Source: a virus
Lineage: Duplodnaviria; Caudoviricetes
Reading direction: 5' to 3' (one strand)
Virus record (IMG/VR): IMGVR_UViG_3300028048_000040
Coordinates: 64,001-128,000 of that record
Length of the DNA: 64,000 bases
Shown: piece after piece, positions 1 to 64,000 of the stretch
How the letters are laid out: every line of letters starts with the position of its first letter
How positions within the stretch are numbered: position 1 is the first letter of the stretch
Notes under the pieces: generated by a model
Seen by the model: the letters and a program-made list of their open reading frames with translations, nothing else
The model's database searches: none
What the model was told of the DNA's origin: nothing
Program-made: the position numbers and the translations under genes

Positions 1-56
1 ATCTTATGGTATAAAAAAATATCCAGGATCAATTAAGATCCTGGATATCCTTGTTG

Positions 57-227
57 TTAAACATTGGATCTGAGAATTTCAATAACACGAGCATATTGAG
101 CTTCATCAATTTCTTCACCCATCTGCTCTACCTGTTGAAGCATAGCTTGCAACTGTCTCTGCTTCTCAGCAGTAGACATTAGAAAACCTTCTTTAATTGT
201 ACGAATGACTATATCTTTACTGATCAT
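57..227 (-). CDS. Small hypothetical protein, 56 aa (MISKDIVIRT...), not in the ORF track
   Basis: ATG at 227 with AGGAGG RBS; late-type promoter motif at 251-262; terminator hairpin at about 20-48. Confidence 0.75.
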   Translation of the reverse strand: MISKDIVIRTIKEGFLMSTAEKQRQLQAMLQQVEQMGEEIDEAQYARVIEILRSNV

Positions 228-261
228 TGTTAAATACCTCCTTAAGTATATTATTTAACTG

Positions 262-699
262 TTAAAGATATTTAATCCGAGAACCATCATCAAGATGTTT
301 GACATGAATAGAGTCAGGTTCTATCATGATCATACCAAGAGTATTAACTTTCTTATTCTCTTTAATAATATCATTAACATTCATCATCAGACTATATCCT
401 ATCCAAGCTCCTATAACACAAGCAGCAATAAACAATACACCAAAACCAATCTTAGATTTATGAAAGATTATAAATTCTTTAGCCTGATTTAATCTATCTC
501 TAAGAGTTAATTTTGTATTTGGATCATTAATAATACTAACTAAATGATTTCCAGAATCTTGTAATTGATGTATAATTCTATCTTCCTTTTCTGTATGAAA
601 TTTAAACTGAATATTTTGATCTTTTATACAAACAAAGTAGAATACGGTGCTAAGAGCACCAAGAGCTATAGATAGAACTACAATCAAAATCATTTCCAT
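262..699 (-). CDS. Hypothetical membrane protein (2 hydrophobic segments)
   Basis: ORF track; hydrophobic stretches at the N-terminus and around aa 84-104. Confidence 0.7.
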   Translation of the reverse strand: MEMILIVVLSIALGALSTVFYFVCIKDQNIQFKFHTEKEDRIIHQLQDSGNHLVSIINDPNTKLTLRDRLNQAKEFIIFHKSKIGFGVLFIAACVIGAWIGYSLMMNVNDIIKENKKVNTLGMIMIEPDSIHVKHLDDGSRIKYL

Positions 700-721
700 T
701 TTCTAAAAATCCCCTTTTGAA

Positions 722-1267
722 TTATTTACCAGTGGAACCTATACCACCAGTTCTTACCCCTTTTGCATTGTCATCTTCCATGATGAAATATTTCTGTATA
801 ATCCCTTGACAGAATTTGCTACCAGCAGGAAGCTTTAAAGGAACACCAACTCTAAATGCTATGAGAATATGTCCTTCATTGTCACTATTGTTGTAGTAGT
901 CAGCATCAATAATAGGTATAGTATTTGGCATACTAAATCTATATCCAAATCCAAGAGAAGATCTAGGATACAATGCTAAGAATACTTTACTAGATAACTT
1001 TACATCAATAGCATTACTAGCTTCTGGTCTAACAAGATCATCCATATTAGCCTTAATACCAGATGGAAGAACTATAGTCTGATTTGCAGGAACATCAATA
1101 TCAAATGGAAGTTTAAAATCATATCCAGCTGATTTTGATGTAGATCTTTCAGGTTTAGCGATATGCTTATAATTCAATTCATCTGTTCTTGGTAAATACT
1201 CTGTCCCCTCATAATTAAGAGTATTAAATTTCAACCAAGTTTCCAAACTAATTTTTTCAAATGCCAT
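722..1267 (-). CDS. dut: Trimeric dUTPase
   Basis: Motifs SAGYD, PRSSLG, IIDADYY, QGII, RTGGIGSTG; start moved to MAFEK behind GGAGG. Confidence 0.95.
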   Translation of the reverse strand: MAFEKISLETWLKFNTLNYEGTEYLPRTDELNYKHIAKPERSTSKSAGYDFKLPFDIDVPANQTIVLPSGIKANMDDLVRPEASNAIDVKLSSKVFLALYPRSSLGFGYRFSMPNTIPIIDADYYNNSDNEGHILIAFRVGVPLKLPAGSKFCQGIIQKYFIMEDDNAKGVRTGGIGSTGK

Positions 1268-1359
1268 GTTGTTTACCTCCAATTACAAATAATAGCTCTG
1301 AACACTACTAGAGTGTTCAGAGCAATGTATAAAGAGATGTTTAGTTATGAAATCAAGTT

Positions 1360-1434
1360 TGGCCCGCCTACCAAGAATCGAACTTGGATTAAAGGTTTAG
1401 AAGACCCTTGTACTATCCATTATACTATAGGCGG
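1360..1434 (-). tRNA. tRNA-Arg(UCU) with encoded CCA
   Basis: Acceptor stem CCGCCTA/TAGGCGG plus G-CCA; anticodon arm AGGGT-CTTCTAA-ACCTT; T arm CCAAG-TTCGATT-CTTGG. Confidence 0.95.
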
Positions 1435-1478
1435 GAATCTTTTCTAGACTAATATATTGTTAGTGCGCTTGTAATTTA

Positions 1479-3080
1479 TTACTCAGTTATCTTAGAGTGA
1501 CACATGACAGCAAAGATGATAGTAAAAGTTCTAACCAATATATCTATTTCTGGCTCAAATCTTAAATGATAAGATTTCTGCTTAAATTCATATTGATGTT
1601 GAATTTGTTCTTTAATATCATCTAGTGCGAATAAACAATCTACGTTAAATTTATCTAATCCTAATGGTATCTTTGGATTATCATAACCCTCATTAGGATA
1701 GTAATATGGAATTTCACCTACCTCTGTTGGTCTGAATATTGATTCGGTTGCTAATTTAAGCATATCTTTTCTAGATATTCTCATACCAGCAGCACCTGGA
1801 TGCCCTTGACCTAATCCAAATGTTCCAAATACATTATTGATTCCCACATCCTTTATTAATTGATCTGATGTATAACCAGATACAGATAGTATAGCTGGTT
1901 TATTAGTATAACGTATAAGCAAAGTAATCTCATACTCATTATCAGTTTGGTAATGACTCTCTACAAATCTAGAACTATTACCAGTGCCATAGATAGCTCT
2001 AATATGTAATATCTTGCCATTCTCAAATTGAACAGAATACTTATATATATAATCAAACTTATACATCAGTTTCAGTTTCTTTTGGTTAAGATCCCATAGA
2101 ATCTTACCAGCTACTAGCATTCTAGTAATGTATTCAATTTGATATTCTTCCATAAAGGAATCTTTCCAGAATTTTGTAAATACATAGATAGTTTGATAGT
2201 CCCAGTAGAATTGATTCATATATACTGCATTTTGATATGTTTCTGGAAATCTTTCATCCATTTTCATATCATATACACTGACTAATGCTGCAATCTTATA
2301 TCCAGTAATATATTTAGTTTCCTTAACACGTTTTATATATGGATGTAACCATAGCAATGCTAATTGAGTGGCAGACATTCTGGTATCTAACACATAAGAG
2401 AAATCACTAGTAACAAAGTTGGTTTTCATTGACTTTATAAAGTCTCCAGATTCTAATTCATTTACAACTGGAATGGATCCAGCATGATGATCTATCCAAA
2501 CTACTTTGTTAAATGTACTTAACAACATAGTCATATATAGAATCTTTGGAGATAAATCAACTATGAATAGGACGAATTTCTTTTCTGGATTTCTAGCCTT
2601 TTCTACATTTACATCTAAGATTAGTTTATCAAGCACTTCATATTCATAATTGAATCTAGTGATCTTTACATTATCTCCATAGTGTAAAGAGTTGAATACT
2701 AAACTACCAGATGCATCTCCATCCATATCTGTATGGCATATCATATATACCATACACTCTTTAGCTCTTATAGCATTTATATCATTATCTAATAAGATGC
2801 CTTCTTTATTATAAGAATACTGAGCTATAAGATTAGAACTCTTTTTACTATCAAATATTCTTACAATATTAGAATTGGTAAGATTAGATTTTCTTCTGGA
2901 TACATAGGTTTCATCAAAGCCCATGTATCCAGAAAGTTTCTTAGGATACTTATCATTGTCTGAAATAACTAGATCATTTATAGAATTATAGAACAACTTA
3001 TTCTGCTCTTCAGATGAAAAGATAGCAAATCTTCCATCATCTAATTCAGACAATACTTGATCGACATCTATATCTATCAC
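1479..3080 (-). CDS. DHH-family phosphoesterase
   Basis: HTDMDG, IVDLS, WIDHH and DHHA1-like GQGHPGAAG motifs. Confidence 0.85.
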   Translation of the reverse strand: MIDIDVDQVLSELDDGRFAIFSSEEQNKLFYNSINDLVISDNDKYPKKLSGYMGFDETYVSRRKSNLTNSNIVRIFDSKKSSNLIAQYSYNKEGILLDNDINAIRAKECMVYMICHTDMDGDASGSLVFNSLHYGDNVKITRFNYEYEVLDKLILDVNVEKARNPEKKFVLFIVDLSPKILYMTMLLSTFNKVVWIDHHAGSIPVVNELESGDFIKSMKTNFVTSDFSYVLDTRMSATQLALLWLHPYIKRVKETKYITGYKIAALVSVYDMKMDERFPETYQNAVYMNQFYWDYQTIYVFTKFWKDSFMEEYQIEYITRMLVAGKILWDLNQKKLKLMYKFDYIYKYSVQFENGKILHIRAIYGTGNSSRFVESHYQTDNEYEITLLIRYTNKPAILSVSGYTSDQLIKDVGINNVFGTFGLGQGHPGAAGMRISRKDMLKLATESIFRPTEVGEIPYYYPNEGYDNPKIPLGLDKFNVDCLFALDDIKEQIQHQYEFKQKSYHLRFEPEIDILVRTFTIIFAVMCHSKITE

Positions 3081-3415
3081 AGATAGTCACTCCTTCTTAA
3101 AGATTCATTCATTTTATTTGCCTCTTCTTGAGTTATTACTCCATTAGCTTCAAAATAGACTACTTGCTTTTTTGGACTTACTTTAGTGTATTTCTCTGCT
3201 TCAGACTTTATACCACTCATATCCACATTGGCACGAATAGGAACACTCTTAAATCTAGTATCCACACTAATAGAATTAGGAATGTTTAATAGCATTTGAG
3301 ATGCTGTTCTCTTCAACTCCTTTTCTGGATGAGTGCATAATCTTCCTATGGTATCAATAGTAGTACCAATTGCAGTCTGCTTGAATGCATCCCATAAGAT
3401 GTTTCCAAAATTCAT
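3077..3415 (-). CDS. Hypothetical protein
   Basis: ORF with AGGAGG RBS and an early-type promoter at about 3447. Confidence 0.75.
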   Translation of the reverse strand: MNFGNILWDAFKQTAIGTTIDTIGRLCTHPEKELKRTASQMLLNIPNSISVDTRFKSVPIRANVDMSGIKSEAEKYTKVSPKKQVVYFEANGVITQEEANKMNESLRRSDYL

Positions 3416-3501
3416 AATATCTCCTCCTTAAAATAGATACATAGTAATAGTATATCATTATTCAAAAATTTAAAGGAGTACCATTTCTGGTACTCCTGTT
3501 T

Positions 3502-4305
3502 TTAGAATTCATATTGTGATATGTCTACACCTTTTAACAAGCTATATTTATCATCATTGACTTTTCTCATCAGCTCTATTTCTTTAGCAATATCTTGAGT
3601 AGTATATCTCAATAGTTTTCTATGAGCTGGATCTAATGTAGATATACCTAATTCTCTTGGATTTAATTCACCTAACCCTTTTGCTCGTTCCATATTCTTT
3701 GGTTCAGCATTTCTTAATTCATGGGTAAGCTCATACAATCCAAGTTTCTTACCATTTACAAGATATCTTTTTTCAGAAGCATCTATATATGGAATAAGAG
3801 AAGTTACATCATTCATGAATTGCTCTGTTAATACTACAGATTGAATACCAGATTCTCCATTATCTGCTAAACCATTCAAGATAGTAACACCTTTCTTTTG
3901 AGATACATTAAGATATGGATATTTCTTATTGAAGTTCTGTTTCATCTTACTGAAACTCAAACCTCTAGAAATCAATACATCTTCTAATAAAACTGGATTG
4001 ATTGCTTTATTGTAAGCTATATGCTCCATAAGCTTATCATAGTCTTTGAATCTATTAACAAATGCATTGAATTCAGAATTGGTAAACTGTTTCTTGGTTC
4101 TCATATGGCATAATTTATGATTCTTTAAGAAATCTTTTCTTACAAAATCTATTACAGCATCCATATCTATGAAATATCTCCAATTCTTTGTACCCATGTC
4201 TACATGATACAATGGAGATAATGCTGTATATACTCTTCCAGCTTCTATAAGAGGACGACAATACAGAAGTAGAAATTTTAATATGAGAACCCTAATATGC
4301 GCACC
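3502..4305 (-). CDS. gyrB: Type II topoisomerase B subunit (GyrB-like), exon 2
   Basis: Begins GAHIRVL, completing the DxDxDG.HI TOPRIM motif; also SPLY and KGLGE. Confidence 0.92.
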   Translation of the reverse strand, partial: GAHIRVLILKFLLLYCRPLIEAGRVYTALSPLYHVDMGTKNWRYFIDMDAVIDFVRKDFLKNHKLCHMRTKKQFTNSEFNAFVNRFKDYDKLMEHIAYNKAINPVLLEDVLISRGLSFSKMKQNFNKKYPYLNVSQKKGVTILNGLADNGESGIQSVVLTEQFMNDVTSLIPYIDASEKRYLVNGKKLGLYELTHELRNAEPKNMERAKGLGELNPRELGISTLDPAHRKLLRYTTQDIAKEIELMRKVNDDKYSLLKGVDISQYEF

Positions 4306-4668
4306 CGGCGCGCATAACACCCGATCATATCTTCACCCGTAAATCTACAATCTCCTTTCCGTTATTAGATATAACTATAGGTGGGACGCACTTCGATTTA
4401 AAGGTTTCCCTACCTTTATAAAAAGGCTCTACTCCCATTTCAGGGATGATCTGTGAACTTTAAGATAGGCTATTTTATTCCTCTATCTTCTTAGCTGCTG
4501 ATTATCTATTGTTGAAGCTTTTAGCATTATTTTTTAGCATGAGCCATCCTATAACTTGTTTCTGCTTTCGCAACCATTTAGGTATATAGGCATTAAGACG
4601 TCCCAGCAGTTCACGTCCTGATACTCTTAGGAGTTACCCCCTAAGACGACAGTGCTGTATTTAGCATA
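4306..4668 (-). ncRNA. Self-splicing group I intron (IA-like), 363 nt, no homing endonuclease ORF
   Basis: P AACTGCTGGGA (4611-4601), Q AATCAGCAGC (4503-4494), R GTTCACAGATCAT (4458-4446), S AAGATATGATCGG (4333-4321); exon ends in U and intron ends in G; guide GCACT-GTCG pairs with both exons. Confidence 0.93.
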
Positions 4669-6231
4669 ATCGAAATCACCATCAACGGTGATAATTACTT
4701 TATCAAATGGACACTTACTGATATCAAAGTTTTTACCATAACCTGATCCTAATATAGATAAGATGCCTTTTACTTCTTCATTAGCTAAGAATTTATCTCT
4801 AGATGTGCTAAATGCATTAGGCATTTTACCACGTATAGCATATATAGCTTGATATTTGCAATCTCTTGCAGTTTCACATGGAGAAGATGCTGAAAGACCT
4901 TCAACTATAAATAGCTCTAAGTGATCTTTATTCTCTGCCTTTACATATCCCTTTGGCAACTTAGTAAAGTCTCCATTATTATACTTCTTAGCAACATTTG
5001 CTCTTTCTTTATCAGCTCTGCTTCTAGCAAGTGCTACATCTTTTAAGAATGCACATACTTTCTGAAGGTCATCTGGATTTTGTTTAGACCATTGTTTCAA
5101 TGCTTCTACTACTACATCATGCATGAATGGTTCTAAATCTTCATTCTTACATACATTCTTTGCTTGACCATCAAACATTACTTCCATATGACAAGCAGAT
5201 ACTGCTGCTACTAAACCTGTGGTAACATCTCCATTTGTTGCTTCTAGTTTAGATCTAGTAGTTGCTAGATATATCTTGTTCATATAGTTCTTAAAGAAGT
5301 CTTGTACTCCTCTCATGAATCCTTTAGATGGAGTAGATTCTAATGTATTTACTGGAGTCATATTAGCAAAAGTAATTACATTAGCACTAGCATTAATATC
5401 TTGAGTGAATATCATTGCTATATCTGCTTTCATTACTCCAGTATCTTGGAATATCATAATAGGTTTGATCATTGGTTTCTTAGTCATTCTCATAAGATAT
5501 GTAAGAGTACCATCCACATTAGTAAGCTCTTTATGGATAACTAATTCTTTTCCATTTGGTTTAGGCTTATGACCAATGAAGTCTATCTTAGCACCTTGTT
5601 TGAGTAATGGTACCAAGTTCTCTAAGAACATCAATACATCTTCACATCTTATGGTAATATTACCCATAATAGAGAAGTCTGGAACAAATCTTACTATGGT
5701 TCCATGATCTTGAGATTTATTTGGTCTCTTCTCAGGACCTTTCTTATATTTAGAAAGAGGTTTACCTTCAGAGAATTCGATAACACCTGTAACAAATCCA
5801 TCTTTCTTATTATAGGTATGAGATTCTACTTCAAATACAGATGATACTGCATTAGTACATTTAGCACCAACACCATGAAGACCTGATGGATAGTTTCCTT
5901 TTTCTTTAGTATAGTTAGTAGATGTATGCTCTCTAGAGAATATTCTAACCAAATCATCTACAGGACACCCTCGACCATTATCTCTTACTATACATCCTCT
6001 AGTTCTTTCATCATATTCAACCCATACTTCTGTAGCAAATCCTCTTTGGATTTCATCAGTACCATTTTGAATTACTTCTCGTATACCATTCATCCATCCT
6101 TCATTTCCTATAGAGGATAGATACTCACCTGGATTCTGTCTAACCGAATCTACAAACAATTCAATTGTTTTGATTCCCTTAGTATAGGAATCCATGTTAT
6201 TTAGAAATTCCTTTGATATCTCCTTTTTCAA
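4669..6231 (-). CDS. gyrB: Type II topoisomerase B subunit (GyrB-like), exon 1
   Basis: GHKL motifs EVIQNGTDE, DNGRG, GLHGVG; TOPRIM VEGLSA, IRGK, ITVDGDFD; TTG start with AGGAG RBS. Confidence 0.93.
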
Positions 6232-6383
6232 AACTATTCTCCTTTCTTTAGTCAGAATAACTGAGTCACCAAGATGTTTATCTCTGTTTTAAAATTTTAA
6301 AAAAGAATCACAGAGAGGAATAGATCCTCTCTGTGATAAATGCATGATTCAGATAATTGTTAATAACAGTTAAAGAGATTTAC

Positions 6384-7421
6384 TTAAGCTTTTGCAGGTT
6401 CCTGCAGATTCGGATTCTTCGGTGCTTCAGGCATCGGAGGAGTCTGAGTATTTGCTACAGAGGGACCAGGCATAGCTACATTCTGTACAGTCTGAGCCTG
6501 CTGAGGCTGCTGTACTACACTAGTGAAATCAGGCTGAACAGTCTGATTATTCTGTTCTACATAACCAATGGGATTAGTACCCATCTGAGCTACACCACCA
6601 AGACCATAGGTCTGACCAGCAGGAGCAGTATTAGCTACAGTCTGCTGATTGGGTTGAGGTACATACACACCATTCTGCTGTACAAACTGAGGCTGATTAA
6701 ACTGAGCCATAGCAGGAGCGGCAGGAGCATATACAGGCTGTTGGTTAGCTGCAAAATACGGATTTACACCACCAGTCTGAATACCATTGAACATATTGAA
6801 ATTACCACCCATGCCACCAAGCAGTGCACCAAGAGCACCAAAGGCATTGTCATTACCATACTGCTGATTCGGATTGAGCTGGTAATAATTGGAGGAATTC
6901 TCGAAATACTTCTTTGCAACCTTCCAGAGCTGAGGTACTTTACCAATAAGACCAGCAATGATATAGATCTCTTTGAGAGCCAGAGGCACATTGCCATAAT
7001 AAGTCTTGATGGACTGGAAGAGATCGAGGAAGTCTCCACAAATGCGTTCTACTTCTTCATCAGTCGTGTTAAGATCAAGCAGATTCCACTCTGCACCACA
7101 AATGTTGCACTTTACACGACCACTACCATCTTTTGTTTCTTCAATGGAATAATGACCTTGGGTATCTTTATGAGTGCAGATAGAACGAAGATATTCTTCG
7201 CGAGTTAACCGACCCTGGAAACCTACAGGCTGTTTCTGAAGTTCTGCAATCTGTTCTGCAGACAAGAACTGAACATTCTGAGATTCAGGAGTTACTACTT
7301 GTGCAGGTTGTACAACAGGATTCATCATGGGATTATAAATGGGATTATAACCACCCATAACTTGTGCCTGCTGAGCCTGCTGAACTACCGGGTTTTGAGC
7401 GACATTGTTGTTGTAAAACAT
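6384..7421 (-). CDS. Q/P/N-rich low-complexity protein with a CxH...CxxC Zn-binding core
   Basis: CTHKD...CNICG; Q/P-rich termini; strong CAG/CTG codon bias; own early-type promoter. Confidence 0.75.
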   Translation of the reverse strand: MFYNNNVAQNPVVQQAQQAQVMGGYNPIYNPMMNPVVQPAQVVTPESQNVQFLSAEQIAELQKQPVGFQGRLTREEYLRSICTHKDTQGHYSIEETKDGSGRVKCNICGAEWNLLDLNTTDEEVERICGDFLDLFQSIKTYYGNVPLALKEIYIIAGLIGKVPQLWKVAKKYFENSSNYYQLNPNQQYGNDNAFGALGALLGGMGGNFNMFNGIQTGGVNPYFAANQQPVYAPAAPAMAQFNQPQFVQQNGVYVPQPNQQTVANTAPAGQTYGLGGVAQMGTNPIGYVEQNNQTVQPDFTSVVQQPQQAQTVQNVAMPGPSVANTQTPPMPEAPKNPNLQEPAKA

Positions 7422-7620
7422 AAAAAATACCTCCATATGATAATTGATTATTAATCTGGGTATTCGCTTACGCGAATATCCAGATCTTCACTATAATAGT
7501 ATATAACTGAAATTTCGAACCCTCTGCAAAATATGGATATTTTGTAGAGCTTCCTTTGGGTTCGAAATTCCAGTGACCTAAGTAGGTTACACCTTAGTCT
7601 AACCTGTTGTAAATTATAAT

Positions 7621-8184
7621 TTAGAATGCCATTGGATGAACAGTAGCATTATATTCATGAACATCCTGATAGTGTCTGGTTGCCGGATCCTTACGCTTAT
7701 CAGTCATAGTCATGTAAGATCTATTTCTTGCTTTTGGAATCTGAACTGCATTATCAGTATCAACATACAGAATCTTCTTGATAGCAGCTTTTTGAGTATC
7801 TGGCATACCAATAGCAGTAGCAAAATTATCATATGCTTCTTCTGTAAGCTGAACTCTGATATTCTGAATTTCTCCATAATCTACACAAATACATGTTCCT
7901 GCAATGGTTGGTTTATTACCAAATGACATTGCTGGAGATGCAGCATGAAAAGTAGACTCAGTATTATATACAAATGCATAGAATACTTCGTTACTATCAT
8001 CCCAGAAAACTGTAGGATTATTTGGATTATAAATAACATTCAGAGAGTTATCGCAGACTACATGAATCAAAGACTTAACTGTCTTTGTAGCATCTGCTGG
8101 ATCACAATTCTTATCCTTATTATAAAGGGTAAATGTAGCTTGCTCACATTTCTGTCTTAGCAATTGTACTGTAGCTTTTTCCAT
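7621..8184 (-). CDS. Hypothetical protein
   Basis: ORF; start moved to MEKATVQ behind AGGAGG; late-type motif at 8227-8238. Confidence 0.75.
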   Translation of the reverse strand: MEKATVQLLRQKCEQATFTLYNKDKNCDPADATKTVKSLIHVVCDNSLNVIYNPNNPTVFWDDSNEVFYAFVYNTESTFHAASPAMSFGNKPTIAGTCICVDYGEIQNIRVQLTEEAYDNFATAIGMPDTQKAAIKKILYVDTDNAVQIPKARNRSYMTMTDKRKDPATRHYQDVHEYNATVHPMAF

Positions 8185-8261
8185 AAGATTTAAATCCTCC
8201 TTAAGAATGAGAGTATTCATAAATGATTATTAAACTGTTTATGAGATACTCTCTTATTCTA

Positions 8262-8801
8262 TTAAAGGATTAAATTCTTTGCACCCTTCATAAATGGATT
8301 TCCATTAAGCTGAATAGATATAGTGACTAAGAACTGAGGGTTGCACATTTCAGGATGTATAAATCCATCAGGACCCATACCAGAATCTCTATATTTTACT
8401 ATACCTTCCATTATAGTAGAATATGCTATATACTTAAGCTCAGCTTTTTGCATAACAGCACCAAATACAGGATTGGCTAATATAGGTCTAGTATCAGGAT
8501 CTTGTGGTCTATTGGCAGCAAATCTTAATGCATCTCTACATGCTAAAGTTTCCAATACTTTATTTTGAAGATCATTTATAGCTTCTTGAACTATTCTAGG
8601 ATCTCCTATAAAGTATTGATAATATTTATTCTGCTGAAGATTACCAAATGCTAAATCTAAGTATAATACTTTCAACTTAGCTTGTATATCAGCAGTAGAT
8701 GCTTTAGCAGTACATGTAGGACCATTAGCATTTAGAAAATGCTCAAAGAATTTACTAGGCCTAAGTTTCTTGTTTAATGTAGAAGCTTTTAGTGCTCTCA
8801 T
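8262..8801 (-). CDS. Hypothetical protein
   Basis: ORF with RBS in a tightly packed operon. Confidence 0.75.
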   Translation of the reverse strand: MRALKASTLNKKLRPSKFFEHFLNANGPTCTAKASTADIQAKLKVLYLDLAFGNLQQNKYYQYFIGDPRIVQEAINDLQNKVLETLACRDALRFAANRPQDPDTRPILANPVFGAVMQKAELKYIAYSTIMEGIVKYRDSGMGPDGFIHPEMCNPQFLVTISIQLNGNPFMKGAKNLIL

Positions 8802-8813
8802 TCTTATTCCTCC

Positions 8814-9026
8814 TTATGGCATACATTTAGCCATTTCTAGAGCTTGCAATTCATCTTGATATTCTTTCTCAAACTGATTCATCTTGGAAATATTCTGGAC
8901 AAATGTTACAACTCCTTCTGGAGAATTATAGAAATCATTATTATTCATCATCAGGGATTTCATTTGATCTCCATATTTAGCAGCAATATTAATTTTTCTA
9001 TCATAGTATTCTTTGTACGTCATCAT
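8814..9026 (-). CDS. Hypothetical protein
   Basis: ORF packed in operon. Confidence 0.65.
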   Translation of the reverse strand: MMTYKEYYDRKINIAAKYGDQMKSLMMNNNDFYNSPEGVVTFVQNISKMNQFEKEYQDELQALEMAKCMP

Positions 9027-9027
9027 A

Positions 9028-9465
9028 TCACTTTACCCCTACCCCTTTATTGATTTCTTTATTATATATCAGATTCAAATCCAACTCAGGATAGAGATCT
9101 GAAGCATAAGCATCTAAATCATCAACAGTAAAGTTAGTCTGAACTTTCTTAGACTCTATACAATGTCTCATAAAACTATACACACTAACTTCTTCACCAA
9201 GATGGATATGTCCTGTCATAATATAGGAATGAATAATATCAATTCCCATGCATTCTCCTTCAAGATATCCAAATGCTCCATCTCTTCCTCTTATAGAGAT
9301 CCAACGACCTTCATGACATTCATCATCTCCAGGATTATCTACATCAGTCATAAGAATAAGATATGGTTTAGATTCAACCATATCAATATCTTCAAACTGA
9401 TTAGTATTCGGATTAATAAATTGAACAACAGATTTGAAAGCTTCGACTGGTTTGTGTAATGGCAT
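9028..9465 (-). CDS. Hypothetical protein
   Basis: ORF with AGGAGG RBS. Confidence 0.75.
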   Translation of the reverse strand: MPLHKPVEAFKSVVQFINPNTNQFEDIDMVESKPYLILMTDVDNPGDDECHEGRWISIRGRDGAFGYLEGECMGIDIIHSYIMTGHIHLGEEVSVYSFMRHCIESKKVQTNFTVDDLDAYASDLYPELDLNLIYNKEINKGVGVK

Positions 9466-9605
9466 AGTAATTCCTCCTAATAATAAAAAACATTTAATTT
9501 ACCATGAGTTTAATAGTGATGAGCATTAGCTCATCACTAATCACTCATATGTATAGTATATGTTTGAAATTTAGTTTACTTTTACAAACAACCGTACTAA
9601 TATAT

Positions 9606-9744
9606 AATGAAGAATAGGGTTGCCTCCATTAATACGGTTTGCTCATCCGTGGATAGTTGTCCTTTCTGATAATTGATTGTTATATACAGATTTTCATGCT
9701 CGTTTTCCTATTCTTCTCCCATAGGTCATGGATGGCCTATGGGA
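9606..9744 (+). ncRNA. Candidate late-expressed structured small RNA
   Basis: Late-type motif at 9596-9607; closing stem 9609-9618/9707-9716; 3' hairpin 9717-9744; G-U pairs only on the plus strand. Confidence 0.5.
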
Positions 9745-9755
9745 TACTTAATGTC

Positions 9756-11015
9756 TTATACAGATCTACCATTGATAGATACTACAGATTTAAGAATAGG
9801 AACTTGTATACCAAGAGAAGGAATAACATAGATGCACTTCTGTCTAAATCTAGTTATACCAGTATAGTTTAGTCGTTTATTAATATCATATCCACCACCA
9901 AAGTATTCTTGTAGATAGATACCATTAAAATACTGACTACCCTGAGATAGATGAGTAGTAATAGCATACCCAAATTCAAACTTCTCTCCATCTGGTCTAT
10001 ATAATGGATTACCAAACTCTTTCATACATTTCCTAGTTTTATTATCTGCTACGAAATAAGGATAGTCACAATCTATACTTTTAAATGTCACAGATGGAAA
10101 TAAGTCTGGTATAAAATCTAATTTGAATGTGCCTTTCTTAGTAAATGTAGATATACTAGGCATACTAGCAACTGTACCAGATAAACCATTAGTAAGATTT
10201 ACTCCGTCTAACTCTATCTCCCAGTTATTTTTTCTACATATTACTCTTTCTCCTAACTCAGGAAGAATACTATGCTTTCCTAATATATCCTTTCTGATAT
10301 GATAGTTATAATAATCTCTAGTCTTATTTAAACCACAGATTATAATTCTATACTTTGGAATGATATGATCTTCATACTGTTCAAACATATCTCTTGGTAA
10401 TACAATTACATCATTGAAATCTCCTGGAGGTATATCTTCTCCATGTAAAATTCTTTGAGAGAATTCTACTATAGCAGAATACTGTGCTTGTCTCATTATC
10501 TTAGTAAGAAAATGAACCTTATCTGGATTGGTTAGAAATAACTCTTTATCCTTTACTGGAGGAAGCTGATTTAGATCTCCGCATACCAATACTTTAATAC
10601 CAGTTCTAAATATATCCTGGCCCATATGAAAAGGGACCATAGATCCCTCATCAATACAGATCAATTTTACTATATCACTATTTAAACCAGCATAAATATA
10701 TCTAAGTCTTTTTCTAGATTCTCCAGTATAAGGATCAGTTATTGTTTCTTCTATTGGTTTATAGAGAGAAGAATGAATAGTTTTAGCATTTACAAAACCA
10801 TTAATCTTCATAACAGTCGTAGCAGAACCTGTATATGCCATAGCAGCATATTCCCATTCATCTAATCCTAATGCATCTATTATAGCATGCATAACCAAAG
10901 ACTTACCAGCACCAGCAGGACCACTATATTCAAATACTTGATCACTACTATTATAGAACCATGAGACAGCATCTTTAATGATATTCTGTTGTTCATCAGT
11001 AAGTTCTATATTCAT
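9756..11015 (-). CDS. SF1B RecD/Dda-like helicase
   Basis: GPAGAGKS, IDEGSMV, GDLNQLPPV, MRQA, YAITTHLSQGSQY, YTGITR. Confidence 0.92.
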   Translation of the reverse strand: MNIELTDEQQNIIKDAVSWFYNSSDQVFEYSGPAGAGKSLVMHAIIDALGLDEWEYAAMAYTGSATTVMKINGFVNAKTIHSSLYKPIEETITDPYTGESRKRLRYIYAGLNSDIVKLICIDEGSMVPFHMGQDIFRTGIKVLVCGDLNQLPPVKDKELFLTNPDKVHFLTKIMRQAQYSAIVEFSQRILHGEDIPPGDFNDVIVLPRDMFEQYEDHIIPKYRIIICGLNKTRDYYNYHIRKDILGKHSILPELGERVICRKNNWEIELDGVNLTNGLSGTVASMPSISTFTKKGTFKLDFIPDLFPSVTFKSIDCDYPYFVADNKTRKCMKEFGNPLYRPDGEKFEFGYAITTHLSQGSQYFNGIYLQEYFGGGYDINKRLNYTGITRFRQKCIYVIPSLGIQVPILKSVVSINGRSV

Positions 11016-11566
11016 TTATTTGCCTCAAACCATTCTTTCTCAAATACATCATACTGATTCAACACATCATCTATCATTTTATCAGTCATAGATTCTAATC
11101 TCATAAAAGCTTCAAGATACTTAGTTGAATCCTTATAATGATTCTTAGTAACTATTCTAGCTCCATTACCATAAAGAATAGCTACATATCCATATGTATC
11201 TGTTCTAGGAATCTCTGTAGTAGAAGCAGCAAAGATTTGTGTAGCTACTATCTCTGGATGTACCTCTTCTACATATTTCTTAAACAGTTCTTCCATAATG
11301 ATTGGATTATTATATGGGTCAAATACCAGATCATTAGAATGAACTATACCCATATTAGTATATCTTAATACCTTTCCTTTAATCATTATATAATCAGGTT
11401 CTAATGGATTCTCTTCTGCATCTACTATATATCCTTCAGAATCATATTCTAATCCAGTAACTCTAAGAACATCATTTATGAAATGATCTGATAATTCAGG
11501 ATTAGTACATAACTTAGATTTAATATTGGTAAGGGATTGGATTTTGGGTTTCTTTTGTCTTGGCAT
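11012..11566 (-). CDS. Hypothetical protein
   Basis: ORF with RBS, overlapping the helicase start. Confidence 0.75.
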   Translation of the reverse strand: MPRQKKPKIQSLTNIKSKLCTNPELSDHFINDVLRVTGLEYDSEGYIVDAEENPLEPDYIMIKGKVLRYTNMGIVHSNDLVFDPYNNPIIMEELFKKYVEEVHPEIVATQIFAASTTEIPRTDTYGYVAILYGNGARIVTKNHYKDSTKYLEAFMRLESMTDKMIDDVLNQYDVFEKEWFEANK

Positions 11567-11654
11567 TGTGGAATTCCTCCTAATACTTTTAAATATAATA
11601 TATCTCTACATTTCTTATTCCTAAGACAAAGGGATAATGAAAGGGGAGATATGA

Positions 11655-11999
11655 ATGGCTAATATTGAAAATACTACCACTACAGAGATAGCTATTCTTA
11701 TGGATGATCATGTAGATAAATACCATCCAGGAATTCAAGCTTTTAAATTACAATCTGTAAATGGTTTACAAAATAATACTAGAGAACAGCAAACATTCTC
11801 TATCAATATACCTAATCTTATGAATAAAGATCCTATAAACATTGGTAAGATAAATACCTCTTCCATAATTAAAATTAAACTTCCTAGAGAAGTTACTAGA
11901 GATTATCCTAAGAAATATATTCCAGTAGGTACTAGATTCATAGTAACATTCAACTCTGGAGATATAACCAAACCAGTTATAGTAGGGAGAGAAGAATAA
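11655..11999 (+). CDS. Hypothetical protein, probably baseplate-associated
   Basis: ORF with RBS; late-type motif at 11626-11637; coupled to the next gene. Confidence 0.65.
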   Translation: MANIENTTTTEIAILMDDHVDKYHPGIQAFKLQSVNGLQNNTREQQTFSINIPNLMNKDPINIGKINTSSIIKIKLPREVTRDYPKKYIPVGTRFIVTFNSGDITKPVIVGREE

Positions 12000-12481
12000 T
12001 GACAGTATTTCGTGCAGATGTTAGACTGCCTTCAGATACACATACAATATCAGAATTTATAAAAGTTGGTAATCAAAATAAAGCTAAGATTGGATATCCA
12101 GATTTATCTTATATAGAGAAAAGAGATGGGATGGAATATGTGGTAAAGAATACTATTAATGATTATCTTTGGGAGTTTAAGAGATATGCTAAAACTATTG
12201 TTTTAACTAGTGATGAAGTATTAACATACAGATTTAATCCAAAGAAACTAGCATTTGATATATATGGTTCTACAAGATTATACTATATAATCCTTCTTAT
12301 GAATGATATGTGTGATGTACATCAATTCAATCTAAAGAACAAAACTCTTTTACTATTAACTCCAACTCAGTTATCTGATTATCTATCTAGTGTATATAAA
12401 TCTGATATGAACTCTATTGCTAAATTTAATAAAGCTCATGAGAATGATGTAGTTTATAAACCAATACTTCCATTTAAATAA
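11999..12481 (+). CDS. Baseplate wedge protein, T4 gp53/LysM-like
   Basis: PKKLAFDIYGSTRLYYIILLMN resembles the gp53-type signature. Confidence 0.7.
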   Translation: MTVFRADVRLPSDTHTISEFIKVGNQNKAKIGYPDLSYIEKRDGMEYVVKNTINDYLWEFKRYAKTIVLTSDEVLTYRFNPKKLAFDIYGSTRLYYIILLMNDMCDVHQFNLKNKTLLLLTPTQLSDYLSSVYKSDMNSIAKFNKAHENDVVYKPILPFK

Positions 12482-12514
12482 TATAGTAGTATGGGGAAAC
12501 CCATACTACTATAT
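12481..12514. terminator. Bidirectional intrinsic terminator
   Basis: ATATAGTAGTATGGG-GAAA-CCCATACTACTATAT between convergent genes. Confidence 0.8.
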
Positions 12515-14388
12515 TATTCGTTATTGTATCCTTGCATCATATGATGTATCACTGCATCTATATACTCATTATATTCTTCATCAGATATATTCTTATATTT
12601 CTGAGGAACATGTTCACATACTACTATACCTTCTGGTTCTTTCTTATCATCTTCTACTATCTGACTAAACTTAATATCAATCTCCTCTTGTTGTGGTGTA
12701 GGTTGAATAGGAATATTTCCTAATCCTGGTTGCTCTACTGGCATTGCTGTATTCTGACTAAGAGCATTCATAGTAGGAACAGTTTGCATTTGAGCAAAAT
12801 TAGAGAACTGATCAATTATATCATCTTCAGATATATCTAGAGAAGTCTTATACACTGGAGATGCTAATCCATAATCTTCCATAAATGCTATCTGAGATGA
12901 GTCATAATATGGTACATAGATACTAGTATCTGTCTTCTTCTCATCTATTGGATATCTATGTTTTACTAACTTCATACCCATAAACTTATGACGTAATCCT
13001 CTAGCATCTACCCATAATTCTGGAATGATGATAATGCTACCATCTAGATTTCTATCTATATTGATAGAATCGCCGAAATCTGCTCTAGTAACATTTTTGA
13101 TTAGATTATGTTTAAGCTTAGATCTAGACTCATCTGTTACTTTTACTGCACCTCTATTCAACTGAGATGCTGTAATAACTGGAATATTCTCTAAAGTACC
13201 AAATGTCTTAAAGTCATTTACTACAGTACCTAAATCTTGATACTGGTCTTTAGTCCATACAGATGGTCTAATACGCATAAGATAATCTTGAATCAAACAA
13301 ATAGGTTCAAATCCTTCATCTTTCAATTCATCACTAAGTTGATATAGATAATCAGTATTTACAGACATAACAGGTTTGAACTTAATTACTATCTCTATAG
13401 GATTATCTTTACCATATTCAAACTGACATCTTGCAAATTCTGCTAATGCCTCATCTGCATTGGCACATTCTTTCAGTTCTTTACCTCTAGTGATTATATG
13501 ATATATAGCACAGATATATTCTATAACAAAGTTTTCCATGGTCAATAAAACTATACAAGGTTTCTTTGTTGGATCCATAGTCTTATAATCTGCGTTATAT
13601 TTCCATATCTGATACAATAGATTTTCTAGAGTGACTGTCTTACCTTCACCTGGTAATCCAAAGAAACAATATACTCTACCTTTTTCAAAACCTCCTCCTA
13701 ACATATTATTCAAACCAACCATACCAGTTTTTAGTTTATAAGATGGAGCTGTAATGAACTTATGCACATCATACAGACTATCCTTAATACTAGATAATCT
13801 GAATAAAGTAGATGCATCATCTGTATCAAACTTATTCTTTCTCATATCATTATTGAAAGATCCTACAAGATTCATTATAGGATTAAACATTTGATTCTTT
13901 ACTCTGAAATCAGAATTTGTATAGTTCTCAAATGTATCTCTCATCTTAATGGCATAGTTGTCCATAGTCATATTATTACATATCTGCTGTATGGTCTGTT
14001 CTATAGAAGATACTGTTTCATCAGATAAGTCTGTTAAGAATGGTTCTATTGGTTTGATATCTATTAAATTATCTATCATAGATAGCATAGTTAATCTACT
14101 AGCTCCATTGTTCTTAACTCTTATACCTAAAGCTACTTTAAGAAATGTAAACTTTAGAAGCATTGTTTGAGTCTTGAAATTAGTTTCATCTAGACAGTCT
14201 ATAACTTCTTTGAGTTTCTTAATTGCTGCTCTATGTATATTAGTATTCTCCGCAATAACATAACTACATAGATTCTCCATAATAGGTTCGGATAATCCAT
14301 AAAGTCTTGCCTCTACAGATTGCATTGGTTTAGATAGATCATTTCCTTTAAATTTCTTTCTTCTTTCTTCTTGTGTGCTTTTAGCCAT
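12514..14388 (-). CDS. DnaB-like replicative helicase
   Basis: GLPGEGKT, TMEN, IQDYL, ITASQLNR; start moved to MAKSTQEE behind AAGGGAG. Confidence 0.9.
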   Translation of the reverse strand: MAKSTQEERRKKFKGNDLSKPMQSVEARLYGLSEPIMENLCSYVIAENTNIHRAAIKKLKEVIDCLDETNFKTQTMLLKFTFLKVALGIRVKNNGASRLTMLSMIDNLIDIKPIEPFLTDLSDETVSSIEQTIQQICNNMTMDNYAIKMRDTFENYTNSDFRVKNQMFNPIMNLVGSFNNDMRKNKFDTDDASTLFRLSSIKDSLYDVHKFITAPSYKLKTGMVGLNNMLGGGFEKGRVYCFFGLPGEGKTVTLENLLYQIWKYNADYKTMDPTKKPCIVLLTMENFVIEYICAIYHIITRGKELKECANADEALAEFARCQFEYGKDNPIEIVIKFKPVMSVNTDYLYQLSDELKDEGFEPICLIQDYLMRIRPSVWTKDQYQDLGTVVNDFKTFGTLENIPVITASQLNRGAVKVTDESRSKLKHNLIKNVTRADFGDSINIDRNLDGSIIIIPELWVDARGLRHKFMGMKLVKHRYPIDEKKTDTSIYVPYYDSSQIAFMEDYGLASPVYKTSLDISEDDIIDQFSNFAQMQTVPTMNALSQNTAMPVEQPGLGNIPIQPTPQQEEIDIKFSQIVEDDKKEPEGIVVCEHVPQKYKNISDEEYNEYIDAVIHHMMQGYNNE

Positions 14389-14446
14389 AATAATATCTCC
14401 CTTACTTGATTCTCTCGTACTAATCTGTCGAGGATATTTTTGATGT

Positions 14447-15592
14447 TTACAATGCACTGATTTCCTTGATGAATGATTTTAGTAAATCTGTAGTCCAATA
14501 TGATATTCCTTCTTTACTATTTATAAACTGCACTAACTTATCTTCTGGTGTAGAGTTATCAAATAGATAAGAATACTTATCATAATTCATATTCATTTCT
14601 TCTAGTTGCTTTTGTATTCTATGTTTCTCAAAGTTTGTTTCTATCTTGATATCCTTTCTATTAGCAAATACTGTCTTCAATATAGCTATCTTATCTAGAT
14701 CTTCTACAGTAAATCTTACTCGTATATTATCAACTCCTTGAGCTTTAAGATTATTTATATAATCAACCATATATCTAGGATCTGCTTTAAGCATATCATC
14801 TAGATTAATAGTCTTATACACAAATGATTCTATCTCCTCCATATGAACCATATATTGTCTAGTAGCTAGATTGTGTAGCAATACTAAATATCCTTTAGGT
14901 TCTTCTTCACCATGTCTCCAACGTAAAGGAGATCCACAATAATAGAAGTCTTTCTTATAGATATTATGTATATGCACATGACCAGATATGATAGGTCCTC
15001 TACATAAAGCAAAATCATTCATACAGAATACTGGTTCTCTTGGAGAATCTAAATCAGGTTTATTCTTCCCTACTATGGATCCTACAAATGTACCATGCAT
15101 ATAACAAGCATCATACATTCCATTCTCAAATAAGAATCTAGCATAATATTCATATCCCTTACCATATTCTTCTGTAATACAAAGAATCTTTTTCCCCTTA
15201 ACAAAAAGAAATTGAGTATTCAAAACTAACCTTAGATCAACTCCTGACCCCACGAATGGAGTAAAGAGTTTTAATTGATCAGAATCATGAGAACTAGTAC
15301 CGTTTAAGATAATCAATGTAGCATTCTTCTGAATACATATATCTACTAAGTCTTTTACAAACATCATAGCATACATTACAGCATCAGAATTAGCCATTAA
15401 CTTTCTATCAAATATATCTCCATCTATAGATACTATATCCAATACATTCATTTCTCTCAAATGAGACAAAAATTGATCAGAGAGTATTTGATATTCTTTA
15501 AGAGGATCTACTACACCAAAGTGTAGATCCGCTATATGTGCTTCCATAAATACTTCTTGTGGTCTAATAAATTCAACTACGTTCTTTAACAT
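14447..15592 (-). CDS. SbcD/Mre11-like nuclease
   Basis: ADLHFG, GDIFD, GTSSHD, MHG, SGHVH, YCGS metallophosphoesterase motifs. Confidence 0.88.
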   Translation of the reverse strand: MLKNVVEFIRPQEVFMEAHIADLHFGVVDPLKEYQILSDQFLSHLREMNVLDIVSIDGDIFDRKLMANSDAVMYAMMFVKDLVDICIQKNATLIILNGTSSHDSDQLKLFTPFVGSGVDLRLVLNTQFLFVKGKKILCITEEYGKGYEYYARFLFENGMYDACYMHGTFVGSIVGKNKPDLDSPREPVFCMNDFALCRGPIISGHVHIHNIYKKDFYYCGSPLRWRHGEEEPKGYLVLLHNLATRQYMVHMEEIESFVYKTINLDDMLKADPRYMVDYINNLKAQGVDNIRVRFTVEDLDKIAILKTVFANRKDIKIETNFEKHRIQKQLEEMNMNYDKYSYLFDNSTPEDKLVQFINSKEGISYWTTDLLKSFIKEISAL

Positions 15593-15691
15593 ATTGACTC
15601 CTCCTTATCTATCATTATAATAGTATATGTCTAAAAATCATATTAAAGAAAAAAATACAAGGATGTGGAGTCCTTGTATTTTTTGAATGCT

Positions 15692-16138
15692 TTATTTACA
15701 TTCATCATTGTCCGGATCATCCCACTGTACCACGATATACGGAAGTGGATGAGTGGGATTTGCCTTAAACATTGAAACTTTGAAACCAGCAGATGCTTTT
15801 AATTCGTGGACAGCATCTCCAAGTACATCTTTTGTGCACGTGATATCAGGATTGATTTCATTTTCTTTTTCTTTAGAAGATGCAGCAACTTGAGCCATTG
15901 CCTTCATAATGTCATCAGCTGTTGCTTTTTCGTCAGATGCTTCTATTTGCTTGTATAAAATAGTAGCATTGAACTGAGCTTTGTTCATAGCATCTTCGAT
16001 CTTAGAAACAATGACATTGATAACGTCTTGCACATTTTTGTCATGTTTCTCTTGTTTTCTTTTAACAATTTCTGCGTAAACTTTTGCAGAAACCTCAGAT
16101 GCTTTTGCGGCGTTGATAGAAATGTTGAACTTTGCCAT
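15692..16138 (-). CDS. Hypothetical early protein with the conserved structured leader
   Basis: ORF with RBS, promoter and terminator. Confidence 0.8.
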   Translation of the reverse strand: MAKFNISINAAKASEVSAKVYAEIVKRKQEKHDKNVQDVINVIVSKIEDAMNKAQFNATILYKQIEASDEKATADDIMKAMAQVAASSKEKENEINPDITCTKDVLGDAVHELKASAGFKVSMFKANPTHPLPYIVVQWDDPDNDECK

Positions 16139-16206
16139 GATAAAAGACTCCTTTCTATATTTACACGTCTACACCTAATCTCCGATGTAGATCTTGTCTT
16201 TATCAC
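16136..16206 (-). promoter_or_regulatory. Conserved start-codon-sequestering 5' UTR, copy 1
   Basis: GTGATAAAGAC...GTCTTTTATCATG with inner hairpin TCTACA-TCGGAGATTAGG-TGTAGA. Confidence 0.7.
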
Positions 16207-16289
16207 GGCTATAATATACATTTGAAATATACTAGTTTTACAAAAAAGATAGTAAGGGAGAAATCCCTTACTATCCTATTCAATTTACA

Positions 16290-16994
16290 TTAATCTTCTT
16301 TTTCTAACTTTGTGATATTATAATACATTGTTTTTAAAGAAACTGTATGGAGGTCAACAAACTTAGGAGGAGTATCGTCATAAAGATCATATGGGTCATC
16401 ACGCCTAATATAGCGCATATCAGCTTTGAGTTTATCTGTAAGACTTTTCTTGATTTCCATCATCTTATCATATGCTTCAGAGCATTTAATGTTGATAAAA
16501 TCTTCAGGAATAGAAGAGAAAATCCTGGATAGTGTAATTGAAACATCACAATCTTCAAAGCAACCAATTACACCATTCTCATCAATAGGTGTGCTCATTT
16601 TGACCCATATAGAATCAGTATAAGATGTTTCAATAGTCAAATCCTTTTTGCCTAATAATGTAGCTGCAACTAATGATATTCGTGATTTGGAACTTTTGTG
16701 ATAGTTATCAGATGCACTGCCAAGTATTACATTAAATATACTCGATACAAAATCTTCTACAGCAACATATGCAAAGAATGGAAATTTAACAGTCATATTG
16801 TCTTCCCTGAGTTTACCAGTTTTAATGTCAAGGTTATATGCAGAGTTTACTATAAAATTAGTCTCGAAGACATCTGGATCATGTGCATATGATCCTGTAT
16901 AGACTGAAATGAAATCAGGATCGTTTTTGTCATCCTCTTCTGGTATATCCAGTCCACTGGGAATCCAACTTTTGATGATTTCTTCTTTCGTCAT
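16290..16994 (-). CDS. Hypothetical protein
   Basis: ORF with RBS downstream of telA. Confidence 0.75.
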   Translation of the reverse strand: MTKEEIIKSWIPSGLDIPEEDDKNDPDFISVYTGSYAHDPDVFETNFIVNSAYNLDIKTGKLREDNMTVKFPFFAYVAVEDFVSSIFNVILGSASDNYHKSSKSRISLVAATLLGKKDLTIETSYTDSIWVKMSTPIDENGVIGCFEDCDVSITLSRIFSSIPEDFINIKCSEAYDKMMEIKKSLTDKLKADMRYIRRDDPYDLYDDTPPKFVDLHTVSLKTMYYNITKLEKED

Positions 16995-17006
16995 GATATT
17001 TCTCCT

Positions 17007-18173
17007 TTACATAGTTCCTCTGCCTTGAGCTGTAGTGGAATACAGTGTGTCCTTGAGTCTAGACTCAATCTGAACAAGTTCTTGTTCAACTTGCTGTCTC
17101 TTAGCTCTACCTTCCTGCTGGATACGAAGAGTTTCTTCTATAGTAGTAATAAGAGATTCATTTGCTTCTTTAAGACTCTCTATATCTACTATACCTCTTT
17201 CAGACTCTCTAGCAGTTTCAATGCTATTAGTCTTCAGCATCTCAGCATTCTTCTTTATCAACTGATTGGTCATATCAGTAACAGACCGATTCAGTTTTAA
17301 TACTTGAGCCTGTCTATTCAGACCAAGAGATACACATACACTCATCTTCCAAAGAGGAAGTGTATTATTGATAGTGGTCTGTACTCTATCAATCAGCATT
17401 TTATCATTATTCTGAATAAGTCTAATCTGAGGAGCAGTCTGAATAGAAATGGTTTTAGATATCTTCAAATCATGAAGTTTCTTTTCAAATCTATCTACCA
17501 TCTGTTCAAAATCTGCTACAGCCTGATTAGCCATCATATCGCCAGACTCAAGAGCTTGCTGTTTAAGAGATGGCAATGCAACTTCTCTCAATTCTACAAG
17601 CTTCTCTTCACCAGCCTGTATATACAGTTGAAGGTTCTTAAAGTATTCATAATTCTTCTTGTACAGGGTATCATAAATCTTTATATCCTTCATCATCATA
17701 TGCTGAGCCTTATCTAATTCAGATTCGATTCTAGTAACCTGAGTAGATAAAGAATCATATCCTCTAATCATCTTCTTAGAATTATCTACCAATTTACCTA
17801 AGAATGGAATCTTAGAAAGGAAAGTATTATTAGACTTATCAAAGTCTTGTACTTTTCCTACTAAGTCATTCAGCAACTCACCAACATGACCAGAATCTTT
17901 GGTCTTTACATTTTGAAGTATAGAGTCTGAGAAAGTAGTAATGTTTCTCTGTGCTACATTACCAAACGAAATTACTGAATTAGTATCAGTGATATTAATA
18001 GAGTCTTTGATTCTATCAATCTCTTTTCTATCCTCAGGAGAAATCTCTGCTAACTCAAAATCGTTTTTCACAGGCATAGTTTCCTGCACATTCTGAATAG
18101 CTGTTTCAGAATTAGGAACTGCTTTATTAGCAGCTCCAGACATAATATCCTCTAATTTGTACTCTGTTGCCAT
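17007..18173 (-). CDS. telA: Toxic anion resistance protein TelA
   Basis: FGNVAQ, LYIQAGEEKL, QTAPQIRLIQNND, TLPLWK, RGIVDIESLK. Confidence 0.93.
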   Translation of the reverse strand: MATEYKLEDIMSGAANKAVPNSETAIQNVQETMPVKNDFELAEISPEDRKEIDRIKDSINITDTNSVISFGNVAQRNITTFSDSILQNVKTKDSGHVGELLNDLVGKVQDFDKSNNTFLSKIPFLGKLVDNSKKMIRGYDSLSTQVTRIESELDKAQHMMMKDIKIYDTLYKKNYEYFKNLQLYIQAGEEKLVELREVALPSLKQQALESGDMMANQAVADFEQMVDRFEKKLHDLKISKTISIQTAPQIRLIQNNDKMLIDRVQTTINNTLPLWKMSVCVSLGLNRQAQVLKLNRSVTDMTNQLIKKNAEMLKTNSIETARESERGIVDIESLKEANESLITTIEETLRIQQEGRAKRQQVEQELVQIESRLKDTLYSTTAQGRGTM

Positions 18174-18200
18174 AATACATGCATCTCCTTATTATATTTA

Positions 18201-19415
18201 TTATTCTATAAAAGTAGAAATACCAGAATAATCAACCTTCTTACCAGATGATATTCTTCTTTTTCTTTTATTGGAATCATACCAAGAGATAATTTTAGCC
18301 CAATCTGCAGAATCAAAGAAAAGATCTAATCCTTCATTGGCTAAGAATTCTTTATCTCCTTTTATCAATACTTTAAATCCTTCTCCAAGAGATATTAAGT
18401 ATGGGATAAAAGTCCAGAATAGAATCATTCGTATTAAGAATGTCTCACTCTGTACCATATGTTTATGGAAAGAGAATATTCCTGTAGGAAGCATAGCAAG
18501 AGCAACATATTTCATCCTAGTCTCATGTATTTTTTCTACATCTTTATTCTTAGCTATATGATCATACCAAAATTTAGCATAATCTGATTCTATTTTACGA
18601 ATCTCAGTTATAGAAAATCTACCATCAATAGCTCTTGATAAGGCCAAACCATACTCAATCAATTCTTCTTCCACCTCTGGGTCTACATACATCCCATACA
18701 TAGGATGCATAGGATCTTTACATACTTCTTGTGTATTACTACTATAATCACTAGATTCTTTTTTCTTAGTGGTTGTTTCTTCCATTTCACTAAGATCTAT
18801 ACTATCAAGTCTATCTTCAATATCATCATAGACTTCTTGAACTTTTTCCCTCCTAGCATTTGCTTTAGTAGTATCAGTTTCATGTAGATTAGATACCTCA
18901 ACGCCTTGCTGTTTCATATCTTCTACTAATACAGCTAATTCTGCATTGATATCAATATGATCAGTATCTGTAATCTTTTTATATTCATTATTGAATATCT
19001 CTACAAAGCTTATCAGTACATTCCGTATATTGGATTTTGTATTGATAAAATCTTCATCTACTACTACTGATGCTGCTTCATCCATAGAAGAATATTTTCG
19101 ACAAAGCATAACTGCTTTGTCTTGATAGTGTTCAATAAACTTTCTAGCAGTAAAAATCTTTTCTTGATTCTTATTAATATGATTGATGATAGTAAAAGAA
19201 ATCTCTGCTAGCTTAAATATAGCTGTAGCTAGTTCTTTATCTTCTTTAGTTCTATCTATATTAGAACTAGCCAACCTAAGGGTATTCTGGTCTTTAACAG
19301 CTTTTTGTAATAATTCTTTCTTGAATACTTCAGAATCATTCTCATCCATTTTGCTTCCTCCTTTGTTAAAATTGACTTCTTTTCCATTAATAAATACTCT
19401 ACATGAAAGCATCAC
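18201..19415 (-). CDS. XpaC-like protein fused to a C-terminal TM2-like membrane domain
   Basis: ARKFIEHYQDKAV...DINAELAVL resembles XpaC; directly upstream of telA; GIFSFHK...LFWTFIPYLISLGEG resembles TM2. Confidence 0.65.
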   Translation of the reverse strand: MMLSCRVFINGKEVNFNKGGSKMDENDSEVFKKELLQKAVKDQNTLRLASSNIDRTKEDKELATAIFKLAEISFTIINHINKNQEKIFTARKFIEHYQDKAVMLCRKYSSMDEAASVVVDEDFINTKSNIRNVLISFVEIFNNEYKKITDTDHIDINAELAVLVEDMKQQGVEVSNLHETDTTKANARREKVQEVYDDIEDRLDSIDLSEMEETTTKKKESSDYSSNTQEVCKDPMHPMYGMYVDPEVEEELIEYGLALSRAIDGRFSITEIRKIESDYAKFWYDHIAKNKDVEKIHETRMKYVALAMLPTGIFSFHKHMVQSETFLIRMILFWTFIPYLISLGEGFKVLIKGDKEFLANEGLDLFFDSADWAKIISWYDSNKRKRRISSGKKVDYSGISTFIE

Positions 19416-19566
19416 CCAATTCGTCCTTTCTTAAAATTCAGAAAGAGAGTGAGAGAGGAAATACTCCTCTCTCATAAACAAACCATGGAGATGCACACAA
19501 TTATATATAAGTATACACACTATTTGCTTTTAACTCTCTATCCATAATAATAGTATATACTTATTT

Positions 19567-20406
19567 TCATTTTTGAGTTGGTTGATCAAAAAACATACTA
19601 ATACCTAATTCGAGTTCTAATAAAGACAATACCATTACAGATAACATCTTGATCAAATGAAATGTCATATTTGTAAAACTATTACTATCATCTTCCTTAA
19701 TAGCAGAATCTAATAGATAGTTAGGATTGCTTATATTTCCATCTCCATCTATCTTTATATACTTAAATTTTAGTAAATCTGCTGTCTTAGCATGAAATTC
19801 ATCTTCACAGTCATATATTGTTTGTGTAAGTTCACAAGTTCCATCTAATAAGTTTACATTAGCTTTAGTAATCGTATACTTATTCTCAAATGAGTCAAAT
19901 GCCTCTGTTGATCTACATATAACATTGAACCAATCCATTACTACATTCTCATCTGTAGTATCTAAATCTAGATTAGATTGTATAGTGAGTTCATTTTCTT
20001 TAAATACTCTTTTTATAATCTCTTCGGTATCTTTCTCTGCTGTAGCAGCATAAGTTAATAAAAACTCTATAAAGCTTAATAAGACAGGTATTATTCTATT
20101 AGGATACTTTTCTACTGTCTTTAAATATCTACTCATAGAATTCATAGCAAACTTTTGTATTCTAGGATACTTCCAGTTCACAAAATACCATAACTTAATT
20201 TTATTGATAGTTTTTTCAAACCAAGTCTTTTGAGTACTCATTGCCATACCAAGATTAGATAAAGAGTTTAGAAACTTCATGTACATGGTAAACAACCTCA
20301 TTAATTGCCCTTCATCATTTTCTTTGTTCCAAAACATGATTAAACTCACCTTCCAAATATTTGATGTGATAATACGAATATAGTAAGGACATAAAAGTTC
20401 TCTCAC
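19567..20406 (-). CDS. Hypothetical protein (true start probably later)
   Basis: ORF track. Confidence 0.65.
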   Translation of the reverse strand: MRELLCPYYIRIITSNIWKVSLIMFWNKENDEGQLMRLFTMYMKFLNSLSNLGMAMSTQKTWFEKTINKIKLWYFVNWKYPRIQKFAMNSMSRYLKTVEKYPNRIIPVLLSFIEFLLTYAATAEKDTEEIIKRVFKENELTIQSNLDLDTTDENVVMDWFNVICRSTEAFDSFENKYTITKANVNLLDGTCELTQTIYDCEDEFHAKTADLLKFKYIKIDGDGNISNPNYLLDSAIKEDDSNSFTNMTFHLIKMLSVMVLSLLELELGISMFFDQPTQK

Positions 20407-21031
20407 AAGTATCTATATACTCCTTATGTTGTGGATTCATAAAGTCTAATGTATATTCATTATATGTAGGAGATGATTTAGACAGCTGTAAAATTACAGC
20501 TCCTCTTAAATTAGTATTATGAACTTCTCTAAGAACTTTATTATATGCTGCTAACTGAAGGAAGTATTTATAAGTTATATGATTAGAAGTCTTAAAGTCT
20601 ATTAACCATGGTTCTCCATTGATAGATAATAGTAGATCATAAGTACCACCATAATACTGACAGATTAAAGGAATCTCTTGTCCTAATATCTGTACAGTCT
20701 GATTAGATATAAGATTATTCCACCAGTTAATAAATGCCATCATAGAAAAATAAGGAGCATCTTGTAAAATTCTATTCTCTTTTAGGAATATCTCTATTCC
20801 ATGATGAGTCTTACTACCATAATTACATGCTTCATTTAACACATCTCTATATTTCTGGTGTTTGAATCCTAAGTTATTAGCCCATATAGTTATAGCATCT
20901 GAATGAATCATATCAGATATAATAGATGTTACTCTAGGTACTTTATTTCCATTGAACGAATAGTCTGAAACTGATTCAGATAGTTTAAACTCTAAATCAT
21001 CTATGTCTTTGAACGAGAATTCATATTGCAT
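20315..21031 (-). CDS. PD-(D/E)XK nuclease (Cas4/RecB-like)
   Basis: PRVTSII, GSKTH, YGGTYD, LIDFKTS, QLAAY. Confidence 0.88.
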   Translation of the reverse strand: MQYEFSFKDIDDLEFKLSESVSDYSFNGNKVPRVTSIISDMIHSDAITIWANNLGFKHQKYRDVLNEACNYGSKTHHGIEIFLKENRILQDAPYFSMMAFINWWNNLISNQTVQILGQEIPLICQYYGGTYDLLLSINGEPWLIDFKTSNHITYKYFLQLAAYNKVLREVHNTNLRGAVILQLSKSSPTYNEYTLDFMNPQHKEYIDTCERTFMSLLYSYYHIKYLEGEFNHVLEQRK

Positions 21032-21121
21032 GTTGTTGCCTCCTATATATTTACTTATCTTGAAGTCTTCATTACAATAAAAAACAAGAGGGACTAACCG
21101 GACTAACCCCTCTTGTTAATC

Positions 21122-22015
21122 TTATTTTTTATCCTTTACACGATTTTCAATATACGATTCAATCGCAGTAAATAGACTATTATCTTTAAGCAATACAGAT
21201 TTGGCTAAACCAAGATGATTGATATTATAAATATAAGCATTAACTTCATCAATAGTTATATTGAATTTTTTAGCAATCTCCTTTTTCTTTTCTTCTACCT
21301 TCATTTTTAATAATTTGGTGTTTTTATAATATTCATTTTTTTCATATATTTGTTTAAAGAATTCTTCTTTTGTTTCTGCTTTACTATAGATATTATGTAT
21401 TACACGATTACCTTTAGGAATATAGACATAAACCCTATGTATATCTCTAAAGTTTTTATATGGAGATATATCAAATTTAAACGTATCCCTAATATCACGT
21501 ACTTTACGCTTTGAACCTTCTCTAATTTCATTAATATATTTGGTCCTAACGAAATGATCTATTTCTTTTAGCTCTTCATCAGTAATTTTTGATGTATCTC
21601 GTTTTATACCTTTTGATTCATATAAGTGCCTTCGTATAGCTGCAGTAGTAGCATCATAGTCTAAATTTAATTCTTCGCATAACGCATGTAATTTAGCTGG
21701 GTATTTCTTAGATCTGTTTAAGTTTTGACATTCTAATTCTATTTTTTCAAAATCTTCATCTACTAAAGACGTAAAATTTTTATGCAATTTAGAATAAACA
21801 AAATGTCTTAATGTAGATCGTTCCATATTATATTTACTACTAATAACACTAATCCTTTCTTTAATATTTTTCATAATCGAAGCTTGTTTTAGATATTCTC
21901 TTGTTTTTTCTAAATCTTTATCACACTTTCTATAATATGCAAATTCAATATTATAAATACTAAGATTTGGAAACTCTTTCATTAAAATATTTCGAATTCC
22001 TGGTTTACTACTCAT
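21122..22015 (-). CDS. Basic helical-repeat protein, paralogue of 22808-23728
   Basis: ORF; shared modules with the neighbouring gene. Confidence 0.7.
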   Translation of the reverse strand: MSSKPGIRNILMKEFPNLSIYNIEFAYYRKCDKDLEKTREYLKQASIMKNIKERISVISSKYNMERSTLRHFVYSKLHKNFTSLVDEDFEKIELECQNLNRSKKYPAKLHALCEELNLDYDATTAAIRRHLYESKGIKRDTSKITDEELKEIDHFVRTKYINEIREGSKRKVRDIRDTFKFDISPYKNFRDIHRVYVYIPKGNRVIHNIYSKAETKEEFFKQIYEKNEYYKNTKLLKMKVEEKKKEIAKKFNITIDEVNAYIYNINHLGLAKSVLLKDNSLFTAIESYIENRVKDKK

Positions 22016-22120
22016 CTCTTATCAACTCCTCATATAAATAGTATACAACTAAAAAATAATTTGCTCTAAAAATACAAAAAACATAGGGATTGCTCCCTAT
22101 GTTTTGAATAGATTGATTGA

Positions 22121-22345
22121 TTAGATAGTTTCTAACAATGGTTTATCTGGATGAAGAGAATTATACTCTTTAATACAAGCAAACTTTACTTCTGAAAGTT
22201 TGCTTTCATCAAAATGAATAGAACTAACCACTCCAGCTTTAGCAAGACGATAACGGATCTGACTGTAAGTCAATCCACACAAATTTCCCATGTAATTGAA
22301 AAACTTGTGATACTTGGTTTCCATTTCTCTTTCTTCTGTTGTCAT
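22121..22345 (-). CDS. Small hypothetical early protein
   Basis: ORF with RBS, promoter and terminator. Confidence 0.7.
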   Translation of the reverse strand: MTTEEREMETKYHKFFNYMGNLCGLTYSQIRYRLAKAGVVSSIHFDESKLSEVKFACIKEYNSLHPDKPLLETI

Positions 22346-22458
22346 TTTTAAATACCTCCTAAATCTGAAAACATAATTTTCTTTTCATCTCTATAATATA
22401 TATCTATTTCTAAGTTTGAATAACAAAAAACAAGAGGGGATTCCCTCTTGTTTTATTT

Positions 22459-22758
22459 TTAATGAGCATCTTTAGATTCAAATGACTGTTTAGCTCTATC
22501 AATGATAACATCAGTACAGTGCTTTGTATCGAACATACCATGTTCTTTAAGCTCTCTGTAGCAATCATCATATGATAGATTATATTGATCTACCATATCA
22601 TCAACAAAGTTTTTTACATGAGCTTTGCACTGACGTTCTCTAAGAACATTCAATACCTTCTTTTCATCATACTCACAGGATTCGTATATCCTATCAACAT
22701 CCCTCTTTCTATACCCAAGTTCTGTTTCAATAGAGTAAATCTCATCTTTAATAGCCAT
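22459..22758 (-). CDS. Small hypothetical early protein
   Basis: ORF with RBS, promoter and terminator. Confidence 0.7.
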   Translation of the reverse strand: MAIKDEIYSIETELGYRKRDVDRIYESCEYDEKKVLNVLRERQCKAHVKNFVDDMVDQYNLSYDDCYRELKEHGMFDTKHCTDVIIDRAKQSFESKDAH

Positions 22759-22807
22759 TTTAACTATTCCTCCTTTCTACCTATCAATAAAATAATATAT
22801 AATTATT

Positions 22808-23728
22808 TTAAATTTTATTTATCACCCATTTTCTTTCTGTATTTAATTTTAGTTCTAACTCATTAAGCTTTTCAGTATCAAGAAAGTCTAGCTTACTCAT
22901 ATTTAATCTACTCCAAGCAAAATTAAATACAGTATTTTGTGATAAATTAAATTTTTTACATATAGCATCTATATTAGAATTTATCTGATCAGCATTTATT
23001 TTTGTAGTATTTAGCTTTTGTCTATGTTTAAGGTATTTTTCAATATTTTTATCAAATTCTTCTCTTGTTTTAGAATGTCTATATAATTCTATTGTTCTTG
23101 GAACATTAAATCCTTTGGCATTAGCAAATGCTGTTACTGAGCTATGACCGTCAAGATCAAACTTCAATGGTATCATTCTATAACTTATCTTCTTTGGTTT
23201 TTTATATTTATCTCTAGCATAAATATATATTTTATCTATTTCTTCTTCAGTTAAATCTTCAAGCTTTTTATTTTTATCTTTAATAACTGAACGTTTTATA
23301 GAATACATAGTTTCTTTGTTCATTTCTATACCTAATTCATTTATACGATTATGTAATTCTTTGATTCTCAAACGTGATTTATAAAATTCTTCAAATGAAT
23401 ATCGTAAATAGAAAGGTTTGGTATTATTTTTATTTATATATCTATCATATAACATTCTAACATATTCTCTATCAGTTTCATTATATTTTTTCATAATATA
23501 ATCTATTGAATCATGATTAGCTTTTGTCTTTTTTCTATATTCTAATATACGATTCATTCTAAATTCAAATTCTTTTTCATCATAATTACTTTTTATCAAC
23601 ATTGCTGTTACATTGTTTCTTATTAAAGAAAATTTCACTACAACATCTTTTACAGTATTACAATCTTTAAACATTTCTCCTTTAAATCCTTCAATATAGG
23701 TATCATATTTACTTTTACCTCTACTCAT
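22808..23728 (-). CDS. Basic helical-repeat protein, paralogue of 21122-22015
   Basis: Start moved to MSRGKSK behind AGGAG. Confidence 0.7.
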   Translation of the reverse strand: MSRGKSKYDTYIEGFKGEMFKDCNTVKDVVVKFSLIRNNVTAMLIKSNYDEKEFEFRMNRILEYRKKTKANHDSIDYIMKKYNETDREYVRMLYDRYINKNNTKPFYLRYSFEEFYKSRLRIKELHNRINELGIEMNKETMYSIKRSVIKDKNKKLEDLTEEEIDKIYIYARDKYKKPKKISYRMIPLKFDLDGHSSVTAFANAKGFNVPRTIELYRHSKTREEFDKNIEKYLKHRQKLNTTKINADQINSNIDAICKKFNLSQNTVFNFAWSRLNMSKLDFLDTEKLNELELKLNTERKWVINKI

Positions 23729-23822
23729 TTTCTTTTCTCCTATTTCTTGACTACTAGAAAAATTATACATTATAAAATTCGAAAAGATAAGTATTAGAGC
23801 CAAAGCTCTAATACCTTAGTTT

Positions 23823-24176
23823 TTATTCAATTACCATAAAACTAGATAAGAACTTATCTCTTTCCAAATTTACTATTACCATATTATCTAATGTAACTTG
23901 AATTCTAGATGAACGTGGATCGTTCCACCAATACCACTGTTGATTAGGATTCAATCTTAATTCCATTACTGGAGTAATAATAGTAGAATTAGTCATAGGT
24001 TGACACAATCCAGGATTGCTCATACTATGAGTTACTGTTACAGTAAATCCATCTTTAACTACTTTCGTTACATTAGTAGGTGGAGGAATAAGACCTAAAT
24101 CAAAATTACTCCTACTCATACTACTAATTGGTTGAACTCCAATCATAATAATCACTCCTTTGATTAATCTTCCCAA
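23823..24176 (-). CDS. Hypothetical protein
   Basis: ORF track. Confidence 0.6.
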   Translation of the reverse strand: MGRLIKGVIIMIGVQPISSMSRSNFDLGLIPPPTNVTKVVKDGFTVTVTHSMSNPGLCQPMTNSTIITPVMELRLNPNQQWYWWNDPRSSRIQVTLDNMVIVNLERDKFLSSFMVIE

Positions 24177-24778
24177 TATACAGCAATTAGTGAATCTTTC
24201 TTAGCCATATAATGATTTATATCTTCGATAACACAATCTTTCCATTCTGAATTACATTTATCCCAATAATACACAGATAACCATTTTCTAAAATACTCTA
24301 TTGCTTCATCTAAGTTATTAGTAACCATTTCTTTTCTTGGGCGATGCCAATAACTATTAATGAACTCTTCGTAAAATGGAAACTTCTTAGTCCATAACAC
24401 ATTAAGTGGAATTATTTTAGATTCATTGTATTTAGGTTTTACTATGGAGCTATATGTTTTTCCAATATAATCTTTCTCAATTTTGTAATACGGGCAAATA
24501 TAATTAGAATATGCTCTCTTTCTCAGATAATATGTATTGATAAAGGAATCATGTCCATAATAAAATTTACGTTTATCCAATGTTTTACGAGAACCTATTT
24601 CCCAAATAGCTGGAAGGGATAAATTATTATCATATTGAGTCCCATCCTTTTTATAGAACTTGTAATCTTTATCAGTATACTTTATCTTATTTCCAACTAT
24701 ATTCCCAATCAATTCATCTCTTGCAAATTCTACTTCTAGTGGTTCATATATTCTTAAGGTTACAGTACACCGCTCCAT
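24164..24778 (-). CDS. Hypothetical protein
   Basis: ORF with GAGG RBS. Confidence 0.7.
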   Translation of the reverse strand: MERCTVTLRIYEPLEVEFARDELIGNIVGNKIKYTDKDYKFYKKDGTQYDNNLSLPAIWEIGSRKTLDKRKFYYGHDSFINTYYLRKRAYSNYICPYYKIEKDYIGKTYSSIVKPKYNESKIIPLNVLWTKKFPFYEEFINSYWHRPRKEMVTNNLDEAIEYFRKWLSVYYWDKCNSEWKDCVIEDINHYMAKKDSLIAVYWED

Positions 24779-24794
24779 AGTAAATTACCTCTCT

Positions 24795-25088
24795 TTAAAA
24801 TCCTAATTGATCTTTAATATACTTAAAATCTCCCTCCAATTCTTTAGGTAATAGTCCTCTTTTGAATAAGATATTAGATAGATTATTGATTAATCTACCA
24901 GCATCTCTCCTTTTAAAGAAGTTCCTTTGATCTGTATCAGCAGCTATTCCAATATCATATTTGAAATCATTAATAGCAGATGTTAATCTTGCCATTTCAT
25001 TTGCATCTGCAGTATATACTTCTTTCACCTCTTCTGTACCTGGAATAGTTACTTCTTTTAATACTTTCTTTACTTTAGATCTAGGCAT
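24795..25088 (-). CDS. Hypothetical protein
   Basis: ORF with RBS and an early-type promoter at about 25123. Confidence 0.72.
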   Translation of the reverse strand: MPRSKVKKVLKEVTIPGTEEVKEVYTADANEMARLTSAINDFKYDIGIAADTDQRNFFKRRDAGRLINNLSNILFKRGLLPKELEGDFKYIKDQLGF

Positions 25089-25187
25089 TTACATTCTCCT
25101 CTCTTAATCTACCTACAATAAAATAGTATATATCTATAAAAAATATTAAAAAAGAAACAGGATGTAGAGTCCTGTTTCTTTTTGTAT

Positions 25188-25571
25188 TTAAGCATTGAGG
25201 AAAGCATATTTGTATTCGAAATCGAATATATGTTTAACATGCTTGCAGAATTCCTCCTGCTGGTATTTAGAGAAAGACTTTGCTGATACAGTCATTACTG
25301 TATTTTTATCACCTCTCTTTGCTATAATATAGAAATAAGTATTGCCTTCTTCAGTATCATCAACCATGTTAATTTCTTCTAACTCGAATTCACCTCCTTC
25401 TTTTTTGAATAAGTTTAGATCTTTCTTGAGATCTTCCATGAATTCTCCACAGGAGCTATAGACCATTTTCTTGCCACTATCAGTGGTGACAAGACAAGTT
25501 CCACTGTAAATAAACACACCCAGATATTCTTCCAGTTCTGCCATTATTTCTTTGGAAATCTTCTTGCTCAT
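25188..25571 (-). CDS. Hypothetical early protein with the conserved structured leader
   Basis: ORF with RBS, promoter and terminator. Confidence 0.8.
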   Translation of the reverse strand: MSKKISKEIMAELEEYLGVFIYSGTCLVTTDSGKKMVYSSCGEFMEDLKKDLNLFKKEGGEFELEEINMVDDTEEGNTYFYIIAKRGDKNTVMTVSAKSFSKYQQEEFCKHVKHIFDFEYKYAFLNA

Positions 25572-25635
25572 GATAAAGTACCTCCTTATTAAATATATGA
25601 ACTAGCTCATCTTGACTAGTTCTTCACTTTATCAC
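25569..25635 (-). promoter_or_regulatory. Conserved start-codon-sequestering 5' UTR, copy 2
   Basis: GTGATAAAGTG...TACTTTATCATG with inner hairpin GAACTAG-TCAAGATGAG-CTAGTTC. Confidence 0.7.
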
Positions 25636-25661
25636 TGCTATAGTATACAAGTAAAAAAATT

Positions 25662-25777
25662 AAAAATGACATGATATGGAAGAGAGGAGATCTGGTTCTG
25701 ACTTCAGATCCCATGTGTGTATGTTAAATCAAATTCCCCAACTCAATTTTACTGCTTTTCTTCCACATCACATCACT
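25662..25777 (-). ncRNA. Candidate early structured small RNA, about 115 nt
   Basis: Early-type promoter at about 25781-25790; 17-bp closing stem 25775-25759/25683-25667 with 3 G-U pairs; U-tract follows. Confidence 0.6.
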
Positions 25778-25803
25778 ATTATAGTATATAACTATAATTT
25801 GGT

Positions 25804-26067
25804 TTACTTTGCAGAATCAAGATACGTTTTTAACTTATTTTCAAATTCTGCTTCAGTTTCACAGGTTTCTCTTATGTACTTAATCTCTTTCCCAATAGTA
25901 TTCAATTCATTCTCTATATTAACTATATGAGGATATGCAAATTTTGCACTTTCAAGAATAGAACCTGTAGATCTAATCATTTTTTCATTAGCTTCAGAAA
26001 GACTAGTAATAATCTTTACTAAGTCCTCTTTATCTAACTTCATTAAAGCTTCTTTAGAAATTTTCAT
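25804..26067 (-). CDS. Small coiled-coil hypothetical protein
   Basis: ORF with GGAGG RBS and promoter. Confidence 0.72.
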   Translation of the reverse strand: MKISKEALMKLDKEDLVKIITSLSEANEKMIRSTGSILESAKFAYPHIVNIENELNTIGKEIKYIRETCETEAEFENKLKTYLDSAK

Positions 26068-26202
26068 TTGAATTCACCTCCTCTCATCAACCACCCATAA
26101 AAATAGTATATGCCTAAAAATAAGTTTACTAGATAGATTATATACTAACGACATTTACATAAATTGAGATCTTATTATTTCATAAGGGAGGAATATATAC
26201 AG

Positions 26203-27183
26203 ATGAGCAACATCAAAACTTATTCTGATACTTATCTATATCAGAAATATCCTATTTACACAAAGAAACTTACAGATGCTATTATGAGAGATCCTGTAAT
26301 TGAAAAGAATACAGATACATTCTCAGATGTAGAGTATGTAGTTAAGAAAGCAAGAATCTCTGATTCTTTAGTAAACATTCTTAAATCTAGAAATGTTATT
26401 CTATTAGCATGTGAAGATCCTCTTCCTAGAGCATTTAAAGTATTTGCTGCTAGAGATATGAAATCTAAAGATAGAGCACTTAGAATCTTCATAGATTGTA
26501 CTGGTGTAATCACTAAGTCTAAAACTTCTATGGATTATACTGTGAATGAATCTAAACTTCTATCATATCTATTATCTGCTGGTGTTACTATGGCTTATCA
26601 TAAAGATGCTAGTATGATTACTAGAAGAAGTGCATTAGTTACTGGTTCTACAGAAGCATTTGCTAAATGCTTTACTTTCATTATAGATTATCTAACTAAA
26701 GTATCTATTCAGGAATCTAGTAAAGTAAAAGTAATGTATCTATCTTCTATGTATTTCCTAATTGGTCAGTTAGGATTAGATGAGTCTAGAGCACAACCTA
26801 TTGCTAAGAAGATTGCTGGTATTTCTGAAAGAGAAGCTACTATGCTAGATATGCTTCTAGAGAAATATAGTGTACCTAAAGGTGGAAATACTAAAGATCA
26901 TTCTCCATATGAGAATATCAAAGTGTTTGTATCTGCTCTAAGAGAAGTAATGCATTTTAACGCTAAAACTATTAGTGTAGATATTGTAGTAGAAAGATGG
27001 ATGCACTCCTATGGTGTAGGAACAGTATTTGCATTAGAATATTTCCCAGCATTCTCTGCTATGATGACAGATGCTTATATTGGTGGATACTTAAACTCTC
27101 AGAAAACTATAGAGAAAATTTGTGGATCTACTATGGTTCAGTATTCTAAGGATGCAATCGACTTTGTAAGTAGCTTAGCTTAA
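26203..27183 (+). CDS. Hypothetical protein, first gene of the late structural operon
   Basis: Start moved to MSNIKTY behind GGGAGG; late-type motif at 26151-26162. Confidence 0.75.
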   Translation: MSNIKTYSDTYLYQKYPIYTKKLTDAIMRDPVIEKNTDTFSDVEYVVKKARISDSLVNILKSRNVILLACEDPLPRAFKVFAARDMKSKDRALRIFIDCTGVITKSKTSMDYTVNESKLLSYLLSAGVTMAYHKDASMITRRSALVTGSTEAFAKCFTFIIDYLTKVSIQESSKVKVMYLSSMYFLIGQLGLDESRAQPIAKKIAGISEREATMLDMLLEKYSVPKGGNTKDHSPYENIKVFVSALREVMHFNAKTISVDIVVERWMHSYGVGTVFALEYFPAFSAMMTDAYIGGYLNSQKTIEKICGSTMVQYSKDAIDFVSSLA

Positions 27184-27201
27184 TGAGAAAGTAGTGATTA
27201 G

Positions 27202-30200
27202 ATGAGCAGGTTCTTATTAAGACTAAATTTTGATTCAAATGGCTGTACTGATACTAGGATTGCTAATGTTGGTGAAGTAAACTTCGAAACAGAATCTGCT
27301 ATAAAAGAATATCATCAAAGATCTGCATACTTTCCACCATATTCTCATGCAGGATTAAGATTCTATGATTCTAATAGTGAGATAAAAGATCTGTTTGGAG
27401 ATATAGACAATCCTACTACAATATATTTTAAATATAAGATTAAGAGAAAATATATGAGAAGGGATATACTAACACCAATCATTTCCTATAGAGATGGAAA
27501 TGCTGATGATACTAATATCCCATTCTTATATTTTAAAGATAGAAAATGGTTAGTAATAGAGATAGATAGTAATGGAGATAAACTTTATACTAGAGATATA
27601 AGCTATACTTTTGATGATAGATGGCATTGTGTTACTATTACTAGACTAAGAAAGAAAGTATCTATATTTATAGACGGTATAAAGAATACAGAAAAATTAG
27701 TAGACTATCCATTTACATTTGGAGATAATCTATACTTAGGATTATTTCATCCTAATGCTAGTACTACAGCAACATTTAACAATGGTTCTTTAGATGATTT
27801 CTGTATAACAGATAGTGTATTTTATTTTGAGAACTTTGTTCCTCCTACACTATATTGGAATGGTTTAGATTCTAGAGATAACTATTTCCTAAATGATTAT
27901 TTCAATATAGATAATCTGGATCCTGATTTAGCATTTCAAATGGAAAGAAATAGAACCCATACTATTCAATCTATTAATGCTAATCAGATAGGAAATATAC
28001 CATATAGAATGAAGATAGAATGGTATACTGATGATAAGTATTTTATCAATGACGAAGAGCTAGTAAGAGAAATCAATAAGAAAAGAGACTATACTATTCT
28101 TAGAATTTTTATGGTAGAAAATATACATATGTTTGTAGACGGTACAGAAAGATTTGGTGAATGGGAACCATTAACTGAAGTAGCTGCTAAACATACTATG
28201 TATCCATTTGCTCTATTTGTAAATAAGAACTTTATTCCTCTTAGTAGAATTCGTATAATCAAATCTGACTATTGGTATACTTTTATAATTAGAGGATTAG
28301 ATCCCAGTGTAGAAGTTACTGATGTTAAGATGTTATTTATTCCCTTTAGTTGTATATATGAAGAGTATAGAGGAGAAAGACCTGATAAACAGGTTATGTA
28401 TTCATTCAAAGAGAATGGTAAATTTACTACAGATGGAGCAGACTTCTACTATTATTTTGATAATGAAAAATACCCCAACTTAAAAGCTGGAGGTATAAAA
28501 GAAGAATATATCAATCCTGGTTTATTAAGTAATGATCCAGAATCTGATTTGACTATAGATGATACTCAATTAATGCATTATTCTTGGAGATATGGAAACT
28601 TTGAAGTAAAAAGAAATGATGGTACTTCTACATATGTATATTTCATGGCTTGGGATAATGGTTGGATTAAACCAGGAGATGTAGTACTTCTGTATGTAGG
28701 TAATACTCTTATTCCACAAGAGAAATATAGAATTGTAGGATATGATCTAATAGAGATATTTGATTATTATACCATGGGTCTAGATGGTAGATTGATTACA
28801 ATGTGTATAATAACAGATTGTAGAACAGATGGTTGGTTATTTGAAGACTTTACTGATACTAAAGTAGTAGAAGTAGAAGCTACAGAGAATGAACAGTCTG
28901 TATTCAAGATACCAGATGTTGATGATGGAGACACAATTCCATATGACCAATTCTTACTCTTCAAAGGATCTGTATGTTTAGAGAATGAAAAGAGATATAA
29001 GATAAATTATGACAAAGGAACAATAACTTTACTATCTCCTTCTGATTGGATGAGTATAGGAAGACATTTAACATTTGTATTTGTTAGATGCCATAAATCA
29101 GATGAATGGGGTCCAATGTGGATGAAACCTATCTTCTTTGAAAAGAAGATAACTCAAGCTGATCCTACTAATCTGATTACTACTATAGATATACCAAACA
29201 TGTATAATATCAAGTATACCATGAACAATCTCATGGTATATAATCATAATACATTGGTAGTTCCTCAGAGATATAGAATAGAGAACAATCAGCTTATCTT
29301 CGTTCATCCTGGAGATGGTTTACAAGGAAATCCATCATTAATCTTTGTAGTTCTTAAAATGGCATCTCAGATAGAGAAAGATAATCCTAGAAATAAACTA
29401 TTACTAGATCTATATAGAAAAGGAAGAAGATTCCCATTCTACAATCTAGGAATAGATAAGAAGATAAAGCTAACTTTAGAAAATATAACTGCATTTGATC
29501 AAAATGGTGAATATATTGATGATCTTATGGGTTGTATTTATAGTATGAATGTAATCAAACAGCTATACACTTCTGATCCTAATAGAGTTGTAAGATATAT
29601 AACTATTGTATATCATGATTGGTCTGAAGAGAACTATGCTAATATAACCCTTCCAGATAACGATAACTTCATCAAACAATATCTATGTATGTTTACAGAG
29701 TTTGAAGAGTTAGATAAACATTTTGATGAATTCATTTCTGAATATGAGACTAAGTATAGACTTAGAGGAGAATCAGGAATAAGAAAGATTCATTTCCATT
29801 ACGGAGTTAATCTAGCAAAAGAACTAGACTATCAAATCTATTATAATCAATCTAGATTTGATTCTGTATATGAAAAGAAAAGAACTGTAACTAGAAAGAC
29901 TTTTAATACAGATACTCTAAATGATGCATTAAAAGAAGATACAGTTACTGGAAAATTCAATCTTAGTATTCCTCAAAATACTAAATGGTTTATAAATAAT
30001 ATCTATGATACTTATTCTCTCTTCTTTAAGAATGGAGAACTTATAGACCATGAAGAATGTGTATCTTATCTAGGAAACGAGTGTAAACTAAGTTTACCTT
30101 CTAAATTAGGTTCAGATGAATGGATGGAATCTATTGATTGTCATAAACAGTTAAATAAGCTAGAAGAATTACCTATAGCTATTAAGGGATTCAATCCTGA

Positions 30201-30591
30201 TCCTATAACTAACTTTAATCCAGATCCTTATGTACCATCTGGAACCAATGTATATACAGAATTCAATATCAAATTCTATGTAACTGAATATTATGAGAGT
30301 GAAGATGAACTAGTAATTTCTGTTACTACTACATTGCCATCTGATGGTAATATAGCTATCAATGAATTACCTGATGATAGAATAGTAGAAATACCAATTA
30401 CTGTAGATGCTGCAGGAGAGTGGGAAGATGATCTAATTGATATTGAAATAGAAACTTGGACAGATCCTCCTCCATATGTACCACCTGCTGGATGGAAAGG
30501 ACCAGAATATTATGATATCTATTGTAAACTGGTTGCAGTAGCTCCATTTGATGATGACTTTGTATGTTCAGTTGATGTTGTCGCAGAATAA
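27202..30591 (+). CDS. Large virion structural protein with an N-terminal LamG/ConA-like domain
   Basis: DDRWHCVTITR...IFIDG...GSLDDFCIT; 1129 aa; structural-gene context. Confidence 0.7.
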   Translation: MSRFLLRLNFDSNGCTDTRIANVGEVNFETESAIKEYHQRSAYFPPYSHAGLRFYDSNSEIKDLFGDIDNPTTIYFKYKIKRKYMRRDILTPIISYRDGNADDTNIPFLYFKDRKWLVIEIDSNGDKLYTRDISYTFDDRWHCVTITRLRKKVSIFIDGIKNTEKLVDYPFTFGDNLYLGLFHPNASTTATFNNGSLDDFCITDSVFYFENFVPPTLYWNGLDSRDNYFLNDYFNIDNLDPDLAFQMERNRTHTIQSINANQIGNIPYRMKIEWYTDDKYFINDEELVREINKKRDYTILRIFMVENIHMFVDGTERFGEWEPLTEVAAKHTMYPFALFVNKNFIPLSRIRIIKSDYWYTFIIRGLDPSVEVTDVKMLFIPFSCIYEEYRGERPDKQVMYSFKENGKFTTDGADFYYYFDNEKYPNLKAGGIKEEYINPGLLSNDPESDLTIDDTQLMHYSWRYGNFEVKRNDGTSTYVYFMAWDNGWIKPGDVVLLYVGNTLIPQEKYRIVGYDLIEIFDYYTMGLDGRLITMCIITDCRTDGWLFEDFTDTKVVEVEATENEQSVFKIPDVDDGDTIPYDQFLLFKGSVCLENEKRYKINYDKGTITLLSPSDWMSIGRHLTFVFVRCHKSDEWGPMWMKPIFFEKKITQADPTNLITTIDIPNMYNIKYTMNNLMVYNHNTLVVPQRYRIENNQLIFVHPGDGLQGNPSLIFVVLKMASQIEKDNPRNKLLLDLYRKGRRFPFYNLGIDKKIKLTLENITAFDQNGEYIDDLMGCIYSMNVIKQLYTSDPNRVVRYITIVYHDWSEENYANITLPDNDNFIKQYLCMFTEFEELDKHFDEFISEYETKYRLRGESGIRKIHFHYGVNLAKELDYQIYYNQSRFDSVYEKKRTVTRKTFNTDTLNDALKEDTVTGKFNLSIPQNTKWFINNIYDTYSLFFKNGELIDHEECVSYLGNECKLSLPSKLGSDEWMESIDCHKQLNKLEELPIAIKGFNPDPITNFNPDPYVPSGTNVYTEFNIKFYVTEYYESEDELVISVTTTLPSDGNIAINELPDDRIVEIPITVDAAGEWEDDLIDIEIETWTDPPPYVPPAGWKGPEYYDIYCKLVAVAPFDDDFVCSVDVVAE

Positions 30592-30670
30592 ACACATAAA
30601 TGGGATATGGGAATAATCCCATATCCCAAATTTTAGTAAAAGAAACAGAGAAAGGAGAGAAATAATATAT

Positions 30671-32302
30671 ATGGATTCTGAAATAGTAAAATATTATCAA
30701 CAAGGGAAAATTACATTTGAAGATGAAAATGATCTTACAGCTCAAGAAAATGTTAGCACTAATTTAAATCAAAATATATCATTGACTACAATTACAGAAA
30801 TTGAAGACTGCTATTCAGGAATAAAACCATATGTTGGATTATCTAAGATCGGAAAATTAGGATCTGGATATAGTTTACAACAAGATTGCAAATTTATTTG
30901 TAGTAAAGATACTAATGAAAAGTATAACATAGGCTCAACAACTAATGGTGGTAGTCTTAGAATACAATTAGCTCCTCAAATACCAGGAAAATCTAGTAAT
31001 AGTATATATATTGAAAAAGGGACTTCATTTTCAATTTCGTTTAATTTTTTATATGATATTGACGATAATTTCAAAGGCGTAATAGAGATATTAAATGTAT
31101 TAGAAACTGGAACGACAGATTCAAAAATACAAGAAATTATAAATAAATATTCAGATGTATTAGAAAATGGCGTTTTTTGGATTGCAATGCAAGATAATGC
31201 ACTCTATTTATTTATTGATTTAAAATTTTATAAAAGTGTTTTAGAGAATTATTTAGATGAAACTTTTGAAGATAAAGCTCATCTATCTAGTATTTTTGTT
31301 TTTAAGTTAATAGATGATTGTTCAACCAATTTTAAAAAGGGTATAAATCATAATATAAAAATAGAAAAAACGCTTATAGAAAATGGTGGTTTTTTCACAA
31401 TAACAGTAGACAACGATATCAAATTAAAACTAAAAAATCTCTTCAGCTGTGTAGGTTTTTTTAATAGTGATAAGATTTCTTTTTTGACAAATAGTGTTTT
31501 AGAGAGACATATTTTCCCACAGCCTACTAACCCTAATAATAGTATGTATCAAAGCTCCCAATGTTTAAATGCTTGGTTAGAAGACAATAAAGTCATTGGT
31601 ACAGCAGAATATATTGGATATTATGCTTACTCAACACATCCTTTATATTTATCGAATCTTGTGAATAATGGTACTGATAGCGATCCAATATTTGAATATG
31701 GATCTTATCGTTTTAGACACGATTATCATAATTATAAAGATCATATTACGGGTATGAATGAACTAAATGAGTTTATAAATACCAACAAACCATTATATGA
31801 ATCTTCATCATACATTGATAATATTGAATATAACCATATTTTTTATGTAACATTACAACATTACAATTTTTATAAAGATTTTCTTAATCAAATATCCATT
31901 CAAGTAAAAGAAAACACAGAAGATTTTGAAGAAATCATGCTCAATCCAATCACAATTCAAGTTAAAGAAGATATTTCTAAAGATCTACTCAATCCAATAG
32001 ATATTACTATACCTAAAGCACTTACTCCAGTAGATCCATTTGAGATCACAGTAGAAGCTGCAAATCCATTCAAACCTATAGAAGAGATAGAGGAGTATAT
32101 CAATAAGACTTATCTAGGAACTCAACAAGCAGCAGAAGATTTCCAGCTACTATATAAAGTAACTGAGTATTCCTATTGGCCAGTAGATTTTAGTATAGAC
32201 AACAACTATCATATTCATATTAAGAAGAGTGAAGTATATTTAGGAGCTACATTGTATGCTTGTACGAATAAACAGTTCTTGTATGGTAAATATGTGATAT
32301 AA
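30671..32302 (+). CDS. Putative virion/tail protein with a variable beta-sandwich head and short beta repeats
   Basis: ORF; D(L/F)LN.I.I.V repeats near the C-terminus. Confidence 0.6.
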   Translation: MDSEIVKYYQQGKITFEDENDLTAQENVSTNLNQNISLTTITEIEDCYSGIKPYVGLSKIGKLGSGYSLQQDCKFICSKDTNEKYNIGSTTNGGSLRIQLAPQIPGKSSNSIYIEKGTSFSISFNFLYDIDDNFKGVIEILNVLETGTTDSKIQEIINKYSDVLENGVFWIAMQDNALYLFIDLKFYKSVLENYLDETFEDKAHLSSIFVFKLIDDCSTNFKKGINHNIKIEKTLIENGGFFTITVDNDIKLKLKNLFSCVGFFNSDKISFLTNSVLERHIFPQPTNPNNSMYQSSQCLNAWLEDNKVIGTAEYIGYYAYSTHPLYLSNLVNNGTDSDPIFEYGSYRFRHDYHNYKDHITGMNELNEFINTNKPLYESSSYIDNIEYNHIFYVTLQHYNFYKDFLNQISIQVKENTEDFEEIMLNPITIQVKEDISKDLLNPIDITIPKALTPVDPFEITVEAANPFKPIEEIEEYINKTYLGTQQAAEDFQLLYKVTEYSYWPVDFSIDNNYHIHIKKSEVYLGATLYACTNKQFLYGKYVI

Positions 32303-32314
32303 GGAGGTGAGATA

Positions 32315-35098
32315 ATGGCATCTGTATTTGAATGGTTTGAAATAACAAATGTTACTTTTGATAAAATAGGCACTTTAGAATTTACAGAGAATGCTGAACA
32401 AATATATCCTATACAACGACCAGATATAGGTTTTTGGAGATTTATTTCATCTCACGATTCATTAACCAAATCAGATATAGAACAAATGGCTATTATTAAT
32501 TCTAGTAATAATCTAGAATTGAAATTTATAGATAAACCTAAAACAAGTTCTCTTACTAATAATAGTGGATTAGGTTTGATACTAAATTATTTTTCTGGAC
32601 AACAATATGCTTGGAATTGGCATGTATTAGAATCATTATCTCATACTTATAAATACGAATTTACATTTAAAAGACCAGATAATGATGCTTTAATATTTAC
32701 TTTTGGACCATCAGCATTTGATAGCAAAAATTCAAATTATGGATATCAAATTACTGCATTAACATTGTATTTCAAAAACAATAGATTTTATCTATATTTA
32801 GCTCAAACTAGAACAGATCTTGGTGGTGTAACACCACCATATGTATTTATTAGTCAAATAAATAATTCAGACGTAAGTGCTGGAACTTATCATACGTTTA
32901 GATTAGAACAAAATTATCCTTTTGGTGGAACAGACATAACAGTTTATTTTGATGATGTAAAAGTAATTTCACTTATAGCAGAAGATTCTGATGGGCCTGG
33001 AAATCCTGATAAATATAACTACAAACTAAATGGTGATAAAGCTAATCCAATATATTATTATGACCGTTGGTCTAAAACTATTAAAAGTGAAAATGACAAT
33101 GATAGCACTACTGTATTTCCATTTTTTTATTGGGGAACATCCCCATACTCTTTATCATGGTATTCTGCTAATACTTGGAATTATAATGATTGGGGATATA
33201 CGTTAAGTTTAAATGTAAATGTAATGGATACAATTGGAGATGCATCATCTCCAAGAAGAACAGATTATATATCATATATTAAAGATCCATTACCTGCTCA
33301 AAATAATTTAAATTTATCATTTCCATTAAATCCTGGAAATAAAATAGAACTTAAAAATATAAAAATTTCTGCCAAAATTTTAAAAACTGATTTTGAGTAT
33401 AATTTTCCAATATCTATAGATGTAAAAAATACAGAAGAGTTTACTAAAGATCTATTCCCAATAAATATTGAAGTTCCATTAAATGAATATAAAGAAGATT
33501 TATTCACAATCACAGTTCCAGTAAAAGATGATTTCTCAGCTTCTTTATTAGATCCTATAAATATAGAAGTTCAATTAGATAAATCAGAAACAGATTTATT
33601 CAATATAACGCTAGATGTAGATGCACCAGTATATCAATTAGAACTAGGACCAGAATTTGTATCTGGGTGGGATGATAGAAAATACTTAGTATTTAGAAAT
33701 GGTCATCTACTTCCTAAACAGACTTACAATATCATCATTCCTTCTCACCACAATAATTATCTTAAGAAGATTTTGTATTCAACTGTAGGATTTAGTAAAG
33801 GAGATAGAATAGAAGTATTCTATATAGAGAATCAAGAGAATTTTGCTAATGTTCCTTTTAATAGAGAAACTAGGGTTGCTAGTTATATTTACTATGCTAA
33901 GTCTAATAATCAAAAGCTTATTAAGATTCCATATCCTAATTCTTCTTATAGAAGATCTAAAGACTCATTCTATCTATTCAATGATAAAGGAGAACATCTA
34001 GACTGTAGATTTGACTATACTGTATCTGCAGATGGAAGATATGTTACTCTTGCAGATCATGCTAAATTGAAAGTGATGATGTTAGACTATGTAGTATTTA
34101 CATTCTGCTATATTCAAAATAGATCTATTGATGGTCAAGAACAAGAAACAGATATGTTCGATACAGTAAATCTAGCAGAGATAGAATATGAGTATTCTTA
34201 TTCAGTAGAGAATATAGATGATACTAGTGGAACTGTAGTATTCTCTCCACCATTTGATAAATGGACAAATAATACTAAAGAGAACTTTATGCTATTCGGA
34301 AACTCTGTATATATAGATCCAGAGAGATATGAGATTATAGATAACTCTACTATACAGTTTGTAGATCCTGAAGAAGCTGAAGTAGCAAATTCTAGAAGAT
34401 ATACAATGTGTATTCCAGTTCATCAAACTAAATTAGCTCTTAGTGCAGATACTCAAATACATTATGAGGTTGTAAGAGTAATTGCTACTAAAGATAAGCA
34501 GTCTGTATTTACTCTAGAGCTTCCTGATAATAGTACTTATTGGTATCCATTCCTACTATTCAAAGGATCTATACTCTTAGACGTATATGATCAATATGAA
34601 TTTGAAGATACTACTGGTATATTAACTATAACAGATCCTGAATGCTATGTATCTGAAGGAAGAGCTTTAACTATAGTATATCTAAATAAATCATACACTG
34701 ATATCAAGAAAGAGATTAAGTATGTTAAGATGGAATTTAATGTAACTCCTACTGGAATGACAGAGATTCCTCTATATCTATATAGGAATAAAGATATTAA
34801 ATTCAATAGCTCAAATCTACTATTATTTGTCAATGGAGTATTCATAGAACCAGAAAGATATACAATCGAACCAGATAACTGGATTAAGTTTAATTCTATT
34901 CCAGAAATTGCTGGATATGATGAACCTTATGAAGATAAATCTTTCACTGGTATATATATAATGGCCTATGAAGATCCAGATTCAAATTCAGATGGATTTG
35001 ATGATTTATATGGTCAGAAAGAAGTAGATCCTTCTGAAGATAATGATAAGACTAGATTTGATGAGCTATATTCTAGAGTAGAAAGAAAGCCTGAATAA
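32315..35098 (+). CDS. Putative virion/tail protein: ConA-like head, beta repeats, repeated Ig-like body
   Basis: GTYHTFRLEQ...VYFDD; LLFKGS and FVNGVFIEPERY repeats shared with 27202-30591. Confidence 0.65.
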   Translation: MASVFEWFEITNVTFDKIGTLEFTENAEQIYPIQRPDIGFWRFISSHDSLTKSDIEQMAIINSSNNLELKFIDKPKTSSLTNNSGLGLILNYFSGQQYAWNWHVLESLSHTYKYEFTFKRPDNDALIFTFGPSAFDSKNSNYGYQITALTLYFKNNRFYLYLAQTRTDLGGVTPPYVFISQINNSDVSAGTYHTFRLEQNYPFGGTDITVYFDDVKVISLIAEDSDGPGNPDKYNYKLNGDKANPIYYYDRWSKTIKSENDNDSTTVFPFFYWGTSPYSLSWYSANTWNYNDWGYTLSLNVNVMDTIGDASSPRRTDYISYIKDPLPAQNNLNLSFPLNPGNKIELKNIKISAKILKTDFEYNFPISIDVKNTEEFTKDLFPINIEVPLNEYKEDLFTITVPVKDDFSASLLDPINIEVQLDKSETDLFNITLDVDAPVYQLELGPEFVSGWDDRKYLVFRNGHLLPKQTYNIIIPSHHNNYLKKILYSTVGFSKGDRIEVFYIENQENFANVPFNRETRVASYIYYAKSNNQKLIKIPYPNSSYRRSKDSFYLFNDKGEHLDCRFDYTVSADGRYVTLADHAKLKVMMLDYVVFTFCYIQNRSIDGQEQETDMFDTVNLAEIEYEYSYSVENIDDTSGTVVFSPPFDKWTNNTKENFMLFGNSVYIDPERYEIIDNSTIQFVDPEEAEVANSRRYTMCIPVHQTKLALSADTQIHYEVVRVIATKDKQSVFTLELPDNSTYWYPFLLFKGSILLDVYDQYEFEDTTGILTITDPECYVSEGRALTIVYLNKSYTDIKKEIKYVKMEFNVTPTGMTEIPLYLYRNKDIKFNSSNLLLFVNGVFIEPERYTIEPDNWIKFNSIPEIAGYDEPYEDKSFTGIYIMAYEDPDSNSDGFDDLYGQKEVDPSEDNDKTRFDELYSRVERKPE

Positions 35099-35116
35099 AG
35101 GAGGTGAATCTTATAA

Positions 35117-37051
35117 ATGGATGCTAAAGAAGATTTATTTGGTTGGTTTGATGTGAAAAGTTATGATGGCTCTTCTGATTTGAATGCTAGTTTAAATGTA
35201 GCTGCTGTTTCTGGCAAAGATATTTCTGGTACTTTAAAAGTAGCAATATATCACACAAAAACTGATCTTAATGGTAGTATTAATATTAATACCACCACTC
35301 CAGAACCTGCAGAATTAGAAGGTTCTATGGAAGTAAGTGAACGAGCTTATCTACCAGGAACTATCAATATCATAGGAAATATTAGAGAAGAATTATTAAC
35401 TAAAGTAATAGTTCCTTTGCCAAATGAAGATCTAAATGGTACTGTAACTATAAGGTGCAATACTACAAAAGATATCAATATCACAATGACAGTTCCTCAT
35501 CTAGAAATGGATATACCAGGATCTATAGTCATTGAGAGAGACGATACATATGATATTCCTATCAATGTAAGAGTACCAGAGAACGTCAAACCAGCTGCAT
35601 ATGAACCAATAGTAGGTAGTCTTATTATAAAGATACCATTCCCATACACTCAGTTTACTGATACAGAATTCTTCTTAACAGAATCTAAAACTAATCTATT
35701 TATTCCTCAGAGATATTATGAGAGATATGATGAGTATCATTTGCTCCTTTCTGATGAATTAGGATTGCAAGAAGATGATGAAATAAGATTCACTTTCTGT
35801 CACAATGATGCTAAGTTCCATATACAAAAGATGGAATTTTATTTTAAAGCAAATGGTAATGCTTCTTATTACTATCTAGATCTAATTATTCCATACAAGA
35901 AGAGAATAGAAAACACTAATTTAGCGTTAAAAGTCTTTGTCAATAGAAGAGAAATAGTTCTAAACAAAGATTATATGATAGATAACGAAACTGGTATATT
36001 AGAATTCATTAATGATGATCTAGCTCAATCACCAAATGATAGAATAGATATCTTATGTTTCTATACTGGTATAGATGATACTGCTGTAGCAGATCTTCCT
36101 ATGAGTGGTTATATCTATTTAAAGAGAAATATGATAGATAGAAATTACAATAATAATCTAATGGCCACATTTATAAATGGTAAACTGATTCCTAGAGATA
36201 AGATACTTCATATCTCTAATAATATCTATAAGATCAAAGAAGATATCAAAACAAGACATGACCTGCAGATCCTTAATATGAGTAATCGTATAGATTGTAT
36301 GGTTCCATTCTATAAACAAGCCACTCAATATCCTCCACTTGATAAGTATTCTTTCTATCCTCCAAGTGTAAATATATATGATGAAGATATCAAATATATG
36401 GAAGCTGTTATGCCTATAACTATTACAGTTCCCGAATTAGAAACATTTGGAAGACAGAAGATAACTATATATCAAAATCCAGTATATTTCTCTCCAGAAT
36501 TCTTATTAGAGAATAAGGATAAATATATTTCGTTCATTCATCATGCTTCTTCTGAAGATATTCAATATGAACTATTATTCTATGAGAATGATACTATAAC
36601 ATATCCTACAAACAAAATGAAAGTTACACTAGAACTTCATATTAAGACACCATTTGAAGAGACTAAAGAAGAATCAAGATCCACTATCCTATTACTAACT
36701 TTCCCATATAGAATTACTGCTATATATGAAGATTATTGCTATGCTTGTCTGCAAATCAAACAGATTATCAATCTAGATATATGGAATAATAATTTCCTAG
36801 AATCTTGTGATGGAATCACTCTAAGAATAGAACCAAATAGAACTTATCAAGATCAACCTTCTGAAGTATATTTCCATATGTGGTGTAATAAATTTGAAAA
36901 TTTCGAGAATGAACAAATAACCGTATTTGAGTATAGAATAACTGACAAATATGATGGTCTTGGCAATATTTCTTATAGTAAATTCTTATCCTTCAATCCA
37001 GAAGAAACTGTAAAGGATGCTATAAGAGCAGAAGAAAATAACAAAGTATAA
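35117..37051 (+). CDS. Putative virion structural protein
   Basis: N-terminal DL.G(S/T)(I/V).(I/V) repeats; IKIPFP and FING motifs as in neighbouring genes. Confidence 0.6.
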   Translation: MDAKEDLFGWFDVKSYDGSSDLNASLNVAAVSGKDISGTLKVAIYHTKTDLNGSININTTTPEPAELEGSMEVSERAYLPGTINIIGNIREELLTKVIVPLPNEDLNGTVTIRCNTTKDINITMTVPHLEMDIPGSIVIERDDTYDIPINVRVPENVKPAAYEPIVGSLIIKIPFPYTQFTDTEFFLTESKTNLFIPQRYYERYDEYHLLLSDELGLQEDDEIRFTFCHNDAKFHIQKMEFYFKANGNASYYYLDLIIPYKKRIENTNLALKVFVNRREIVLNKDYMIDNETGILEFINDDLAQSPNDRIDILCFYTGIDDTAVADLPMSGYIYLKRNMIDRNYNNNLMATFINGKLIPRDKILHISNNIYKIKEDIKTRHDLQILNMSNRIDCMVPFYKQATQYPPLDKYSFYPPSVNIYDEDIKYMEAVMPITITVPELETFGRQKITIYQNPVYFSPEFLLENKDKYISFIHHASSEDIQYELLFYENDTITYPTNKMKVTLELHIKTPFEETKEESRSTILLLTFPYRITAIYEDYCYACLQIKQIINLDIWNNNFLESCDGITLRIEPNRTYQDQPSEVYFHMWCNKFENFENEQITVFEYRITDKYDGLGNISYSKFLSFNPEETVKDAIRAEENNKV

Positions 37052-37068
37052 CAGAGGGGGTGTTTTAA

Positions 37069-37461
37069 ATGGCTAAACCTGTAGTAGACCCAGATACTGG
37101 TGTCATAAATTTCCCTAATATTGTTTTCAACAATACAAATTGTTTCATGAGAAATTTATCTAAGTCTCTTTCTGATATGCAAGAAATAGGTTCTAAAAAT
37201 ATACCATTTAAAATGATGGTAATTGGTACCAACTCTGCTATCAATTTAAATATCAAACCAACTACAGATGATCCAAATTATTCTAATATAGAATTAAAGA
37301 ATGCAGCAGAAGATCCAACTTATACAATGAGTGGATATGAAAGAAAAGAAGATACTTATCTAAATTCTACTGTGTATCTTATGCTTCAAAATGGTTGGAC
37401 TGAAAATAGAATCTATGATTCTCAGAATAATATTATGTGTTCTCTCTTGTTAGGTGGTTGA
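37069..37461 (+). CDS. Hypothetical structural-operon protein
   Basis: ORF with RBS. Confidence 0.7.
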   Translation: MAKPVVDPDTGVINFPNIVFNNTNCFMRNLSKSLSDMQEIGSKNIPFKMMVIGTNSAINLNIKPTTDDPNYSNIELKNAAEDPTYTMSGYERKEDTYLNSTVYLMLQNGWTENRIYDSQNNIMCSLLLGG

Positions 37462-37467
37462 TAGTAT

Positions 37468-38406
37468 ATGCAATCTCCTAGAAAATATTATAGTGCTTTA
37501 ACATTCAAAGATGATCCCAATCCAATTATAGATGTTAGACCTACAAATGAATGGGACGTTCATGGTACATGTGACTTTACTCATCAATCTCAATTTAGAG
37601 ATCTAAAGAGCTTTACTTGTTTCACTTATACATTAAACTCTGAAGGCTATATAGATTCTTCTAATCTAGAAACATCAGATACTGGAGAATATTGTCTATC
37701 ATTCTGGTTTAAAGCAGAGAAAGAAATATTTAATGTATATTATCATCTTAATCTAATGAAAGCTGCTCCATTAATTTCATGGGATAATGGATATATAACA
37801 GCATATGATGTTCTTAATGGTCTAATACCAGAAACCAGCACATATGCTATTACTATTCAAGATAATGATGATTATATTCAATTACCGTATCCTTTAGAAG
37901 ATCATATGGGAGAATGGATTCATTTTATGATAAATAAAGATGGTAATGGATATACCAGAGTCTTTATAAATGGTATTAAGTATTTAGAAACTCCAAAATT
38001 TGATTTTGGTGGAAACTTTGATAATGTTAAAATAGGAAATACAGATACTACTGGTATATCTTATCCATCTGATATTGATATTAGTATAGACGAGATAGTA
38101 TTTTGTAATTCTTGTATGACTTTAGATCATTTCTTTCCTTATCCTAAATACTTATATGGGTTCTATCCTCCAGTAGAAATAAAAGAAGTTAATACAAGAA
38201 ATCTTCCATGTGGTCATACTAAATATGATAATGTGAATGATGCTGTTCTTATAACTAGACCAATATATTATCATCCTCCTCTTGGATGGGAAGATGATAT
38301 GATTACTAAATATAGATTTGATAGAGAAGAACCATTTGCTACATCATATTTTGATAAATGGATGGGTAATAGAACTCGTCCTGGACATGAGTATAAGAAA
38401 AAATAA
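37468..38406 (+). CDS. LamG/ConA-like domain protein
   Basis: YCLSFWFK...GEWIHFMI...VFING...IDEIVF. Confidence 0.75.
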   Translation: MQSPRKYYSALTFKDDPNPIIDVRPTNEWDVHGTCDFTHQSQFRDLKSFTCFTYTLNSEGYIDSSNLETSDTGEYCLSFWFKAEKEIFNVYYHLNLMKAAPLISWDNGYITAYDVLNGLIPETSTYAITIQDNDDYIQLPYPLEDHMGEWIHFMINKDGNGYTRVFINGIKYLETPKFDFGGNFDNVKIGNTDTTGISYPSDIDISIDEIVFCNSCMTLDHFFPYPKYLYGFYPPVEIKEVNTRNLPCGHTKYDNVNDAVLITRPIYYHPPLGWEDDMITKYRFDREEPFATSYFDKWMGNRTRPGHEYKKK

Positions 38407-38470
38407 CTAGATAAGAGTACGTGTATCACGTACTCTTATTTTATTGATATAGAAAGAAGAGTGAGAGAGC

Positions 38471-40090
38471 ATGAATTATAATTATGAAGGAAAGGTAACA
38501 TGGCATGATTTATCTCGTCCTATTCAAGAACTATTAAAAGGATATCAAGATAAGATAAACAATGTTGCTAAATCTGTAGAAGATCTTAAAGCTTATATGG
38601 AAGATAAGCTTAATAATGAGATTAATAAGCTTAAAGATGATCAAGCTAATCTAGAAGGTTTATTGGAACAAGAAAAACAAGAACGTATGACTAAAGACCA
38701 AGAATTAGAAGATTTAATATCTCAATTTGCTAGTTCTAATCTAGGTCTAGAAGGTGCTAAAGGTCAAGTAGTAAGAACCAATGCTACTGGTAAACCATTA
38801 TATGCAGATGATCATTTCTTTGTATTAAGGGCAACAGCTTCTGATGAAGGTGTAGGAGTTTTAAAAGGAATAACTCCTATTACATTAGAAGATGTATTTA
38901 ATAATTGGGAACGTAATGCGTATATGGCAGATAAAGGAGCAGGTTCTGGTGGTACTAATGATACTGCTAGTGCTAAAAGTAAATGGAGCTATGATGCTGG
39001 AGTAAAAGGTATAAGAAATAATGGTAACTGGAATGCTGTTGGCTCATTTGGTTCTGTTTTAAAATACGATAATTTTTGGATTAAGATGTCTATGAATTCT
39101 ATGACTGGCAATGATGATGACGTTATTGGCTTCTATCCAGCATATGTATCAGCAGAAGATTCTCCCGATGGTCAAATTCATAATATTGCTGCTATTAGAA
39201 TTGGTAATATTGCCCATCAATGGAATTATTATCCAGGAAACTTTGTATTAGTATATGACTTTGGTTTGAGTACTGAAATTGTATTAGCATATGTAGATAG
39301 AACTATTATGCCAGATACTATGTGGAAATCTAATTATTATACTTCTCTTTATGTATATCGTAAAGGTGGTACTATTAAAGCATGGTCTAATAATCCTCAA
39401 ACTAATAGAACTCAAACGTATTTAGAAGATCCTGGAGAATATATAGAATGGTCCCTTCCTAAAACTAATCCTGGTTGGAGTACAGCTTCCTATGACATTA
39501 TGAAACAAATGCTTGATGGTATTTGTAAAGTAGGTTTTATGACTTGCTCTAATGATTGTCGTTTTTATTTAGATGATCAAAAACACTTATTTGAAGATCC
39601 TACAATATATGATATCAATAAAGGTGTCATATATGAATATGATATGGAAAATGGTGTTTATAAAGCAGCTGCCGATATGGGAGAAGAAGAAATACCATGG
39701 AGATCATTGCTATATAACCCATTAACTGAAGAACTATTCTGGTATAAATATCCTGGAGACTATACTAAAGTAAAAATAGGTGGTGGTAGTTCAAGCTCTG
39801 GATCATCTAATGGTGGAGTAGGATTCCCTGATTGGAATAATCAAACAACTATGACACATAATGTTGAAAATACTATTGATGAAAATGGTTGGATACTTTG
39901 GATAAATAGATTGACTACTAATACTAATGGAAATTTATATATTAATGGTACGCAGGTTACATTTTTAGCAAATCAAGCAACAAATATGTATACTTCTGAA
40001 TCAACAGTATTTGTTCCAGTAAAAGTTGGAGATGTGGTAAGATCAGTAGGACAATCTCCAACAACATTTATATTTATGCCATTTATATAA
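38471..40090 (+). CDS. Tail fibre / receptor-binding protein, K(I/V)TW..L.P family
   Basis: Shared N-terminal motif plus coiled coil; central domain shared with 52859-54898. Confidence 0.65.
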   Translation: MNYNYEGKVTWHDLSRPIQELLKGYQDKINNVAKSVEDLKAYMEDKLNNEINKLKDDQANLEGLLEQEKQERMTKDQELEDLISQFASSNLGLEGAKGQVVRTNATGKPLYADDHFFVLRATASDEGVGVLKGITPITLEDVFNNWERNAYMADKGAGSGGTNDTASAKSKWSYDAGVKGIRNNGNWNAVGSFGSVLKYDNFWIKMSMNSMTGNDDDVIGFYPAYVSAEDSPDGQIHNIAAIRIGNIAHQWNYYPGNFVLVYDFGLSTEIVLAYVDRTIMPDTMWKSNYYTSLYVYRKGGTIKAWSNNPQTNRTQTYLEDPGEYIEWSLPKTNPGWSTASYDIMKQMLDGICKVGFMTCSNDCRFYLDDQKHLFEDPTIYDINKGVIYEYDMENGVYKAAADMGEEEIPWRSLLYNPLTEELFWYKYPGDYTKVKIGGGSSSSGSSNGGVGFPDWNNQTTMTHNVENTIDENGWILWINRLTTNTNGNLYINGTQVTFLANQATNMYTSESTVFVPVKVGDVVRSVGQSPTTFIFMPFI

Positions 40091-40193
40091 AATAAACTCT
40101 AGACCTTTTTGGTCTAGAGTTTATTTTCTTAGTACAGCTAGCACATCTATATAAAGGTATAGGTCTCTTTCTATTATTTTTTTTAAAAGGGAT

Positions 40194-40910
40194 GTGTTTT
40201 ATATGAGTAATACGAATACCTCCGGTGTTGATTTCATCAGCAAAGAAATTGAGAATCTGAAAAAGAAATTAGATGGAACACAATTAAAGCTTTACAATTC
40301 TATGATTGATAATTTAGTCACTTGTTGTAATGCTAAAGCAGGCACTGGAAAAACTACCGTAGCTACCATGGCAGCATTTGATTTGCTGCAAAAAGGAATC
40401 GTTACAAAAATTTATTACGTTCGTTTCCCAGATCAACTTATGCAGTCTCTTGGCGCGCTCCCTGGCGACATAGACGAAAAAGAAGACTATTATTTCCAAC
40501 CATTCTATCAAGCATGTGAAGAAATTGGTTTGGATAGATATCATTTAGAACGAGATTATGTACCTCAAAATACTGTCAATCTTGAAACTATAATTACTAT
40601 GCGTGGTATTAATATTAAGAATGCTGCTGTTATTGTAGATGAAACACAGAATGCTTCTTTTAAAGATCTAAAGCTATTACTTACTAGATTACATGATGAT
40701 TGCCATGTTGCTTTGATTGGTCATACTGCTCAGATTGACAATCATAACTGTGTAAAAGAGAAAGCATTCATTCATTATATTGAGCACTTCTGCAATAACA
40801 AACAATGGGCACAAAGAGTAGATCTAAAAAAGAATTATAGAGGCAAGATCAGTGCATTTGCAGATGCATTGTATTTAGATGATAATGGAAAACCATTCGT
40901 TGTAGAATAA
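40194..40910 (+). CDS. phoH: PhoH-family ATPase
   Basis: AGTGKT, LGALPGDIDEK, MRG, VDETQN, LLTRL. Confidence 0.93.
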   Translation: MFYMSNTNTSGVDFISKEIENLKKKLDGTQLKLYNSMIDNLVTCCNAKAGTGKTTVATMAAFDLLQKGIVTKIYYVRFPDQLMQSLGALPGDIDEKEDYYFQPFYQACEEIGLDRYHLERDYVPQNTVNLETIITMRGINIKNAAVIVDETQNASFKDLKLLLTRLHDDCHVALIGHTAQIDNHNCVKEKAFIHYIEHFCNNKQWAQRVDLKKNYRGKISAFADALYLDDNGKPFVVE

Positions 40911-40955
40911 AAAATGAGGAGTCCTGTAATGGGACTCCTCAATTGTGCTGGCATA

Positions 40956-41270
40956 TTATTTGCCAGTCTTTACATCAGTGATGATGTTGTTTACGATATT
41001 CCAGCTTATAACCTTATGAGAGAGAATGCGACTACGTATCTCCTCATATTCAGATCTGCTGATATCTACTTCAAAAGTGTCAGAAAGAGAAATCACCTTA
41101 TTTCCGAATTTTCCTTTTTTGGGAAGGGCAGGAGTGAATTTGAATTCGATATTCAATCCTTTCTGGTCATAGTTATAACGACCAAGCTTACATGCATACG
41201 CATGTTTTTGGTCTCTTTCAGAATTGAAGGTAACCTGATCAGAAGTGTGGTCATAAGTAATAATAAACAT
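40956..41270 (-). CDS. Hypothetical early protein with the conserved structured leader
   Basis: ORF with AGGAGG RBS, promoter and terminator. Confidence 0.78.
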   Translation of the reverse strand: MFIITYDHTSDQVTFNSERDQKHAYACKLGRYNYDQKGLNIEFKFTPALPKKGKFGNKVISLSDTFEVDISRSEYEEIRSRILSHKVISWNIVNNIITDVKTGK

Positions 41271-41334
41271 GATAAAGTCCTCCTTTATTATTATTATGCT
41301 ATACCTAATCTCTGATATAGCTTCACTTTATCAC
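41268..41334 (-). promoter_or_regulatory. Conserved start-codon-sequestering 5' UTR, copy 3
   Basis: GTGATAAAGT...ACTTTATCATG with inner hairpin GCTATA-TCAGAGATTAGG-TATAGC. Confidence 0.7.
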
Positions 41335-41458
41335 TGCTATAATATACAAATATAAATATTTAAATTTTCAAATAGTTATATACTATATACATGAGTTAAC
41401 GTTAGGAAACATACAATTCTATTCTAAACTCAATTTATTTAAAGGAGGACTATTAATA

Positions 41459-41839
41459 GTGGTTCAGGAAGTTGATTATGAAGAAGAAGATGAGAGAAAG
41501 AAGTGGAATGATATCACACAAGATTATCTTGAACAAGTAGCTCGAAAAACTGAGCTTGCTTTTGAAGAAGAATATGAGGAGGGATTAAATACTTATTTCG
41601 TAAAAGACATTGTCATTACGGAAACTAGCAGAGAAAAGAAAAAGAAAGAAAGTGCTGTATTCAGAATTGAATTTAAAATTGAAGTCGGTCCTGAATATGG
41701 TGAAGAAACAAAAGAATGTTGTACTAATGTAATTTCACCAGTAGAGTATGATTCTACTAATATTACCTTATTCGAAGATAAGGTATATGATGCTATCATG
41801 GAAACTATTGGTGAAGAATTGGAGGATGATGTAAAATGA
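41459..41839 (+). CDS. Highly acidic small protein
   Basis: GTG start with AGGAGG; early-type motif at 41377-41386. Confidence 0.75.
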   Translation: MVQEVDYEEEDERKKWNDITQDYLEQVARKTELAFEEEYEEGLNTYFVKDIVITETSREKKKKESAVFRIEFKIEVGPEYGEETKECCTNVISPVEYDSTNITLFEDKVYDAIMETIGEELEDDVK

Positions 41840-42129
41840 AACTGACTGAAGAATTGCTGGAAACCATTGGAGAAGAAGTAGAAGACGATTTGGAATTGTA
41901 TTATGAGCAAGATAATTTCGAGCTCAATAGTTCTATCTCTCCAAGAATTGCTAAATATGAAGACGACACTTTCACAATTAATATTGGTATTGATTGGACC
42001 AATACTGATACAGGTGAATCATATGAGGAACTTTATCAAATGCAAGACTTTACAGAAGATGATATTCCTGATCTTAAAGAAAAGATGGTAGAAACTATCT
42101 TGGATAATATCCGTGGTAAATTTGACTAA
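41836..42129 (+). CDS. Highly acidic small protein
   Basis: Translationally coupled to the previous gene; D/E-rich. Confidence 0.75.
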   Translation: MKLTEELLETIGEEVEDDLELYYEQDNFELNSSISPRIAKYEDDTFTINIGIDWTNTDTGESYEELYQMQDFTEDDIPDLKEKMVETILDNIRGKFD

Positions 42130-42236
42130 TAAGGAGTAATCCTTAACTTTATAGAATACTACCGTTATGGTAGTATTCTATTTTTTGTCAAACTTTTATA
42201 TAAGATTCTTTTTCAATTATAAGGAGGGTACACATT

Positions 42237-42533
42237 ATGATCACGAAGAACACCTACATTATCGTTTATGACAATTATGATTCTGTAAAAAAGGAGTATC
42301 GAGAAAAAGATCGTATCTTTGCTGCTACAGCTTTTAGTACCTGGGATCTTGTTAAAGCTGCTATGACCAAGATTTCTAATCTATATGATAAAGAACAAAT
42401 CTTTGAGTTTGACTTTGATGATGAGAATGAGTTGTTTACTCTTAAAGTGCATGTATTATATGGATATGATCTGTATTTTAGAGTTAACAGACTTGTTTAT
42501 GAACAAGATTTAGACGGGTTAGAAGTACAATGA
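42237..42533 (+). CDS. Hypothetical protein
   Basis: ORF with RBS; late-type motif at 42192-42203. Confidence 0.72.
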   Translation: MITKNTYIIVYDNYDSVKKEYREKDRIFAATAFSTWDLVKAAMTKISNLYDKEQIFEFDFDDENELFTLKVHVLYGYDLYFRVNRLVYEQDLDGLEVQ

Positions 42534-42718
42534 CAGAACAAGAAAAGATTAGAGACACGTTTGCAAGATTAGATTTGTTTCTAGCAACTCATTATTCTAC
42601 TGATGAGGATCTTAATCAAAGAATAGAAAACAAAATTAAAGATTTTAAGATAGATGTCTTTAAATATGGGTATGATGAAGCTTGTGAACGAGCATTAAAA
42701 AGAAGGTTCGGAATTTAA
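42530..42718 (+). CDS. Hypothetical protein
   Basis: ATGA overlap with the previous gene. Confidence 0.6.
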   Translation: MTEQEKIRDTFARLDLFLATHYSTDEDLNQRIENKIKDFKIDVFKYGYDEACERALKRRFGI

Positions 42719-42937
42719 ATGAAAAAAGAAAAAGACGCAATATCAAAATTAAATAGTATGATAAGAATGGACAAAATGACCAGACTAGTCAATGAACTAA
42801 AAATTGCAATGCAACCTTATATTATGTATGGTAAAGGTGGAGCATGGGATAGAGAATTGACTGGTAAAACTCTAGAAGATTCTGAAAGAGAAGATAAGAT
42901 AGATTTATATTACTATCGTAAATACGGAAAAAGATAA
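42719..42937 (+). CDS. Hypothetical protein
   Basis: Abuts the previous stop; followed by a terminator. Confidence 0.6.
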   Translation: MKKEKDAISKLNSMIRMDKMTRLVNELKIAMQPYIMYGKGGAWDRELTGKTLEDSEREDKIDLYYYRKYGKR

Positions 42938-43024
42938 GTTTAAAGACTAGAGGGAAACCTTTAGTCTTTATTTTTTGTTTTAAATACTTTATAATAAGTA
43001 CTAGAAGGAGGTAGAAGAAATCTT

Positions 43025-45481
43025 ATGGCATTTAATAAAGAAAATAAAATAACATGGGAAGAACTAAGTCCTTCCCTACAAGAAGTGTTTAAAGGTTTAC
43101 AAACTCAAATCACTAAAGAAACCGAAGAACGTGTAAAAGCTGATAATGAGTTATATGACGCATTAGCTTTACTTGAAGATAAATTGGTTAATCTAGGTAA
43201 ACAAATTGACTTGGTTAGAGGTGCATCTTTCAAATCATGGTCAATTCGTTTGTGGGAAAATCACCATATCTTCACAGATCTGTCATTCTATGAAACTCAT
43301 GATGTTCAGCAGTCTGGTGTTACTAACAAGATCACAGATAAAAGATATAACTGTATCTTTGGTATTATGAGTGGTCAGATTAATATTAATGGTGAACATC
43401 CAGGTTGGATTAAACATCAACAGCCATTTACTGGTCCTGATGGTGTAAGAAGAGTATATCTTGGTTGTGGTATTGCTATATCTGGTGGTGCATCTGTATA
43501 CAGATCAGATAAACAGGGATTAGACTTTAATAGAGTTGCTATTCTTGGAGGAAAAGCAATATGGGACTTCTGTGATGCAAGTTCTATTGGTGCTGGTTTA
43601 TTGGCTATTACATATAGCCCATGTGCGGTATATCAATCATTCGATGGAGTCAACTGGACTAAAGTTTTAACTCCTGGTGGTAATGTTAAAACTCTGTGTT
43701 TATTTAATGGTAGAGTTTTATGTGTAATTCCTGGAACCACTTATTATAGCTCTAATGGTACTAACTGGAGTTCTGTTGGTGGTAATGGATTAGGTGGTGG
43801 CTATAGCTACTCAAGATATTATGCTGGTAAGAGGGTATATATTGGCCAAGCTAATAGTGATTATGGAGGAAGAATATCAGTATCTACTGATCCAGATGGT
43901 TTTCATTATGAAAAATTAAAATATCCAAATGGAACTGTATGGAGTACAGGTAATGCTTATGTGAGATGGATTTGTTCTTGGCAACCAGCAAATTATAATG
44001 GTAAAGAATTAATTTGTTGGGGCACTGGTAATACTGGAACAGGTAACAGTCGTGCTGAATTATGGTGTTGGGATGAAACAGATGGTTCTATTTCATTATT
44101 ATATGACTTTAATGGAAAAGATAATTATAACGTAACTAAACCATCTTTGAATCATGGCCATGCTCCTATTGAACCTATGATGGAGACTTCTGCTGGTTCT
44201 AATAAGTATGTTCTTACTGGATTTAGAGAAAGTCAAATTAGATACATAGAGCCATTTGTTAATGACTATACTGGAGAATCATTCCTACTTGTTGGTACTT
44301 CTGATTGTTATTTTTATAACCACCTTAAAGATAAAGATCTTTATTATCAGCTCCATAATTATACTACTCATGTATCTGAACCTCTTCTTAATGATTCCGG
44401 TGAAAAAGTTTCGTGGAAGAAACTTGATAAAGAAGCATGGCATATGACTGATACTAGTCATTTTGTACAAGGTGAACAAGTTCAATATGGAGATTTTATG
44501 GGTAATGTATATGCTGTATCTCCTAGAGATGAGACTAAACCATTTAGAAAAGATGATCTCTGTATAGCTCTTATTAAACATACTGAAGATACTCGTGTAT
44601 ACTCAATGTCTGTATTTACAGATCCTCAGAATGTTAAATGGGCTTATGTAGGAACTGGTGGAGGTAATTACTCTGGTAAAGGTCTACTTTATAGATTTGG
44701 TTATTCTGATATGCTTAATCTTATAGAAGCTGCTAAAATTGGTGCTATTTATCCTCCAAAATGGTCTAGACTTGGTACTGGTAAAGATGGTGTAAATACT
44801 AGACTTGTTCAGTTATCTACTCGTTCTTTTCTTAAAGTTATGGGTGGTGTATCTGCTAGAGATAACTATGTTGAATTTAAGTTTGCTTTTAATAAGAAAT
44901 TCTTAAAATCTTCTGGCACTAACAGAGAACCATATATCAAACTTATTTTCAATCACCATGATACAGCAAATAACTATTCTATTATATATTATCCTCTTAC
45001 TAATACAATCAATTGTATGAGAAAAGAGAATAATGTAGATTTCCCAGTTCCAACAGTTCAAGGGAAAAAGACATTCTATACAACTAAACCATTTGATCTT
45101 TGGGAAACTACTGATATGGAAGAAGGTTCAGAATCTCCAATCATGGGCCCATATTATATTCTAGCAGCAAAAGTAAATCCAGGATTGATGGATCCAAATG
45201 CTCAAATGAGTGAAGATATTTATCCAAATCAGGACCTTGATGGTAGTATAGATTTCTATTTCAGAAAATCTAATAACCGTCAAGAACATTGTACAGATGG
45301 TGATAGAATAGCTAGTTGGACAATTGACTATGCTGGAGGTGAAAGAAAGCATATAGGTAACTATGGTTTTGAAACATTCGATATTAATGGTCTAGTTTTC
45401 ATATCAATGCATCAGATGTCTCTTGCTAGATATGAAAAAGATGCAATGGAGGATGGAGAAATTGTCTTTACAGTCAGCTAA
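43025..45481 (+). CDS. Tail fibre / receptor-binding protein with a probable beta-propeller (BNR-like repeats)
   Basis: KITWEELSPSLQE N-terminus; SFDGVNW and SSNGTNW Asp-box-like motifs. Confidence 0.65.
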   Translation: MAFNKENKITWEELSPSLQEVFKGLQTQITKETEERVKADNELYDALALLEDKLVNLGKQIDLVRGASFKSWSIRLWENHHIFTDLSFYETHDVQQSGVTNKITDKRYNCIFGIMSGQININGEHPGWIKHQQPFTGPDGVRRVYLGCGIAISGGASVYRSDKQGLDFNRVAILGGKAIWDFCDASSIGAGLLAITYSPCAVYQSFDGVNWTKVLTPGGNVKTLCLFNGRVLCVIPGTTYYSSNGTNWSSVGGNGLGGGYSYSRYYAGKRVYIGQANSDYGGRISVSTDPDGFHYEKLKYPNGTVWSTGNAYVRWICSWQPANYNGKELICWGTGNTGTGNSRAELWCWDETDGSISLLYDFNGKDNYNVTKPSLNHGHAPIEPMMETSAGSNKYVLTGFRESQIRYIEPFVNDYTGESFLLVGTSDCYFYNHLKDKDLYYQLHNYTTHVSEPLLNDSGEKVSWKKLDKEAWHMTDTSHFVQGEQVQYGDFMGNVYAVSPRDETKPFRKDDLCIALIKHTEDTRVYSMSVFTDPQNVKWAYVGTGGGNYSGKGLLYRFGYSDMLNLIEAAKIGAIYPPKWSRLGTGKDGVNTRLVQLSTRSFLKVMGGVSARDNYVEFKFAFNKKFLKSSGTNREPYIKLIFNHHDTANNYSIIYYPLTNTINCMRKENNVDFPVPTVQGKKTFYTTKPFDLWETTDMEEGSESPIMGPYYILAAKVNPGLMDPNAQMSEDIYPNQDLDGSIDFYFRKSNNRQEHCTDGDRIASWTIDYAGGERKHIGNYGFETFDINGLVFISMHQMSLARYEKDAMEDGEIVFTVS

Positions 45482-46136
45482 TCTTAATGGTATTAAAGTC
45501 TTAATGACTACTACCAGAAATGAATTAAAAAAACTAAATATTCCTAATTCAAGATTGTTTACTAATGATAGGGGCTATGGTGCAATCTACTATTCTGAAG
45601 TAACTAAAAATACTTATATTGGATGCTGTACTGTAGAACCTCCTGATTTAATTATGGCCACTAAAGAAGAGATTCCTGATTTTATTAAAGATCATATCTT
45701 TAGTTGTGCTACAGAAGATGTATTGAGTATGCATGATGTTAGACTCAAACGTAGATTAAATCGATTAGATATTGAATGGGAAGTAGAAAAAGAGTTTGAT
45801 GAGTCTGAACAACTTAAAAACTTTATGAATGCTACTAAGAATAAACCACAGTTTGTTCTAAGAAGAATGTCTACTGCTGCTGATAAGTTTGCTGATAAAT
45901 ATGGTATTAATATTAAGACCACTCATTTTGATGCAGATGGAAAAATGGCAATAGATTATTATGATTTTAATAATAGATATGTAGTATCATATGATGTATT
46001 TGGAATTACTGATGACGGTAGACTTCAATTGTATTATGTAAGATGGTATGATAAACCATCACTTCAGTATGTAGAAGATCATTTCGAGAATGATCCTAAT
46101 ATTGTTAAAGTTGGTGCTATTGAATTTATTATCTGA
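45423..46136 (+). CDS. Hypothetical protein
   Basis: ORF overlapping the previous stop. Confidence 0.7.
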   Translation: MLDMKKMQWRMEKLSLQSANLNGIKVLMTTTRNELKKLNIPNSRLFTNDRGYGAIYYSEVTKNTYIGCCTVEPPDLIMATKEEIPDFIKDHIFSCATEDVLSMHDVRLKRRLNRLDIEWEVEKEFDESEQLKNFMNATKNKPQFVLRRMSTAADKFADKYGINIKTTHFDADGKMAIDYYDFNNRYVVSYDVFGITDDGRLQLYYVRWYDKPSLQYVEDHFENDPNIVKVGAIEFII

Positions 46137-46152
46137 ATAGGGGGAAATTAAT

Positions 46153-47133
46153 ATGAAAAATAAAGGACTATATGCTATAGTCTTTGCTGTATTGGTTGCT
46201 ATATTTGGATATGCTGGTTATCAGGTATCCCAAGATCAACCTATACCAGTTATTCAGCAAACTGAACAGAAAACTATTCAAGTTAAGCATGAATCTGGTA
46301 TAACAGAAGTTAAAGTAAATCCACAGAGAATTGTAGTATTAGACTTTGGTATATTAGATACATTGGATACGCTTGGAGTAGAACCAGAAATGATTGCTAC
46401 TGCCAAACAGTATACTCCAAAATATCTATCTAAATATACGGGAGATAATGTTCAAGATGTAGGTCATCTTAAAGAACCTTCTCTTGAAAAACTAGCAGAA
46501 CTAAAACCAGATCTGATTATCATGTCTGGTAGACAGCGTCCATATTATGATAAACTTGCTGAGATAGCACCAACTATCAATTTATCTGTTGCAAATGAAG
46601 GATATCTTGATGCTCTTCATCAGCAGATGACTATTCTTGGTCAAATCTTCCAGAAAGAAGAGAAAGCAGAACAAGAATTTCAATCTCTTAAATCTGAAAT
46701 TCTGAAAACCAGAGAACAAGCTCAAGCATCTGGTAAGAAATCCCTTATGCTGATTACTGTTGGTAATAAGCTTAATGCTTATGGACCTGGTATGAGATTT
46801 GGTTTCTTATATGATGAATCTTCTCTTCATCTTCCTACTGTAATGGAAAAATCTGATTCTATCGGTGTTCAGTCTCCTGGTGGCAAAGTAATCTCTTATG
46901 AGTATATTAAAGAGAAAGACCCAGACTATATCATGATTATTGATCGTAATGCTGCTACTAATCAGGGTGGTGTAACAGCAAAAGATCTATTAGATGTAGA
47001 TATCATTAAATCTACTAAAGCATATAAGAATGATAAAATTATATATGTAACTCCAGATTTGTGGTATCTGGCCAATAATGGATATACTGGTACTTTGTTG
47101 ATGCTTAGAGAGATTCAGGATGCTATTAAGTAA
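46153..47133 (+). CDS. Iron-siderophore ABC transporter substrate-binding protein (YclQ/CeuE-like)
   Basis: NPQRIVVLDFGILDTL, VGHLKEPSLE, KPDLIIMSGRQ, SYEYIKEKDPD, WYLA. Confidence 0.92.
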   Translation: MKNKGLYAIVFAVLVAIFGYAGYQVSQDQPIPVIQQTEQKTIQVKHESGITEVKVNPQRIVVLDFGILDTLDTLGVEPEMIATAKQYTPKYLSKYTGDNVQDVGHLKEPSLEKLAELKPDLIIMSGRQRPYYDKLAEIAPTINLSVANEGYLDALHQQMTILGQIFQKEEKAEQEFQSLKSEILKTREQAQASGKKSLMLITVGNKLNAYGPGMRFGFLYDESSLHLPTVMEKSDSIGVQSPGGKVISYEYIKEKDPDYIMIIDRNAATNQGGVTAKDLLDVDIIKSTKAYKNDKIIYVTPDLWYLANNGYTGTLLMLREIQDAIK

Positions 47134-47148
47134 GGTAAAGGTGAGAAC

Positions 47149-48333
47149 ATGAATAAAAAATTAATTGCCTTGAGTGTAGGTCTAGCCTTTTCTATGAATT
47201 CTTCTATAGTATTAGCTTCTAATGAAGATAAGAAGATTGATGAAGCTGCTGCTAAGTTAACTGAAGAACCAGCTAAAGAAATGGCTCAAGAGGTAAAACC
47301 ACTTACTACAGAAGAAAGAATTGCTCAGTTAGAAAAAGAAATCCAAGAACTTAAAGAAGCTAATCTTAATAATAATAAAGAGATAAAGAAAACCAATGAT
47401 AAGATTAAGAAAGAAGACGAAAGACTTCATTTCTTTGCTACTGGTCAGGTTGCTTTATCTGGAGCTAAAGAAGAAGGAAAAGAATTCGAAGATACTGGTT
47501 CCGCATTGAAATTAAATTTTGGTGCTAGAGCTAAGCTTAATGACAATTGGACTTTCTCTTGGCTTACTAAGTCTTCTCAGGCTTTTAGAAATACTGGAGA
47601 TAGAGGTACTCAGAATACTACAAATATTTATCTAAGTGGTAAAGATCTTCTCACTAAAGGAGATAGTCTTACTTTTGGTAAATATAGAAATGATGAGCTG
47701 TCTTTGCAGCAAGTTGGTAAATCAGAACAGACTGGTCTTAAATATACCATTCCTTTTGGTAAAGAGAAAGATACTTCTCTTACATTAATAGCTGGTAGAC
47801 TTGGTACTGGTAAACCATCAACTTTCTTAAACCCAGTAATTGCCAATGCATCTGATAATGCTAATTATAGAGCTGCTATTATTCAGCATAACTTTGGTCA
47901 TACTAAAGTAGCTTTAGCTTATCGCAGAGCATCTGCTATGAATGCTGTCAATGGTTATGAATTATATACTCAATTCCCAATTTCTGGTAAATTGAGTGGT
48001 AGATATTCATACTATAAAACAGATGCTGATGATACTGGAACTACTGGTAATGCTGGTCAGTATGCTGCACTGTATTGGGGTGAATTTAAACGTGGTACAG
48101 CTCATAGTGCAGACTGGTATATCAAATTCTATCACTCTCCTAAATATTCTATGATTGATGGTGAAAATCCAAAATATGCAGATTATAATATCTGGAAGAT
48201 TGGTGGTACTTGGTCATTCACTAAGAATATTTGGTTAGAATATAATTACTCTATCTTTAATAGAATGGGTGGAGCTTCTAATAAGCTGACTAATAAACAG
48301 ACTGTGGGTGCTACACTTAAATTCTCTATTTAA
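47149..48333 (+). CDS. Exported porin-like beta-barrel protein with an N-terminal coiled coil
   Basis: Signal peptide; RIAQLEKEIQELK coiled coil; alternating beta strands; C-terminal GATLKFSI. Confidence 0.65.
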   Translation: MNKKLIALSVGLAFSMNSSIVLASNEDKKIDEAAAKLTEEPAKEMAQEVKPLTTEERIAQLEKEIQELKEANLNNNKEIKKTNDKIKKEDERLHFFATGQVALSGAKEEGKEFEDTGSALKLNFGARAKLNDNWTFSWLTKSSQAFRNTGDRGTQNTTNIYLSGKDLLTKGDSLTFGKYRNDELSLQQVGKSEQTGLKYTIPFGKEKDTSLTLIAGRLGTGKPSTFLNPVIANASDNANYRAAIIQHNFGHTKVALAYRRASAMNAVNGYELYTQFPISGKLSGRYSYYKTDADDTGTTGNAGQYAALYWGEFKRGTAHSADWYIKFYHSPKYSMIDGENPKYADYNIWKIGGTWSFTKNIWLEYNYSIFNRMGGASNKLTNKQTVGATLKFSI

Positions 48334-48339
48334 TTATAG

Positions 48340-48368
48340 ACCCTCTACCTCTATAGAGGTAGAGGGGT
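48340..48368 (+). terminator. Intra-operon hairpin
   Basis: CCCTCTACCTC-TATA-GAGGTAGAGGG. Confidence 0.65.
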
Positions 48369-48387
48369 TATTAAAGAAGGTGATTAT

Positions 48388-49311
48388 GTGAATAAAAAAA
48401 TGATGTCGTCACTTGTTTTATTAGCATCTTTATCTATTCTATCTATATTTATAGGAGTACATGATTTTACATATGAGATATTGATAGAAAGTAGAATACC
48501 TAGACTAATGGCTGTACTTCTTACTGGTGTAGGAATGGGCATAGCTGGTTTGATAATGATGCAAATATCTCAAAACAAATTTGCTTCTCCATCTACTACT
48601 GGTACAATAGAGTGTGCTGGTTTAGGAATAATATTATGTACTGCATTTCTACCAGAGACTAAGATATTTTATAAACTGTTTATCATCTTTGGTATGGCTA
48701 TGATAGGTACTAAGATATTTACAACTATTTTAGATAGAATAGTATTTAAAGATACTATGTTTATACCATTGATAGGTATCATGTATGGTCATATCATATC
48801 TGCAATAACTACAATGATAGCATATGATCAAAACCTACTCCAAGAACTTAGTATTTGGTTTGCTGGTGATTTCTCTGCTATTCTACATGGAAAATATGAA
48901 TTACTATATGCAATTATACCTGCAGTAATAGTTGCTTATATATATGCTAATGCTTTAACTATTATAGGATTTGGTCAAGATTTCTCTGAGAATCTTGGGT
49001 TATCTTATAATAAGATTAAAAATATAGGTTTGTTTATAGTTGCTTTCTTAGTAGCTTCTATAGTAACAGTAGTAGGACAAATACCATTCATAGGATTGAT
49101 CATACCAAATATCATCACTCTTATTAATGGAGACAATATAAAATCTAATCTACCATATATAGCAATCTATGGAGCTATATATGTATTGATTTGTGATATA
49201 CTAAGTAGAATACTGATATTCCCATATGAATTATCTGTATCTCTAATATCTGGTCTATTTGGTAGTATAATCTTTATGTATCTAATCTTAAGGGGGAAGA
49301 ACAATGCATGA
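48388..49311 (+). CDS. FecCD-family iron ABC permease (YclN/CeuB-like)
   Basis: SRIPRL, QNKFASPST, VGQIPFIGLIIPN, CDILSR. Confidence 0.92.
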   Translation: MNKKMMSSLVLLASLSILSIFIGVHDFTYEILIESRIPRLMAVLLTGVGMGIAGLIMMQISQNKFASPSTTGTIECAGLGIILCTAFLPETKIFYKLFIIFGMAMIGTKIFTTILDRIVFKDTMFIPLIGIMYGHIISAITTMIAYDQNLLQELSIWFAGDFSAILHGKYELLYAIIPAVIVAYIYANALTIIGFGQDFSENLGLSYNKIKNIGLFIVAFLVASIVTVVGQIPFIGLIIPNIITLINGDNIKSNLPYIAIYGAIYVLICDILSRILIFPYELSVSLISGLFGSIIFMYLILRGKNNA

Positions 49312-50266
49312 TTTTAAAACCATTTTCTATACCTCTATAGTTTTAGTTATTTCGACTTCTTTATTCTTCTTCTATGATCTTAAAGAGTCTATCTATGTAT
49401 ATTCTCTTAATATGAGATTAGGTCAAATGATTGGTATTCTATTAATAGGATATGCTATAGCTATTTCTTCAGTATTATTTCAATCTATTACTAATAATAA
49501 AATTCTTACTCCATCTATATTAGGATTCAATTCTCTATATCTGATGATTCAATCTCTAGTAATATGGTTATTTAGTGATACTAAGCCAAATTTCTGGTCT
49601 GTAAATGAATTCTTTGCATTTAGTGTAATATTAATGATAGGATTCAGCTTTATACTGTATAAACTACTATTCAAATCTTCAGTAAAGAATATATACTTTA
49701 TTCTATTAGCAGGAGTTGTATGTGGTACTGTATTTAGTTCTATATCTTCATTTATTAATAGACTTATAGAAACAGATAGATTTCAACTATTTCAGCTTAA
49801 AGCATATGCTAACTTTGACTTAATTCAATCTAATCTATTACCAATATCAATAGTACTAATTCTGTTATGCTCGTATATTGTGTATAGAAAGATACCTGAA
49901 TTAGATGTATATCTGATTGGTTCAGATAATGCTAAGATGTTAGGAATTGATATAGATAGACTACAGATTGTATCTCTTTGTGTTATATCTGTAATGGTAT
50001 CTATATCTACAGTATTAGTTGGTCCTATTACATTCTTAGGATTAATAGTGTCTAATATAGCATATACTCTTCTTAGAAGTTATTCTCTTAGATATATATT
50101 CCCACTATCTATTATATTATCATGGATTATTTTATCTATAGGATTGATTATTACTCAAAGAATAGCAACATTTGATCTTAATCTTACTATGTTGATAAAT
50201 GCATTTGGTGGAATATACTTTATCTATTTATTGATATGGGGGTCTTCTAATGATAAGAATAAGTAA
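49304..50266 (+). CDS. FecCD-family iron ABC permease (YclO/CeuC-like)
   Basis: FQSITNNKILTPSILG, LVGPITFLGL, GGIYFIYLL. Confidence 0.92.
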   Translation: MHDFKTIFYTSIVLVISTSLFFFYDLKESIYVYSLNMRLGQMIGILLIGYAIAISSVLFQSITNNKILTPSILGFNSLYLMIQSLVIWLFSDTKPNFWSVNEFFAFSVILMIGFSFILYKLLFKSSVKNIYFILLAGVVCGTVFSSISSFINRLIETDRFQLFQLKAYANFDLIQSNLLPISIVLILLCSYIVYRKIPELDVYLIGSDNAKMLGIDIDRLQIVSLCVISVMVSISTVLVGPITFLGLIVSNIAYTLLRSYSLRYIFPLSIILSWIILSIGLIITQRIATFDLNLTMLINAFGGIYFIYLLIWGSSNDKNK

Positions 50267-51005
50267 TGTTACTAAAGCGTATAAGAATAATCTAGTATTG
50301 GACAGTGTATCTGTTTCTATTCCTAATTCTAAATTTGTATCTCTTATTGGTCCTAATGGATGTGGTAAGTCTACTCTTATAAATTGTATATGTAGTCTTA
50401 TAGACTATGATGGTCATATATTTATAGATGAAGTTCCTATTAAATCTATTCCTAAAAAAGAACTAGCAAAGAAAATATCTCTTCTTAAACAAAATTCATT
50501 TCATGATCTAAAGATCACTTCTAAAGAATTAATATCTTTTGGTAGATTTCCATATTCTAATGGTAATCTTACTAAAGAAGATGATAAGAAGATAGAAGAA
50601 GTTATACAGTTCTTAGAATTAGATTCATTACAATCTAAATATATCACTGAACTATCTGGCGGAGAAAGACAAAGAGTTTATATAGGAATGATGTTAGCTC
50701 AAGATACAGAATATATGATATTAGATGAGCCACTAAATAATCTAGATATGAAGAATTCTAAACACATTATGTCTCTATTAAAGAAATTTGTAGAAGAGAA
50801 GAAGAAAACAGTCATATTAGTAGTACATGACATAAACTTCGCTTCTATGTATTCAGATGAGATAATAGCAATTAAAGATCATGATATCTTTGCTAGTGGT
50901 AAAACTAAAGCTATAATCAATGAAGATGTGCTTACTTCTATTTATGATACACCTATTAGAGTAACTAATACAGATATAGGTATATTGTGTAACTTTTATA
51001 AATAA
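50250..51005 (+). CDS. Iron ABC transporter ATP-binding protein (YclP/CeuD-like)
   Basis: GPNGCGKST, FGRFPYS, LSGGERQR, LDEPLNNLD, HDINFA. Confidence 0.95.
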   Translation: MIRISNVTKAYKNNLVLDSVSVSIPNSKFVSLIGPNGCGKSTLINCICSLIDYDGHIFIDEVPIKSIPKKELAKKISLLKQNSFHDLKITSKELISFGRFPYSNGNLTKEDDKKIEEVIQFLELDSLQSKYITELSGGERQRVYIGMMLAQDTEYMILDEPLNNLDMKNSKHIMSLLKKFVEEKKKTVILVVHDINFASMYSDEIIAIKDHDIFASGKTKAIINEDVLTSIYDTPIRVTNTDIGILCNFYK

Positions 51006-51076
51006 ATTATTCCCTAGGAGTTTGCTCCTAGGGAATTCACATTTTGATAATAGAAATATGAATGGGGGATGGATAT

Positions 51077-51961
51077 ATGTCAACATATACAGCTGACGAT
51101 AGAATATATTGGGAATTAATATCTCCTTCAGTCCAAGAACTCTTTAAGACTATTCAGTCTGAGTTTAATTTCTTTAATAGAAGATTACTAGATGAAATAG
51201 CTAGAGCTAAAGCTGCAGAAGATATATTGAAAGATAATCTAGATAAAAAGATAAAAGAACTCTTTGGTTTAGATGGTGGAGAAAAAGGACAAGTCTTAAG
51301 AACAAATAGATCTGGTCTTAGTCTATATTGCGATGACCATTGTTTCTTAGTACAGAAAAACTTAGATATTGATCCAGATTTCTTTTACAACTATGATTTT
51401 ACTACTGGTAAAGCATTAGATTCAAATAACAATCTTATAGATTTGCCATGGAGATCATTTTATTATAATCCTAAATCACAAAAGTTTTGGTGGTATAAAT
51501 TTCCTAATGATTTTACTGAAATCAAAGTTACTTTCTCTAGTGCAGATGAGGTCGATGATTCTCAAGGTGCTACTGGTGTTATGGAACTATTAGATATGGG
51601 AACAGATTTCTATGATGGTAAATTAAGATACTATAAAATATATACTAATGGATGGTGTGAACAAGGTGGCTCTTATGCTCATGTAACTAAAAATGCAGAA
51701 GATCCAACTCAGTTCGTCAATGCCAATTCTAGATATGTTCCATTAAAGAAACCATATCAAGATGCAAAATATATTATAACTTTATCACAAGAATTTTGTG
51801 AACTACCTAATGGTTATAGTCATAATAACAAAGCTGTTAGTATATTAGATCTCTATCCAGATAAGATATTAGCTGTAGCTGATGCTAGTAACTATATGCC
51901 TTATAGTAGTTATAGAACTGAAGGTTTTGTTGACTTAGTTGCATTAGGTTACAAGAGTTAA
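51077..51961 (+). CDS. Short tail-fibre family paralogue
   Basis: RIYWELISPSVQELFK N-terminus; C-terminal YTNGWCEQGG domain; late-type motif at 51039-51050. Confidence 0.65.
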   Translation: MSTYTADDRIYWELISPSVQELFKTIQSEFNFFNRRLLDEIARAKAAEDILKDNLDKKIKELFGLDGGEKGQVLRTNRSGLSLYCDDHCFLVQKNLDIDPDFFYNYDFTTGKALDSNNNLIDLPWRSFYYNPKSQKFWWYKFPNDFTEIKVTFSSADEVDDSQGATGVMELLDMGTDFYDGKLRYYKIYTNGWCEQGGSYAHVTKNAEDPTQFVNANSRYVPLKKPYQDAKYIITLSQEFCELPNGYSHNNKAVSILDLYPDKILAVADASNYMPYSSYRTEGFVDLVALGYKS

Positions 51962-51976
51962 TAGGAGAAGGTAATT

Positions 51977-52852
51977 ATGTTTGAGAGAGAAGATAAAATA
52001 ACATGGTATGAGCTAGATCCTAATGTGCAAAGCTTATTCTTAGGATTAGAAACTCAAAGAGATAATGCTAGACAAGCTCTTAATGATGAAATTGCCAGAG
52101 AAACTAAAGCAACAGATGATATTATAGCATCTATAGATACTATGAAATCTGATCAATTTGGTTTGGCTGGTATAAGAGGTCAAGTTGTAAAGTATGGTGG
52201 TAGTGGTCAACCATTATATGCAGATGATCATTTCTTTAAAATAGAAAAAGACATGGGAGTAGATCCTGCTATATTTTATGAATATGATATGGATACTGGT
52301 TTTTATACTACTATAAATGGAGTACAAAAAGAATTACCTCCTAGATCTTTCTTATATGAAGATTCTAGTGAAAGATTATGGTATTATGTAAAACCAGGTA
52401 AGTATTTTAAAATAAAAGAAAGATATAGTAAAGTTACAGATTCATCTACTGTATTCACTAATGCTAATCTTTATGATAGCGGTTTTGATACTTATGATCA
52501 ACACGTAAGATATTTTAAAATATATGATAATGGTTGGTGTGAACAGGTTGGTGGTTATTCTCATTATCAACATGATCTTAGTAAACCAGATGATTGGATA
52601 TATTACTACAGCAGATATGTAACTTTTGCTGTTCCATATAAAGATACAAATTATGTAGTCACTCTTGGCGGTGAAATATGGCCAAAAACTCCAGATCTAT
52701 GTTCTCATGGTTATGGTACATTTAAAAAATTCCCAGAAAAAATGCAAGTATCAATTTGTGGAAATAAGGTAAATACACACTGGAGATTTTCCACATATCA
52801 TGTTGCTGGATTTATTGACTTAGATGCTTATAAGCAAAGTAAAAAACCATAA
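51977..52852 (+). CDS. Short tail-fibre family paralogue
   Basis: KITWYELDPNVQ; YDNGWCEQVG. Confidence 0.65.
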   Translation: MFEREDKITWYELDPNVQSLFLGLETQRDNARQALNDEIARETKATDDIIASIDTMKSDQFGLAGIRGQVVKYGGSGQPLYADDHFFKIEKDMGVDPAIFYEYDMDTGFYTTINGVQKELPPRSFLYEDSSERLWYYVKPGKYFKIKERYSKVTDSSTVFTNANLYDSGFDTYDQHVRYFKIYDNGWCEQVGGYSHYQHDLSKPDDWIYYYSRYVTFAVPYKDTNYVVTLGGEIWPKTPDLCSHGYGTFKKFPEKMQVSICGNKVNTHWRFSTYHVAGFIDLDAYKQSKKP

Positions 52853-52858
52853 GGTGGG

Positions 52859-54898
52859 GTGAATAATAATATGAATTTTGAAGATAACGTATCTTGGGAA
52901 GAATTTTCCCCATCTTTAAAAGAAAAATTTCAAGGATTGCAATCTGATATTACTACACTAGAAGAAGATTTAGAACAGCACATAAAAGACGCTAAAGCTA
53001 AAGAAGCTTTAGTTCAACAAGAAATAGATGATTTTAATCTAGATGATTGGAATTTAGCCGGTGCTAAAGGACAAGTAGTAAGGACAGATATAGTTGGTGG
53101 AGAACTATATTCAGATGATTATTTCTTTAACTTAAGAGCTATTACTAGTCCTACTACAAAAGAAGATATACAGGATCAAGATCTTATTACTCTTAAAGAA
53201 GTATGTGCTACTTGGGATAGAAGATCTTGGGGATCTGCTTTTGGTGCTAATGACTTAGATAGTGCTAAAAATAGTTGGCTTTATAGAGATGATATTAAAG
53301 CTATTGCTAATCGTGGTAATTGGAATTCAGTTGGTTCTTTTGGTTCTACAAAAAAATATGACTTTTTCTGGATAAAAATGTCTATGAATTCAGTAGAACC
53401 AAATTTTGTTGATGATGACTGGATTGGATTTATTCCTATATATTTAGATGAGAATGAGTCTCCTGATGGTCAAATTCATACTATTATGGTTGGTAGAGTT
53501 GGAAATTCAGCTCAGCAATGGAATCAATATCCTGGCAATTTCTGTTTAATATATGATTTTGGAAAACCTACTCAAATTATATTAGATTATATACCTAGAT
53601 CTGTATTTGGCAATACTTTATGGAAAAAAGGATGGTATACATCTTTATATGTATATCGTAAAGGTGGTAATATTCAAGCAGCTTCTAGCAATCCACAACA
53701 AACTAGACAACAAGATTATCTTATGGATGACGGTCAATATATTAACTGGAATTTGCCAAAGAACAATCCTGGTTGGCCATCTGCTTCTTGGGATATTATA
53801 TGTCAAATGATGGATGGCCCTGCTAAGATTGGTTTCTGGACTTGCTCTAATGACTGCTTATTCTATCTAGATGATCAGAAACATCTTTGGAGACCAAATG
53901 ATATCATAGTAGACTTTAATACTATTTATGAATATGACTTTAAGACTGGTAAATATTTAGATGGTAGATCTCTCACAGTAGAAGATATACCTCTAAGATC
54001 TTTTGTCTATAACAATCTAACGGAACAACTATTCTGGTATAAACAACCAGGTCAATTTGTTGATATAAAGAAATCATTCGTTGTAGATCCTACTACAGAT
54101 AAAACTAATAGTAGTGGTCCTTTTGGTTTAATAGATTCTGGTTATGATGAATATGATGGTCATTTAAGATACTTCCGTGTGTATACTAATGGATGGTGTG
54201 AACAAGGAGGTTATTTCTCCCATGTTAAAAGTGAAATGACCGATCCTTCTCTATGGGTTAGTACGTCAAGAATATATGTAAAATTTAAGATTCCATTCAA
54301 ATCAGCAGATTATTTAGTCACATATGCTAATCATGCAGCGTCTGTTAGTACTGGTCCAAACTGGTCTATAGCATTAGTAGAAAAGAAATTAGATAGAATG
54401 TTATGTGGTAATAGTACGGCATCTAAAGGTTCATTCTATCATGCTGAAGGATATGTAGATTTGAATACATATAAAGATCAACCTCAACAACCAGTACAAC
54501 CACAGCCACAACCTGTAAATACTGTTAAAACTTGCTATAATATGGGAGAAAATAATTTAGACTATGCTTATCCTTATCCAGGTCTTGTTCTTGGATATAT
54601 TATAACTGTTCCAAATAACGTATCGAAAATATTAGGTTATTATAATATTCCAAATTCTAGTAGTGCAAAATGGGTAGATAAGCCATCTTCTGGTACAATG
54701 TATACATTTTCTAATCAACCAACTGTTACTCCAGGTCAAACAATCTATGTTATAGGTCCATTCCATAATTCTAAACATGCAGATGGTTATGTAGGATCTA
54801 CAAACTATTATTTTGATAATTCTTTTTATAGTGGAGAAATATTCTTTATACCAGTTTCTCAAATGAGTAATGTATTTGGTCTTTTAGCTTTTGGTTAA
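52859..54898 (+). CDS. Long tail-fibre family paralogue
   Basis: VSWEEFSPSLKE; central domain as in 38471; YTNGWCEQGG; QP linker and an extra C-terminal domain. Confidence 0.65.
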   Translation: MNNNMNFEDNVSWEEFSPSLKEKFQGLQSDITTLEEDLEQHIKDAKAKEALVQQEIDDFNLDDWNLAGAKGQVVRTDIVGGELYSDDYFFNLRAITSPTTKEDIQDQDLITLKEVCATWDRRSWGSAFGANDLDSAKNSWLYRDDIKAIANRGNWNSVGSFGSTKKYDFFWIKMSMNSVEPNFVDDDWIGFIPIYLDENESPDGQIHTIMVGRVGNSAQQWNQYPGNFCLIYDFGKPTQIILDYIPRSVFGNTLWKKGWYTSLYVYRKGGNIQAASSNPQQTRQQDYLMDDGQYINWNLPKNNPGWPSASWDIICQMMDGPAKIGFWTCSNDCLFYLDDQKHLWRPNDIIVDFNTIYEYDFKTGKYLDGRSLTVEDIPLRSFVYNNLTEQLFWYKQPGQFVDIKKSFVVDPTTDKTNSSGPFGLIDSGYDEYDGHLRYFRVYTNGWCEQGGYFSHVKSEMTDPSLWVSTSRIYVKFKIPFKSADYLVTYANHAASVSTGPNWSIALVEKKLDRMLCGNSTASKGSFYHAEGYVDLNTYKDQPQQPVQPQPQPVNTVKTCYNMGENNLDYAYPYPGLVLGYIITVPNNVSKILGYYNIPNSSSAKWVDKPSSGTMYTFSNQPTVTPGQTIYVIGPFHNSKHADGYVGSTNYYFDNSFYSGEIFFIPVSQMSNVFGLLAFG

Positions 54899-54922
54899 TA
54901 TAAATTAAAGGAGGTTATAAAG

Positions 54923-55522
54923 ATGAGAGAAGTAGACTTAACAGAACTGATGGATAATGCATATGCTTCTAAGTGGAACTTAGAACGAAAAGCAGCAGCT
55001 AATGGAAGAGATGTACAAATCTTCTTACATTGGACTGCTTGTCCTTATGGTAGATATTATCCTGGTTATCATGTTAATATTGATGATGATGGTACTATAA
55101 TTTTAACTGCTGATTTAGATGAGACTCTATCTCATACATATATGAGAAACTCTGGTTCTATTGGATTGACTCTATGTTGTTGCTATAATGCTACTACTGA
55201 CGATCCTGGTCCTCAACCACCTACACAAATACAGATTGAAACTATGGCTAAATGTATTGCAGTATTATCGGAAGCATTAGATATTCCTATAGATAAACAA
55301 CATGTACTTACTCATGGTGAAATTGCTGATTGTGAAGATGGATCACCAATCTATTTTGATGGTAAATACGGCCCAAAAACAGATTGCCAACGCTGGGATT
55401 TGGAGGTCTTATGGACAGATGAATCCCCTGTATTTAATCCTTATGATGAAGAACATAGGGGTGGAACTATATTACGTGGAAAAGGCAATTTCTATAAATA
55501 TAAATTCTATGGTCATTACTAA
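54923..55522 (+). CDS. N-acetylmuramoyl-L-alanine amidase (Amidase_2-like), candidate endolysin
   Basis: FLHWTA, YHVNIDDDG, SHTYMRNSGSIG, VLTHGE. Confidence 0.8.
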   Translation: MREVDLTELMDNAYASKWNLERKAAANGRDVQIFLHWTACPYGRYYPGYHVNIDDDGTIILTADLDETLSHTYMRNSGSIGLTLCCCYNATTDDPGPQPPTQIQIETMAKCIAVLSEALDIPIDKQHVLTHGEIADCEDGSPIYFDGKYGPKTDCQRWDLEVLWTDESPVFNPYDEEHRGGTILRGKGNFYKYKFYGHY

Positions 55523-55557
55523 AATTACCAGGATAGCTCATATGAGCTATCCTATTG

Positions 55558-56172
55558 TTATAAAGAATATGAAATAACTGGAAAAAATCCCTGATATGCT
55601 GAACCATAATTTTTAACAGCACCATTTTTATCTAGACATATACCATTTTTTTTAGGATAATATATATAACTATTGCTATCATTTCCATTATAATTATAAG
55701 ATCTGCCAATTTCAGTATATATTCTAATCTCTGTTTCATTAGTATGATTATCTTGATATGATACTGAATATGCCATGCTATTACTATATCTATAAGAATA
55801 TTCTGAAATGAATCCATTTATTGTTGAGCCACGATTTGACAGATATCGCATCGTTGCTAATCTATTAATTTTAGTCTTAGTCCCATGAAGCCTTATATAT
55901 TCTGAGCGTAATATAAACCATTTATTATTATGGAATGCATTTGAGGGATAATTTTCCTTTTTATTATCCCATAATTTATCAGCGTTCCAAGGAATAATTA
56001 CTTTAAATATAGCTTCATCTACACTAATTAGTCTTATTTTAGTATTGGGAGTTCTATTATTTTCAATTCTTTTATTAAAGCTTTCATTTATATCTCTTTT
56101 AGTTATATTAAACTTAGACTGCAATTGGTCTAGCAGCCTAAGTGCCTCTTCCTTAGTAGTAGGTTCATTCAT
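55558..56172 (-). CDS. Palindrome-associated paralogue 1, putative C-type-lectin-fold (DUF6273-like) protein
   Basis: RLISVDEA...WFILRS...GFFPVI; GGAGG RBS. Confidence 0.65.
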   Translation of the reverse strand: MNEPTTKEEALRLLDQLQSKFNITKRDINESFNKRIENNRTPNTKIRLISVDEAIFKVIIPWNADKLWDNKKENYPSNAFHNNKWFILRSEYIRLHGTKTKINRLATMRYLSNRGSTINGFISEYSYRYSNSMAYSVSYQDNHTNETEIRIYTEIGRSYNYNGNDSNSYIYYPKKNGICLDKNGAVKNYGSAYQGFFPVISYSL

Positions 56173-56198
56173 TTATATCTCCTCCAATAAATTGTTTC

Positions 56199-56232
56199 TA
56201 CTTAGTTAAGTGGACATCCACTTAACTAAGTA
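56199..56232. repeat. Palindrome copy 1: 16-bp arms, core CA on plus strand
   Basis: TACTTAGTTAAGTGGA-CA-TCCACTTAACTAAGTA. Confidence 0.97.
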
Positions 56233-56299
56233 AATAGATTGTTTTGATTAAAGATAGATATTAATAATAAATCTTCCTAGGGGATTATTCCCCTAGGAA

Positions 56300-56947
56300 T
56301 TATACTTTAAAACATGGTACAAATGTAAGAATTTGTTGAAAATGTAGTGTGTGAGATTTATAGTTATATGATATTACATTTGTTATCTCATTTAAATAAG
56401 ATGATTTATTTGAAGATGATGGTTCTATCATAGTACCTTCCCTACCTCCAACCCATGTTATATAATAAGTAAAAATTAGTGTTCCATTTATAATATTATT
56501 ATTATTAGATGAATTTTGCACAAGCAATCTACTAAATTTCCAATAAGTATTACCGCTAGCATTTGGTTCTGGTTTCTTTAAATTTTGAGAAATATCATTA
56601 TAATAATTTGTCTGGTATCCTGGTTTATTATAATTTGTTGTATTAATATCACCACAAGTTGGTATTATTGTATTATCAATGTTGTTACCATTTTTTTTAA
56701 TTGATAATTGTCCACCATAATAATATCTAGTACCTATTATATTATTTAACGTATCGTTTAACATATATTTTTTATATTTATTATTAGCTTCATTCCACAC
56801 TAGACAACATATAGTCTGTTTGTCTGATTTGTCAGTCAAATTAAAATCAGATCCAGCTTGTAAGTAATCCCCATTTTTTATTCCAAAAGATTTAGCTAAT
56901 GAAGTCATTAATTGTAAAGCTTCATCTTTATTTTTAGGATCATTCAT
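56300..56947 (-). CDS. Palindrome-associated paralogue 2
   Basis: N-terminus resembles paralogue 1 (MN.P..K.EAL.L); TICCLV..EA and TLHFQQ..TFVPCFK shared with paralogue 3. Confidence 0.75.
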   Translation of the reverse strand: MNDPKNKDEALQLMTSLAKSFGIKNGDYLQAGSDFNLTDKSDKQTICCLVWNEANNKYKKYMLNDTLNNIIGTRYYYGGQLSIKKNGNNIDNTIIPTCGDINTTNYNKPGYQTNYYNDISQNLKKPEPNASGNTYWKFSRLLVQNSSNNNNIINGTLIFTYYITWVGGREGTMIEPSSSNKSSYLNEITNVISYNYKSHTLHFQQILTFVPCFKV

Positions 56948-56972
56948 TTACAGTTCCTCCAATCAATAGATC

Positions 56973-57014
56973 TATCTACTTAGTTAAGTGGACATCCACT
57001 TAACTAAGTAGATA
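56973..57014. repeat. Palindrome copy 2: 20-bp arms, core CA on plus strand
   Basis: TATCTACTTAGTTAAGTGGA-CA-TCCACTTAACTAAGTAGATA. Confidence 0.97.
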
Positions 57015-57063
57015 ATTCAATCGAAAGAATATAGGATAGCTCATATGAGCTATCATCCTATAT

Positions 57064-57726
57064 TTAAAATTTAAAACAAGGAACAAATGTAGCTAATTGT
57101 TGAAAATGTAATGTGTAATTAATAGAAGATGAACCCCACTTTTGTGATATATCTAAAATAAATGACTGCTTATCAAATTCGCATATTTTATTTTGATTAT
57201 TAATCAAAAAAGATGCTATATCACTACCACCAGCTCTATTAAAAACAGCTTTTATAGATGATAATTGGTTGTTTACATTAAAAGAACTATTTTTAGAATC
57301 TTGGTTTATAATTCTGGTAAATTTTAGGTATGAATCACTACCAGAAATATAATTTTCACCAATACCACCATTACTATTATATACATTGTATTCTTGTGTA
57401 AATCCTGGTTTGTTTATATTATCATCTTGAACATGACCACAATTATCAATAATAGTGCCTTGAGATAAAACCTTACCATTTTGTGCATTTCTGATATAAT
57501 TGCAATTATAATAATACCACCTATTACCAGTTATAGTATTTACAGTATCATTTTTCATATATTGTTTATATTTATTATGGGCTTCATCTGATACTAGACA
57601 GCATATGGTTACTTTACTTGCATTTTCATTATTTACATTTATATTATTTTGTAATATTTCTCTATTTGTTATTCCATTTTCTTTCATCAATGATAGTATC
57701 TGATCAATGATATTTGATTTGCTCAC
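57064..57726 (-). CDS. Palindrome-associated paralogue 3
   Basis: GTG start with GGAGG RBS; clear similarity to paralogue 2. Confidence 0.75.
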   Translation of the reverse strand: MSKSNIIDQILSLMKENGITNREILQNNINVNNENASKVTICCLVSDEAHNKYKQYMKNDTVNTITGNRWYYYNCNYIRNAQNGKVLSQGTIIDNCGHVQDDNINKPGFTQEYNVYNSNGGIGENYISGSDSYLKFTRIINQDSKNSSFNVNNQLSSIKAVFNRAGGSDIASFLINNQNKICEFDKQSFILDISQKWGSSSINYTLHFQQLATFVPCFKF

Positions 57727-57754
57727 TTATACTTCCTCCAATCAAACGTAATTC

Positions 57755-57790
57755 CTACTTAGTTAAGTGGATGTCCACTTAACTAAGTAG
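57755..57790. repeat. Palindrome copy 3: 17-bp arms, core inverted (TG on plus strand)
   Basis: CTACTTAGTTAAGTGGA-TG-TCCACTTAACTAAGTAG. Confidence 0.97.
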
Positions 57791-57821
57791 ATAACTCATC
57801 GAGATATATAAAAAATAATAG

Positions 57822-57843
57822 GGGAAGCTCATATGAGCTTCCC
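57822..57843. terminator. Terminator-like hairpin insulating the palindrome cassettes
   Basis: GGGAAGCTCATATGAGCTTCCC; related AGCTCATATGAGCT hairpins at 55530-55553 and 57031-57061. Confidence 0.7.
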
Positions 57844-57870
57844 TATGTATTTATTCTTTTAGTTTATATT

Positions 57871-58236
57871 TCATTTATCCTTATCATACATTCTTACTAC
57901 TCCTTCATATACGTTCTTTACTAACTCTTCTAAATCACTTTGAGTGATATCATACATTTTAAATATTCCTGCATGTAATTTTCTAAGCAAACTTTCTGTT
58001 TGTTTTTGATCAAGCTCTTCATTAACAATATTATCTATATAGATACTATGAGCTTTTTCTTGCTCATTGACAACAGAAACAAATCTAAATACAACCTTTT
58101 TCTTTGGTGGAGTATTATTTATTGGAATCAATCCTATCTCTTCAAGATCAACTCTAGATACATAAATATTATCACTTGCCAAGAAACCACCATTATAAAT
58201 TAATCTAAATTCTTCATTGTACTTATCTTTTGACAT
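57871..58236 (-). CDS. Hypothetical protein
   Basis: ORF with RBS. Confidence 0.7.
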   Translation of the reverse strand: MSKDKYNEEFRLIYNGGFLASDNIYVSRVDLEEIGLIPINNTPPKKKVVFRFVSVVNEQEKAHSIYIDNIVNEELDQKQTESLLRKLHAGIFKMYDITQSDLEELVKNVYEGVVRMYDKDK

Positions 58237-58237
58237 T

Positions 58238-58771
58238 TTACTTCTCCTCCATATTTATATAATTATTCAAATTGAAACCAAGAGCATGAACTACATTTCT
58301 TATACTAGTTTTAAACTCATCCATCCATTCATCAGCAGTTTTTACATACTTATCATCCACCATATCATTAAATTCAAAGCAGAACAAGTCTATTATGAAT
58401 CCAGAAGTGCGTTTGATATGACCATCGCTGTAGTTTAGTTCTAAACATATATTACCATCTCCAACATATGTCAATCTAAACTCCAAACAGTCTTCATTGT
58501 ACATTTTTCTAAAAACATAACCAATCTTTTTTACATAGCCATATCCAAACTCATCTACACAAGCACTAATAGTTTCATATGTTTGACTATTGATCATATC
58601 ATGAAGAACTTCTTTAGCATCATATATATCAAATGTTTTAGTAAGTCTCATGTAAAGCTCATCTACTGCTTGCTCATCTACACCTTTAGCATAGTTGAAT
58701 AACACATCAATTTTTTGTATTTTTAGTCCTTCCATTACAAATACCCCACTTTCTATTCCTAAAGTCCCCAT
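58238..58771 (-). CDS. Hypothetical protein
   Basis: ORF track; start uncertain. Confidence 0.68.
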   Translation of the reverse strand: MGTLGIESGVFVMEGLKIQKIDVLFNYAKGVDEQAVDELYMRLTKTFDIYDAKEVLHDMINSQTYETISACVDEFGYGYVKKIGYVFRKMYNEDCLEFRLTYVGDGNICLELNYSDGHIKRTSGFIIDLFCFEFNDMVDDKYVKTADEWMDEFKTSIRNVVHALGFNLNNYINMEEK

Positions 58772-58852
58772 TCTAGCCTGAATCTGACATTAGGATTTCT
58801 TAAAAAACTCCACAGGGCAGTTGCCCTGTGGGAGTATACACACCATATCGTT

Positions 58853-59218
58853 TTAACCCTCATAATCAACGTATCTTAAATATTTTATCAGAGTTCTACC
58901 ATAATTCTTCTTTTCTGATACATGGAATATCAAATCACCATTATCACAGAAAGATACTTGAATATAGTATTGTGGAAATACCATTCTCATTACACTAAAT
59001 GGATCATCTTCTTTTGCAACCAATTCCAGTATTGTTTTACAATCTTCTAATGTAAATCCTTCTGGATAATCAAATAAGTATTTAAAATTATTGCTAAGCA
59101 TTTTAAGCATTCTCCTATTTTTTATAGGTCCCTTTATGGGTCCGTCAAGATGAAACTCTTCTCCAGTAGTTTCATTAAATAAATGATAATCATATAAAGT
59201 ATATTTAATACGTTCCAT
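58853..59218 (-). CDS. Hypothetical protein
   Basis: ORF with RBS. Confidence 0.7.
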   Translation of the reverse strand: MERIKYTLYDYHLFNETTGEEFHLDGPIKGPIKNRRMLKMLSNNFKYLFDYPEGFTLEDCKTILELVAKEDDPFSVMRMVFPQYYIQVSFCDNGDLIFHVSEKKNYGRTLIKYLRYVDYEG

Positions 59219-59222
59219 TTAT

Positions 59223-59786
59223 TTACTCCTTCTTTAACCACTGAGGATATGGGCTAAATACCTTTATAGTTTCATATTCCTCTAACTTAGTCTCCTTAGT
59301 ATTGGAATAAATGGGATCTCCATTCTCATTTGTTCCAACTATTTCAGGAGATTTAATGGTTCCACCTGGTATTATTCTTTTGATAAAAGATACATCACTC
59401 TTTTCTCTTCCTCCTAGAGACATCTTTCTTCCAGTGTGCATATAAGAATTGATAAACTCTTTAGAGAATGATATCATTGCTTTAGCATCATTAGTACTAA
59501 ATTCATAATGATCCATTATTCTCTTAGATTCACTTGGTTGAACTCCGGTAGTATTAGTAATTATACCACCTATCATTTTTCTAATCTCTTTAGATGGATT
59601 ATATACCCCTATACACCCATTCTTATTATATACTGAAACTTCATATGAGGGATCATTTAATATTCCCTTCATTACAGCAATCTCATCTTTTTGAGATCTA
59701 GTTTCATATTTTTTCCCTGTAGTAGACTCTATACGTTTCTTCTCTATCTCTTTAATGATTTCTTTTACATCTTGCAACTTCTTCAC
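59223..59786 (-). CDS. Hypothetical protein
   Basis: ORF packed in operon. Confidence 0.7.
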   Translation of the reverse strand: MKKLQDVKEIIKEIEKKRIESTTGKKYETRSQKDEIAVMKGILNDPSYEVSVYNKNGCIGVYNPSKEIRKMIGGIITNTTGVQPSESKRIMDHYEFSTNDAKAMISFSKEFINSYMHTGRKMSLGGREKSDVSFIKRIIPGGTIKSPEIVGTNENGDPIYSNTKETKLEEYETIKVFSPYPQWLKKE

Positions 59787-59788
59787 CT

Positions 59789-60034
59789 CTAATCATCAAA
59801 GAAGTATCTATACACTAATACGAATGGTAATAAGATCAAACAGAATATGAGGAACATAGAACCAAATACAACACCTAATGCTGCTAAAATAGCTCCTACT
59901 AAAACCATTGCTAATAGCTCTAGGAATAGTTTAAGACCAAAATATAAAATAGGACAAATCACAAAGATTAATAAGAGAAAGCCAGAAATGATAAGTACAT
60001 CATCCATTCTTATCGCCTGTCTTTCTCTTGTCAT
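59789..60034 (-). CDS. Small membrane protein
   Basis: Almost entirely hydrophobic. Confidence 0.65.
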   Translation of the reverse strand: MTRERQAIRMDDVLIISGFLLLIFVICPILYFGLKLFLELLAMVLVGAILAALGVVFGSMFLIFCLILLPFVLVYRYFFDD

Positions 60035-60164
60035 CTTTTGGTAGTCTTATAAAATACACTGGTGAGATTGGTTTCTTTTTGGCATTTTTTGATTCCAATA
60101 TTTCTCTTATTTGATCTCGATCCATTCGACTTATTTCTTCTAAGAATTTTGATTTACTCATCAT
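60000..60164 (-). CDS. Small basic protein, 54 aa (MMSKSKFLEE...), not in the ORF track
   Basis: GAGGGG RBS; fills a gap in the operon. Confidence 0.55.
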   Translation of the reverse strand: MMSKSKFLEEISRMDRDQIREILESKNAKKKPISPVYFIRLPKDDKRKTGDKNG

Positions 60165-60222
60165 AATTCCCCCTCATAAGCCCGAATCTGGATTATAATG
60201 TTGTCCCTCCCCTCATTATAAA

Positions 60223-60747
60223 TTACATGCAGAGTTCTTGTTTGAATAATTTTTCTTTGATTTTATCCCATAACCCTTTCTTAGTTCCATAAAGTTCAAT
60301 TACTGTACTAGAATCATCATGCACCTTTACATATCCTTCAGATTCTTTATTTGCGCATTTTATTTCTGTAGAATCTTCATCAGTAACTTTGTCTGCATAA
60401 TAAGCACAATAGACTTCATATTCTTTGAAATCATTGTATTTACTCTTTAAAACTAATACTTGATCTTTCTCATTAAGAAGTTCATTATAATCGTGATATC
60501 TACTAAAAGAAGGATTATTAGGACAATAACTACATTTAGGAGTATTCTTATCAATAATTTCTGGATTATACCATCCATAAATTTTAAGAAAGAAAGTTTG
60601 CATACTAGCTATTTTAGGACTTTCTGATGCTGCATCTGAATCTTGTATTTTCATTAATTCTTTATACAACTGCCTCACTGTCCAATAACCAGTAAATTTA
60701 ATTTTTCCTAACGGTTCCTGACCAATTCTTACCTTTACATTATTCAT
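60223..60747 (-). CDS. Hypothetical protein
   Basis: ORF with AGGAG RBS. Confidence 0.72.
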   Translation of the reverse strand: MNNVKVRIGQEPLGKIKFTGYWTVRQLYKELMKIQDSDAASESPKIASMQTFFLKIYGWYNPEIIDKNTPKCSYCPNNPSFSRYHDYNELLNEKDQVLVLKSKYNDFKEYEVYCAYYADKVTDEDSTEIKCANKESEGYVKVHDDSSTVIELYGTKKGLWDKIKEKLFKQELCM

Positions 60748-60902
60748 TTTTTCTTCTCCTTTTCTCTTTTGACTTTCGTTCTCCTCATTTGACGAAGTCT
60801 TTTTAACTTAGCTTTATAAATACCACATGTTTTACAGCAATCTTTCATTACAGTATTGCTGCATTTGACAAGTGGATTATGAGGACATTGTTCTGTTGGC
60901 AC
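60744..60902 (-). CDS. 52-aa Cys-rich basic protein (MPTEQCPHNPLVKC...CCKTC...), not in the ORF track
   Basis: GTG start with AAGGTG RBS; ATGA overlap with the next gene. Confidence 0.6.
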   Translation of the reverse strand: MPTEQCPHNPLVKCSNTVMKDCCKTCGIYKAKLKRLRQMRRTKVKREKEKKK

Positions 60903-61063
60903 TATACATCACCTTTTCTGCGTATCTCCTCTAACTCACCCTCAATAGAATAGTATATATCTAAAAAAATTTTTACTAAAAAAGAATAGAACTAGTTAAG
61001 CCTCTAGTCTATTCTTTAAGAAATATAGAAGATACTTAGAAATAAAATACTTATGCAGCCCTA

Positions 61064-61252
61064 TTAGAGAGAATAAGGCTTATTATGTCTGGCTACTAAC
61101 ATAGCCTTCATATTTTGAAAGTGAAGTTGATGTGAGTCAATTGTTGGGTATTTAATTGGCTCATTATCTTCTTCATCTTCTATAGGTTTGAACCTATAAT
61201 TATTAAGTGGGTTTTTGATATTTGGGTTTAAAGTGAATCGACTCACTTTCAT
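61064..61252 (-). CDS. Small hypothetical early protein
   Basis: ORF with RBS and a promoter at about 61316. Confidence 0.6.
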   Translation of the reverse strand: MKVSRFTLNPNIKNPLNNYRFKPIEDEEDNEPIKYPTIDSHQLHFQNMKAMLVARHNKPYSL

Positions 61253-61724
61253 TTACCTTTCCTTTCTCTAGATAGGTCAATCTATCTAGGTATTTCTTCT
61301 ATATCTCTCATAGATATAATATACAAATAAAAAAGAAAAGGTATACCAGTAGAGGATTATCCTCTACTGGTATTTTAACTGTACCTCTCTCTCACTCACC
61401 CTCAATAGAATAATATATCTCTATTTTTTAGTTTACTTATATAAAAAATAGATAGGGTGGACAAATCCCTATCTATTTTATAAAGTGGAAGTCTTTAGGG
61501 TAATATAAGAGAAAAATATCGGGAAGTATATTCCTCCCTCAGACTACCTCAATAGAATAGTATATAACTGAAATTTTGAACACTCTTCAAAAATATCATT
61601 TTATCTATTCCTTCCTCAGACTCATACTCATAGGAATGGTATATAACTAAAAAATTTTTTACTTTGCAAAAACTAGGTAGATCACATTAGAATAATCAGG
61701 AACTATTTAAGGAGGAGAAACTAA

Positions 61725-64000
61725 ATGGCTTTAATGATTGATGAACTTCATCCTCTGAAGTTATACTCTGGTAATTATTTCTATAATATCCAGAAAGAAG
61801 ATAGAAAGAAAGGATCATTAGTGTATCTAATGACTCCTAATAAACAATCTTCTATCAATGTAATAAATCATAAGTTAGGAAAGAGAAATCTTATTCTATT
61901 CCAATCTTATTTCTTAGATAGAAATATAGATTTCATTATAAATGGTAATCTAAGTGAAAGTAAGACTTACAATATCAATGATGAAGAAGTTATACCAGAA
62001 ATAGGTATAACTGAATCTCTTATGATAGATAATAGAGATGAGATATCCTTAACAGAGAATGCTCTTATATATAATGGAGAAGATTATAAAGAAAGAATAT
62101 TATTTCCAGATGATGTAGATGATATATTATCTGAAGCATCTCAGTATAAGACTAAATATGGTTCTTATAATCTTACTGCTATATTTAAGAATATGCTATA
62201 TAAGCATAGACTTAAAACAAATAAGGATGTACTAAAAATCTATGATGAAATTAAAAAATCTTGTGATCTTATAAAATTTACTTATGTAGATCCAAGATTA
62301 TATAAAGGAAGAAATCTATTCTATGATTGGTCTTATTATACAGAGATATTCTTCAAAGAGAATTCTAAGTTCCAACAAGAAAGAGGATTAGATGTATTCT
62401 TCAGTTTTATGGATAGATTTATAACTGATAGAAGATTCCCAGATTATAATATTAAGACTATAGTTATACCAGTAAATGATTGGTGTAGAGGATTAGAAGA
62501 TCCATATGATTTTAAGAAGAATATAAATCCAATCTCTCTATTCTTTAGAAGATTTAGAATGAACTTTACTCAATTTGATAATTGGAATAACCATAATATT
62601 CTCTTCTTAGGAACTAATGGATTCTTTACTATGAAATTAGATTCCTTTGATCCTAATAAGAATCTTTCTAGATTTAAGATGTGTTGTGATAAGCTTATTA
62701 GGGAAGATTATAGCGATGCGGAGGTTATTGATACTGATTCTAAGACTATGATGATGAGCTTTATTGCAGATAGATTAGCTCAAGGTGGTATAGAATTAGA
62801 CAATATATCTGGTGCTACTAAGCATTTCTCTAGAGAAGAGATTAAAGATATGGGAACAATGAAGAATCCTACTCTAGAGAAAGATAAGTCTATTAAGAAA
62901 GCTATCTTAGTACAGAAACTAGAAAAGATAGTAAATCAATCTAAAGATGCTAATGAAGTTCTTAAAAGATTTGAAGATAATGATGATAGTGAAGAGAATG
63001 AGCAATTAAAAGAACTATTGTTAGATATCCAATCTGATGATGGTGTTAAGATGAATCAGGCTAGAACTGATAGAATGCAGTTGACTAGAAAAGAGTTACT
63101 AAAGAAACAGATCAATGGCAAATCTGTAGCAGATCTTATGGATCAATTCTCTAAGAATTATGATCTTAAAGAAGCAGGAGTAGAGATAGATTCTATTGAT
63201 GAAACTTGGAAACATCTTAAGTTCCCCTCTTTCTATTCTTCTTACACTAAAGAAGATATGGAAGCAGATATAGTTGCTGTATTTAAACACTATACAACTG
63301 TAACCCATCCAATGAATATCTTAGATATCAATGTAGAGAATACTTCTACTGCTGAAGATTATGTAAATACTTGGACTGTTAAGTATGAAGATGCTGAAAC
63401 AGGCAAAAGATATACAATGGTAGTAGATATGCCTAGATTGATTGATAATCGTTTCATGATGTTAAGAGGTAATGAGAAAGTATTGATTTCTCAGTTTATG
63501 CTTATGCCTATTATCAAAACATCTGAAACTGAATGTCAGATGGTATCTAACTACAACAAGATATTCATCAGAAGAAAATCACCAACAGGTAATGGTAAAT
63601 CTACAGTTATCATTAATAAGCTTATGAGAGCTTTACTAAAGTACGATGGCAAAGATTTCAAAGTAAATACTGGTGATAATAGAAAAGTAGCATCTAGATA
63701 TGAATTACCAATAGACTTCATTGATATGACTACCACATTTGATTCCATTCAATTTAAAGATGGTTCTTATATTTCTTTCAATATGAAAACTCTATCAGAG
63801 ATTCCTATAGATAAGAAATTCTTAACTAAGGATGATGCTAAACTTACTGAAGAAGAATTGAATAGAAAGTATTTAGCAATCTATGTAAATAAAGATGGTA
63901 AGAGAGAGCCTATCTTTAATGATGGTTGTGATAAGTTTATTTTAGATAAGATAGAAGAATATGATACTTCTAAGAGATTCAAAGAGCTATATGATGTATC
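61725..64000 (+). CDS. Phage multisubunit RNA polymerase beta-like subunit with a long N-terminal extension, truncated by the window end
   Basis: ATG at 61725 with AGGAGG; in-frame DMPRLIDNRFMMLRGNEKVLISQFMLMP at about 63426 resembles the RpoB N-terminal P.MT..GTF.ING.ERV.VSQL.RSP region. Confidence 0.7.
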   Translation, partial: MALMIDELHPLKLYSGNYFYNIQKEDRKKGSLVYLMTPNKQSSINVINHKLGKRNLILFQSYFLDRNIDFIINGNLSESKTYNINDEEVIPEIGITESLMIDNRDEISLTENALIYNGEDYKERILFPDDVDDILSEASQYKTKYGSYNLTAIFKNMLYKHRLKTNKDVLKIYDEIKKSCDLIKFTYVDPRLYKGRNLFYDWSYYTEIFFKENSKFQQERGLDVFFSFMDRFITDRRFPDYNIKTIVIPVNDWCRGLEDPYDFKKNINPISLFFRRFRMNFTQFDNWNNHNILFLGTNGFFTMKLDSFDPNKNLSRFKMCCDKLIREDYSDAEVIDTDSKTMMMSFIADRLAQGGIELDNISGATKHFSREEIKDMGTMKNPTLEKDKSIKKAILVQKLEKIVNQSKDANEVLKRFEDNDDSEENEQLKELLLDIQSDDGVKMNQARTDRMQLTRKELLKKQINGKSVADLMDQFSKNYDLKEAGVEIDSIDETWKHLKFPSFYSSYTKEDMEADIVAVFKHYTTVTHPMNILDINVENTSTAEDYVNTWTVKYEDAETGKRYTMVVDMPRLIDNRFMMLRGNEKVLISQFMLMPIIKTSETECQMVSNYNKIFIRRKSPTGNGKSTVIINKLMRALLKYDGKDFKVNTGDNRKVASRYELPIDFIDMTTTFDSIQFKDGSYISFNMKTLSEIPIDKKFLTKDDAKLTEEELNRKYLAIYVNKDGKREPIFNDGCDKFILDKIEEYDTSKRFKELYDV

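Follow-up and report, generated by a model that had tools for sequence, protein, structure and literature searches.

A rumen giant phage (342-kb genome) carries eight leaders of about 65 bases that share one fold and stand ahead of a subset of its small genes. An outer helix, P1, runs from the predicted first transcribed nucleotide to the base preceding the AUG and covers the spacer between the Shine-Dalgarno (SD) sequence and the start codon. We refer to this arrangement, which ties the predicted +1 nucleotide to the region where ribosomes bind, as the closed leader; it most likely shields the mRNA 5′ end and mildly gates translation. With about even confidence, we regard it as a 5′-end-protecting leader that the ribosome can open and that travels on a shufflable expression cassette. 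To our knowledge, post-transcriptional control in jumbo phages with their own RNA polymerases is almost unexplored, and the closed leader offers a testable model of how very early phage mRNAs, which predate any phage protein, survive host RNases yet stay translatable. In addition, it may serve as a compact cassette for expression and stability in Bacillota-type hosts.

Members and distribution of the leader family

Three of the leaders (B, C and D) lie on the minus strand of the window, the 64,000-nucleotide stretch that was analysed, and each has the layout of the original prediction: TGTATAYTATAGC(A/C), GTGATAAAG, a hairpin, an A/U-rich stretch, AAGGAG(G) and CTTT(T)ATCATG. Leader B begins with the promoter octamer TATATTAT, an AR9-type early promoter core (16211–16218; predicted +1, the G at 16204). 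The 5′ arm of P1, GU-GAUAAAGAC (16196–16206, its first two bases probably being promoter positions −2 and −1), is followed by an inner hairpin, P2, of loop class I (GGAGAUUA; 16168–16191), the SD AAAGGAG (16148–16154; predicted unpaired), and the 3′ arm UCUUUUAUC with its AUG (16136–16147; AUG at 16138–16136). Gene B (15692–16138) is monocistronic and encodes 148 aa without a family match. In leader C, the octamer TATACTAT (25640–25647; predicted +1, the G at 25633) precedes the 5′ arm GU-GAUAAAGUG (25625–25635), a P2 of loop class III (CAAGAUGA; 25599–25622), the SD GGAGG (25581–25585; predicted unpaired), and the 3′ arm UACUUUAUC with its AUG (25569–25580; AUG at 25571–25569) of gene C (127 aa, no family match; 25188–25571). 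Leader D carries the octamer TATATTAT (41339–41346; predicted +1, the G at 41332), the 5′ arm GU-GAUAAAGU (41325–41334), a P2 of loop class I (AGAGAUUA; 41298–41321), the SD GGAGG (41279–41283), and the 3′ arm ACUUUAUC with its AUG (41268–41278; AUG at 41270–41268), ahead of gene D (104 aa, no family match; 40956–41270). The terminators of genes B (15684–15650) and C (25183–25149) have the common core that had been claimed for them, ACA(A)GGA-CUC(C/U)ACA-UCC(U)UGU, and that of gene D (40909–40940) is unlike both in sequence. The three proteins had been described as dissimilar, and BLASTP revealed no mutual similarity among them or among all eight of the genome; searches of Pfam and PHROGs gave no match for five downstream proteins. 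The genes downstream of closed leaders are ORFans.

A covariance model matched the window exactly three times at E ≤ 0.01, at leaders B, C and D, and five other members were found elsewhere in the genome. Scanning relatives, as had been suggested, showed the family to be wider than first reported: the model identified 12 further members in a close relative (G001), and metagenome contigs yielded eight additional leaders (seven distinct sequences), giving a total of 27 distinct leader sequences from three related phage populations. In G003, a relative at greater distance (57% identity in topoisomerase), the search found no clear member; one promoter-linked leader there has its 5′ end paired with a local partner instead. 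A scan of the whole window at Rfam 15 gathering thresholds matched tRNA alone, and a scan relaxed to E ≤ 1 in seven loci, covering seven of the eight members of this phage (G000) at full length and member S as clipped by the locus end, returned nothing at leader positions. The closed leader matches no RNA family described in Rfam. Megablast against phage records gave no match. A promoter-plus-arm pattern returned 80 loci in IMG/VR, with real members on the G001 contig only, and matches in GTDB genomes were set aside as pattern-driven chance (at most 29 bits; members, 27.8–82 bits (R1) and at least 36.5 bits (R2)). Elsewhere in the window, extra matches to GTGATAAAG or of promoter-like sequence (21916 and 25304) lie within coding sequence and lack a 3′ arm. 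The family was found only in the present rumen phage clade.

Structure and covariation of the two helices

Folded alone, leaders B, C and D all adopt one shape (z-scores −2.7 to −4.5). The stem covariation proposed from these three leaders is borne out for both P1 and P2 in the 27-member family: pairing is seen in 91% of cells, with a covariation score of 0.47, versus 0.13 for shuffles (0 of 500) and at most 0.11 for slid controls. Three variable columns of P1 contain no mismatches among the 27 distinct members, one being A-U in 20 and G-C in 7, another A-U in 25 with one G-C and one U-A, and a third G-C in 14, U-A in 6, C-G in 3, A-U in 2 and G-U in 2; in P2, double changes were observed at six of seven pairs. 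Recent duplication, raised at the outset as a possible source of the similarity, does not by itself account for the motif.

P1 comprises 7–11 bp and P2 7–9 bp, with a gap between them of 2–4 nt on one side and 18–20 nt on the other. P2 is missing in four members, and the short members keep P1 (7–10 bp) alone. The P2 loops fall into at least three unrelated classes, conserved inside each class, and loop sequences such as GAGAUU are retained on different stems. The first variable arm position is A-U (the GAUAAAG-type arm) in 20 of the 27 members, and GAU/AUC, usually all of GAUAAAG/CUUUAUC, is conserved beyond the needs of pairing. Two further candidate elements were rejected: an upstream ORF from a (C)AUG after P2, the codon being AUA, GUG, GUA or GUU in many members and neither frame nor length being conserved; and the P2 loops as decoy SDs, the AGAGAUU loops not being SD-like.

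The two arms could also be read at the DNA level, with the inverted repeat GTGATAAAG...CTTTATCAC as a pair of operator sites at which a DNA-binding protein would regulate the early promoter. The 5′ half-site does overlap the promoter and +1 region and is highly conserved; however, the half-sites vary in concert, becoming unrelated sequences (GATGAAT, GATAAAC, GATAAGA, GATGATA), their spacing is not constant (32–39 bp in short members, 56–65 bp in those with P2), and the intervening hairpin covaries too. These results are consistent with RNA pairing and not with a fixed protein site, and we consider such an operator very improbable. Equally little weight is given to an RNase III processing site, as ahead of T7 or SP82 early genes, or to an RNA thermometer. 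Stacked, P1 and P2 would form an AU-rich structure of some 16–20 bp with an asymmetric internal loop, but neither helix alone comes near two helical turns, the "internal loop" has 18–20 nt on its 3′ side, and the short members have P1 only; the roughly two turns of near-continuous double-stranded RNA typical of an RNase III site were not found. As for a thermometer, the rumen or gut habitat gives little temperature signal.

Promoter class and predicted transcription start

All members carry a (T/C)ATAYTAT-N4-(G/A)(T/C)-G promoter. The class to which it belongs (TATAYTAT-N4-(R)T-G) has about 100 sites in the genome (intergenic TATAYTAT sites, n = 108), and only about eight of its promoters carry a closed leader. 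At the 101 TATAYTAT sites outside the family, the octamer is followed by T at +6 (78%), G at +7 (82%) and A at +8 (69%). Judged by sequence, this class matches the mapped early consensus of the AR9 virion RNA polymerase, TATATTAT-6N-G(+1) (PMC5312081), and not a host-type promoter. The TGTATA(T/C)TAT-type sequence first pointed out is present, and we assign it to an AR9-like phage-polymerase class. The phage genome has two RNA polymerase β-like matches and one β′-like match above Pfam cut-offs (split genes), and no match to sigma70 region 2. A sigma70-type reading, based on a −35-like TTGTAA 19 nt from TATATT, was rejected; a consensus scan of positions 14000–27000 listed no minus-strand site at the promoters of leaders B and C, and its sites were fewer than in shuffles.

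By the AR9 rule, the RNA probably starts at the third base of GTGAT, and we infer early expression of the leader genes. A search for transcript-derived contigs with gene C found none, the gene being present on three large DNA contigs only. The AR9/PBS1 early units (Lavysh et al. 2017, PMC5312081; promoter AAATATATATTAT-6N-G+1) share this promoter core, with a conserved G again at a fixed distance of 6 nt; these are likewise jumbo phages with split multisubunit RNA polymerase genes, 5′ UTRs of tens of nucleotides and strong SDs. The AR9 study, too, predicted a motif in the 5′ UTRs of early genes, which is uncharacterised. In contrast to those of the rumen phage clade, the AR9 early leaders lack pairing between the 5′ end and the start region: our comparison revealed no such complementarity, matched and mismatched pairs scoring alike (p = 0.31).

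Helix energetics, proposed function and module exchange

With the +1 placed by the AR9 rule at the third base of GTGAT, P1 would end at −1, adjoining the AUG rather than burying it, and the GU of GUGAUAAAG, the would-be partner of the AU in AUG, would probably lie upstream of the transcription start. Of the original proposal that the stem buries the start codon, the pairing of the 5′ region with the bases before the AUG holds, whereas burial of the AUG, which needs a start at the first G of GTGAT, is not supported. A transcription start two bases earlier would pair the AU of AUG, and the repression reading would gain weight. Wherever P1 forms, the SD is largely unpaired (mean pairing probability 0.13–0.39) and the spacer is paired; the mean net gain from P1 is only about −3.5 kcal mol−1, and such a marginal helix would be no strong off-switch by itself. 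When the fold includes 36 nt of coding sequence, P1 is dominant in the predicted ensemble of only five of eight members, and the pairing probability of G+1:C−1, for the predicted +1, is 0.70–0.99 in five of eight. The resting structure is thus not that of a switch that sequesters the ribosome-binding site (RBS), the SD being free and the AUG paired only if the start lies 2 nt upstream.

In the mechanism that we favour, the virion RNA polymerase of this AR9/phiKZ-type jumbo phage would most likely start at the G six bases past TATAYTAT, and the first 7–9 transcribed bases (GAUAAAG.. or a covarying variant) would pair with 7–9 bases between SD and AUG, leaving the 5′-terminal nucleotide base-paired and flush with the start codon. 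The whole UTR would then form a closed loop displaying the SD among some 20 unpaired A/U-rich bases, with the optional P2 in the 5′ part of the loop. The paired 5′ end would be expected to resist RppH-type pyrophosphohydrolase, the RNase J 5′ exonuclease and 5′-sensing endonucleases; for BsRppH, two or more 5′ nucleotides must be unpaired, and 5′ stem-loops together with a strong RBS stabilise mRNAs (PMC3997798). The helix may be weak enough to yield to a 30S subunit bound at the strong, exposed SD, such that the mRNA would be protected both idle and during translation, at the price of a mild brake on initiation. Of the 27 further long leaders with promoters of this class, 15 likewise open with a helix (at least 5 bp, beginning at +1 to +4), versus 7.1 ± 2.3 in shuffles (0 of 200).

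The leaders of E. coli ompA and papA and of B. subtilis aprE (PMC3997798) similarly combine a helix from the very 5′ nucleotide with a strong accessible RBS; they protect against 5′-end-dependent decay, and the closed leader may do the same. Their stem, however, is formed by a local hairpin that lies well upstream of the RBS, whereas the 3′ strand of the closed leader is the SD–AUG spacer itself, so that the entire UTR is closed around the SD and each initiation requires the helix to open. This counts against protection as the full explanation: a purely protective stem need not take the spacer as its partner, and since local hairpins serve in the other leaders, the flush and invariant joining of helix and AUG hints at a role in initiation that the protection model explains weakly. 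The over-conservation of the arms and the conservation of P2 loops within classes also count against it.

These features would suit a regulated translational operator, a possible but doubtful reading in which P1, perhaps clamped by an RNA-binding protein of phage or host, silences a subset of early mRNAs until a protein, helicase or sRNA opens it, or in which a late repressor, much as T4 RegA does, binds at the conserved helix–AUG junction and turns these genes off. In every member, P1 stops precisely at the start codon and spans the spacer, arm conservation (GAU/AUC, usually GAUAAAG/CUUUAUC) exceeds what pairing requires, loops such as GAGAUU are kept on different stems, and a leader at about 8 of some 100 class promoters is what a sub-regulon would predict. 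With an exposed SD and a P1 of about −3.5 kcal mol−1, however, repression would require the clamp. The single loop-reading factor first proposed to open the regulon is not supported, because P2 is optional (absent in four members), its loops form at least three classes, and it is swapped between orthologous genes; nor was a ligand- or factor-binding core conserved in all members. No complementary RNA for the P2 loops stood out elsewhere in the genome, two phage sRNA candidates showed no specific complementarity to the loops (all |z| < 2), and the search yielded no candidate protein or other trans-acting partner. The MS2 maturation-gene leader, the hok fold-back and RBS-sequestering leaders also pair a 5′-proximal segment with the initiation region, but their stable structures occlude the SD and/or AUG, whereas the closed leader has a free SD and a marginal helix, with the AUG probably outside it. 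We consider it unlikely that the closed leader singles out a dedicated sub-regulon among the virion-polymerase early mRNAs, in which a phage or host factor reads the invariant junction (a paired 5′-triphosphate G beside the AUG) and times or licenses translation, with the three P2 loop classes as address tags of sub-groups; such 5′-end-coupled translational control would be of a new kind, and would operate in a phage equipped with transcription machinery of its own.

Under the favoured mechanism, recombination would move the promoter–leader–terminator cassette among small accessory genes. Leader–gene units are monocistronic, each with its own terminator, and genes A and B share upstream sequence and the first 7 codons and nothing else. 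PeSL (promoter-early stem-loop) cassettes of the T4-type phages RB49 and phi1 (Arbiol et al. 2010, PMC2839356) are likewise promoter–stem-loop–SD modules repeated around small non-essential ORFans, with evidence that the modules mediate shuffling of genes and leaders. PeSL promoters are of the sigma70 type, and the stem-loop lies upstream of or within the promoter with a terminator role, unlike the closed leader, with its phage-polymerase-type promoter and covarying helices in the transcribed 5′ UTR, downstream of +1. That recombination or gene conversion merely spreads such modules, the fold having no function beyond promoter and RBS, would fit these observations and the exchanges described below; we nevertheless think it quite unlikely, as it leaves unexplained five arm sequences that are each perfectly complementary across 45–55 nt, many distinct P2 stems that all pair, and the retention of P1 in short members lacking P2. 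Wholly different leaders occur at orthologous loci whose flanks are about 94% identical; identical hairpins stand ahead of different genes, and different hairpins ahead of orthologous genes. These swaps indicate that the regulatory modules evolve faster than the genes they drive.

The closed-leader family and its distribution

The three minus-strand leaders in the window (leaders B, C and D, each preceding the gene of the same letter) matched exactly the shared layout put forward in the original prediction, running from TGTATAYTATAGC(A/C) through GTGATAAAG, a hairpin and an A/U-rich stretch to AAGGAG(G) and CTTT(T)ATCATG. Each folded alone, in thermodynamic predictions made on AU-rich RNA, they revealed one common architecture: an outer helix (P1) pairs the leader's first bases with those just before and into the AUG, a 2–4 nt linker joins P1 to an inner hairpin of 8–9 bp (P2), and the Shine-Dalgarno sequence (SD) lies within 18–20 unpaired bases 3' of P2. 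Genes B, C and D (148, 127 and 104 aa) are each monocistronic with their own terminator, and the near-identical terminator core ascribed to two of them was common to B and C.

We then carried out the proposed scan of the whole genome and its relatives. A regular-expression scan followed by a covariance model (E-values of the models built here are rough) placed eight members in G000, the single 342,328-bp virus contig (31.6% G+C) of which the window makes up bases 64001–128000, at 9158, 24607, 25124, 29890, 80206, 89635 and 105334 (minus strand) and 162649 (plus strand), and 12 further members in G001, a 332,775-bp IMG/VR relative whose topoisomerase is 96% identical. A metagenome scan returned contigs identical to G001 and, from a third population, eight additional leaders (seven distinct sequences). 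No convincing member was observed in a more distant relative (topoisomerase 57% identical), in GTDB genomes, or at 80 further IMG/VR loci where the promoter-plus-arm pattern recurs; Rfam gave no match to the family, whether gathering thresholds or E ≤ 1 were applied.

Covariation and exchange of leader modules

The stem covariation originally claimed was evident in a model-based alignment of 28 sequences (27 distinct): standard pairs filled 91% of cells (71% in shuffles), and the covariation score reached 0.47, compared with 0.13 ± 0.015 for shuffles (0/500) and no more than 0.11 after sliding the partners by 1–3 columns; in these figures cells are sequences, not events, whole leaders are exchangeable and the alignment is fitted to the model. 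Because the ends of P1 are invariant anchors, its alignment is not in doubt, and its variable columns had no unpaired cells (first column, A-U 20, G-C 7; second, A-U 25, G-C 1, U-A 1; third, G-C 14, U-A 6, C-G 3, A-U 2, G-U 2). The P1 arms comprised five distinct types (GAUAAAG/CUUUAUC, GAUGAAU/AUUCAUC, GAUAAAC/GUUUAUC, GAUAAGA/UCUUAUC and GAUGAUA/UAUCAUC), each perfectly complementary over a distance of 45–55 nt, and double changes occurred in six of the seven modelled P2 pairs. Despite the caveats, the variety of arms and stems that are each complementary argues for selection on RNA pairing; pure cassette drift appears less likely.

P2 is an optional, exchangeable module, missing in four members (three distinct) that keep P1 around a 21–27 nt loop and so leave roughly as many bases unpaired as members with P2 do. 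At least three classes of P2 loop can be told apart: the GAGAUU type, the CAUCAUGGUGGUG class, in which the 5' half imitates the true start region AUCAUGG, and the CAAGAAGA type. The same loop sequences occur on different stems, which hints at some loop function; RNA complementary to P2 loops was not found elsewhere in G000 or in two sRNA candidates. The (C)AUG often found 3' of P2 did not define a conserved upstream ORF. In class II P2 hairpins (CUCAUCAUGGUGGUGAG; locus L002, 1662–1684 (+), G001, metagenome) the start context AUCAUGG recurs and pairs with GGUGGUGA, which differs from the extended SD GGAGGUGA by a single mismatch; this sequence could pair alternatively with the 5' arm.

At the orthologous locus G000:25124/G001:91860, identity is ~93–94% in the terminator and promoter that lie upstream and over the initial 150 nt of coding sequence, and the stretch between GTGAT and ATCATG is replaced except for the SD block, with both P1 arm type and P2 class differing. 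In a metagenomic orthologue of another gene, the hairpin of leader C stands in place of the class I hairpin present in G001, the exact hairpin of leader D also precedes an unrelated gene, and genes A and B have in common some upstream sequence and seven initial codons, and nothing else. These swaps and shared hairpins indicate that promoter-leader units recombine in a manner close to that of the PeSL cassettes of T4-type phages (PMC2839356), from which the family differs in promoter type and in having its structure inside the transcript. The proteins, predicted to be unrelated, were indeed mutually unrelated by BLASTP across all eight family genes (62–180 aa), and no Pfam or PHROG family matched the five that were scanned.

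Protein A, one of the leader-driven proteins (180 aa; locus L001, 1784–2326 (−), G000 29283–29825), contains HENRH, an HExxH motif, and its Atlas model bears a weak likeness to small metallopeptidases of the zincin-like and SprT-like kinds (TM 0.45–0.68); as a lead only, this modelled fold may denote a minimal early protease.

Promoter class and the predicted 5' end

A host-type promoter was rejected for the family, whose promoter is of a phage-specific class. The multisubunit RNAP genes of G000 are split (two beta-like, one beta'-like), and the genome gave no match to sigma70 region 2; it is therefore an AR9/phiKZ-type jumbo phage. TATAYTAT occurs 219 times in G000, 108 of them in the 12% of the sequence not covered by ORFs of 90 aa or more; the family thus accounts for ~8 of ~100 promoters of one class. 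At 101 intergenic non-family sites, the sixth, seventh and eighth bases past the octamer were T (78%), G (82%) and A (69%), and the ~100 intergenic TATAYTAT-N4-RT-G sites genome-wide have a conserved (T/C)A(G/A)nnA upstream. Experimentally mapped early (virion RNAP) promoters of AR9 have the consensus AAATATATATTAT-(6N)-G(+1), and transcription in phiKZ and phiR1-37 likewise starts 6 nt past the conserved block (PMC5312081). By analogy, the family RNA probably starts at the third base of GTGAT, 'GT' being the promoter (R)T before +1, and would begin GAUAAAG; a start at the first G is less likely. Under the AR9 rule, P1 would span +1 to the C directly before the AUG, so that the SD-AUG spacer is covered and the start codon, originally proposed to be buried, is adjoined instead.

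We took 60 promoters (TATAYTAT-N5-TG with downstream SD and ATG), whose leader lengths were bimodal: short leaders (11–34 nt) have the SD nearly at +1, and those of 40–154 nt often open with a 5' hairpin. A helix of at least 5 bp began at +1 to +4 in 15 of 27 long non-family leaders (dinucleotide shuffles, 7.1 ± 2.3; 0/200 reached 15), which supports the +1 assignment and the importance of 5'-end pairing in this phage. The family is special in the partner of its 5' end; its first 11 nt and last 14 nt are strongly complementary (−8 to −10 kcal/mol), whereas neither the phage's remaining leaders nor 26 early leaders of AR9 showed such complementarity (matched pairs equal to mismatched, p = 0.31).

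Several further leaders were also observed. The leader at window 61252–61325 (−), behind a promoter of the same class (TGTATATTAT-ATCTAT-G) and before a 62-aa ORF, forms a couple of local hairpins (AUAUCU..AGAUAU and CUAGAUAG..CUAUCUAG) and does not pair with the start region. A short leader outside the window (G000 25764–25818 (−), GAUAUUU...GGAGAAUAUUAACAUG) pairs its 5' end over 6–7 bp with bases just past the SD, 3 nt offset from the AUG, and may be a degenerate or proto-member (R2, a covariance model built here, scores it at 15.9 bits). In a more distant relative, IMGVR_UViG_3300021255_001218 (locus L220, 1501–1565 (+)), this type of promoter precedes a leader whose 5' end, GAUAGUA, finds its partner locally in UAUUAUC and which retains AUUUAUCAUG at the start; in evolution it may stand midway between local 5' hairpins and the closed leader. 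Members A, B and F have an extra block, TTTGTAAAAYTRGTATAWTTCAAW, placed after the preceding terminator and before the promoter octamer (window 16222–16277 (−), and upstream of F and A), which suggests a cassette sub-family or an upstream promoter element.

Energetics and candidate functions

P1 contributed a mean of −3.5 kcal/mol with the AR9-rule +1 (range +0.4 to −6.9; P1 forced versus forbidden); an RNA start two bases further upstream would bring the mean to −5.1 kcal/mol. When the folds also took in 36 nt of coding sequence, the probability of the G(+1):C(−1) pair was 0.70–0.99 in five of eight G000 members; alternative pairings compete with P1 in the remaining three. Wherever P1 forms, the spacer is predicted to be paired and the SD largely unpaired. 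As a marginal helix beside a strong exposed SD, P1 is not a robust off-switch alone.

We give roughly even odds to a closed leader that both shields its 5' end and exposes a strong SD: the 5'-terminal nucleotide would be held paired, and a ribosome at the SD would open the weak P1 helix. BsRppH needs a minimum of two unpaired 5' nucleotides, and aprE and ompA mRNAs are stabilised by 5' stem-loops together with ribosome binding (PMC3997798). A factor-dependent operator at the helix-AUG junction, the main alternative, would fit the invariant flush P1-AUG geometry and the over-conserved P1 arms, but the exposed SD, marginal P1 stability and optional P2 count against it. A DNA operator, an RNase III site and an RNA thermometer are less likely accounts of the same leaders.

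Elsewhere in the window, a phage-encoded tRNA gene lies at 1363–1434 (−) (Rfam RF00005, 63 bits).

Follow-up and report, generated by a model that had tools for sequence, protein, structure and literature searches.

The bacterial systems closest to the locus described here are CeuBCDE of Campylobacter jejuni and YclNOPQ of Bacillus subtilis, each of which is composed of the same four parts: a class III substrate-binding protein (SBP), two FecCD permeases and one ATPase. Uptake genes of host type are also kept by phages, for example cyanophage pstS and the ‘ABC transporter’ morons of PHROG (phrog_293, phrog_2392 and phrog_12197). These are single parts, usually an SBP or an ATPase, whereas in the locus analysed here all of the inner-membrane parts and a channel are inherited together across a clade. 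Porins are encoded by temperate coliphages, as with Lc of PA-2 and NmpC of the DLP12 prophage, both of which are OmpC-like lysogenic-conversion genes. In diderm Firmicutes, OmpM is the ancestral tether of the outer membrane. The OmpM paralogues of Veillonella tether the outer membrane and are its only general porins (PMC10628300), and OmpM1 of Veillonella parvula is a trimer with a 16-strand barrel, a periplasmic coiled-coil stalk and an N-terminal SLH domain for peptidoglycan binding (PDB 8bym/8bys; PMC10628300).

The window is a stretch of 64,000 nucleotides from the 342-kb genome of a cattle-gut phage that has not been cultured; the record contains genes for a helicase and a topoisomerase together with virion and fibre genes. 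Positions 46153–51005 contain five intact genes, all on the + strand, in the order SBP, 394-residue barrel (porin), permease 1, permease 2, ABC ATPase. All five frames are open, as the original prediction proposed. It also described the stops and starts as overlapping: this holds for the two permease genes (8 nt) and for permease 2 and the ATPase (17 nt), but there are no other overlaps, the SBP and porin genes being preceded by spacers of 15–16 nt and permease 1 by one of 54 nt. The genome was searched for several other functions. Profiles for terminase and PhiKZ_VTX gave matches only under the cut-offs; no TonB-dependent receptor is encoded; and searches for radical SAM, NrdD and NrdB proteins were all negative. 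A radical SAM gene is present in the relative L003.

The SBP (46153–47133) matches Peripla_BP_2 (PF01497, E 1.8e-30) at residues 60–302, a class III domain that extends over the mature protein. Its closest solved structures are 8b7x (E 8e-72), representing the Geobacillus CeuE homologues, followed by YclQ (3gfv, E 3e-58) and CeuE (2chu, E 6e-54). The CeuE motifs SGRQ, RFG and DR are matched by Arg127, Arg215 and Arg265 of the SBP, which are invariant or nearly so in an alignment of 13 sequences. In CeuE, the basic triad that binds the catecholate oxygens is Arg118, Arg205 and Arg249. Tyr305, located in an invariant WY motif, occupies the position of the iron-coordinating Tyr288 of CeuE. By contrast, the position of the other iron ligand of CeuE, His227, is occupied by Gly in the window SBP and, across the phage lineages, always by Gly or Ala, and is adjoined by an insertion; the histidine is kept in Bacillota homologues, in YclQ and in CeuE. 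With this iron ligand lost, the ligand of the SBP may differ from the tetradentate catecholates of CeuE, and a His-less SBP would broaden the chemistry known for these binding proteins. There is a single hydrophobic segment at the N terminus, and the protein lacks Cys entirely, in agreement with the earlier suggestion of a hydrophobic anchor that lacks a lipobox Cys.

On the basis of sequence, we consider it right to place the SBP in the CeuE/YclQ family. The assignment of the importer to the YclNOPQ/CeuBCDE type is thus supported as a sequence relationship, including the shared Arg triad and iron-binding Tyr, but does not extend to gene order or to both of the iron-ligand residues. Bacterial loci of this type (L010 and L011) have the order permease–permease–ATPase–SBP, whereas the phage loci have either the order seen here or one that starts SBP–fibre–partner–porin. 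The phage SBP further differs from its bacterial homologues in having no lipobox Cys and at most 45% identity to them, and the importer differs in being encoded by a phage, 3′ of a phage promoter motif.

Both permeases are assigned to FecCD (permease 1, 48388–49311, with a GTG start, PF01032 E 3e-60; permease 2, 49304–50266, PF01032 E 1e-46), and each has 9–10 hydrophobic segments. The ATPase (50250–51005; ABC_tran match) contains every catalytic motif: Walker A, Q-loop, LSGGE/Q signature, Walker B with its Glu, and H-loop at residues 34, 79, 135, 155 and 191, respectively. Paired FecCD permeases together with complete ATPase motifs characterise a type II (BtuCD/FecCD-type) importer. The family assignments of the importer proteins draw on Pfam and NCBIfam.

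The 394-residue protein (47149–48333), which gave no Pfam match, had been described as porin-like, and this description is upheld. The AlphaFold2 model (pLDDT 75.8) consists of a signal peptide, a coiled-coil helix at residues 54–90 and a 16-strand barrel; its best structural match is OmpM1, with an identity of only about 15%, and its neighbours in the Atlas are SLH porins of Bacillota (TM about 0.7). Just 29 or so low-confidence residues separate the signal peptide from the stalk. The SLH domain is missing throughout the family, in which the coiled-coil stalk is retained, and none was found anywhere in the phage genome using a search in which positive controls worked. The phage porin, unlike OmpM1, is therefore not expected to be tethered to peptidoglycan, and it provides a natural experiment on OmpM, in which stalk and barrel are kept and the wall anchor is absent. 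Predictions of a trimer gave a median ipSAE of 0.63 over three runs, compared to 0.35 for the best control; of the structures used to calibrate the tool, 20 of 30 solved pairs and one of 23 single chains reached the mark. The runs had at least 72% of contacts in common and partner pLDDT values of at least 82, and the model has heptad contacts along helix 64–93. We note that this result may simply mirror the resemblance of the protein to solved porin trimers. The family is small, with nine matches among 1.84 billion representatives, and the contexts examined are all phage-like. This outer-membrane pore is of a new kind, known to date almost exclusively from these phages. It has in common with Lc and NmpC that it is a phage-encoded general-porin barrel, but it is OmpM-like, lies in a transport operon, and belongs to a phage in whose 342-kb record a search for a tyrosine integrase found none.

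The importer is embedded in a group of fibre genes. An N-terminal module of 60–90 residues is carried by five proteins in the entire 342-kb genome, encoded from 38471, 43025, 51062, 51977 and 52859, two of which match a PHROG tail-fibre family; tail-fibre paralogues do therefore lie on both flanks, as had been claimed. The first is a paralogue of 539 residues (38471–40090, + strand). The second, a virion fibre-like protein of 818 residues (43025–45481, + strand), has the helical N-terminal module, a seven-bladed β-propeller at approximately residues 108–569 and a C-terminal β-sandwich, and its gene accompanies the importer in every lineage examined. It is followed by the gene for a partner protein of 237 residues (45423–46136, + strand; the true start is perhaps 45432), which belongs to no known family, having given no lead in Pfam, PHROG or the Atlas, and which is kept in all lineages at 32–58% identity. 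It is possibly a fibre assembly factor. Downstream of the importer are three variable paralogues of 299, 291 and 679 residues (51062–54898, + strand), and an Amidase_2 cell-wall hydrolase, probably the endolysin (54923–55522, + strand), closes the fibre unit.

Signals in the DNA suggest how these genes are expressed. A terminator-like hairpin with a T run (42941–42970, + strand) closes the preceding unit, and is followed by the promoter-type motif ACW-N6-TAA (42986–42997, + strand), 39 nt 5′ of the start codon of the 818-residue fibre gene. This motif occurs at −55 to −20 in 46 of 187 genes, compared to 7 for its reverse complement and 9.2 ± 2.8 in shuffled sequences. The observation that no terminator separates this fibre gene from the SBP gene was confirmed, with no terminator-like site found on the + strand from 43025 to 46153. 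The importer unit would therefore be transcribed from a phage promoter along with the conserved fibre gene. A palindromic hairpin (51009–51036) closes the unit, and a second ACW-N6-TAA motif (51039–51050, + strand) lies 23 nt 5′ of the next fibre gene. The hairpin noticed earlier after the porin gene is present at 48341–48366 (+ strand), where it lies 3′ of the porin stop codon and 5′ of the ribosome site of the permease, and has a perfect 11-bp stem; its position is kept in five lineages, in which the stem sequences differ. Its probable role, by analogy with bacterial ABC operons, is to keep the SBP and porin in excess over the permeases and ATPase. In a bovine-gut metatranscriptome, the fibre, SBP and porin genes are represented by contigs that match the window without a difference, which could also reflect carry-over of DNA; among the matches listed there are none over 48372–50500, but gaps between contigs prove nothing and are not evidence of attenuation.

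The same genes in the same fibre context are found in L003/L004, L006, L008, L012, L095 and L097, and lineages that share the importer are as distant as 44% identity in the SBP and 30% in the porin. Five phage operons form a single clade against 70 bacterial operons (SH-aLRT 100). The dN/dS ratios of 0.11–0.20 indicate purifying selection. The codon style, judged by eye to resemble that of the surrounding phage genes, does so by calculation: GC3 of the importer genes is 0.155–0.190, compared to 0.208 ± 0.061 for the genome, and their RSCU distances are within the 5–95% range of the genome. Shared context in distant lineages, monophyly, ameliorated codons and purifying selection all agree with the proposal of a long-resident module that crosses both membranes, and the comparisons indicate that selection maintains the importer in the phage lineage.

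A rival explanation is that the module arose by chimeric assembly, by contamination from the host, or as a recently captured gene set that is decaying and does nothing for the phage. Some observations lean that way: the only run that contains the whole stretch at 100% identity, X1, is probably the source of the window itself, and the GenBank ‘phage’ records with similar SBPs, which are unannotated and are the sole SBP matches among GenBank phages, resemble host contigs. However, contigs from another study (X3) bridge 43025–48284 and 50414–52000, thus spanning both junctions, and several independent assemblies from other studies keep the same junctions at 56–92% identity. The original prediction had named chimeric junctions and near-identity to a bacterial chromosomal locus as the findings that would overturn it; neither was borne out, and in a search of approximately 185,000 species genomes the closest bacterial SBP reached no more than 45% identity. 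Together with the phage-like codon use, the intact frames and the low dN/dS, this makes such an origin exceedingly improbable. Among GenBank phages, a megablast of 43000–55600 and a protein search with the 818-residue fibre gave no match, and our literature search turned up no account of OmpM or FecCD importers in phages, or of transporters in rumen jumbo phages.

The results above establish which genes are present and that they are intact, that they reside in the phage and have long done so under purifying selection, and what the folds and pocket residues are; alongside these, we infer a substrate, a host, expression during infection and a benefit from iron supply, which the original prediction had raised together with surface remodelling as a possible function. 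We think it rather likely that the phage owns an uptake route for ferric-catecholate-type chelates across both membranes of a diderm host, probably a rumen Negativicute. In this route, the trimeric stalked porin would pass a small iron chelate across the outer membrane without TonB, the SBP, either secreted or anchored in the membrane, would capture it, and the heterodimeric FecCD permease with its ATPase would carry it into the cytoplasm, so that infected cells would take up iron by a phage-controlled route. The OmpM-like fold fits a Negativicute host; none of the 80 best bacterial relatives of the SBP is a Negativicute, in a search that was not centred on this group. Several considerations weigh against the proposal. 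They include the lost His ligand, the lack of Negativicutes among these relatives, and a related lineage that has the importer but not the porin (L096, see below). A 16-strand general porin would be an unusual outer-membrane route for siderophores, for which TonB-dependent receptors are normal. The negative enzyme searches reveal no obvious iron demand of the phage, leaving supply of its own enzymes unsupported as a motive. Finally, co-transcription with virion genes implies late expression, and thus little time for uptake to pay off unless infection is long.

The pocket and the porin each allow a different interpretation. The importer could carry something other than a classical ferric catecholate, such as iron complexed by plant catechols of the rumen, a different metallophore or a ligand free of iron. 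Loss of the iron-coordinating His in all phage lineages, with an insertion alongside, is in favour of this, as are NCBIfam scores that all fall far below the equivalog cut-offs (160 versus 450 bits for SstD), the suitability of a diffusion porin for small ligands, and the bovine gut habitat. The invariant Arg triad and Tyr, which in CeuE hold the catecholate oxygens and the iron, argue otherwise, as do the solved proteins closest to the SBP, whose ligands are without exception ferric siderophores of catecholate or mixed-ligand type, such as petrobactin and acinetobactin. We regard a different cargo as unlikely. It is also unlikely, in our view, that the importer is real and the porin has another job, mixing into or replacing host OmpM trimers. 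A looser outer membrane could then aid lysis, or a replaced phage receptor could cause superinfection exclusion and keep progeny off debris. Retention of the stalk and loss of SLH across the family would suit such a job, as would the dual role of OmpM paralogues in Veillonella noted above (PMC10628300) and the position of the gene in the region for host recognition and lysis, where fibre genes flank it and the amidase gene lies at 54923. A porin homologue occurs alone in L007, and L096, from pig gut, has the importer and no porin, which is therefore dispensable to the importer. Nevertheless, wherever both occur the porin gene is immediately 5′ of permease 1 within the transport operon, which holds for both of the gene orders, and an identity of about 15% to OmpM1 makes co-assembly with host OmpM doubtful.

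Returning to phage-owned iron uptake, its interest is that a whole two-membrane uptake route has been kept throughout a deep clade of jumbo phages, as yet uncultured, from the rumen and gut; the uptake, porin and SBP proposals can be tested using cloned genes, without culturing the phage. A more speculative extension, to which we give little credence, is that this clade built a trans-envelope, TonB-independent iron route for diderm Firmicutes, in which an OmpM-type porin specific to the phages and lacking SLH would be dedicated to a catecholate ABC importer, and that the route is coupled to host recognition via the 818-residue fibre and its partner, which are inherited and co-transcribed with it. 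One way would be for the phage to target or block an iron or porin receptor of the host and then replace the lost function. The fibres were also considered as iron-binding proteins, but there is only one HxH motif in all five of them, and so this is unsupported. Enzyme activity of the 818-residue protein was likewise not adopted, the fold search having returned only generic β-propellers with low global TM. In relatives of the phage, the three fibre paralogues downstream of the importer are conserved only in their N-terminal module.

The importer genes (46153–51005) encode a Peripla_BP_2 binding protein (46153–47133), a 394-residue protein belonging to no recognised family (47149–48333), two FecCD permeases (48388–49311 and 49304–50266) and an ABC ATPase (50250–51005). 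All five are intact, as originally predicted, but the overlapping stops and starts proposed for the set occur only at the permease/permease and permease/ATPase junctions, the other genes being separated by 15–16-nt spacers that carry ribosome sites or by 54 nt. The ATPase has the full set of catalytic motifs, each permease has 9–10 hydrophobic segments, and the binding protein and the 394-residue protein have one apiece, at the N-terminus. The binding protein, described earlier as lacking a lipobox cysteine, contains no cysteine at all and is therefore not a lipoprotein. A 60–90-residue N-terminal module is common to ORFs 38471, 43025, 51062, 51977 and 52859, its sole carriers in the genome, and two of these five match a PHROG tail-fibre family; the importer therefore lies inside a fibre cluster, flanked by paralogues as first described.

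The source is an uncultured jumbo phage. Its record, of which the window covers bases 64001–128000, is 342,328 bp long and complete according to CheckV, with G+C of about 30% throughout and no compositional step at the importer region. The window encodes a DnaB-type helicase, a topoisomerase II subunit, a virion structural protein, tail-fibre-like proteins, PhoH and an Amidase_2 cell-wall hydrolase. The genome contains a single tRNA, and no tyrosine integrase was found in it; a terminase and a phiKZ-type virion family gave weak matches, below their cut-offs.

Logan contigs from an independent study span 43025–48284 and 50414–52000 at about 92% identity, and therefore bridge both junctions in a different strain. 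The same context recurs in separately assembled contigs from other samples, namely L097, L003/L004 (binding protein 76–85% identical) and L006 (56%), and in the more diverged L008, L012 and L095 (about 44%). In a search of about 185,000 prokaryotic species, one genome each, the best match to the binding protein was 45% identical, and the best 80 loci came from Bacilli, Clostridia or relatives, or Ignatzschineria-type Gammaproteobacteria. GC3 and synonymous codon use of the five genes fall within the spread seen for phage genes of comparable length, in agreement with the phage-like codon style noted by eye. A concatenated tree of both permeases, ATPase and binding protein grouped the five phage operons together, apart from 70 bacterial operons (SH-aLRT 100), with a tool warning of long branches and skewed composition; independent shared characters (the porin gene, a lost histidine and an adjoining insertion in the binding protein) support a single origin. 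Pairwise dN/dS against L097 and L003 is 0.11–0.20 for all five genes. To the extent that sequence can decide, chimerism and decay are excluded. Identity between L097 and window positions 43025–49311 is uneven (permease 1 96%, porin 93%, binding protein 85%, fibre 64%), which suggests recombination within the operon.

A terminator-like hairpin with a T run (42941–42970) closes the preceding unit, and 12 bases beyond it lies ACTTTATAATAA, an instance of the motif ACW-N6-TAA. This motif occurs 20–55 nt upstream of 46 of the 187 genes with a non-coding leader (for example at 42986–42997 and 51039–51050, and upstream of 40194 and of 42237), the opposite strand giving a count of 7 and shuffled sequences 9.2 ± 2.8; it has the look of a promoter class of the phage, similar to AR9-type late promoters. 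From 43025 to the end of the porin gene there is no further motif and no terminator, in agreement with the lack of a terminator first noted between the fibre gene and the binding-protein gene. The hairpin predicted after the porin is a perfect 11-bp stem at 48341–48366 without a T run. L003, L006, L008 and L012 have a hairpin at the equivalent place with different stem sequences: conservation is of the structure and not of its sequence. Bacterial ABC operons such as malEFG provide a precedent, and the hairpin probably either shields the upstream message or terminates it in part, which would hold binding protein and porin in excess. In L003 (11177–11222), its 3′ arm is the sole purine-rich ribosome site before the permease start codon, and could therefore also mask initiation of translation there. 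Between the ATPase gene and the next fibre gene are a second hairpin (51009–51036) and a second promoter-type motif (51039–51050). A bovine-gut metatranscriptome contains window-identical contigs over the fibre gene, the junction of the 237-residue partner gene with the binding-protein gene, the binding-protein gene and the porin gene, which hints at transcription, DNA carry-over being possible.

Structure prediction agrees with the porin call for the 394-residue protein: the AlphaFold2 model (pLDDT 75.8) has a helix at residues 54–90 and 16 strands, and the closest Atlas clusters are SLH-domain porins of Bacillota. OmpM1, which acts as an outer-membrane tether and general porin, combines an SLH domain with a triple coiled-coil stalk and a barrel of 16 strands (PMC10628300). 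The phage porin has the stalk and barrel but lacks the SLH domain, none being found anywhere in the phage genome. A three-copy prediction of residues 62–394 gave a median ipSAE of 0.63 over three runs, the best control scoring 0.35. In the calibration of the tool, 20 of 30 solved pairs and 1 of 23 single chains reached the mark. At least 72% of contacts were common to the runs, with partner pLDDT of at least 82. Predicted contacts follow a heptad pattern on the helix and also run along the barrel walls. Because porin trimers have already been solved, the score may reflect mere likeness to them. A word-based search gave no more than four close relatives; when 1.84 billion representatives were searched exhaustively with HMMER, nine porin-family proteins emerged, with phage-like surroundings in every readable context. 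Common to the family are a signal peptide and a short, charged linker, together with a heptad-rich helix, alternating strands and a C-terminal end that is hydrophobic. The gene usually stands directly before permease 1, and once alone: L007 (1196–2290), a 58.8-kb contig of family-less ORFs, has a 27%-identical homologue without transport genes.

The nearest solved relatives of the binding protein are Geobacillus/Parageobacillus CeuE homologues, YclQ, CeuE, VctP, PiuA-type proteins and BauB. In the alignments the catecholate pocket keeps its three arginines and the WY motif its tyrosine, but the position aligned with CeuE His227 is Gly in the window and either Gly or Ala throughout the phage lineages, against His in Bacillota homologues, YclQ and CeuE; of two CeuE chains, 5mbq has Ala there and 2chu has His. 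The family assignment therefore holds, with one defining ligand residue missing.

The 818-residue fibre-like protein (43025–45481) is conserved over its full length in all lineages (44–66%), as is its 237-residue partner (45423–46136; 32–58%), while the downstream fibres share the N-terminal module alone. The model of the larger protein, whose family comprises 18 clusters, has an N-terminal helix, a seven-bladed β-propeller (about 108–569) and a β-sandwich, with generic structural matches. In L008, L012 and L095, the binding-protein gene lies upstream of the pair, which is therefore embedded in the transport operon. On these comparisons the fibre–importer linkage is the neighbourhood's most conserved feature, and it underlies a bolder and rather unlikely reading, in which the importer would be functionally coupled to host recognition. 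The linkage may be purely historical. L094, from a more distant phage, has the pair without any importer. The pig-gut contig L096 (9001–15611) has fibre, partner, binding protein, two permeases and ATPase, without the porin and with an Amidase_3 lysin nearby; the host of this lineage may differ in its envelope.

The best-supported reading is that the phage runs an uptake route in a diderm host for a small chelate of the ferric catecholate type, and the OmpM-like fold and bovine-gut origin point to rumen Negativicutes. Against simple iron supply as its purpose stand the missing His227 equivalent, a diffusion porin where a TonB-dependent receptor would be expected (the phage encodes none), the absence of recognisable iron-demanding enzymes in the phage, and co-transcription with virion genes. 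Two less likely rivals are that the importer takes up a different ligand and that the porin acts on either the envelope or the receptor used by the phage.

No GenBank phage record resembles the importer region, and literature searches turned up neither a phage OmpM-like porin nor a complete phage siderophore-type importer. Since PHROGs already includes morons encoding ABC ATPases and a FecCD-like family that lacks annotation, we place the importer among known phage auxiliary uptake genes, to which it adds a variant; the phage-specific porin family is new and the most original part of the finding.

In the full record, a 62-nt string at record positions 39–100 is repeated about 38 nt before the end, and the record, classed as linear, may represent an assembly that is circular or has terminal redundancy. 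On the minus strand at 55558–57726, one long palindrome recurs in front of each of three paralogous ORFs, its two central bases varying by copy.

Follow-up and report, generated by a model that had tools for sequence, protein, structure and literature searches.

A jumbo-phage genome of 342,328 bp carries a 34-bp palindrome three times, each copy before a gene of one accessory family (g1, g2 or g3) and, by exact-pattern search, nowhere else. Among metagenomic relatives, the arms of this palindrome hardly change, while its two central bases flip repeatedly between CA and TG. Given that these bases fall within a late-promoter motif of the genome, we tentatively propose, at somewhat less than an even chance, that mirror-image late promoters share the centre and that its flipping, without a recombinase, sets the direction of transcription. 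Coordinates below refer to the window, the whole 64,000-nucleotide stretch of DNA that was analysed, unless genome positions are given.

Each cassette runs in the order terminator hairpin, palindrome, Shine-Dalgarno site and accessory-family gene. The features, in order of position, are as follows:

55530..55553, unstranded: two-way terminator-like hairpin between the endolysin gene and g1 (terminator scan)
55558..56172, minus strand: g1, 204 aa, the family N-terminal module plus a C-terminal part of its own
56199..56232, unstranded: palindrome copy 1, before g1; 16-nt arms; centre at 56215-56216, CA on the plus strand and TG in gene sense
56274..56299, unstranded: two-way terminator-like hairpin between g2 and palindrome 1 (terminator scan)
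56300..56947, minus strand: g2, 215 aa, 38% identity to g3
56973..57014, unstranded: palindrome copy 2, before g2; 20-nt perfect arms; centre at 56993-56994, CA on the plus strand and TG in gene sense
57031..57055 (57031/57035), unstranded: terminator-like hairpin between g3 and palindrome 2 (terminator scan and fold)
57064..57726, minus strand: g3, 220 aa, GTG start
57755..57790, unstranded: palindrome copy 3, before g3; 17-nt arms; centre at 57772-57773, TG on the plus strand and CA in gene sense
57821..57844, unstranded: two-way terminator-like hairpin closing the upstream early operon, before palindrome 3 (terminator scan and fold)

The 34-bp pattern, with 16-nt perfect arms around a 2-nt centre, matches exactly at 56199-56232, 56977-57010 and 57756-57789; shuffled sequence gave 0 matches in 100 shuffles. 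The original prediction of three perfect-arm palindromes with CA, CA and TG centres on the plus strand, 43-46 bp upstream of the start codons, is borne out on both counts, the distances from centre to start codon being 43.5, 46.5 and 46.5 nt for g1, g2 and g3. The inner 20 bp read TTAAGTGGA-NN-TCCACTTAA. Within each arm lies a nested sub-palindrome, ACTTA-NN-TAAGT, which is found nowhere else in the genome; the nested centres are 20 bp, or about two helical turns, apart. The stems are A+T-rich, and the terminator scan flagged copy 3 alone, with a weak tail, and neither copy 1 nor copy 2, so that the palindromes do not qualify as intrinsic terminators. Two similar-looking hairpins at genome positions 184850 and 184900, which share 9 nt at a different spacing, are apparently ordinary hairpins beside an early promoter. 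The element adjoins the variable tail-fibre region of the phage.

Relatives encode homologues of g1 at 46-58% identity and, in L004, an orthologue of g3 at 53-55%. The three genes had been taken for paralogues, which holds for g2 and g3; g1 matches them over the N-terminal ~55 residues only, so that what unites the three genes is a module and not full-length paralogy. Pfam and PHROG searches with g1-g3 gave no matches, nor did a PDB sequence search with a 12-member family profile, and a search of a protein atlas gave no usable one; AlphaFold models of family proteins reached pLDDT values of 32.5 and 38.0, too poor to use. Neither longer proteins with the N-terminal module nor further paralogues in the genome were found, and P0004 (1,962 aa, Ig-like repeats) looks like a spurious match to a repetitive protein. 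Likewise, blastn of the region against GenBank phages returned nothing, and neither did an IMG/VR protein scan and pattern scan.

Terminator-like hairpins are concentrated in this part of the genome, with 14 found between 55300 and 61800 against 1.7 expected. Those predicted to bound the cassettes (at 55530, 56274, 57031 and 57822) are all present, the last being placed at 57821. Also as predicted, a search of the cassettes for early-type promoters of the TATACTAT class found none; an array of this class sits instead at 60950-61650 on the minus strand. Beyond the palindrome and the Shine-Dalgarno region, the cassettes contain no conserved non-coding element and no other recognisable promoter. 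The phage encodes a multisubunit RNA polymerase, with a beta-like gene at 61725.

We collected 17 palindrome sites from the window and its metagenomic relatives, 16 of them of the main type. L006, which is 100% identical to the window over 8.7 kb, is not an independent lineage, and L007, L009 and L011 were discarded as chance matches to the inner pattern in unrelated bacterial DNA. In gene sense, the centre reads CA at 8 of the 17 sites and TG at the other 9, with other dinucleotides at none (0/17). The arms of the 16 main-type sites differ by 0.8% in pairwise comparison, with 2 of 32 columns varying, and the 25 nt on either side of the palindrome by 29-36%. A second palindrome type, found in L017 and L018 before a fourth family gene, has other outer arms and exactly the same inner 20-mer. 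Since the arms are nearly invariant and the centre is only ever CA or TG, constraint falls on the arms and on the identity of the centre, and the orientation of the centre alone is free. The palindrome is thus probably a selected cis-element of the accessory-gene cassettes.

The cores are not fixed among related genomes: CA and TG alternate, and a tree of the downstream 300 nt requires at least four changes of state, three of which are forced by well-supported branches. Flips separate colinear flanks in window copy 3 compared with L004a and L008, and in L022 compared with L014, L015 and L020; over 4,659 bp, L017 and L018 differ at the two centre bases and nowhere else, the L018 contig beginning inside the left arm. 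Consequently, the centre flip is real, local and fast. Independent double substitution does not account for it, as flips occur at 0-6% divergence, yet just 2 of 32 arm columns are variable. The distribution of states on the tree is about what shuffling the labels would give (72 of 500 label shuffles were as low), a pattern expected of neutral flipping too, and both states occur across samples in consensus assemblies. In three relatives, L004, L018 and L019 (which has a single cassette), every cassette reads TG, the putative OFF state.

Assembly or library artefacts at the palindrome could in principle produce CA/TG differences, given that k-mers wholly inside it are common to both forms and that several contigs break there. 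However, both states are present within one assembly, that of the window, and the window's three states recur identically in the second assembly of different length, L006. Furthermore, contigs assembled at k=141 span the unique flanks, and both states are found in full-length context from different assemblers and samples. An artefactual origin is therefore scarcely credible.

How might two bases invert? Template switching provides precedents: at the yeast SPO75 gene, a 2-bp AA/TT flip arises reversibly by this route at a perfect inverted repeat (PMC8604942), and minute inversions of hairpin loops are found in chloroplast spacers (PMC2903610, PMC6824564). The phage sites resemble template-switch inversions in several respects. 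Their perfect arms, at 16-21 nt, exceed 9 bp and enclose a tiny spacer of 2 nt; this spacer turns into its exact reverse complement and leaves arms and flanks unchanged; and the change is recurrent and reversible on the tree, where it is homoplasious, and needs no recombinase. Unlike the SPO75 and chloroplast cases, which are treated as mutational noise or amino-acid toggles, the phage element is strongly selected and lies before genes, and the bases that flip fall on the trinucleotide that is key to a promoter class.

Resolvase (PF00239) and Phage_integrase (PF00589) domains are absent from all six frames of the 342-kb genome, in a search that was positive on control genomes. The phage genome accordingly holds no dedicated tyrosine or serine recombinase of the kind that drives invertons; a host enzyme may exist. 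As for the route of inversion, for which either hairpin template switching or a recombinase outside the window had been suggested, the absence of such a domain upholds inversion without a recombinase of the phage, and hairpin template switching, as a known form of spacer inversion, fits what we see at the centre.

Sites of the hix/gix type combine dyad symmetry with an asymmetric 2-bp centre whose identity is fixed and whose orientation varies. The 34-bp element matches this layout, and the palindromes might hence be crossover sites at which a serine-invertase-type recombinase, the host's or an unrecognised one, shuffles cassettes, inverts them or deletes them, the centre setting polarity. Indeed, cassettes vary among relatives in number, order and orientation: L010 has none, L004 two and the window three, and in L017 a pair is convergent. 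Moreover, 5 of ~16 contigs stop at the palindrome or within it (L008, L013, L018, L021 and L023), although contig ends at perfect palindromes are a common assembly effect too. What makes this explanation improbable, besides the phage's lack of a Resolvase or Phage_integrase domain, is that at least three flips alter the centre alone between colinear flanks, which two-site recombination does not yield. The element is also like the serine-invertase sites hix, gix and cix and the tail-fibre switches of the Mu G and P1 C segments in lying near a tail-fibre region and in having a dyad with a 2-bp polarity centre. It is unlike them in that the phage has no invertase gene, that the centre flips and not the segment between sites, and that each of the phage genes is complete, with a ribosome-binding site of its own, instead of a swapped C-terminal exon.

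The flipped bases fall within a motif that resembles the late promoter of phage AR9, A(-11)ACA-6N-T-A/G(+1) (PMC7598289), which the AR9 non-virion RNA polymerase reads on the template strand and which is active on single-stranded DNA (PMC7598289, PMC5449584, PMC9209446). In the present genome, ACA-N5-ATAA occurs upstream of genes at 25 sense and 3 antisense sites, with a peak 25-50 nt before starts; the ACA-N5-[CG]TAA form occurs 9 times against 1, and ACA-N5-TTAA, weakly enriched, 6 times against 3, or 5 against 1 without the palindromes. The window contains about 11 intergenic ACA-N5-ATAA sites, and late-motif sites precede tail-fibre-like, virion-structural and head genes. As in AR9, ACA and T-A stand in the same register and at the same position relative to genes, and a multisubunit RNA polymerase is encoded; unlike in AR9, position -11 is not conserved in this genome, and A is preferred at -2 and +2. 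Judged by its sequence, then, the motif that spans the centre belongs to a genuine AR9-type late-promoter class. The original prediction had matched the strand reading GACA-TCCAC-TTAA to a late motif AC(A/T)-N5-(A/T)TAA. This motif is real and strand-specific, with A at -2 in its main form; the palindrome bears the rarer T at -2, and its N6, TCCACT, is atypical.

All three copies read ACA-TCCACT-TAA on the strand on which the centre is CA, in agreement with the AR9 consensus (ACA at -10 to -8, N6, T at -1 and A/G at +1):

57763..57774, minus strand: ACA-N6-TAA of copy 3, on the gene strand; the sole window cassette with a candidate late promoter facing its gene
56992..57003, plus strand: ACA-N6-TAA of copy 2, facing away from g2, toward the hairpin at 57031-57055
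56214..56225, plus strand: ACA-N6-TAA of copy 1, facing away from g1, toward the hairpin at 56274-56299

The ACA lies 48 nt before the start of g3 and 43-46 nt before the start in CA-state relatives, as counted from upstream sequences, and hence at the sense position of 25-50 nt that is typical of the class. On a 22-column profile, which was seeded on the ATAA form and is biased to it, the palindrome scores -0.3 bits and real sites more than 8; on the seven most conserved columns it scores 6.3 bits, and 314 of 684,614 genome positions score at least as high. The 20-mer common to both palindrome types amounts to two ACA-N6-TAA motifs placed back to back and sharing the centre. Among the 158 non-AT palindromes of the genome, the C of the motif lies at the centre only in these three and in one weak terminator. 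A promoter role of the palindrome is plausible on these grounds.

The palindrome may instead be bound symmetrically, as an operator or an activator site, by a dimeric or tetrameric regulator of the cassettes, with the CA/TG step needed for DNA shape and the flips neutral. We find this unlikely, but it is a serious rival. It would account for the perfect dyad symmetry and the conservation of arm sequence without compensatory change, and for a centre whose orientation is as if random on the tree, including genomes that are entirely OFF; a required pyrimidine-purine step predicts exactly a centre of fixed identity and free orientation. The nested ACTTA-NN-TAAGT of each arm, unique in the genome, points the same way, although by our own estimate the chance probability of such nested symmetry is roughly 0.05. 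On this explanation, however, the exact overlap with the late-promoter invariants has to be accidental, and of 155 other palindromes just 1 has such an overlap. The insulated cassettes would also be left without a recognisable promoter, and we identified no candidate for the binding protein.

Alternatively, read-through transcripts of the upstream early operon could carry the palindrome as an RNA hairpin in the 5' leader, where it would act as a stabiliser, as an RNase III site or in translation. Folded leaders have a very stable predicted stem (-50 to -54 kcal/mol, with z-scores between -7.9 and -9.8), the same strand carries early promoters further upstream, and in L016 the one substitution in the arms leaves a G-U pair in the sense RNA. 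The substitution in the L019 arm, by contrast, produces an A-C mismatch there, and the 17 sites show 0 compensatory changes despite strong divergence of the flanks. The loop would be ACAU or AUGU; if constrained it should resist flipping, and if unconstrained it should also contain further dinucleotides. Moreover, strong terminators precede each palindrome, and an Rfam search gave only chance matches far below threshold, with no family at gathering score. We consider a leader hairpin decidedly improbable. An extended stem that sequesters the Shine-Dalgarno site folds in copies 1 and 2, but was dropped because the complementarity of the flanks is seemingly not kept in copy 3.

The promoter reading, which we prefer, can be put in mechanistic terms. 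TTAAGTGGA-NN-TCCACTTAA would hold two mirror-image ACA-N6-TAA cores that share the 2-bp centre. As only the CA-reading strand has the ACA, the non-virion RNA polymerase would start from that strand, and the centre would direct the start either toward the gene (ON) or toward a two-way terminator (OFF). In the window, g3 would be ON, and g1 and g2 OFF. The centre would be inverted without a recombinase, most likely by a template switch of the replicating strand within the perfect-arm hairpin, or else by a short tract of gene conversion between copies aligned in the inverted register. If a cruciform extrudes, the template strand would have four unpaired bases in its loop, precisely those at -10 to -7, and the loop would offer a pre-melted TGT, which AR9-type polymerases read as single-stranded DNA. 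In this respect the element would depart from its model, as no long palindrome is described with an AR9 promoter at its tip.

Invertons such as E. coli fimS, Salmonella hin and the Bacteroides capsule promoters span ~100-1000 bp and depend on a dedicated tyrosine or serine recombinase (PMC10403206, PMC5903667). The phage element is like them in that inverted repeats flank a segment whose orientation would aim a promoter, and in that both orientations are present in nature. It is unlike them in that the segment is 2 bp long, that no recombinase is encoded and that its carrier is a jumbo phage of the lytic type. It is possible, though we hold it with more doubt than the switch itself, that we are dealing with a minimal, recombinase-free inverton, whose frequent flips would cause progeny to differ heritably in the member of a fast-evolving accessory protein family that is made, possibly a family of the virion or of tropism.

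Phase variation by DNA inversion is held to need a recombinase and a segment of about a hundred bp or more, and flips of the spacer between inverted repeats count as mutational noise; a promoter reversed by a 2-bp flip would join the two fields. A 2-bp class would wholly escape inverton searches based on read orientation. Even on a neutral reading, this is a strongly selected palindrome with a hypermutable two-state marker at its centre, specific to a mobile cassette family. If the switch is true, it is encoded by 20-36 bp of DNA alone and would be the smallest invertible control element described. It would give a virulent phage a new route of bet-hedging over accessory or host-range proteins, and would provide a natural test bed for how the non-virion RNA polymerases of jumbo phages read promoters on structured DNA.

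The window covers bases 64001–128000 of the 342,328-bp virus record. G+C content of the genome is 31.6%, and a gene for a beta-like protein of a multisubunit RNA polymerase lies from 61725 onward (coordinates refer to the window unless stated otherwise). A pattern search of all 342,328 bp confirmed the triple palindrome reported by the original prediction: copies 1–3, in each of which perfect arms of 16 nt enclose a 2-nt CA/TG centre, begin at 56199, 56977 and 57756, they are the only ones in the genome, and the pattern is absent from shuffled sequence. On the plus strand, their centres read CA, CA and TG. Three minus-strand open reading frames, g1, g2 and g3, begin 43.5–46.5 nt past the centres of these copies and converge on an endolysin gene, and the terminator hairpins said to bound the resulting cassettes were found as well.

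Features of the cassette region
55558–56172, minus strand, g1, open reading frame after palindrome copy 1
56300–56947, minus strand, g2, open reading frame after palindrome copy 2
57064–57726, minus strand, g3, open reading frame after palindrome copy 3
54923–55522, Amidase_2 endolysin
55530, 56274, 57031 and 57821, terminator-like hairpins, mostly scoring on both strands
57733–57750, 56955–56972 and 56180–56195, conserved leader element

The description of the three genes as paralogues holds for g2 and g3 (38% identity), but the resemblance of g1 to these is confined to an N-terminal module (about 55 residues). The cassette proteins match no protein family, and two structure predictions gave no usable model, so their designation as adhesins in the original prediction is conjectural. 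The only conserved non-coding elements of the cassettes are the palindrome and the ribosome-binding region. Between palindrome and start codon, a leader of AC-NN-TT-N-ATT followed by GGAGG is conserved in all main-type sites and exceeds other flanking DNA in conservation (alignment columns ~100–118). In the window, 778 and 779 bp separate successive palindrome centres (56215, 56993 and 57772), and 779 bp separate those of L004, a contig of a related phage (5944 and 6723), despite unequal intervening genes (648, 663 and 666 nt) and differing hairpin sequences; this near-constant spacing is not general, as it amounts to 1,234 bp in the related contig L017. The sole tRNA found in the window is a tRNA-Arg (anticodon TCT; 1360–1434, minus strand).

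Contigs of related phages (L numbers) were retrieved from ENA, JGI and Logan assemblies by way of g3 and g1 homologues, and one more through a pattern scan of metagenomes, so that 17 sites, window copies included, were compared. With the centre read in gene sense, CA is found in window copy 3, L012, L014, L015, L016, L020, L017a and L023, and TG in window copies 1 and 2, L004a, L004b, L008, L018a, L019, L022 and the second-type site L017b; these two dinucleotides account for all 17. The arms of the 16 main-type sites differ by 0.8% (2 of 32 columns are variable), compared with 29–36% for the 25 nt on either side, and the adjoining proteins show 46–58% identity with a dN/dS near 0.7. Given these conserved arms and the two-state centre amid diverged flanks and proteins, arm sequence and centre identity are under strong constraint, with the centre's orientation left free. 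Both this conservation and the free orientation would be accounted for just as well by a symmetric protein-binding site in which a CA/TG step is required, and nested sub-palindromes (ACTTA-NN-TAAGT, centres 20 bp apart) lend it some support. An RNA hairpin is disfavoured: its fold would be stable, but the sites show no compensatory change, the loop has two states, strong terminators lie upstream and Rfam gives no match.

Comparative sequence evidence, which goes beyond that of the original prediction, shows a centre flip that occurs locally, repeatedly and fast. On both sides, window copy 3 (CA) is colinear with its L004 and L008 orthologues (TG), as is L022 (TG) with L014, L015 and L020 (CA). 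L017 and L018, which come from different samples, differ over 4,659 bp in the two centre bases only (L018 starts inside the left arm). A maximum-likelihood tree built from the downstream 300 nt requires at least four state changes, of which well-supported branches force three, and the states are barely more clustered than shuffled labels. It is unlikely that these differences are assembly artefacts, given that CA and TG occur within one assembly, that the window's states recur in a second (L006, identical to the window over 8.7 kb), and that k=141 contigs span the unique flanks.

Of the routes proposed for the flip, template switching is the likely one: when a polymerase switches template within a perfect inverted repeat, exactly such flips are known to result. 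The process inverts the spacer, also reversibly, and its examples include a 2-bp AA/TT toggle at yeast SPO75 (PMC8604942), which resembles the phage centre in being a 2-bp spacer at an inverted repeat; minute inversions of hairpin loops in chloroplast spacers (PMC2903610) likewise arise from it. Gene conversion between palindrome copies in inverted register would yield the same product. Resolvase and Phage_integrase domains are absent from the phage.

The slot between endolysin and early operon is hypervariable, with flanking DNA of relatives being ~80–93% identical. L010 (5600–6000) carries an unrelated 113-aa gene instead of a cassette, L004 (5283–8110) two cassettes and extra small genes, and L017 (3284–5700) a convergent cassette pair; the adjacent tail-fibre module varies in order and strand among the window, L004, L005 and L010. 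In L023, an open reading frame (59–730) behind a CA-state palindrome joins the N-terminal ~30 residues of the family to G+C-richer sequence, named GNAT acetyltransferase by JGI, and could stem either from a chimeric contig or from a genuine exchange of modules. Five of about 16 contigs (L008, L013, L018, L021 and L023) break off inside a palindrome or no more than 25 nt from one, and L013 has 40 nt of unrelated sequence directly after the palindrome; such ends could reflect coverage loss, a hairpin assembly break or a structurally mixed population. These contig ends, the asymmetric 2-bp centre and the varying number and orientation of cassettes (three in the window) would agree with a recombinase crossover site, but such a site leaves centre-only flips unexplained, and the phage encodes no recombinase.

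The late block of the phage also contains a full iron-siderophore/B12-type ABC importer (46153–51005, plus strand), and L012/L013 have ABC_tran (251 aa) and FecCD (320 aa) matches two genes past the endolysin.

Importer genes
46153–47133, plus strand, Peripla_BP_2 periplasmic binding protein
48388–49311 and 49304–50266, plus strand, two FecCD permeases
50250–51005, plus strand, ABC ATPase

Two classes of strand-specific motif occur in upstream regions of the genome. The first is long and A+T-rich, built around TATACTAT with a GTAAA element upstream (37 upstream regions in sense versus 3 in antisense, mostly before replication-type genes), and agrees with how jumbo-phage early promoters have been described (PMC7598289). 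Four or five copies of this type (GTAAA, then TATACTAT or near variants) form an array at 60950–61650 (minus strand), which heads a minus-strand operon ending at the terminator at 57821–57844.

Early-type promoters of the array
61643, 61564, 61417, 61323 and 60957, minus strand

A motif scan upheld the claim that the cassettes lack early-type promoters. The second class, ACA-N6-TAA, is most frequent 25–50 nt before start codons and precedes tail-fibre-like genes, a virion structural protein and a head protein. It corresponds to the late motif of the original prediction, which proved real: it is strand-biased upstream of genes (25 sense versus 3 antisense for the ATAA form, 9 versus 1 for [CG]TAA, 6 versus 3 for TTAA), and its register is identical to that of the late promoter A(-11)ACA-6N-T-A/G(+1) of AR9, a jumbo phage with a non-virion multisubunit RNA polymerase (PMC7598289). 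Two related hairpins that lie outside the window and have 10-nt loops (genome 215370–215410, minus strand; 223176–223217, plus strand) are directly followed by AACA-N6-TA/TG, ~30–40 nt before the start codons of downstream open reading frames, a further pairing of hairpin and late-type promoter.

The CA-reading strand of the palindrome carries ACA-TCCACT-TAA and matches all invariant late-motif positions, departing from the motif in a G+C-rich N6 (TCCACT) and a T at -2. It scores -0.3 bits on a 22-column profile seeded on ATAA sites, versus >8 for accepted sites, and 6.3 bits on the seven conserved columns, a value reached at 314 of 684,614 genome positions. The inner 20-mer, TTAAGTGGA-NN-TCCACTTAA, corresponds to the footprint of two ACA-N6-TAA motifs that mirror each other about a shared centre. 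It is exactly common to both palindrome types, the second of which, found in L017 and L018 before a fourth gene of the family, has outer arms that differ yet stay complementary. Among 158 non-AT palindromes in the genome, the motif's C lies at the centre only in palindrome copies 1–3 and a single weak terminator, and a hairpin always stands 12–45 nt beyond the side of the palindrome that faces away from the gene. With a protein-binding site, this promoter overlap must be chance, and the cassettes are left without a promoter.

The shared 20-mer, the rarity of motif-centred palindromes, the status of the palindrome as sole conserved non-coding element besides the ribosome-binding region and the far-side hairpin favour a link to promoter function; the atypical N6, the roughly 50:50 states that look random on the tree, and genomes with every centre in the TG state (L004, L018 and L019 (single cassette)) speak against it. 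We found no description in the literature of a 2-bp inversion acting as a gene switch. A promoter switch set by centre orientation is a possible and, tentatively, the best single explanation. AR9-type polymerases read positions -11 to -8 of the template strand as single-stranded DNA (PMC7598289), and cruciform extrusion of the palindrome would leave -10 to -7 as an unpaired template-strand loop. Under the switch reading, the orientation of the centre would set the direction of the candidate late promoter, either toward the gene (CA in gene sense, 'ON') or away from it (TG, 'OFF'), in which case transcripts would stop at the hairpin beyond the far side of the palindrome.
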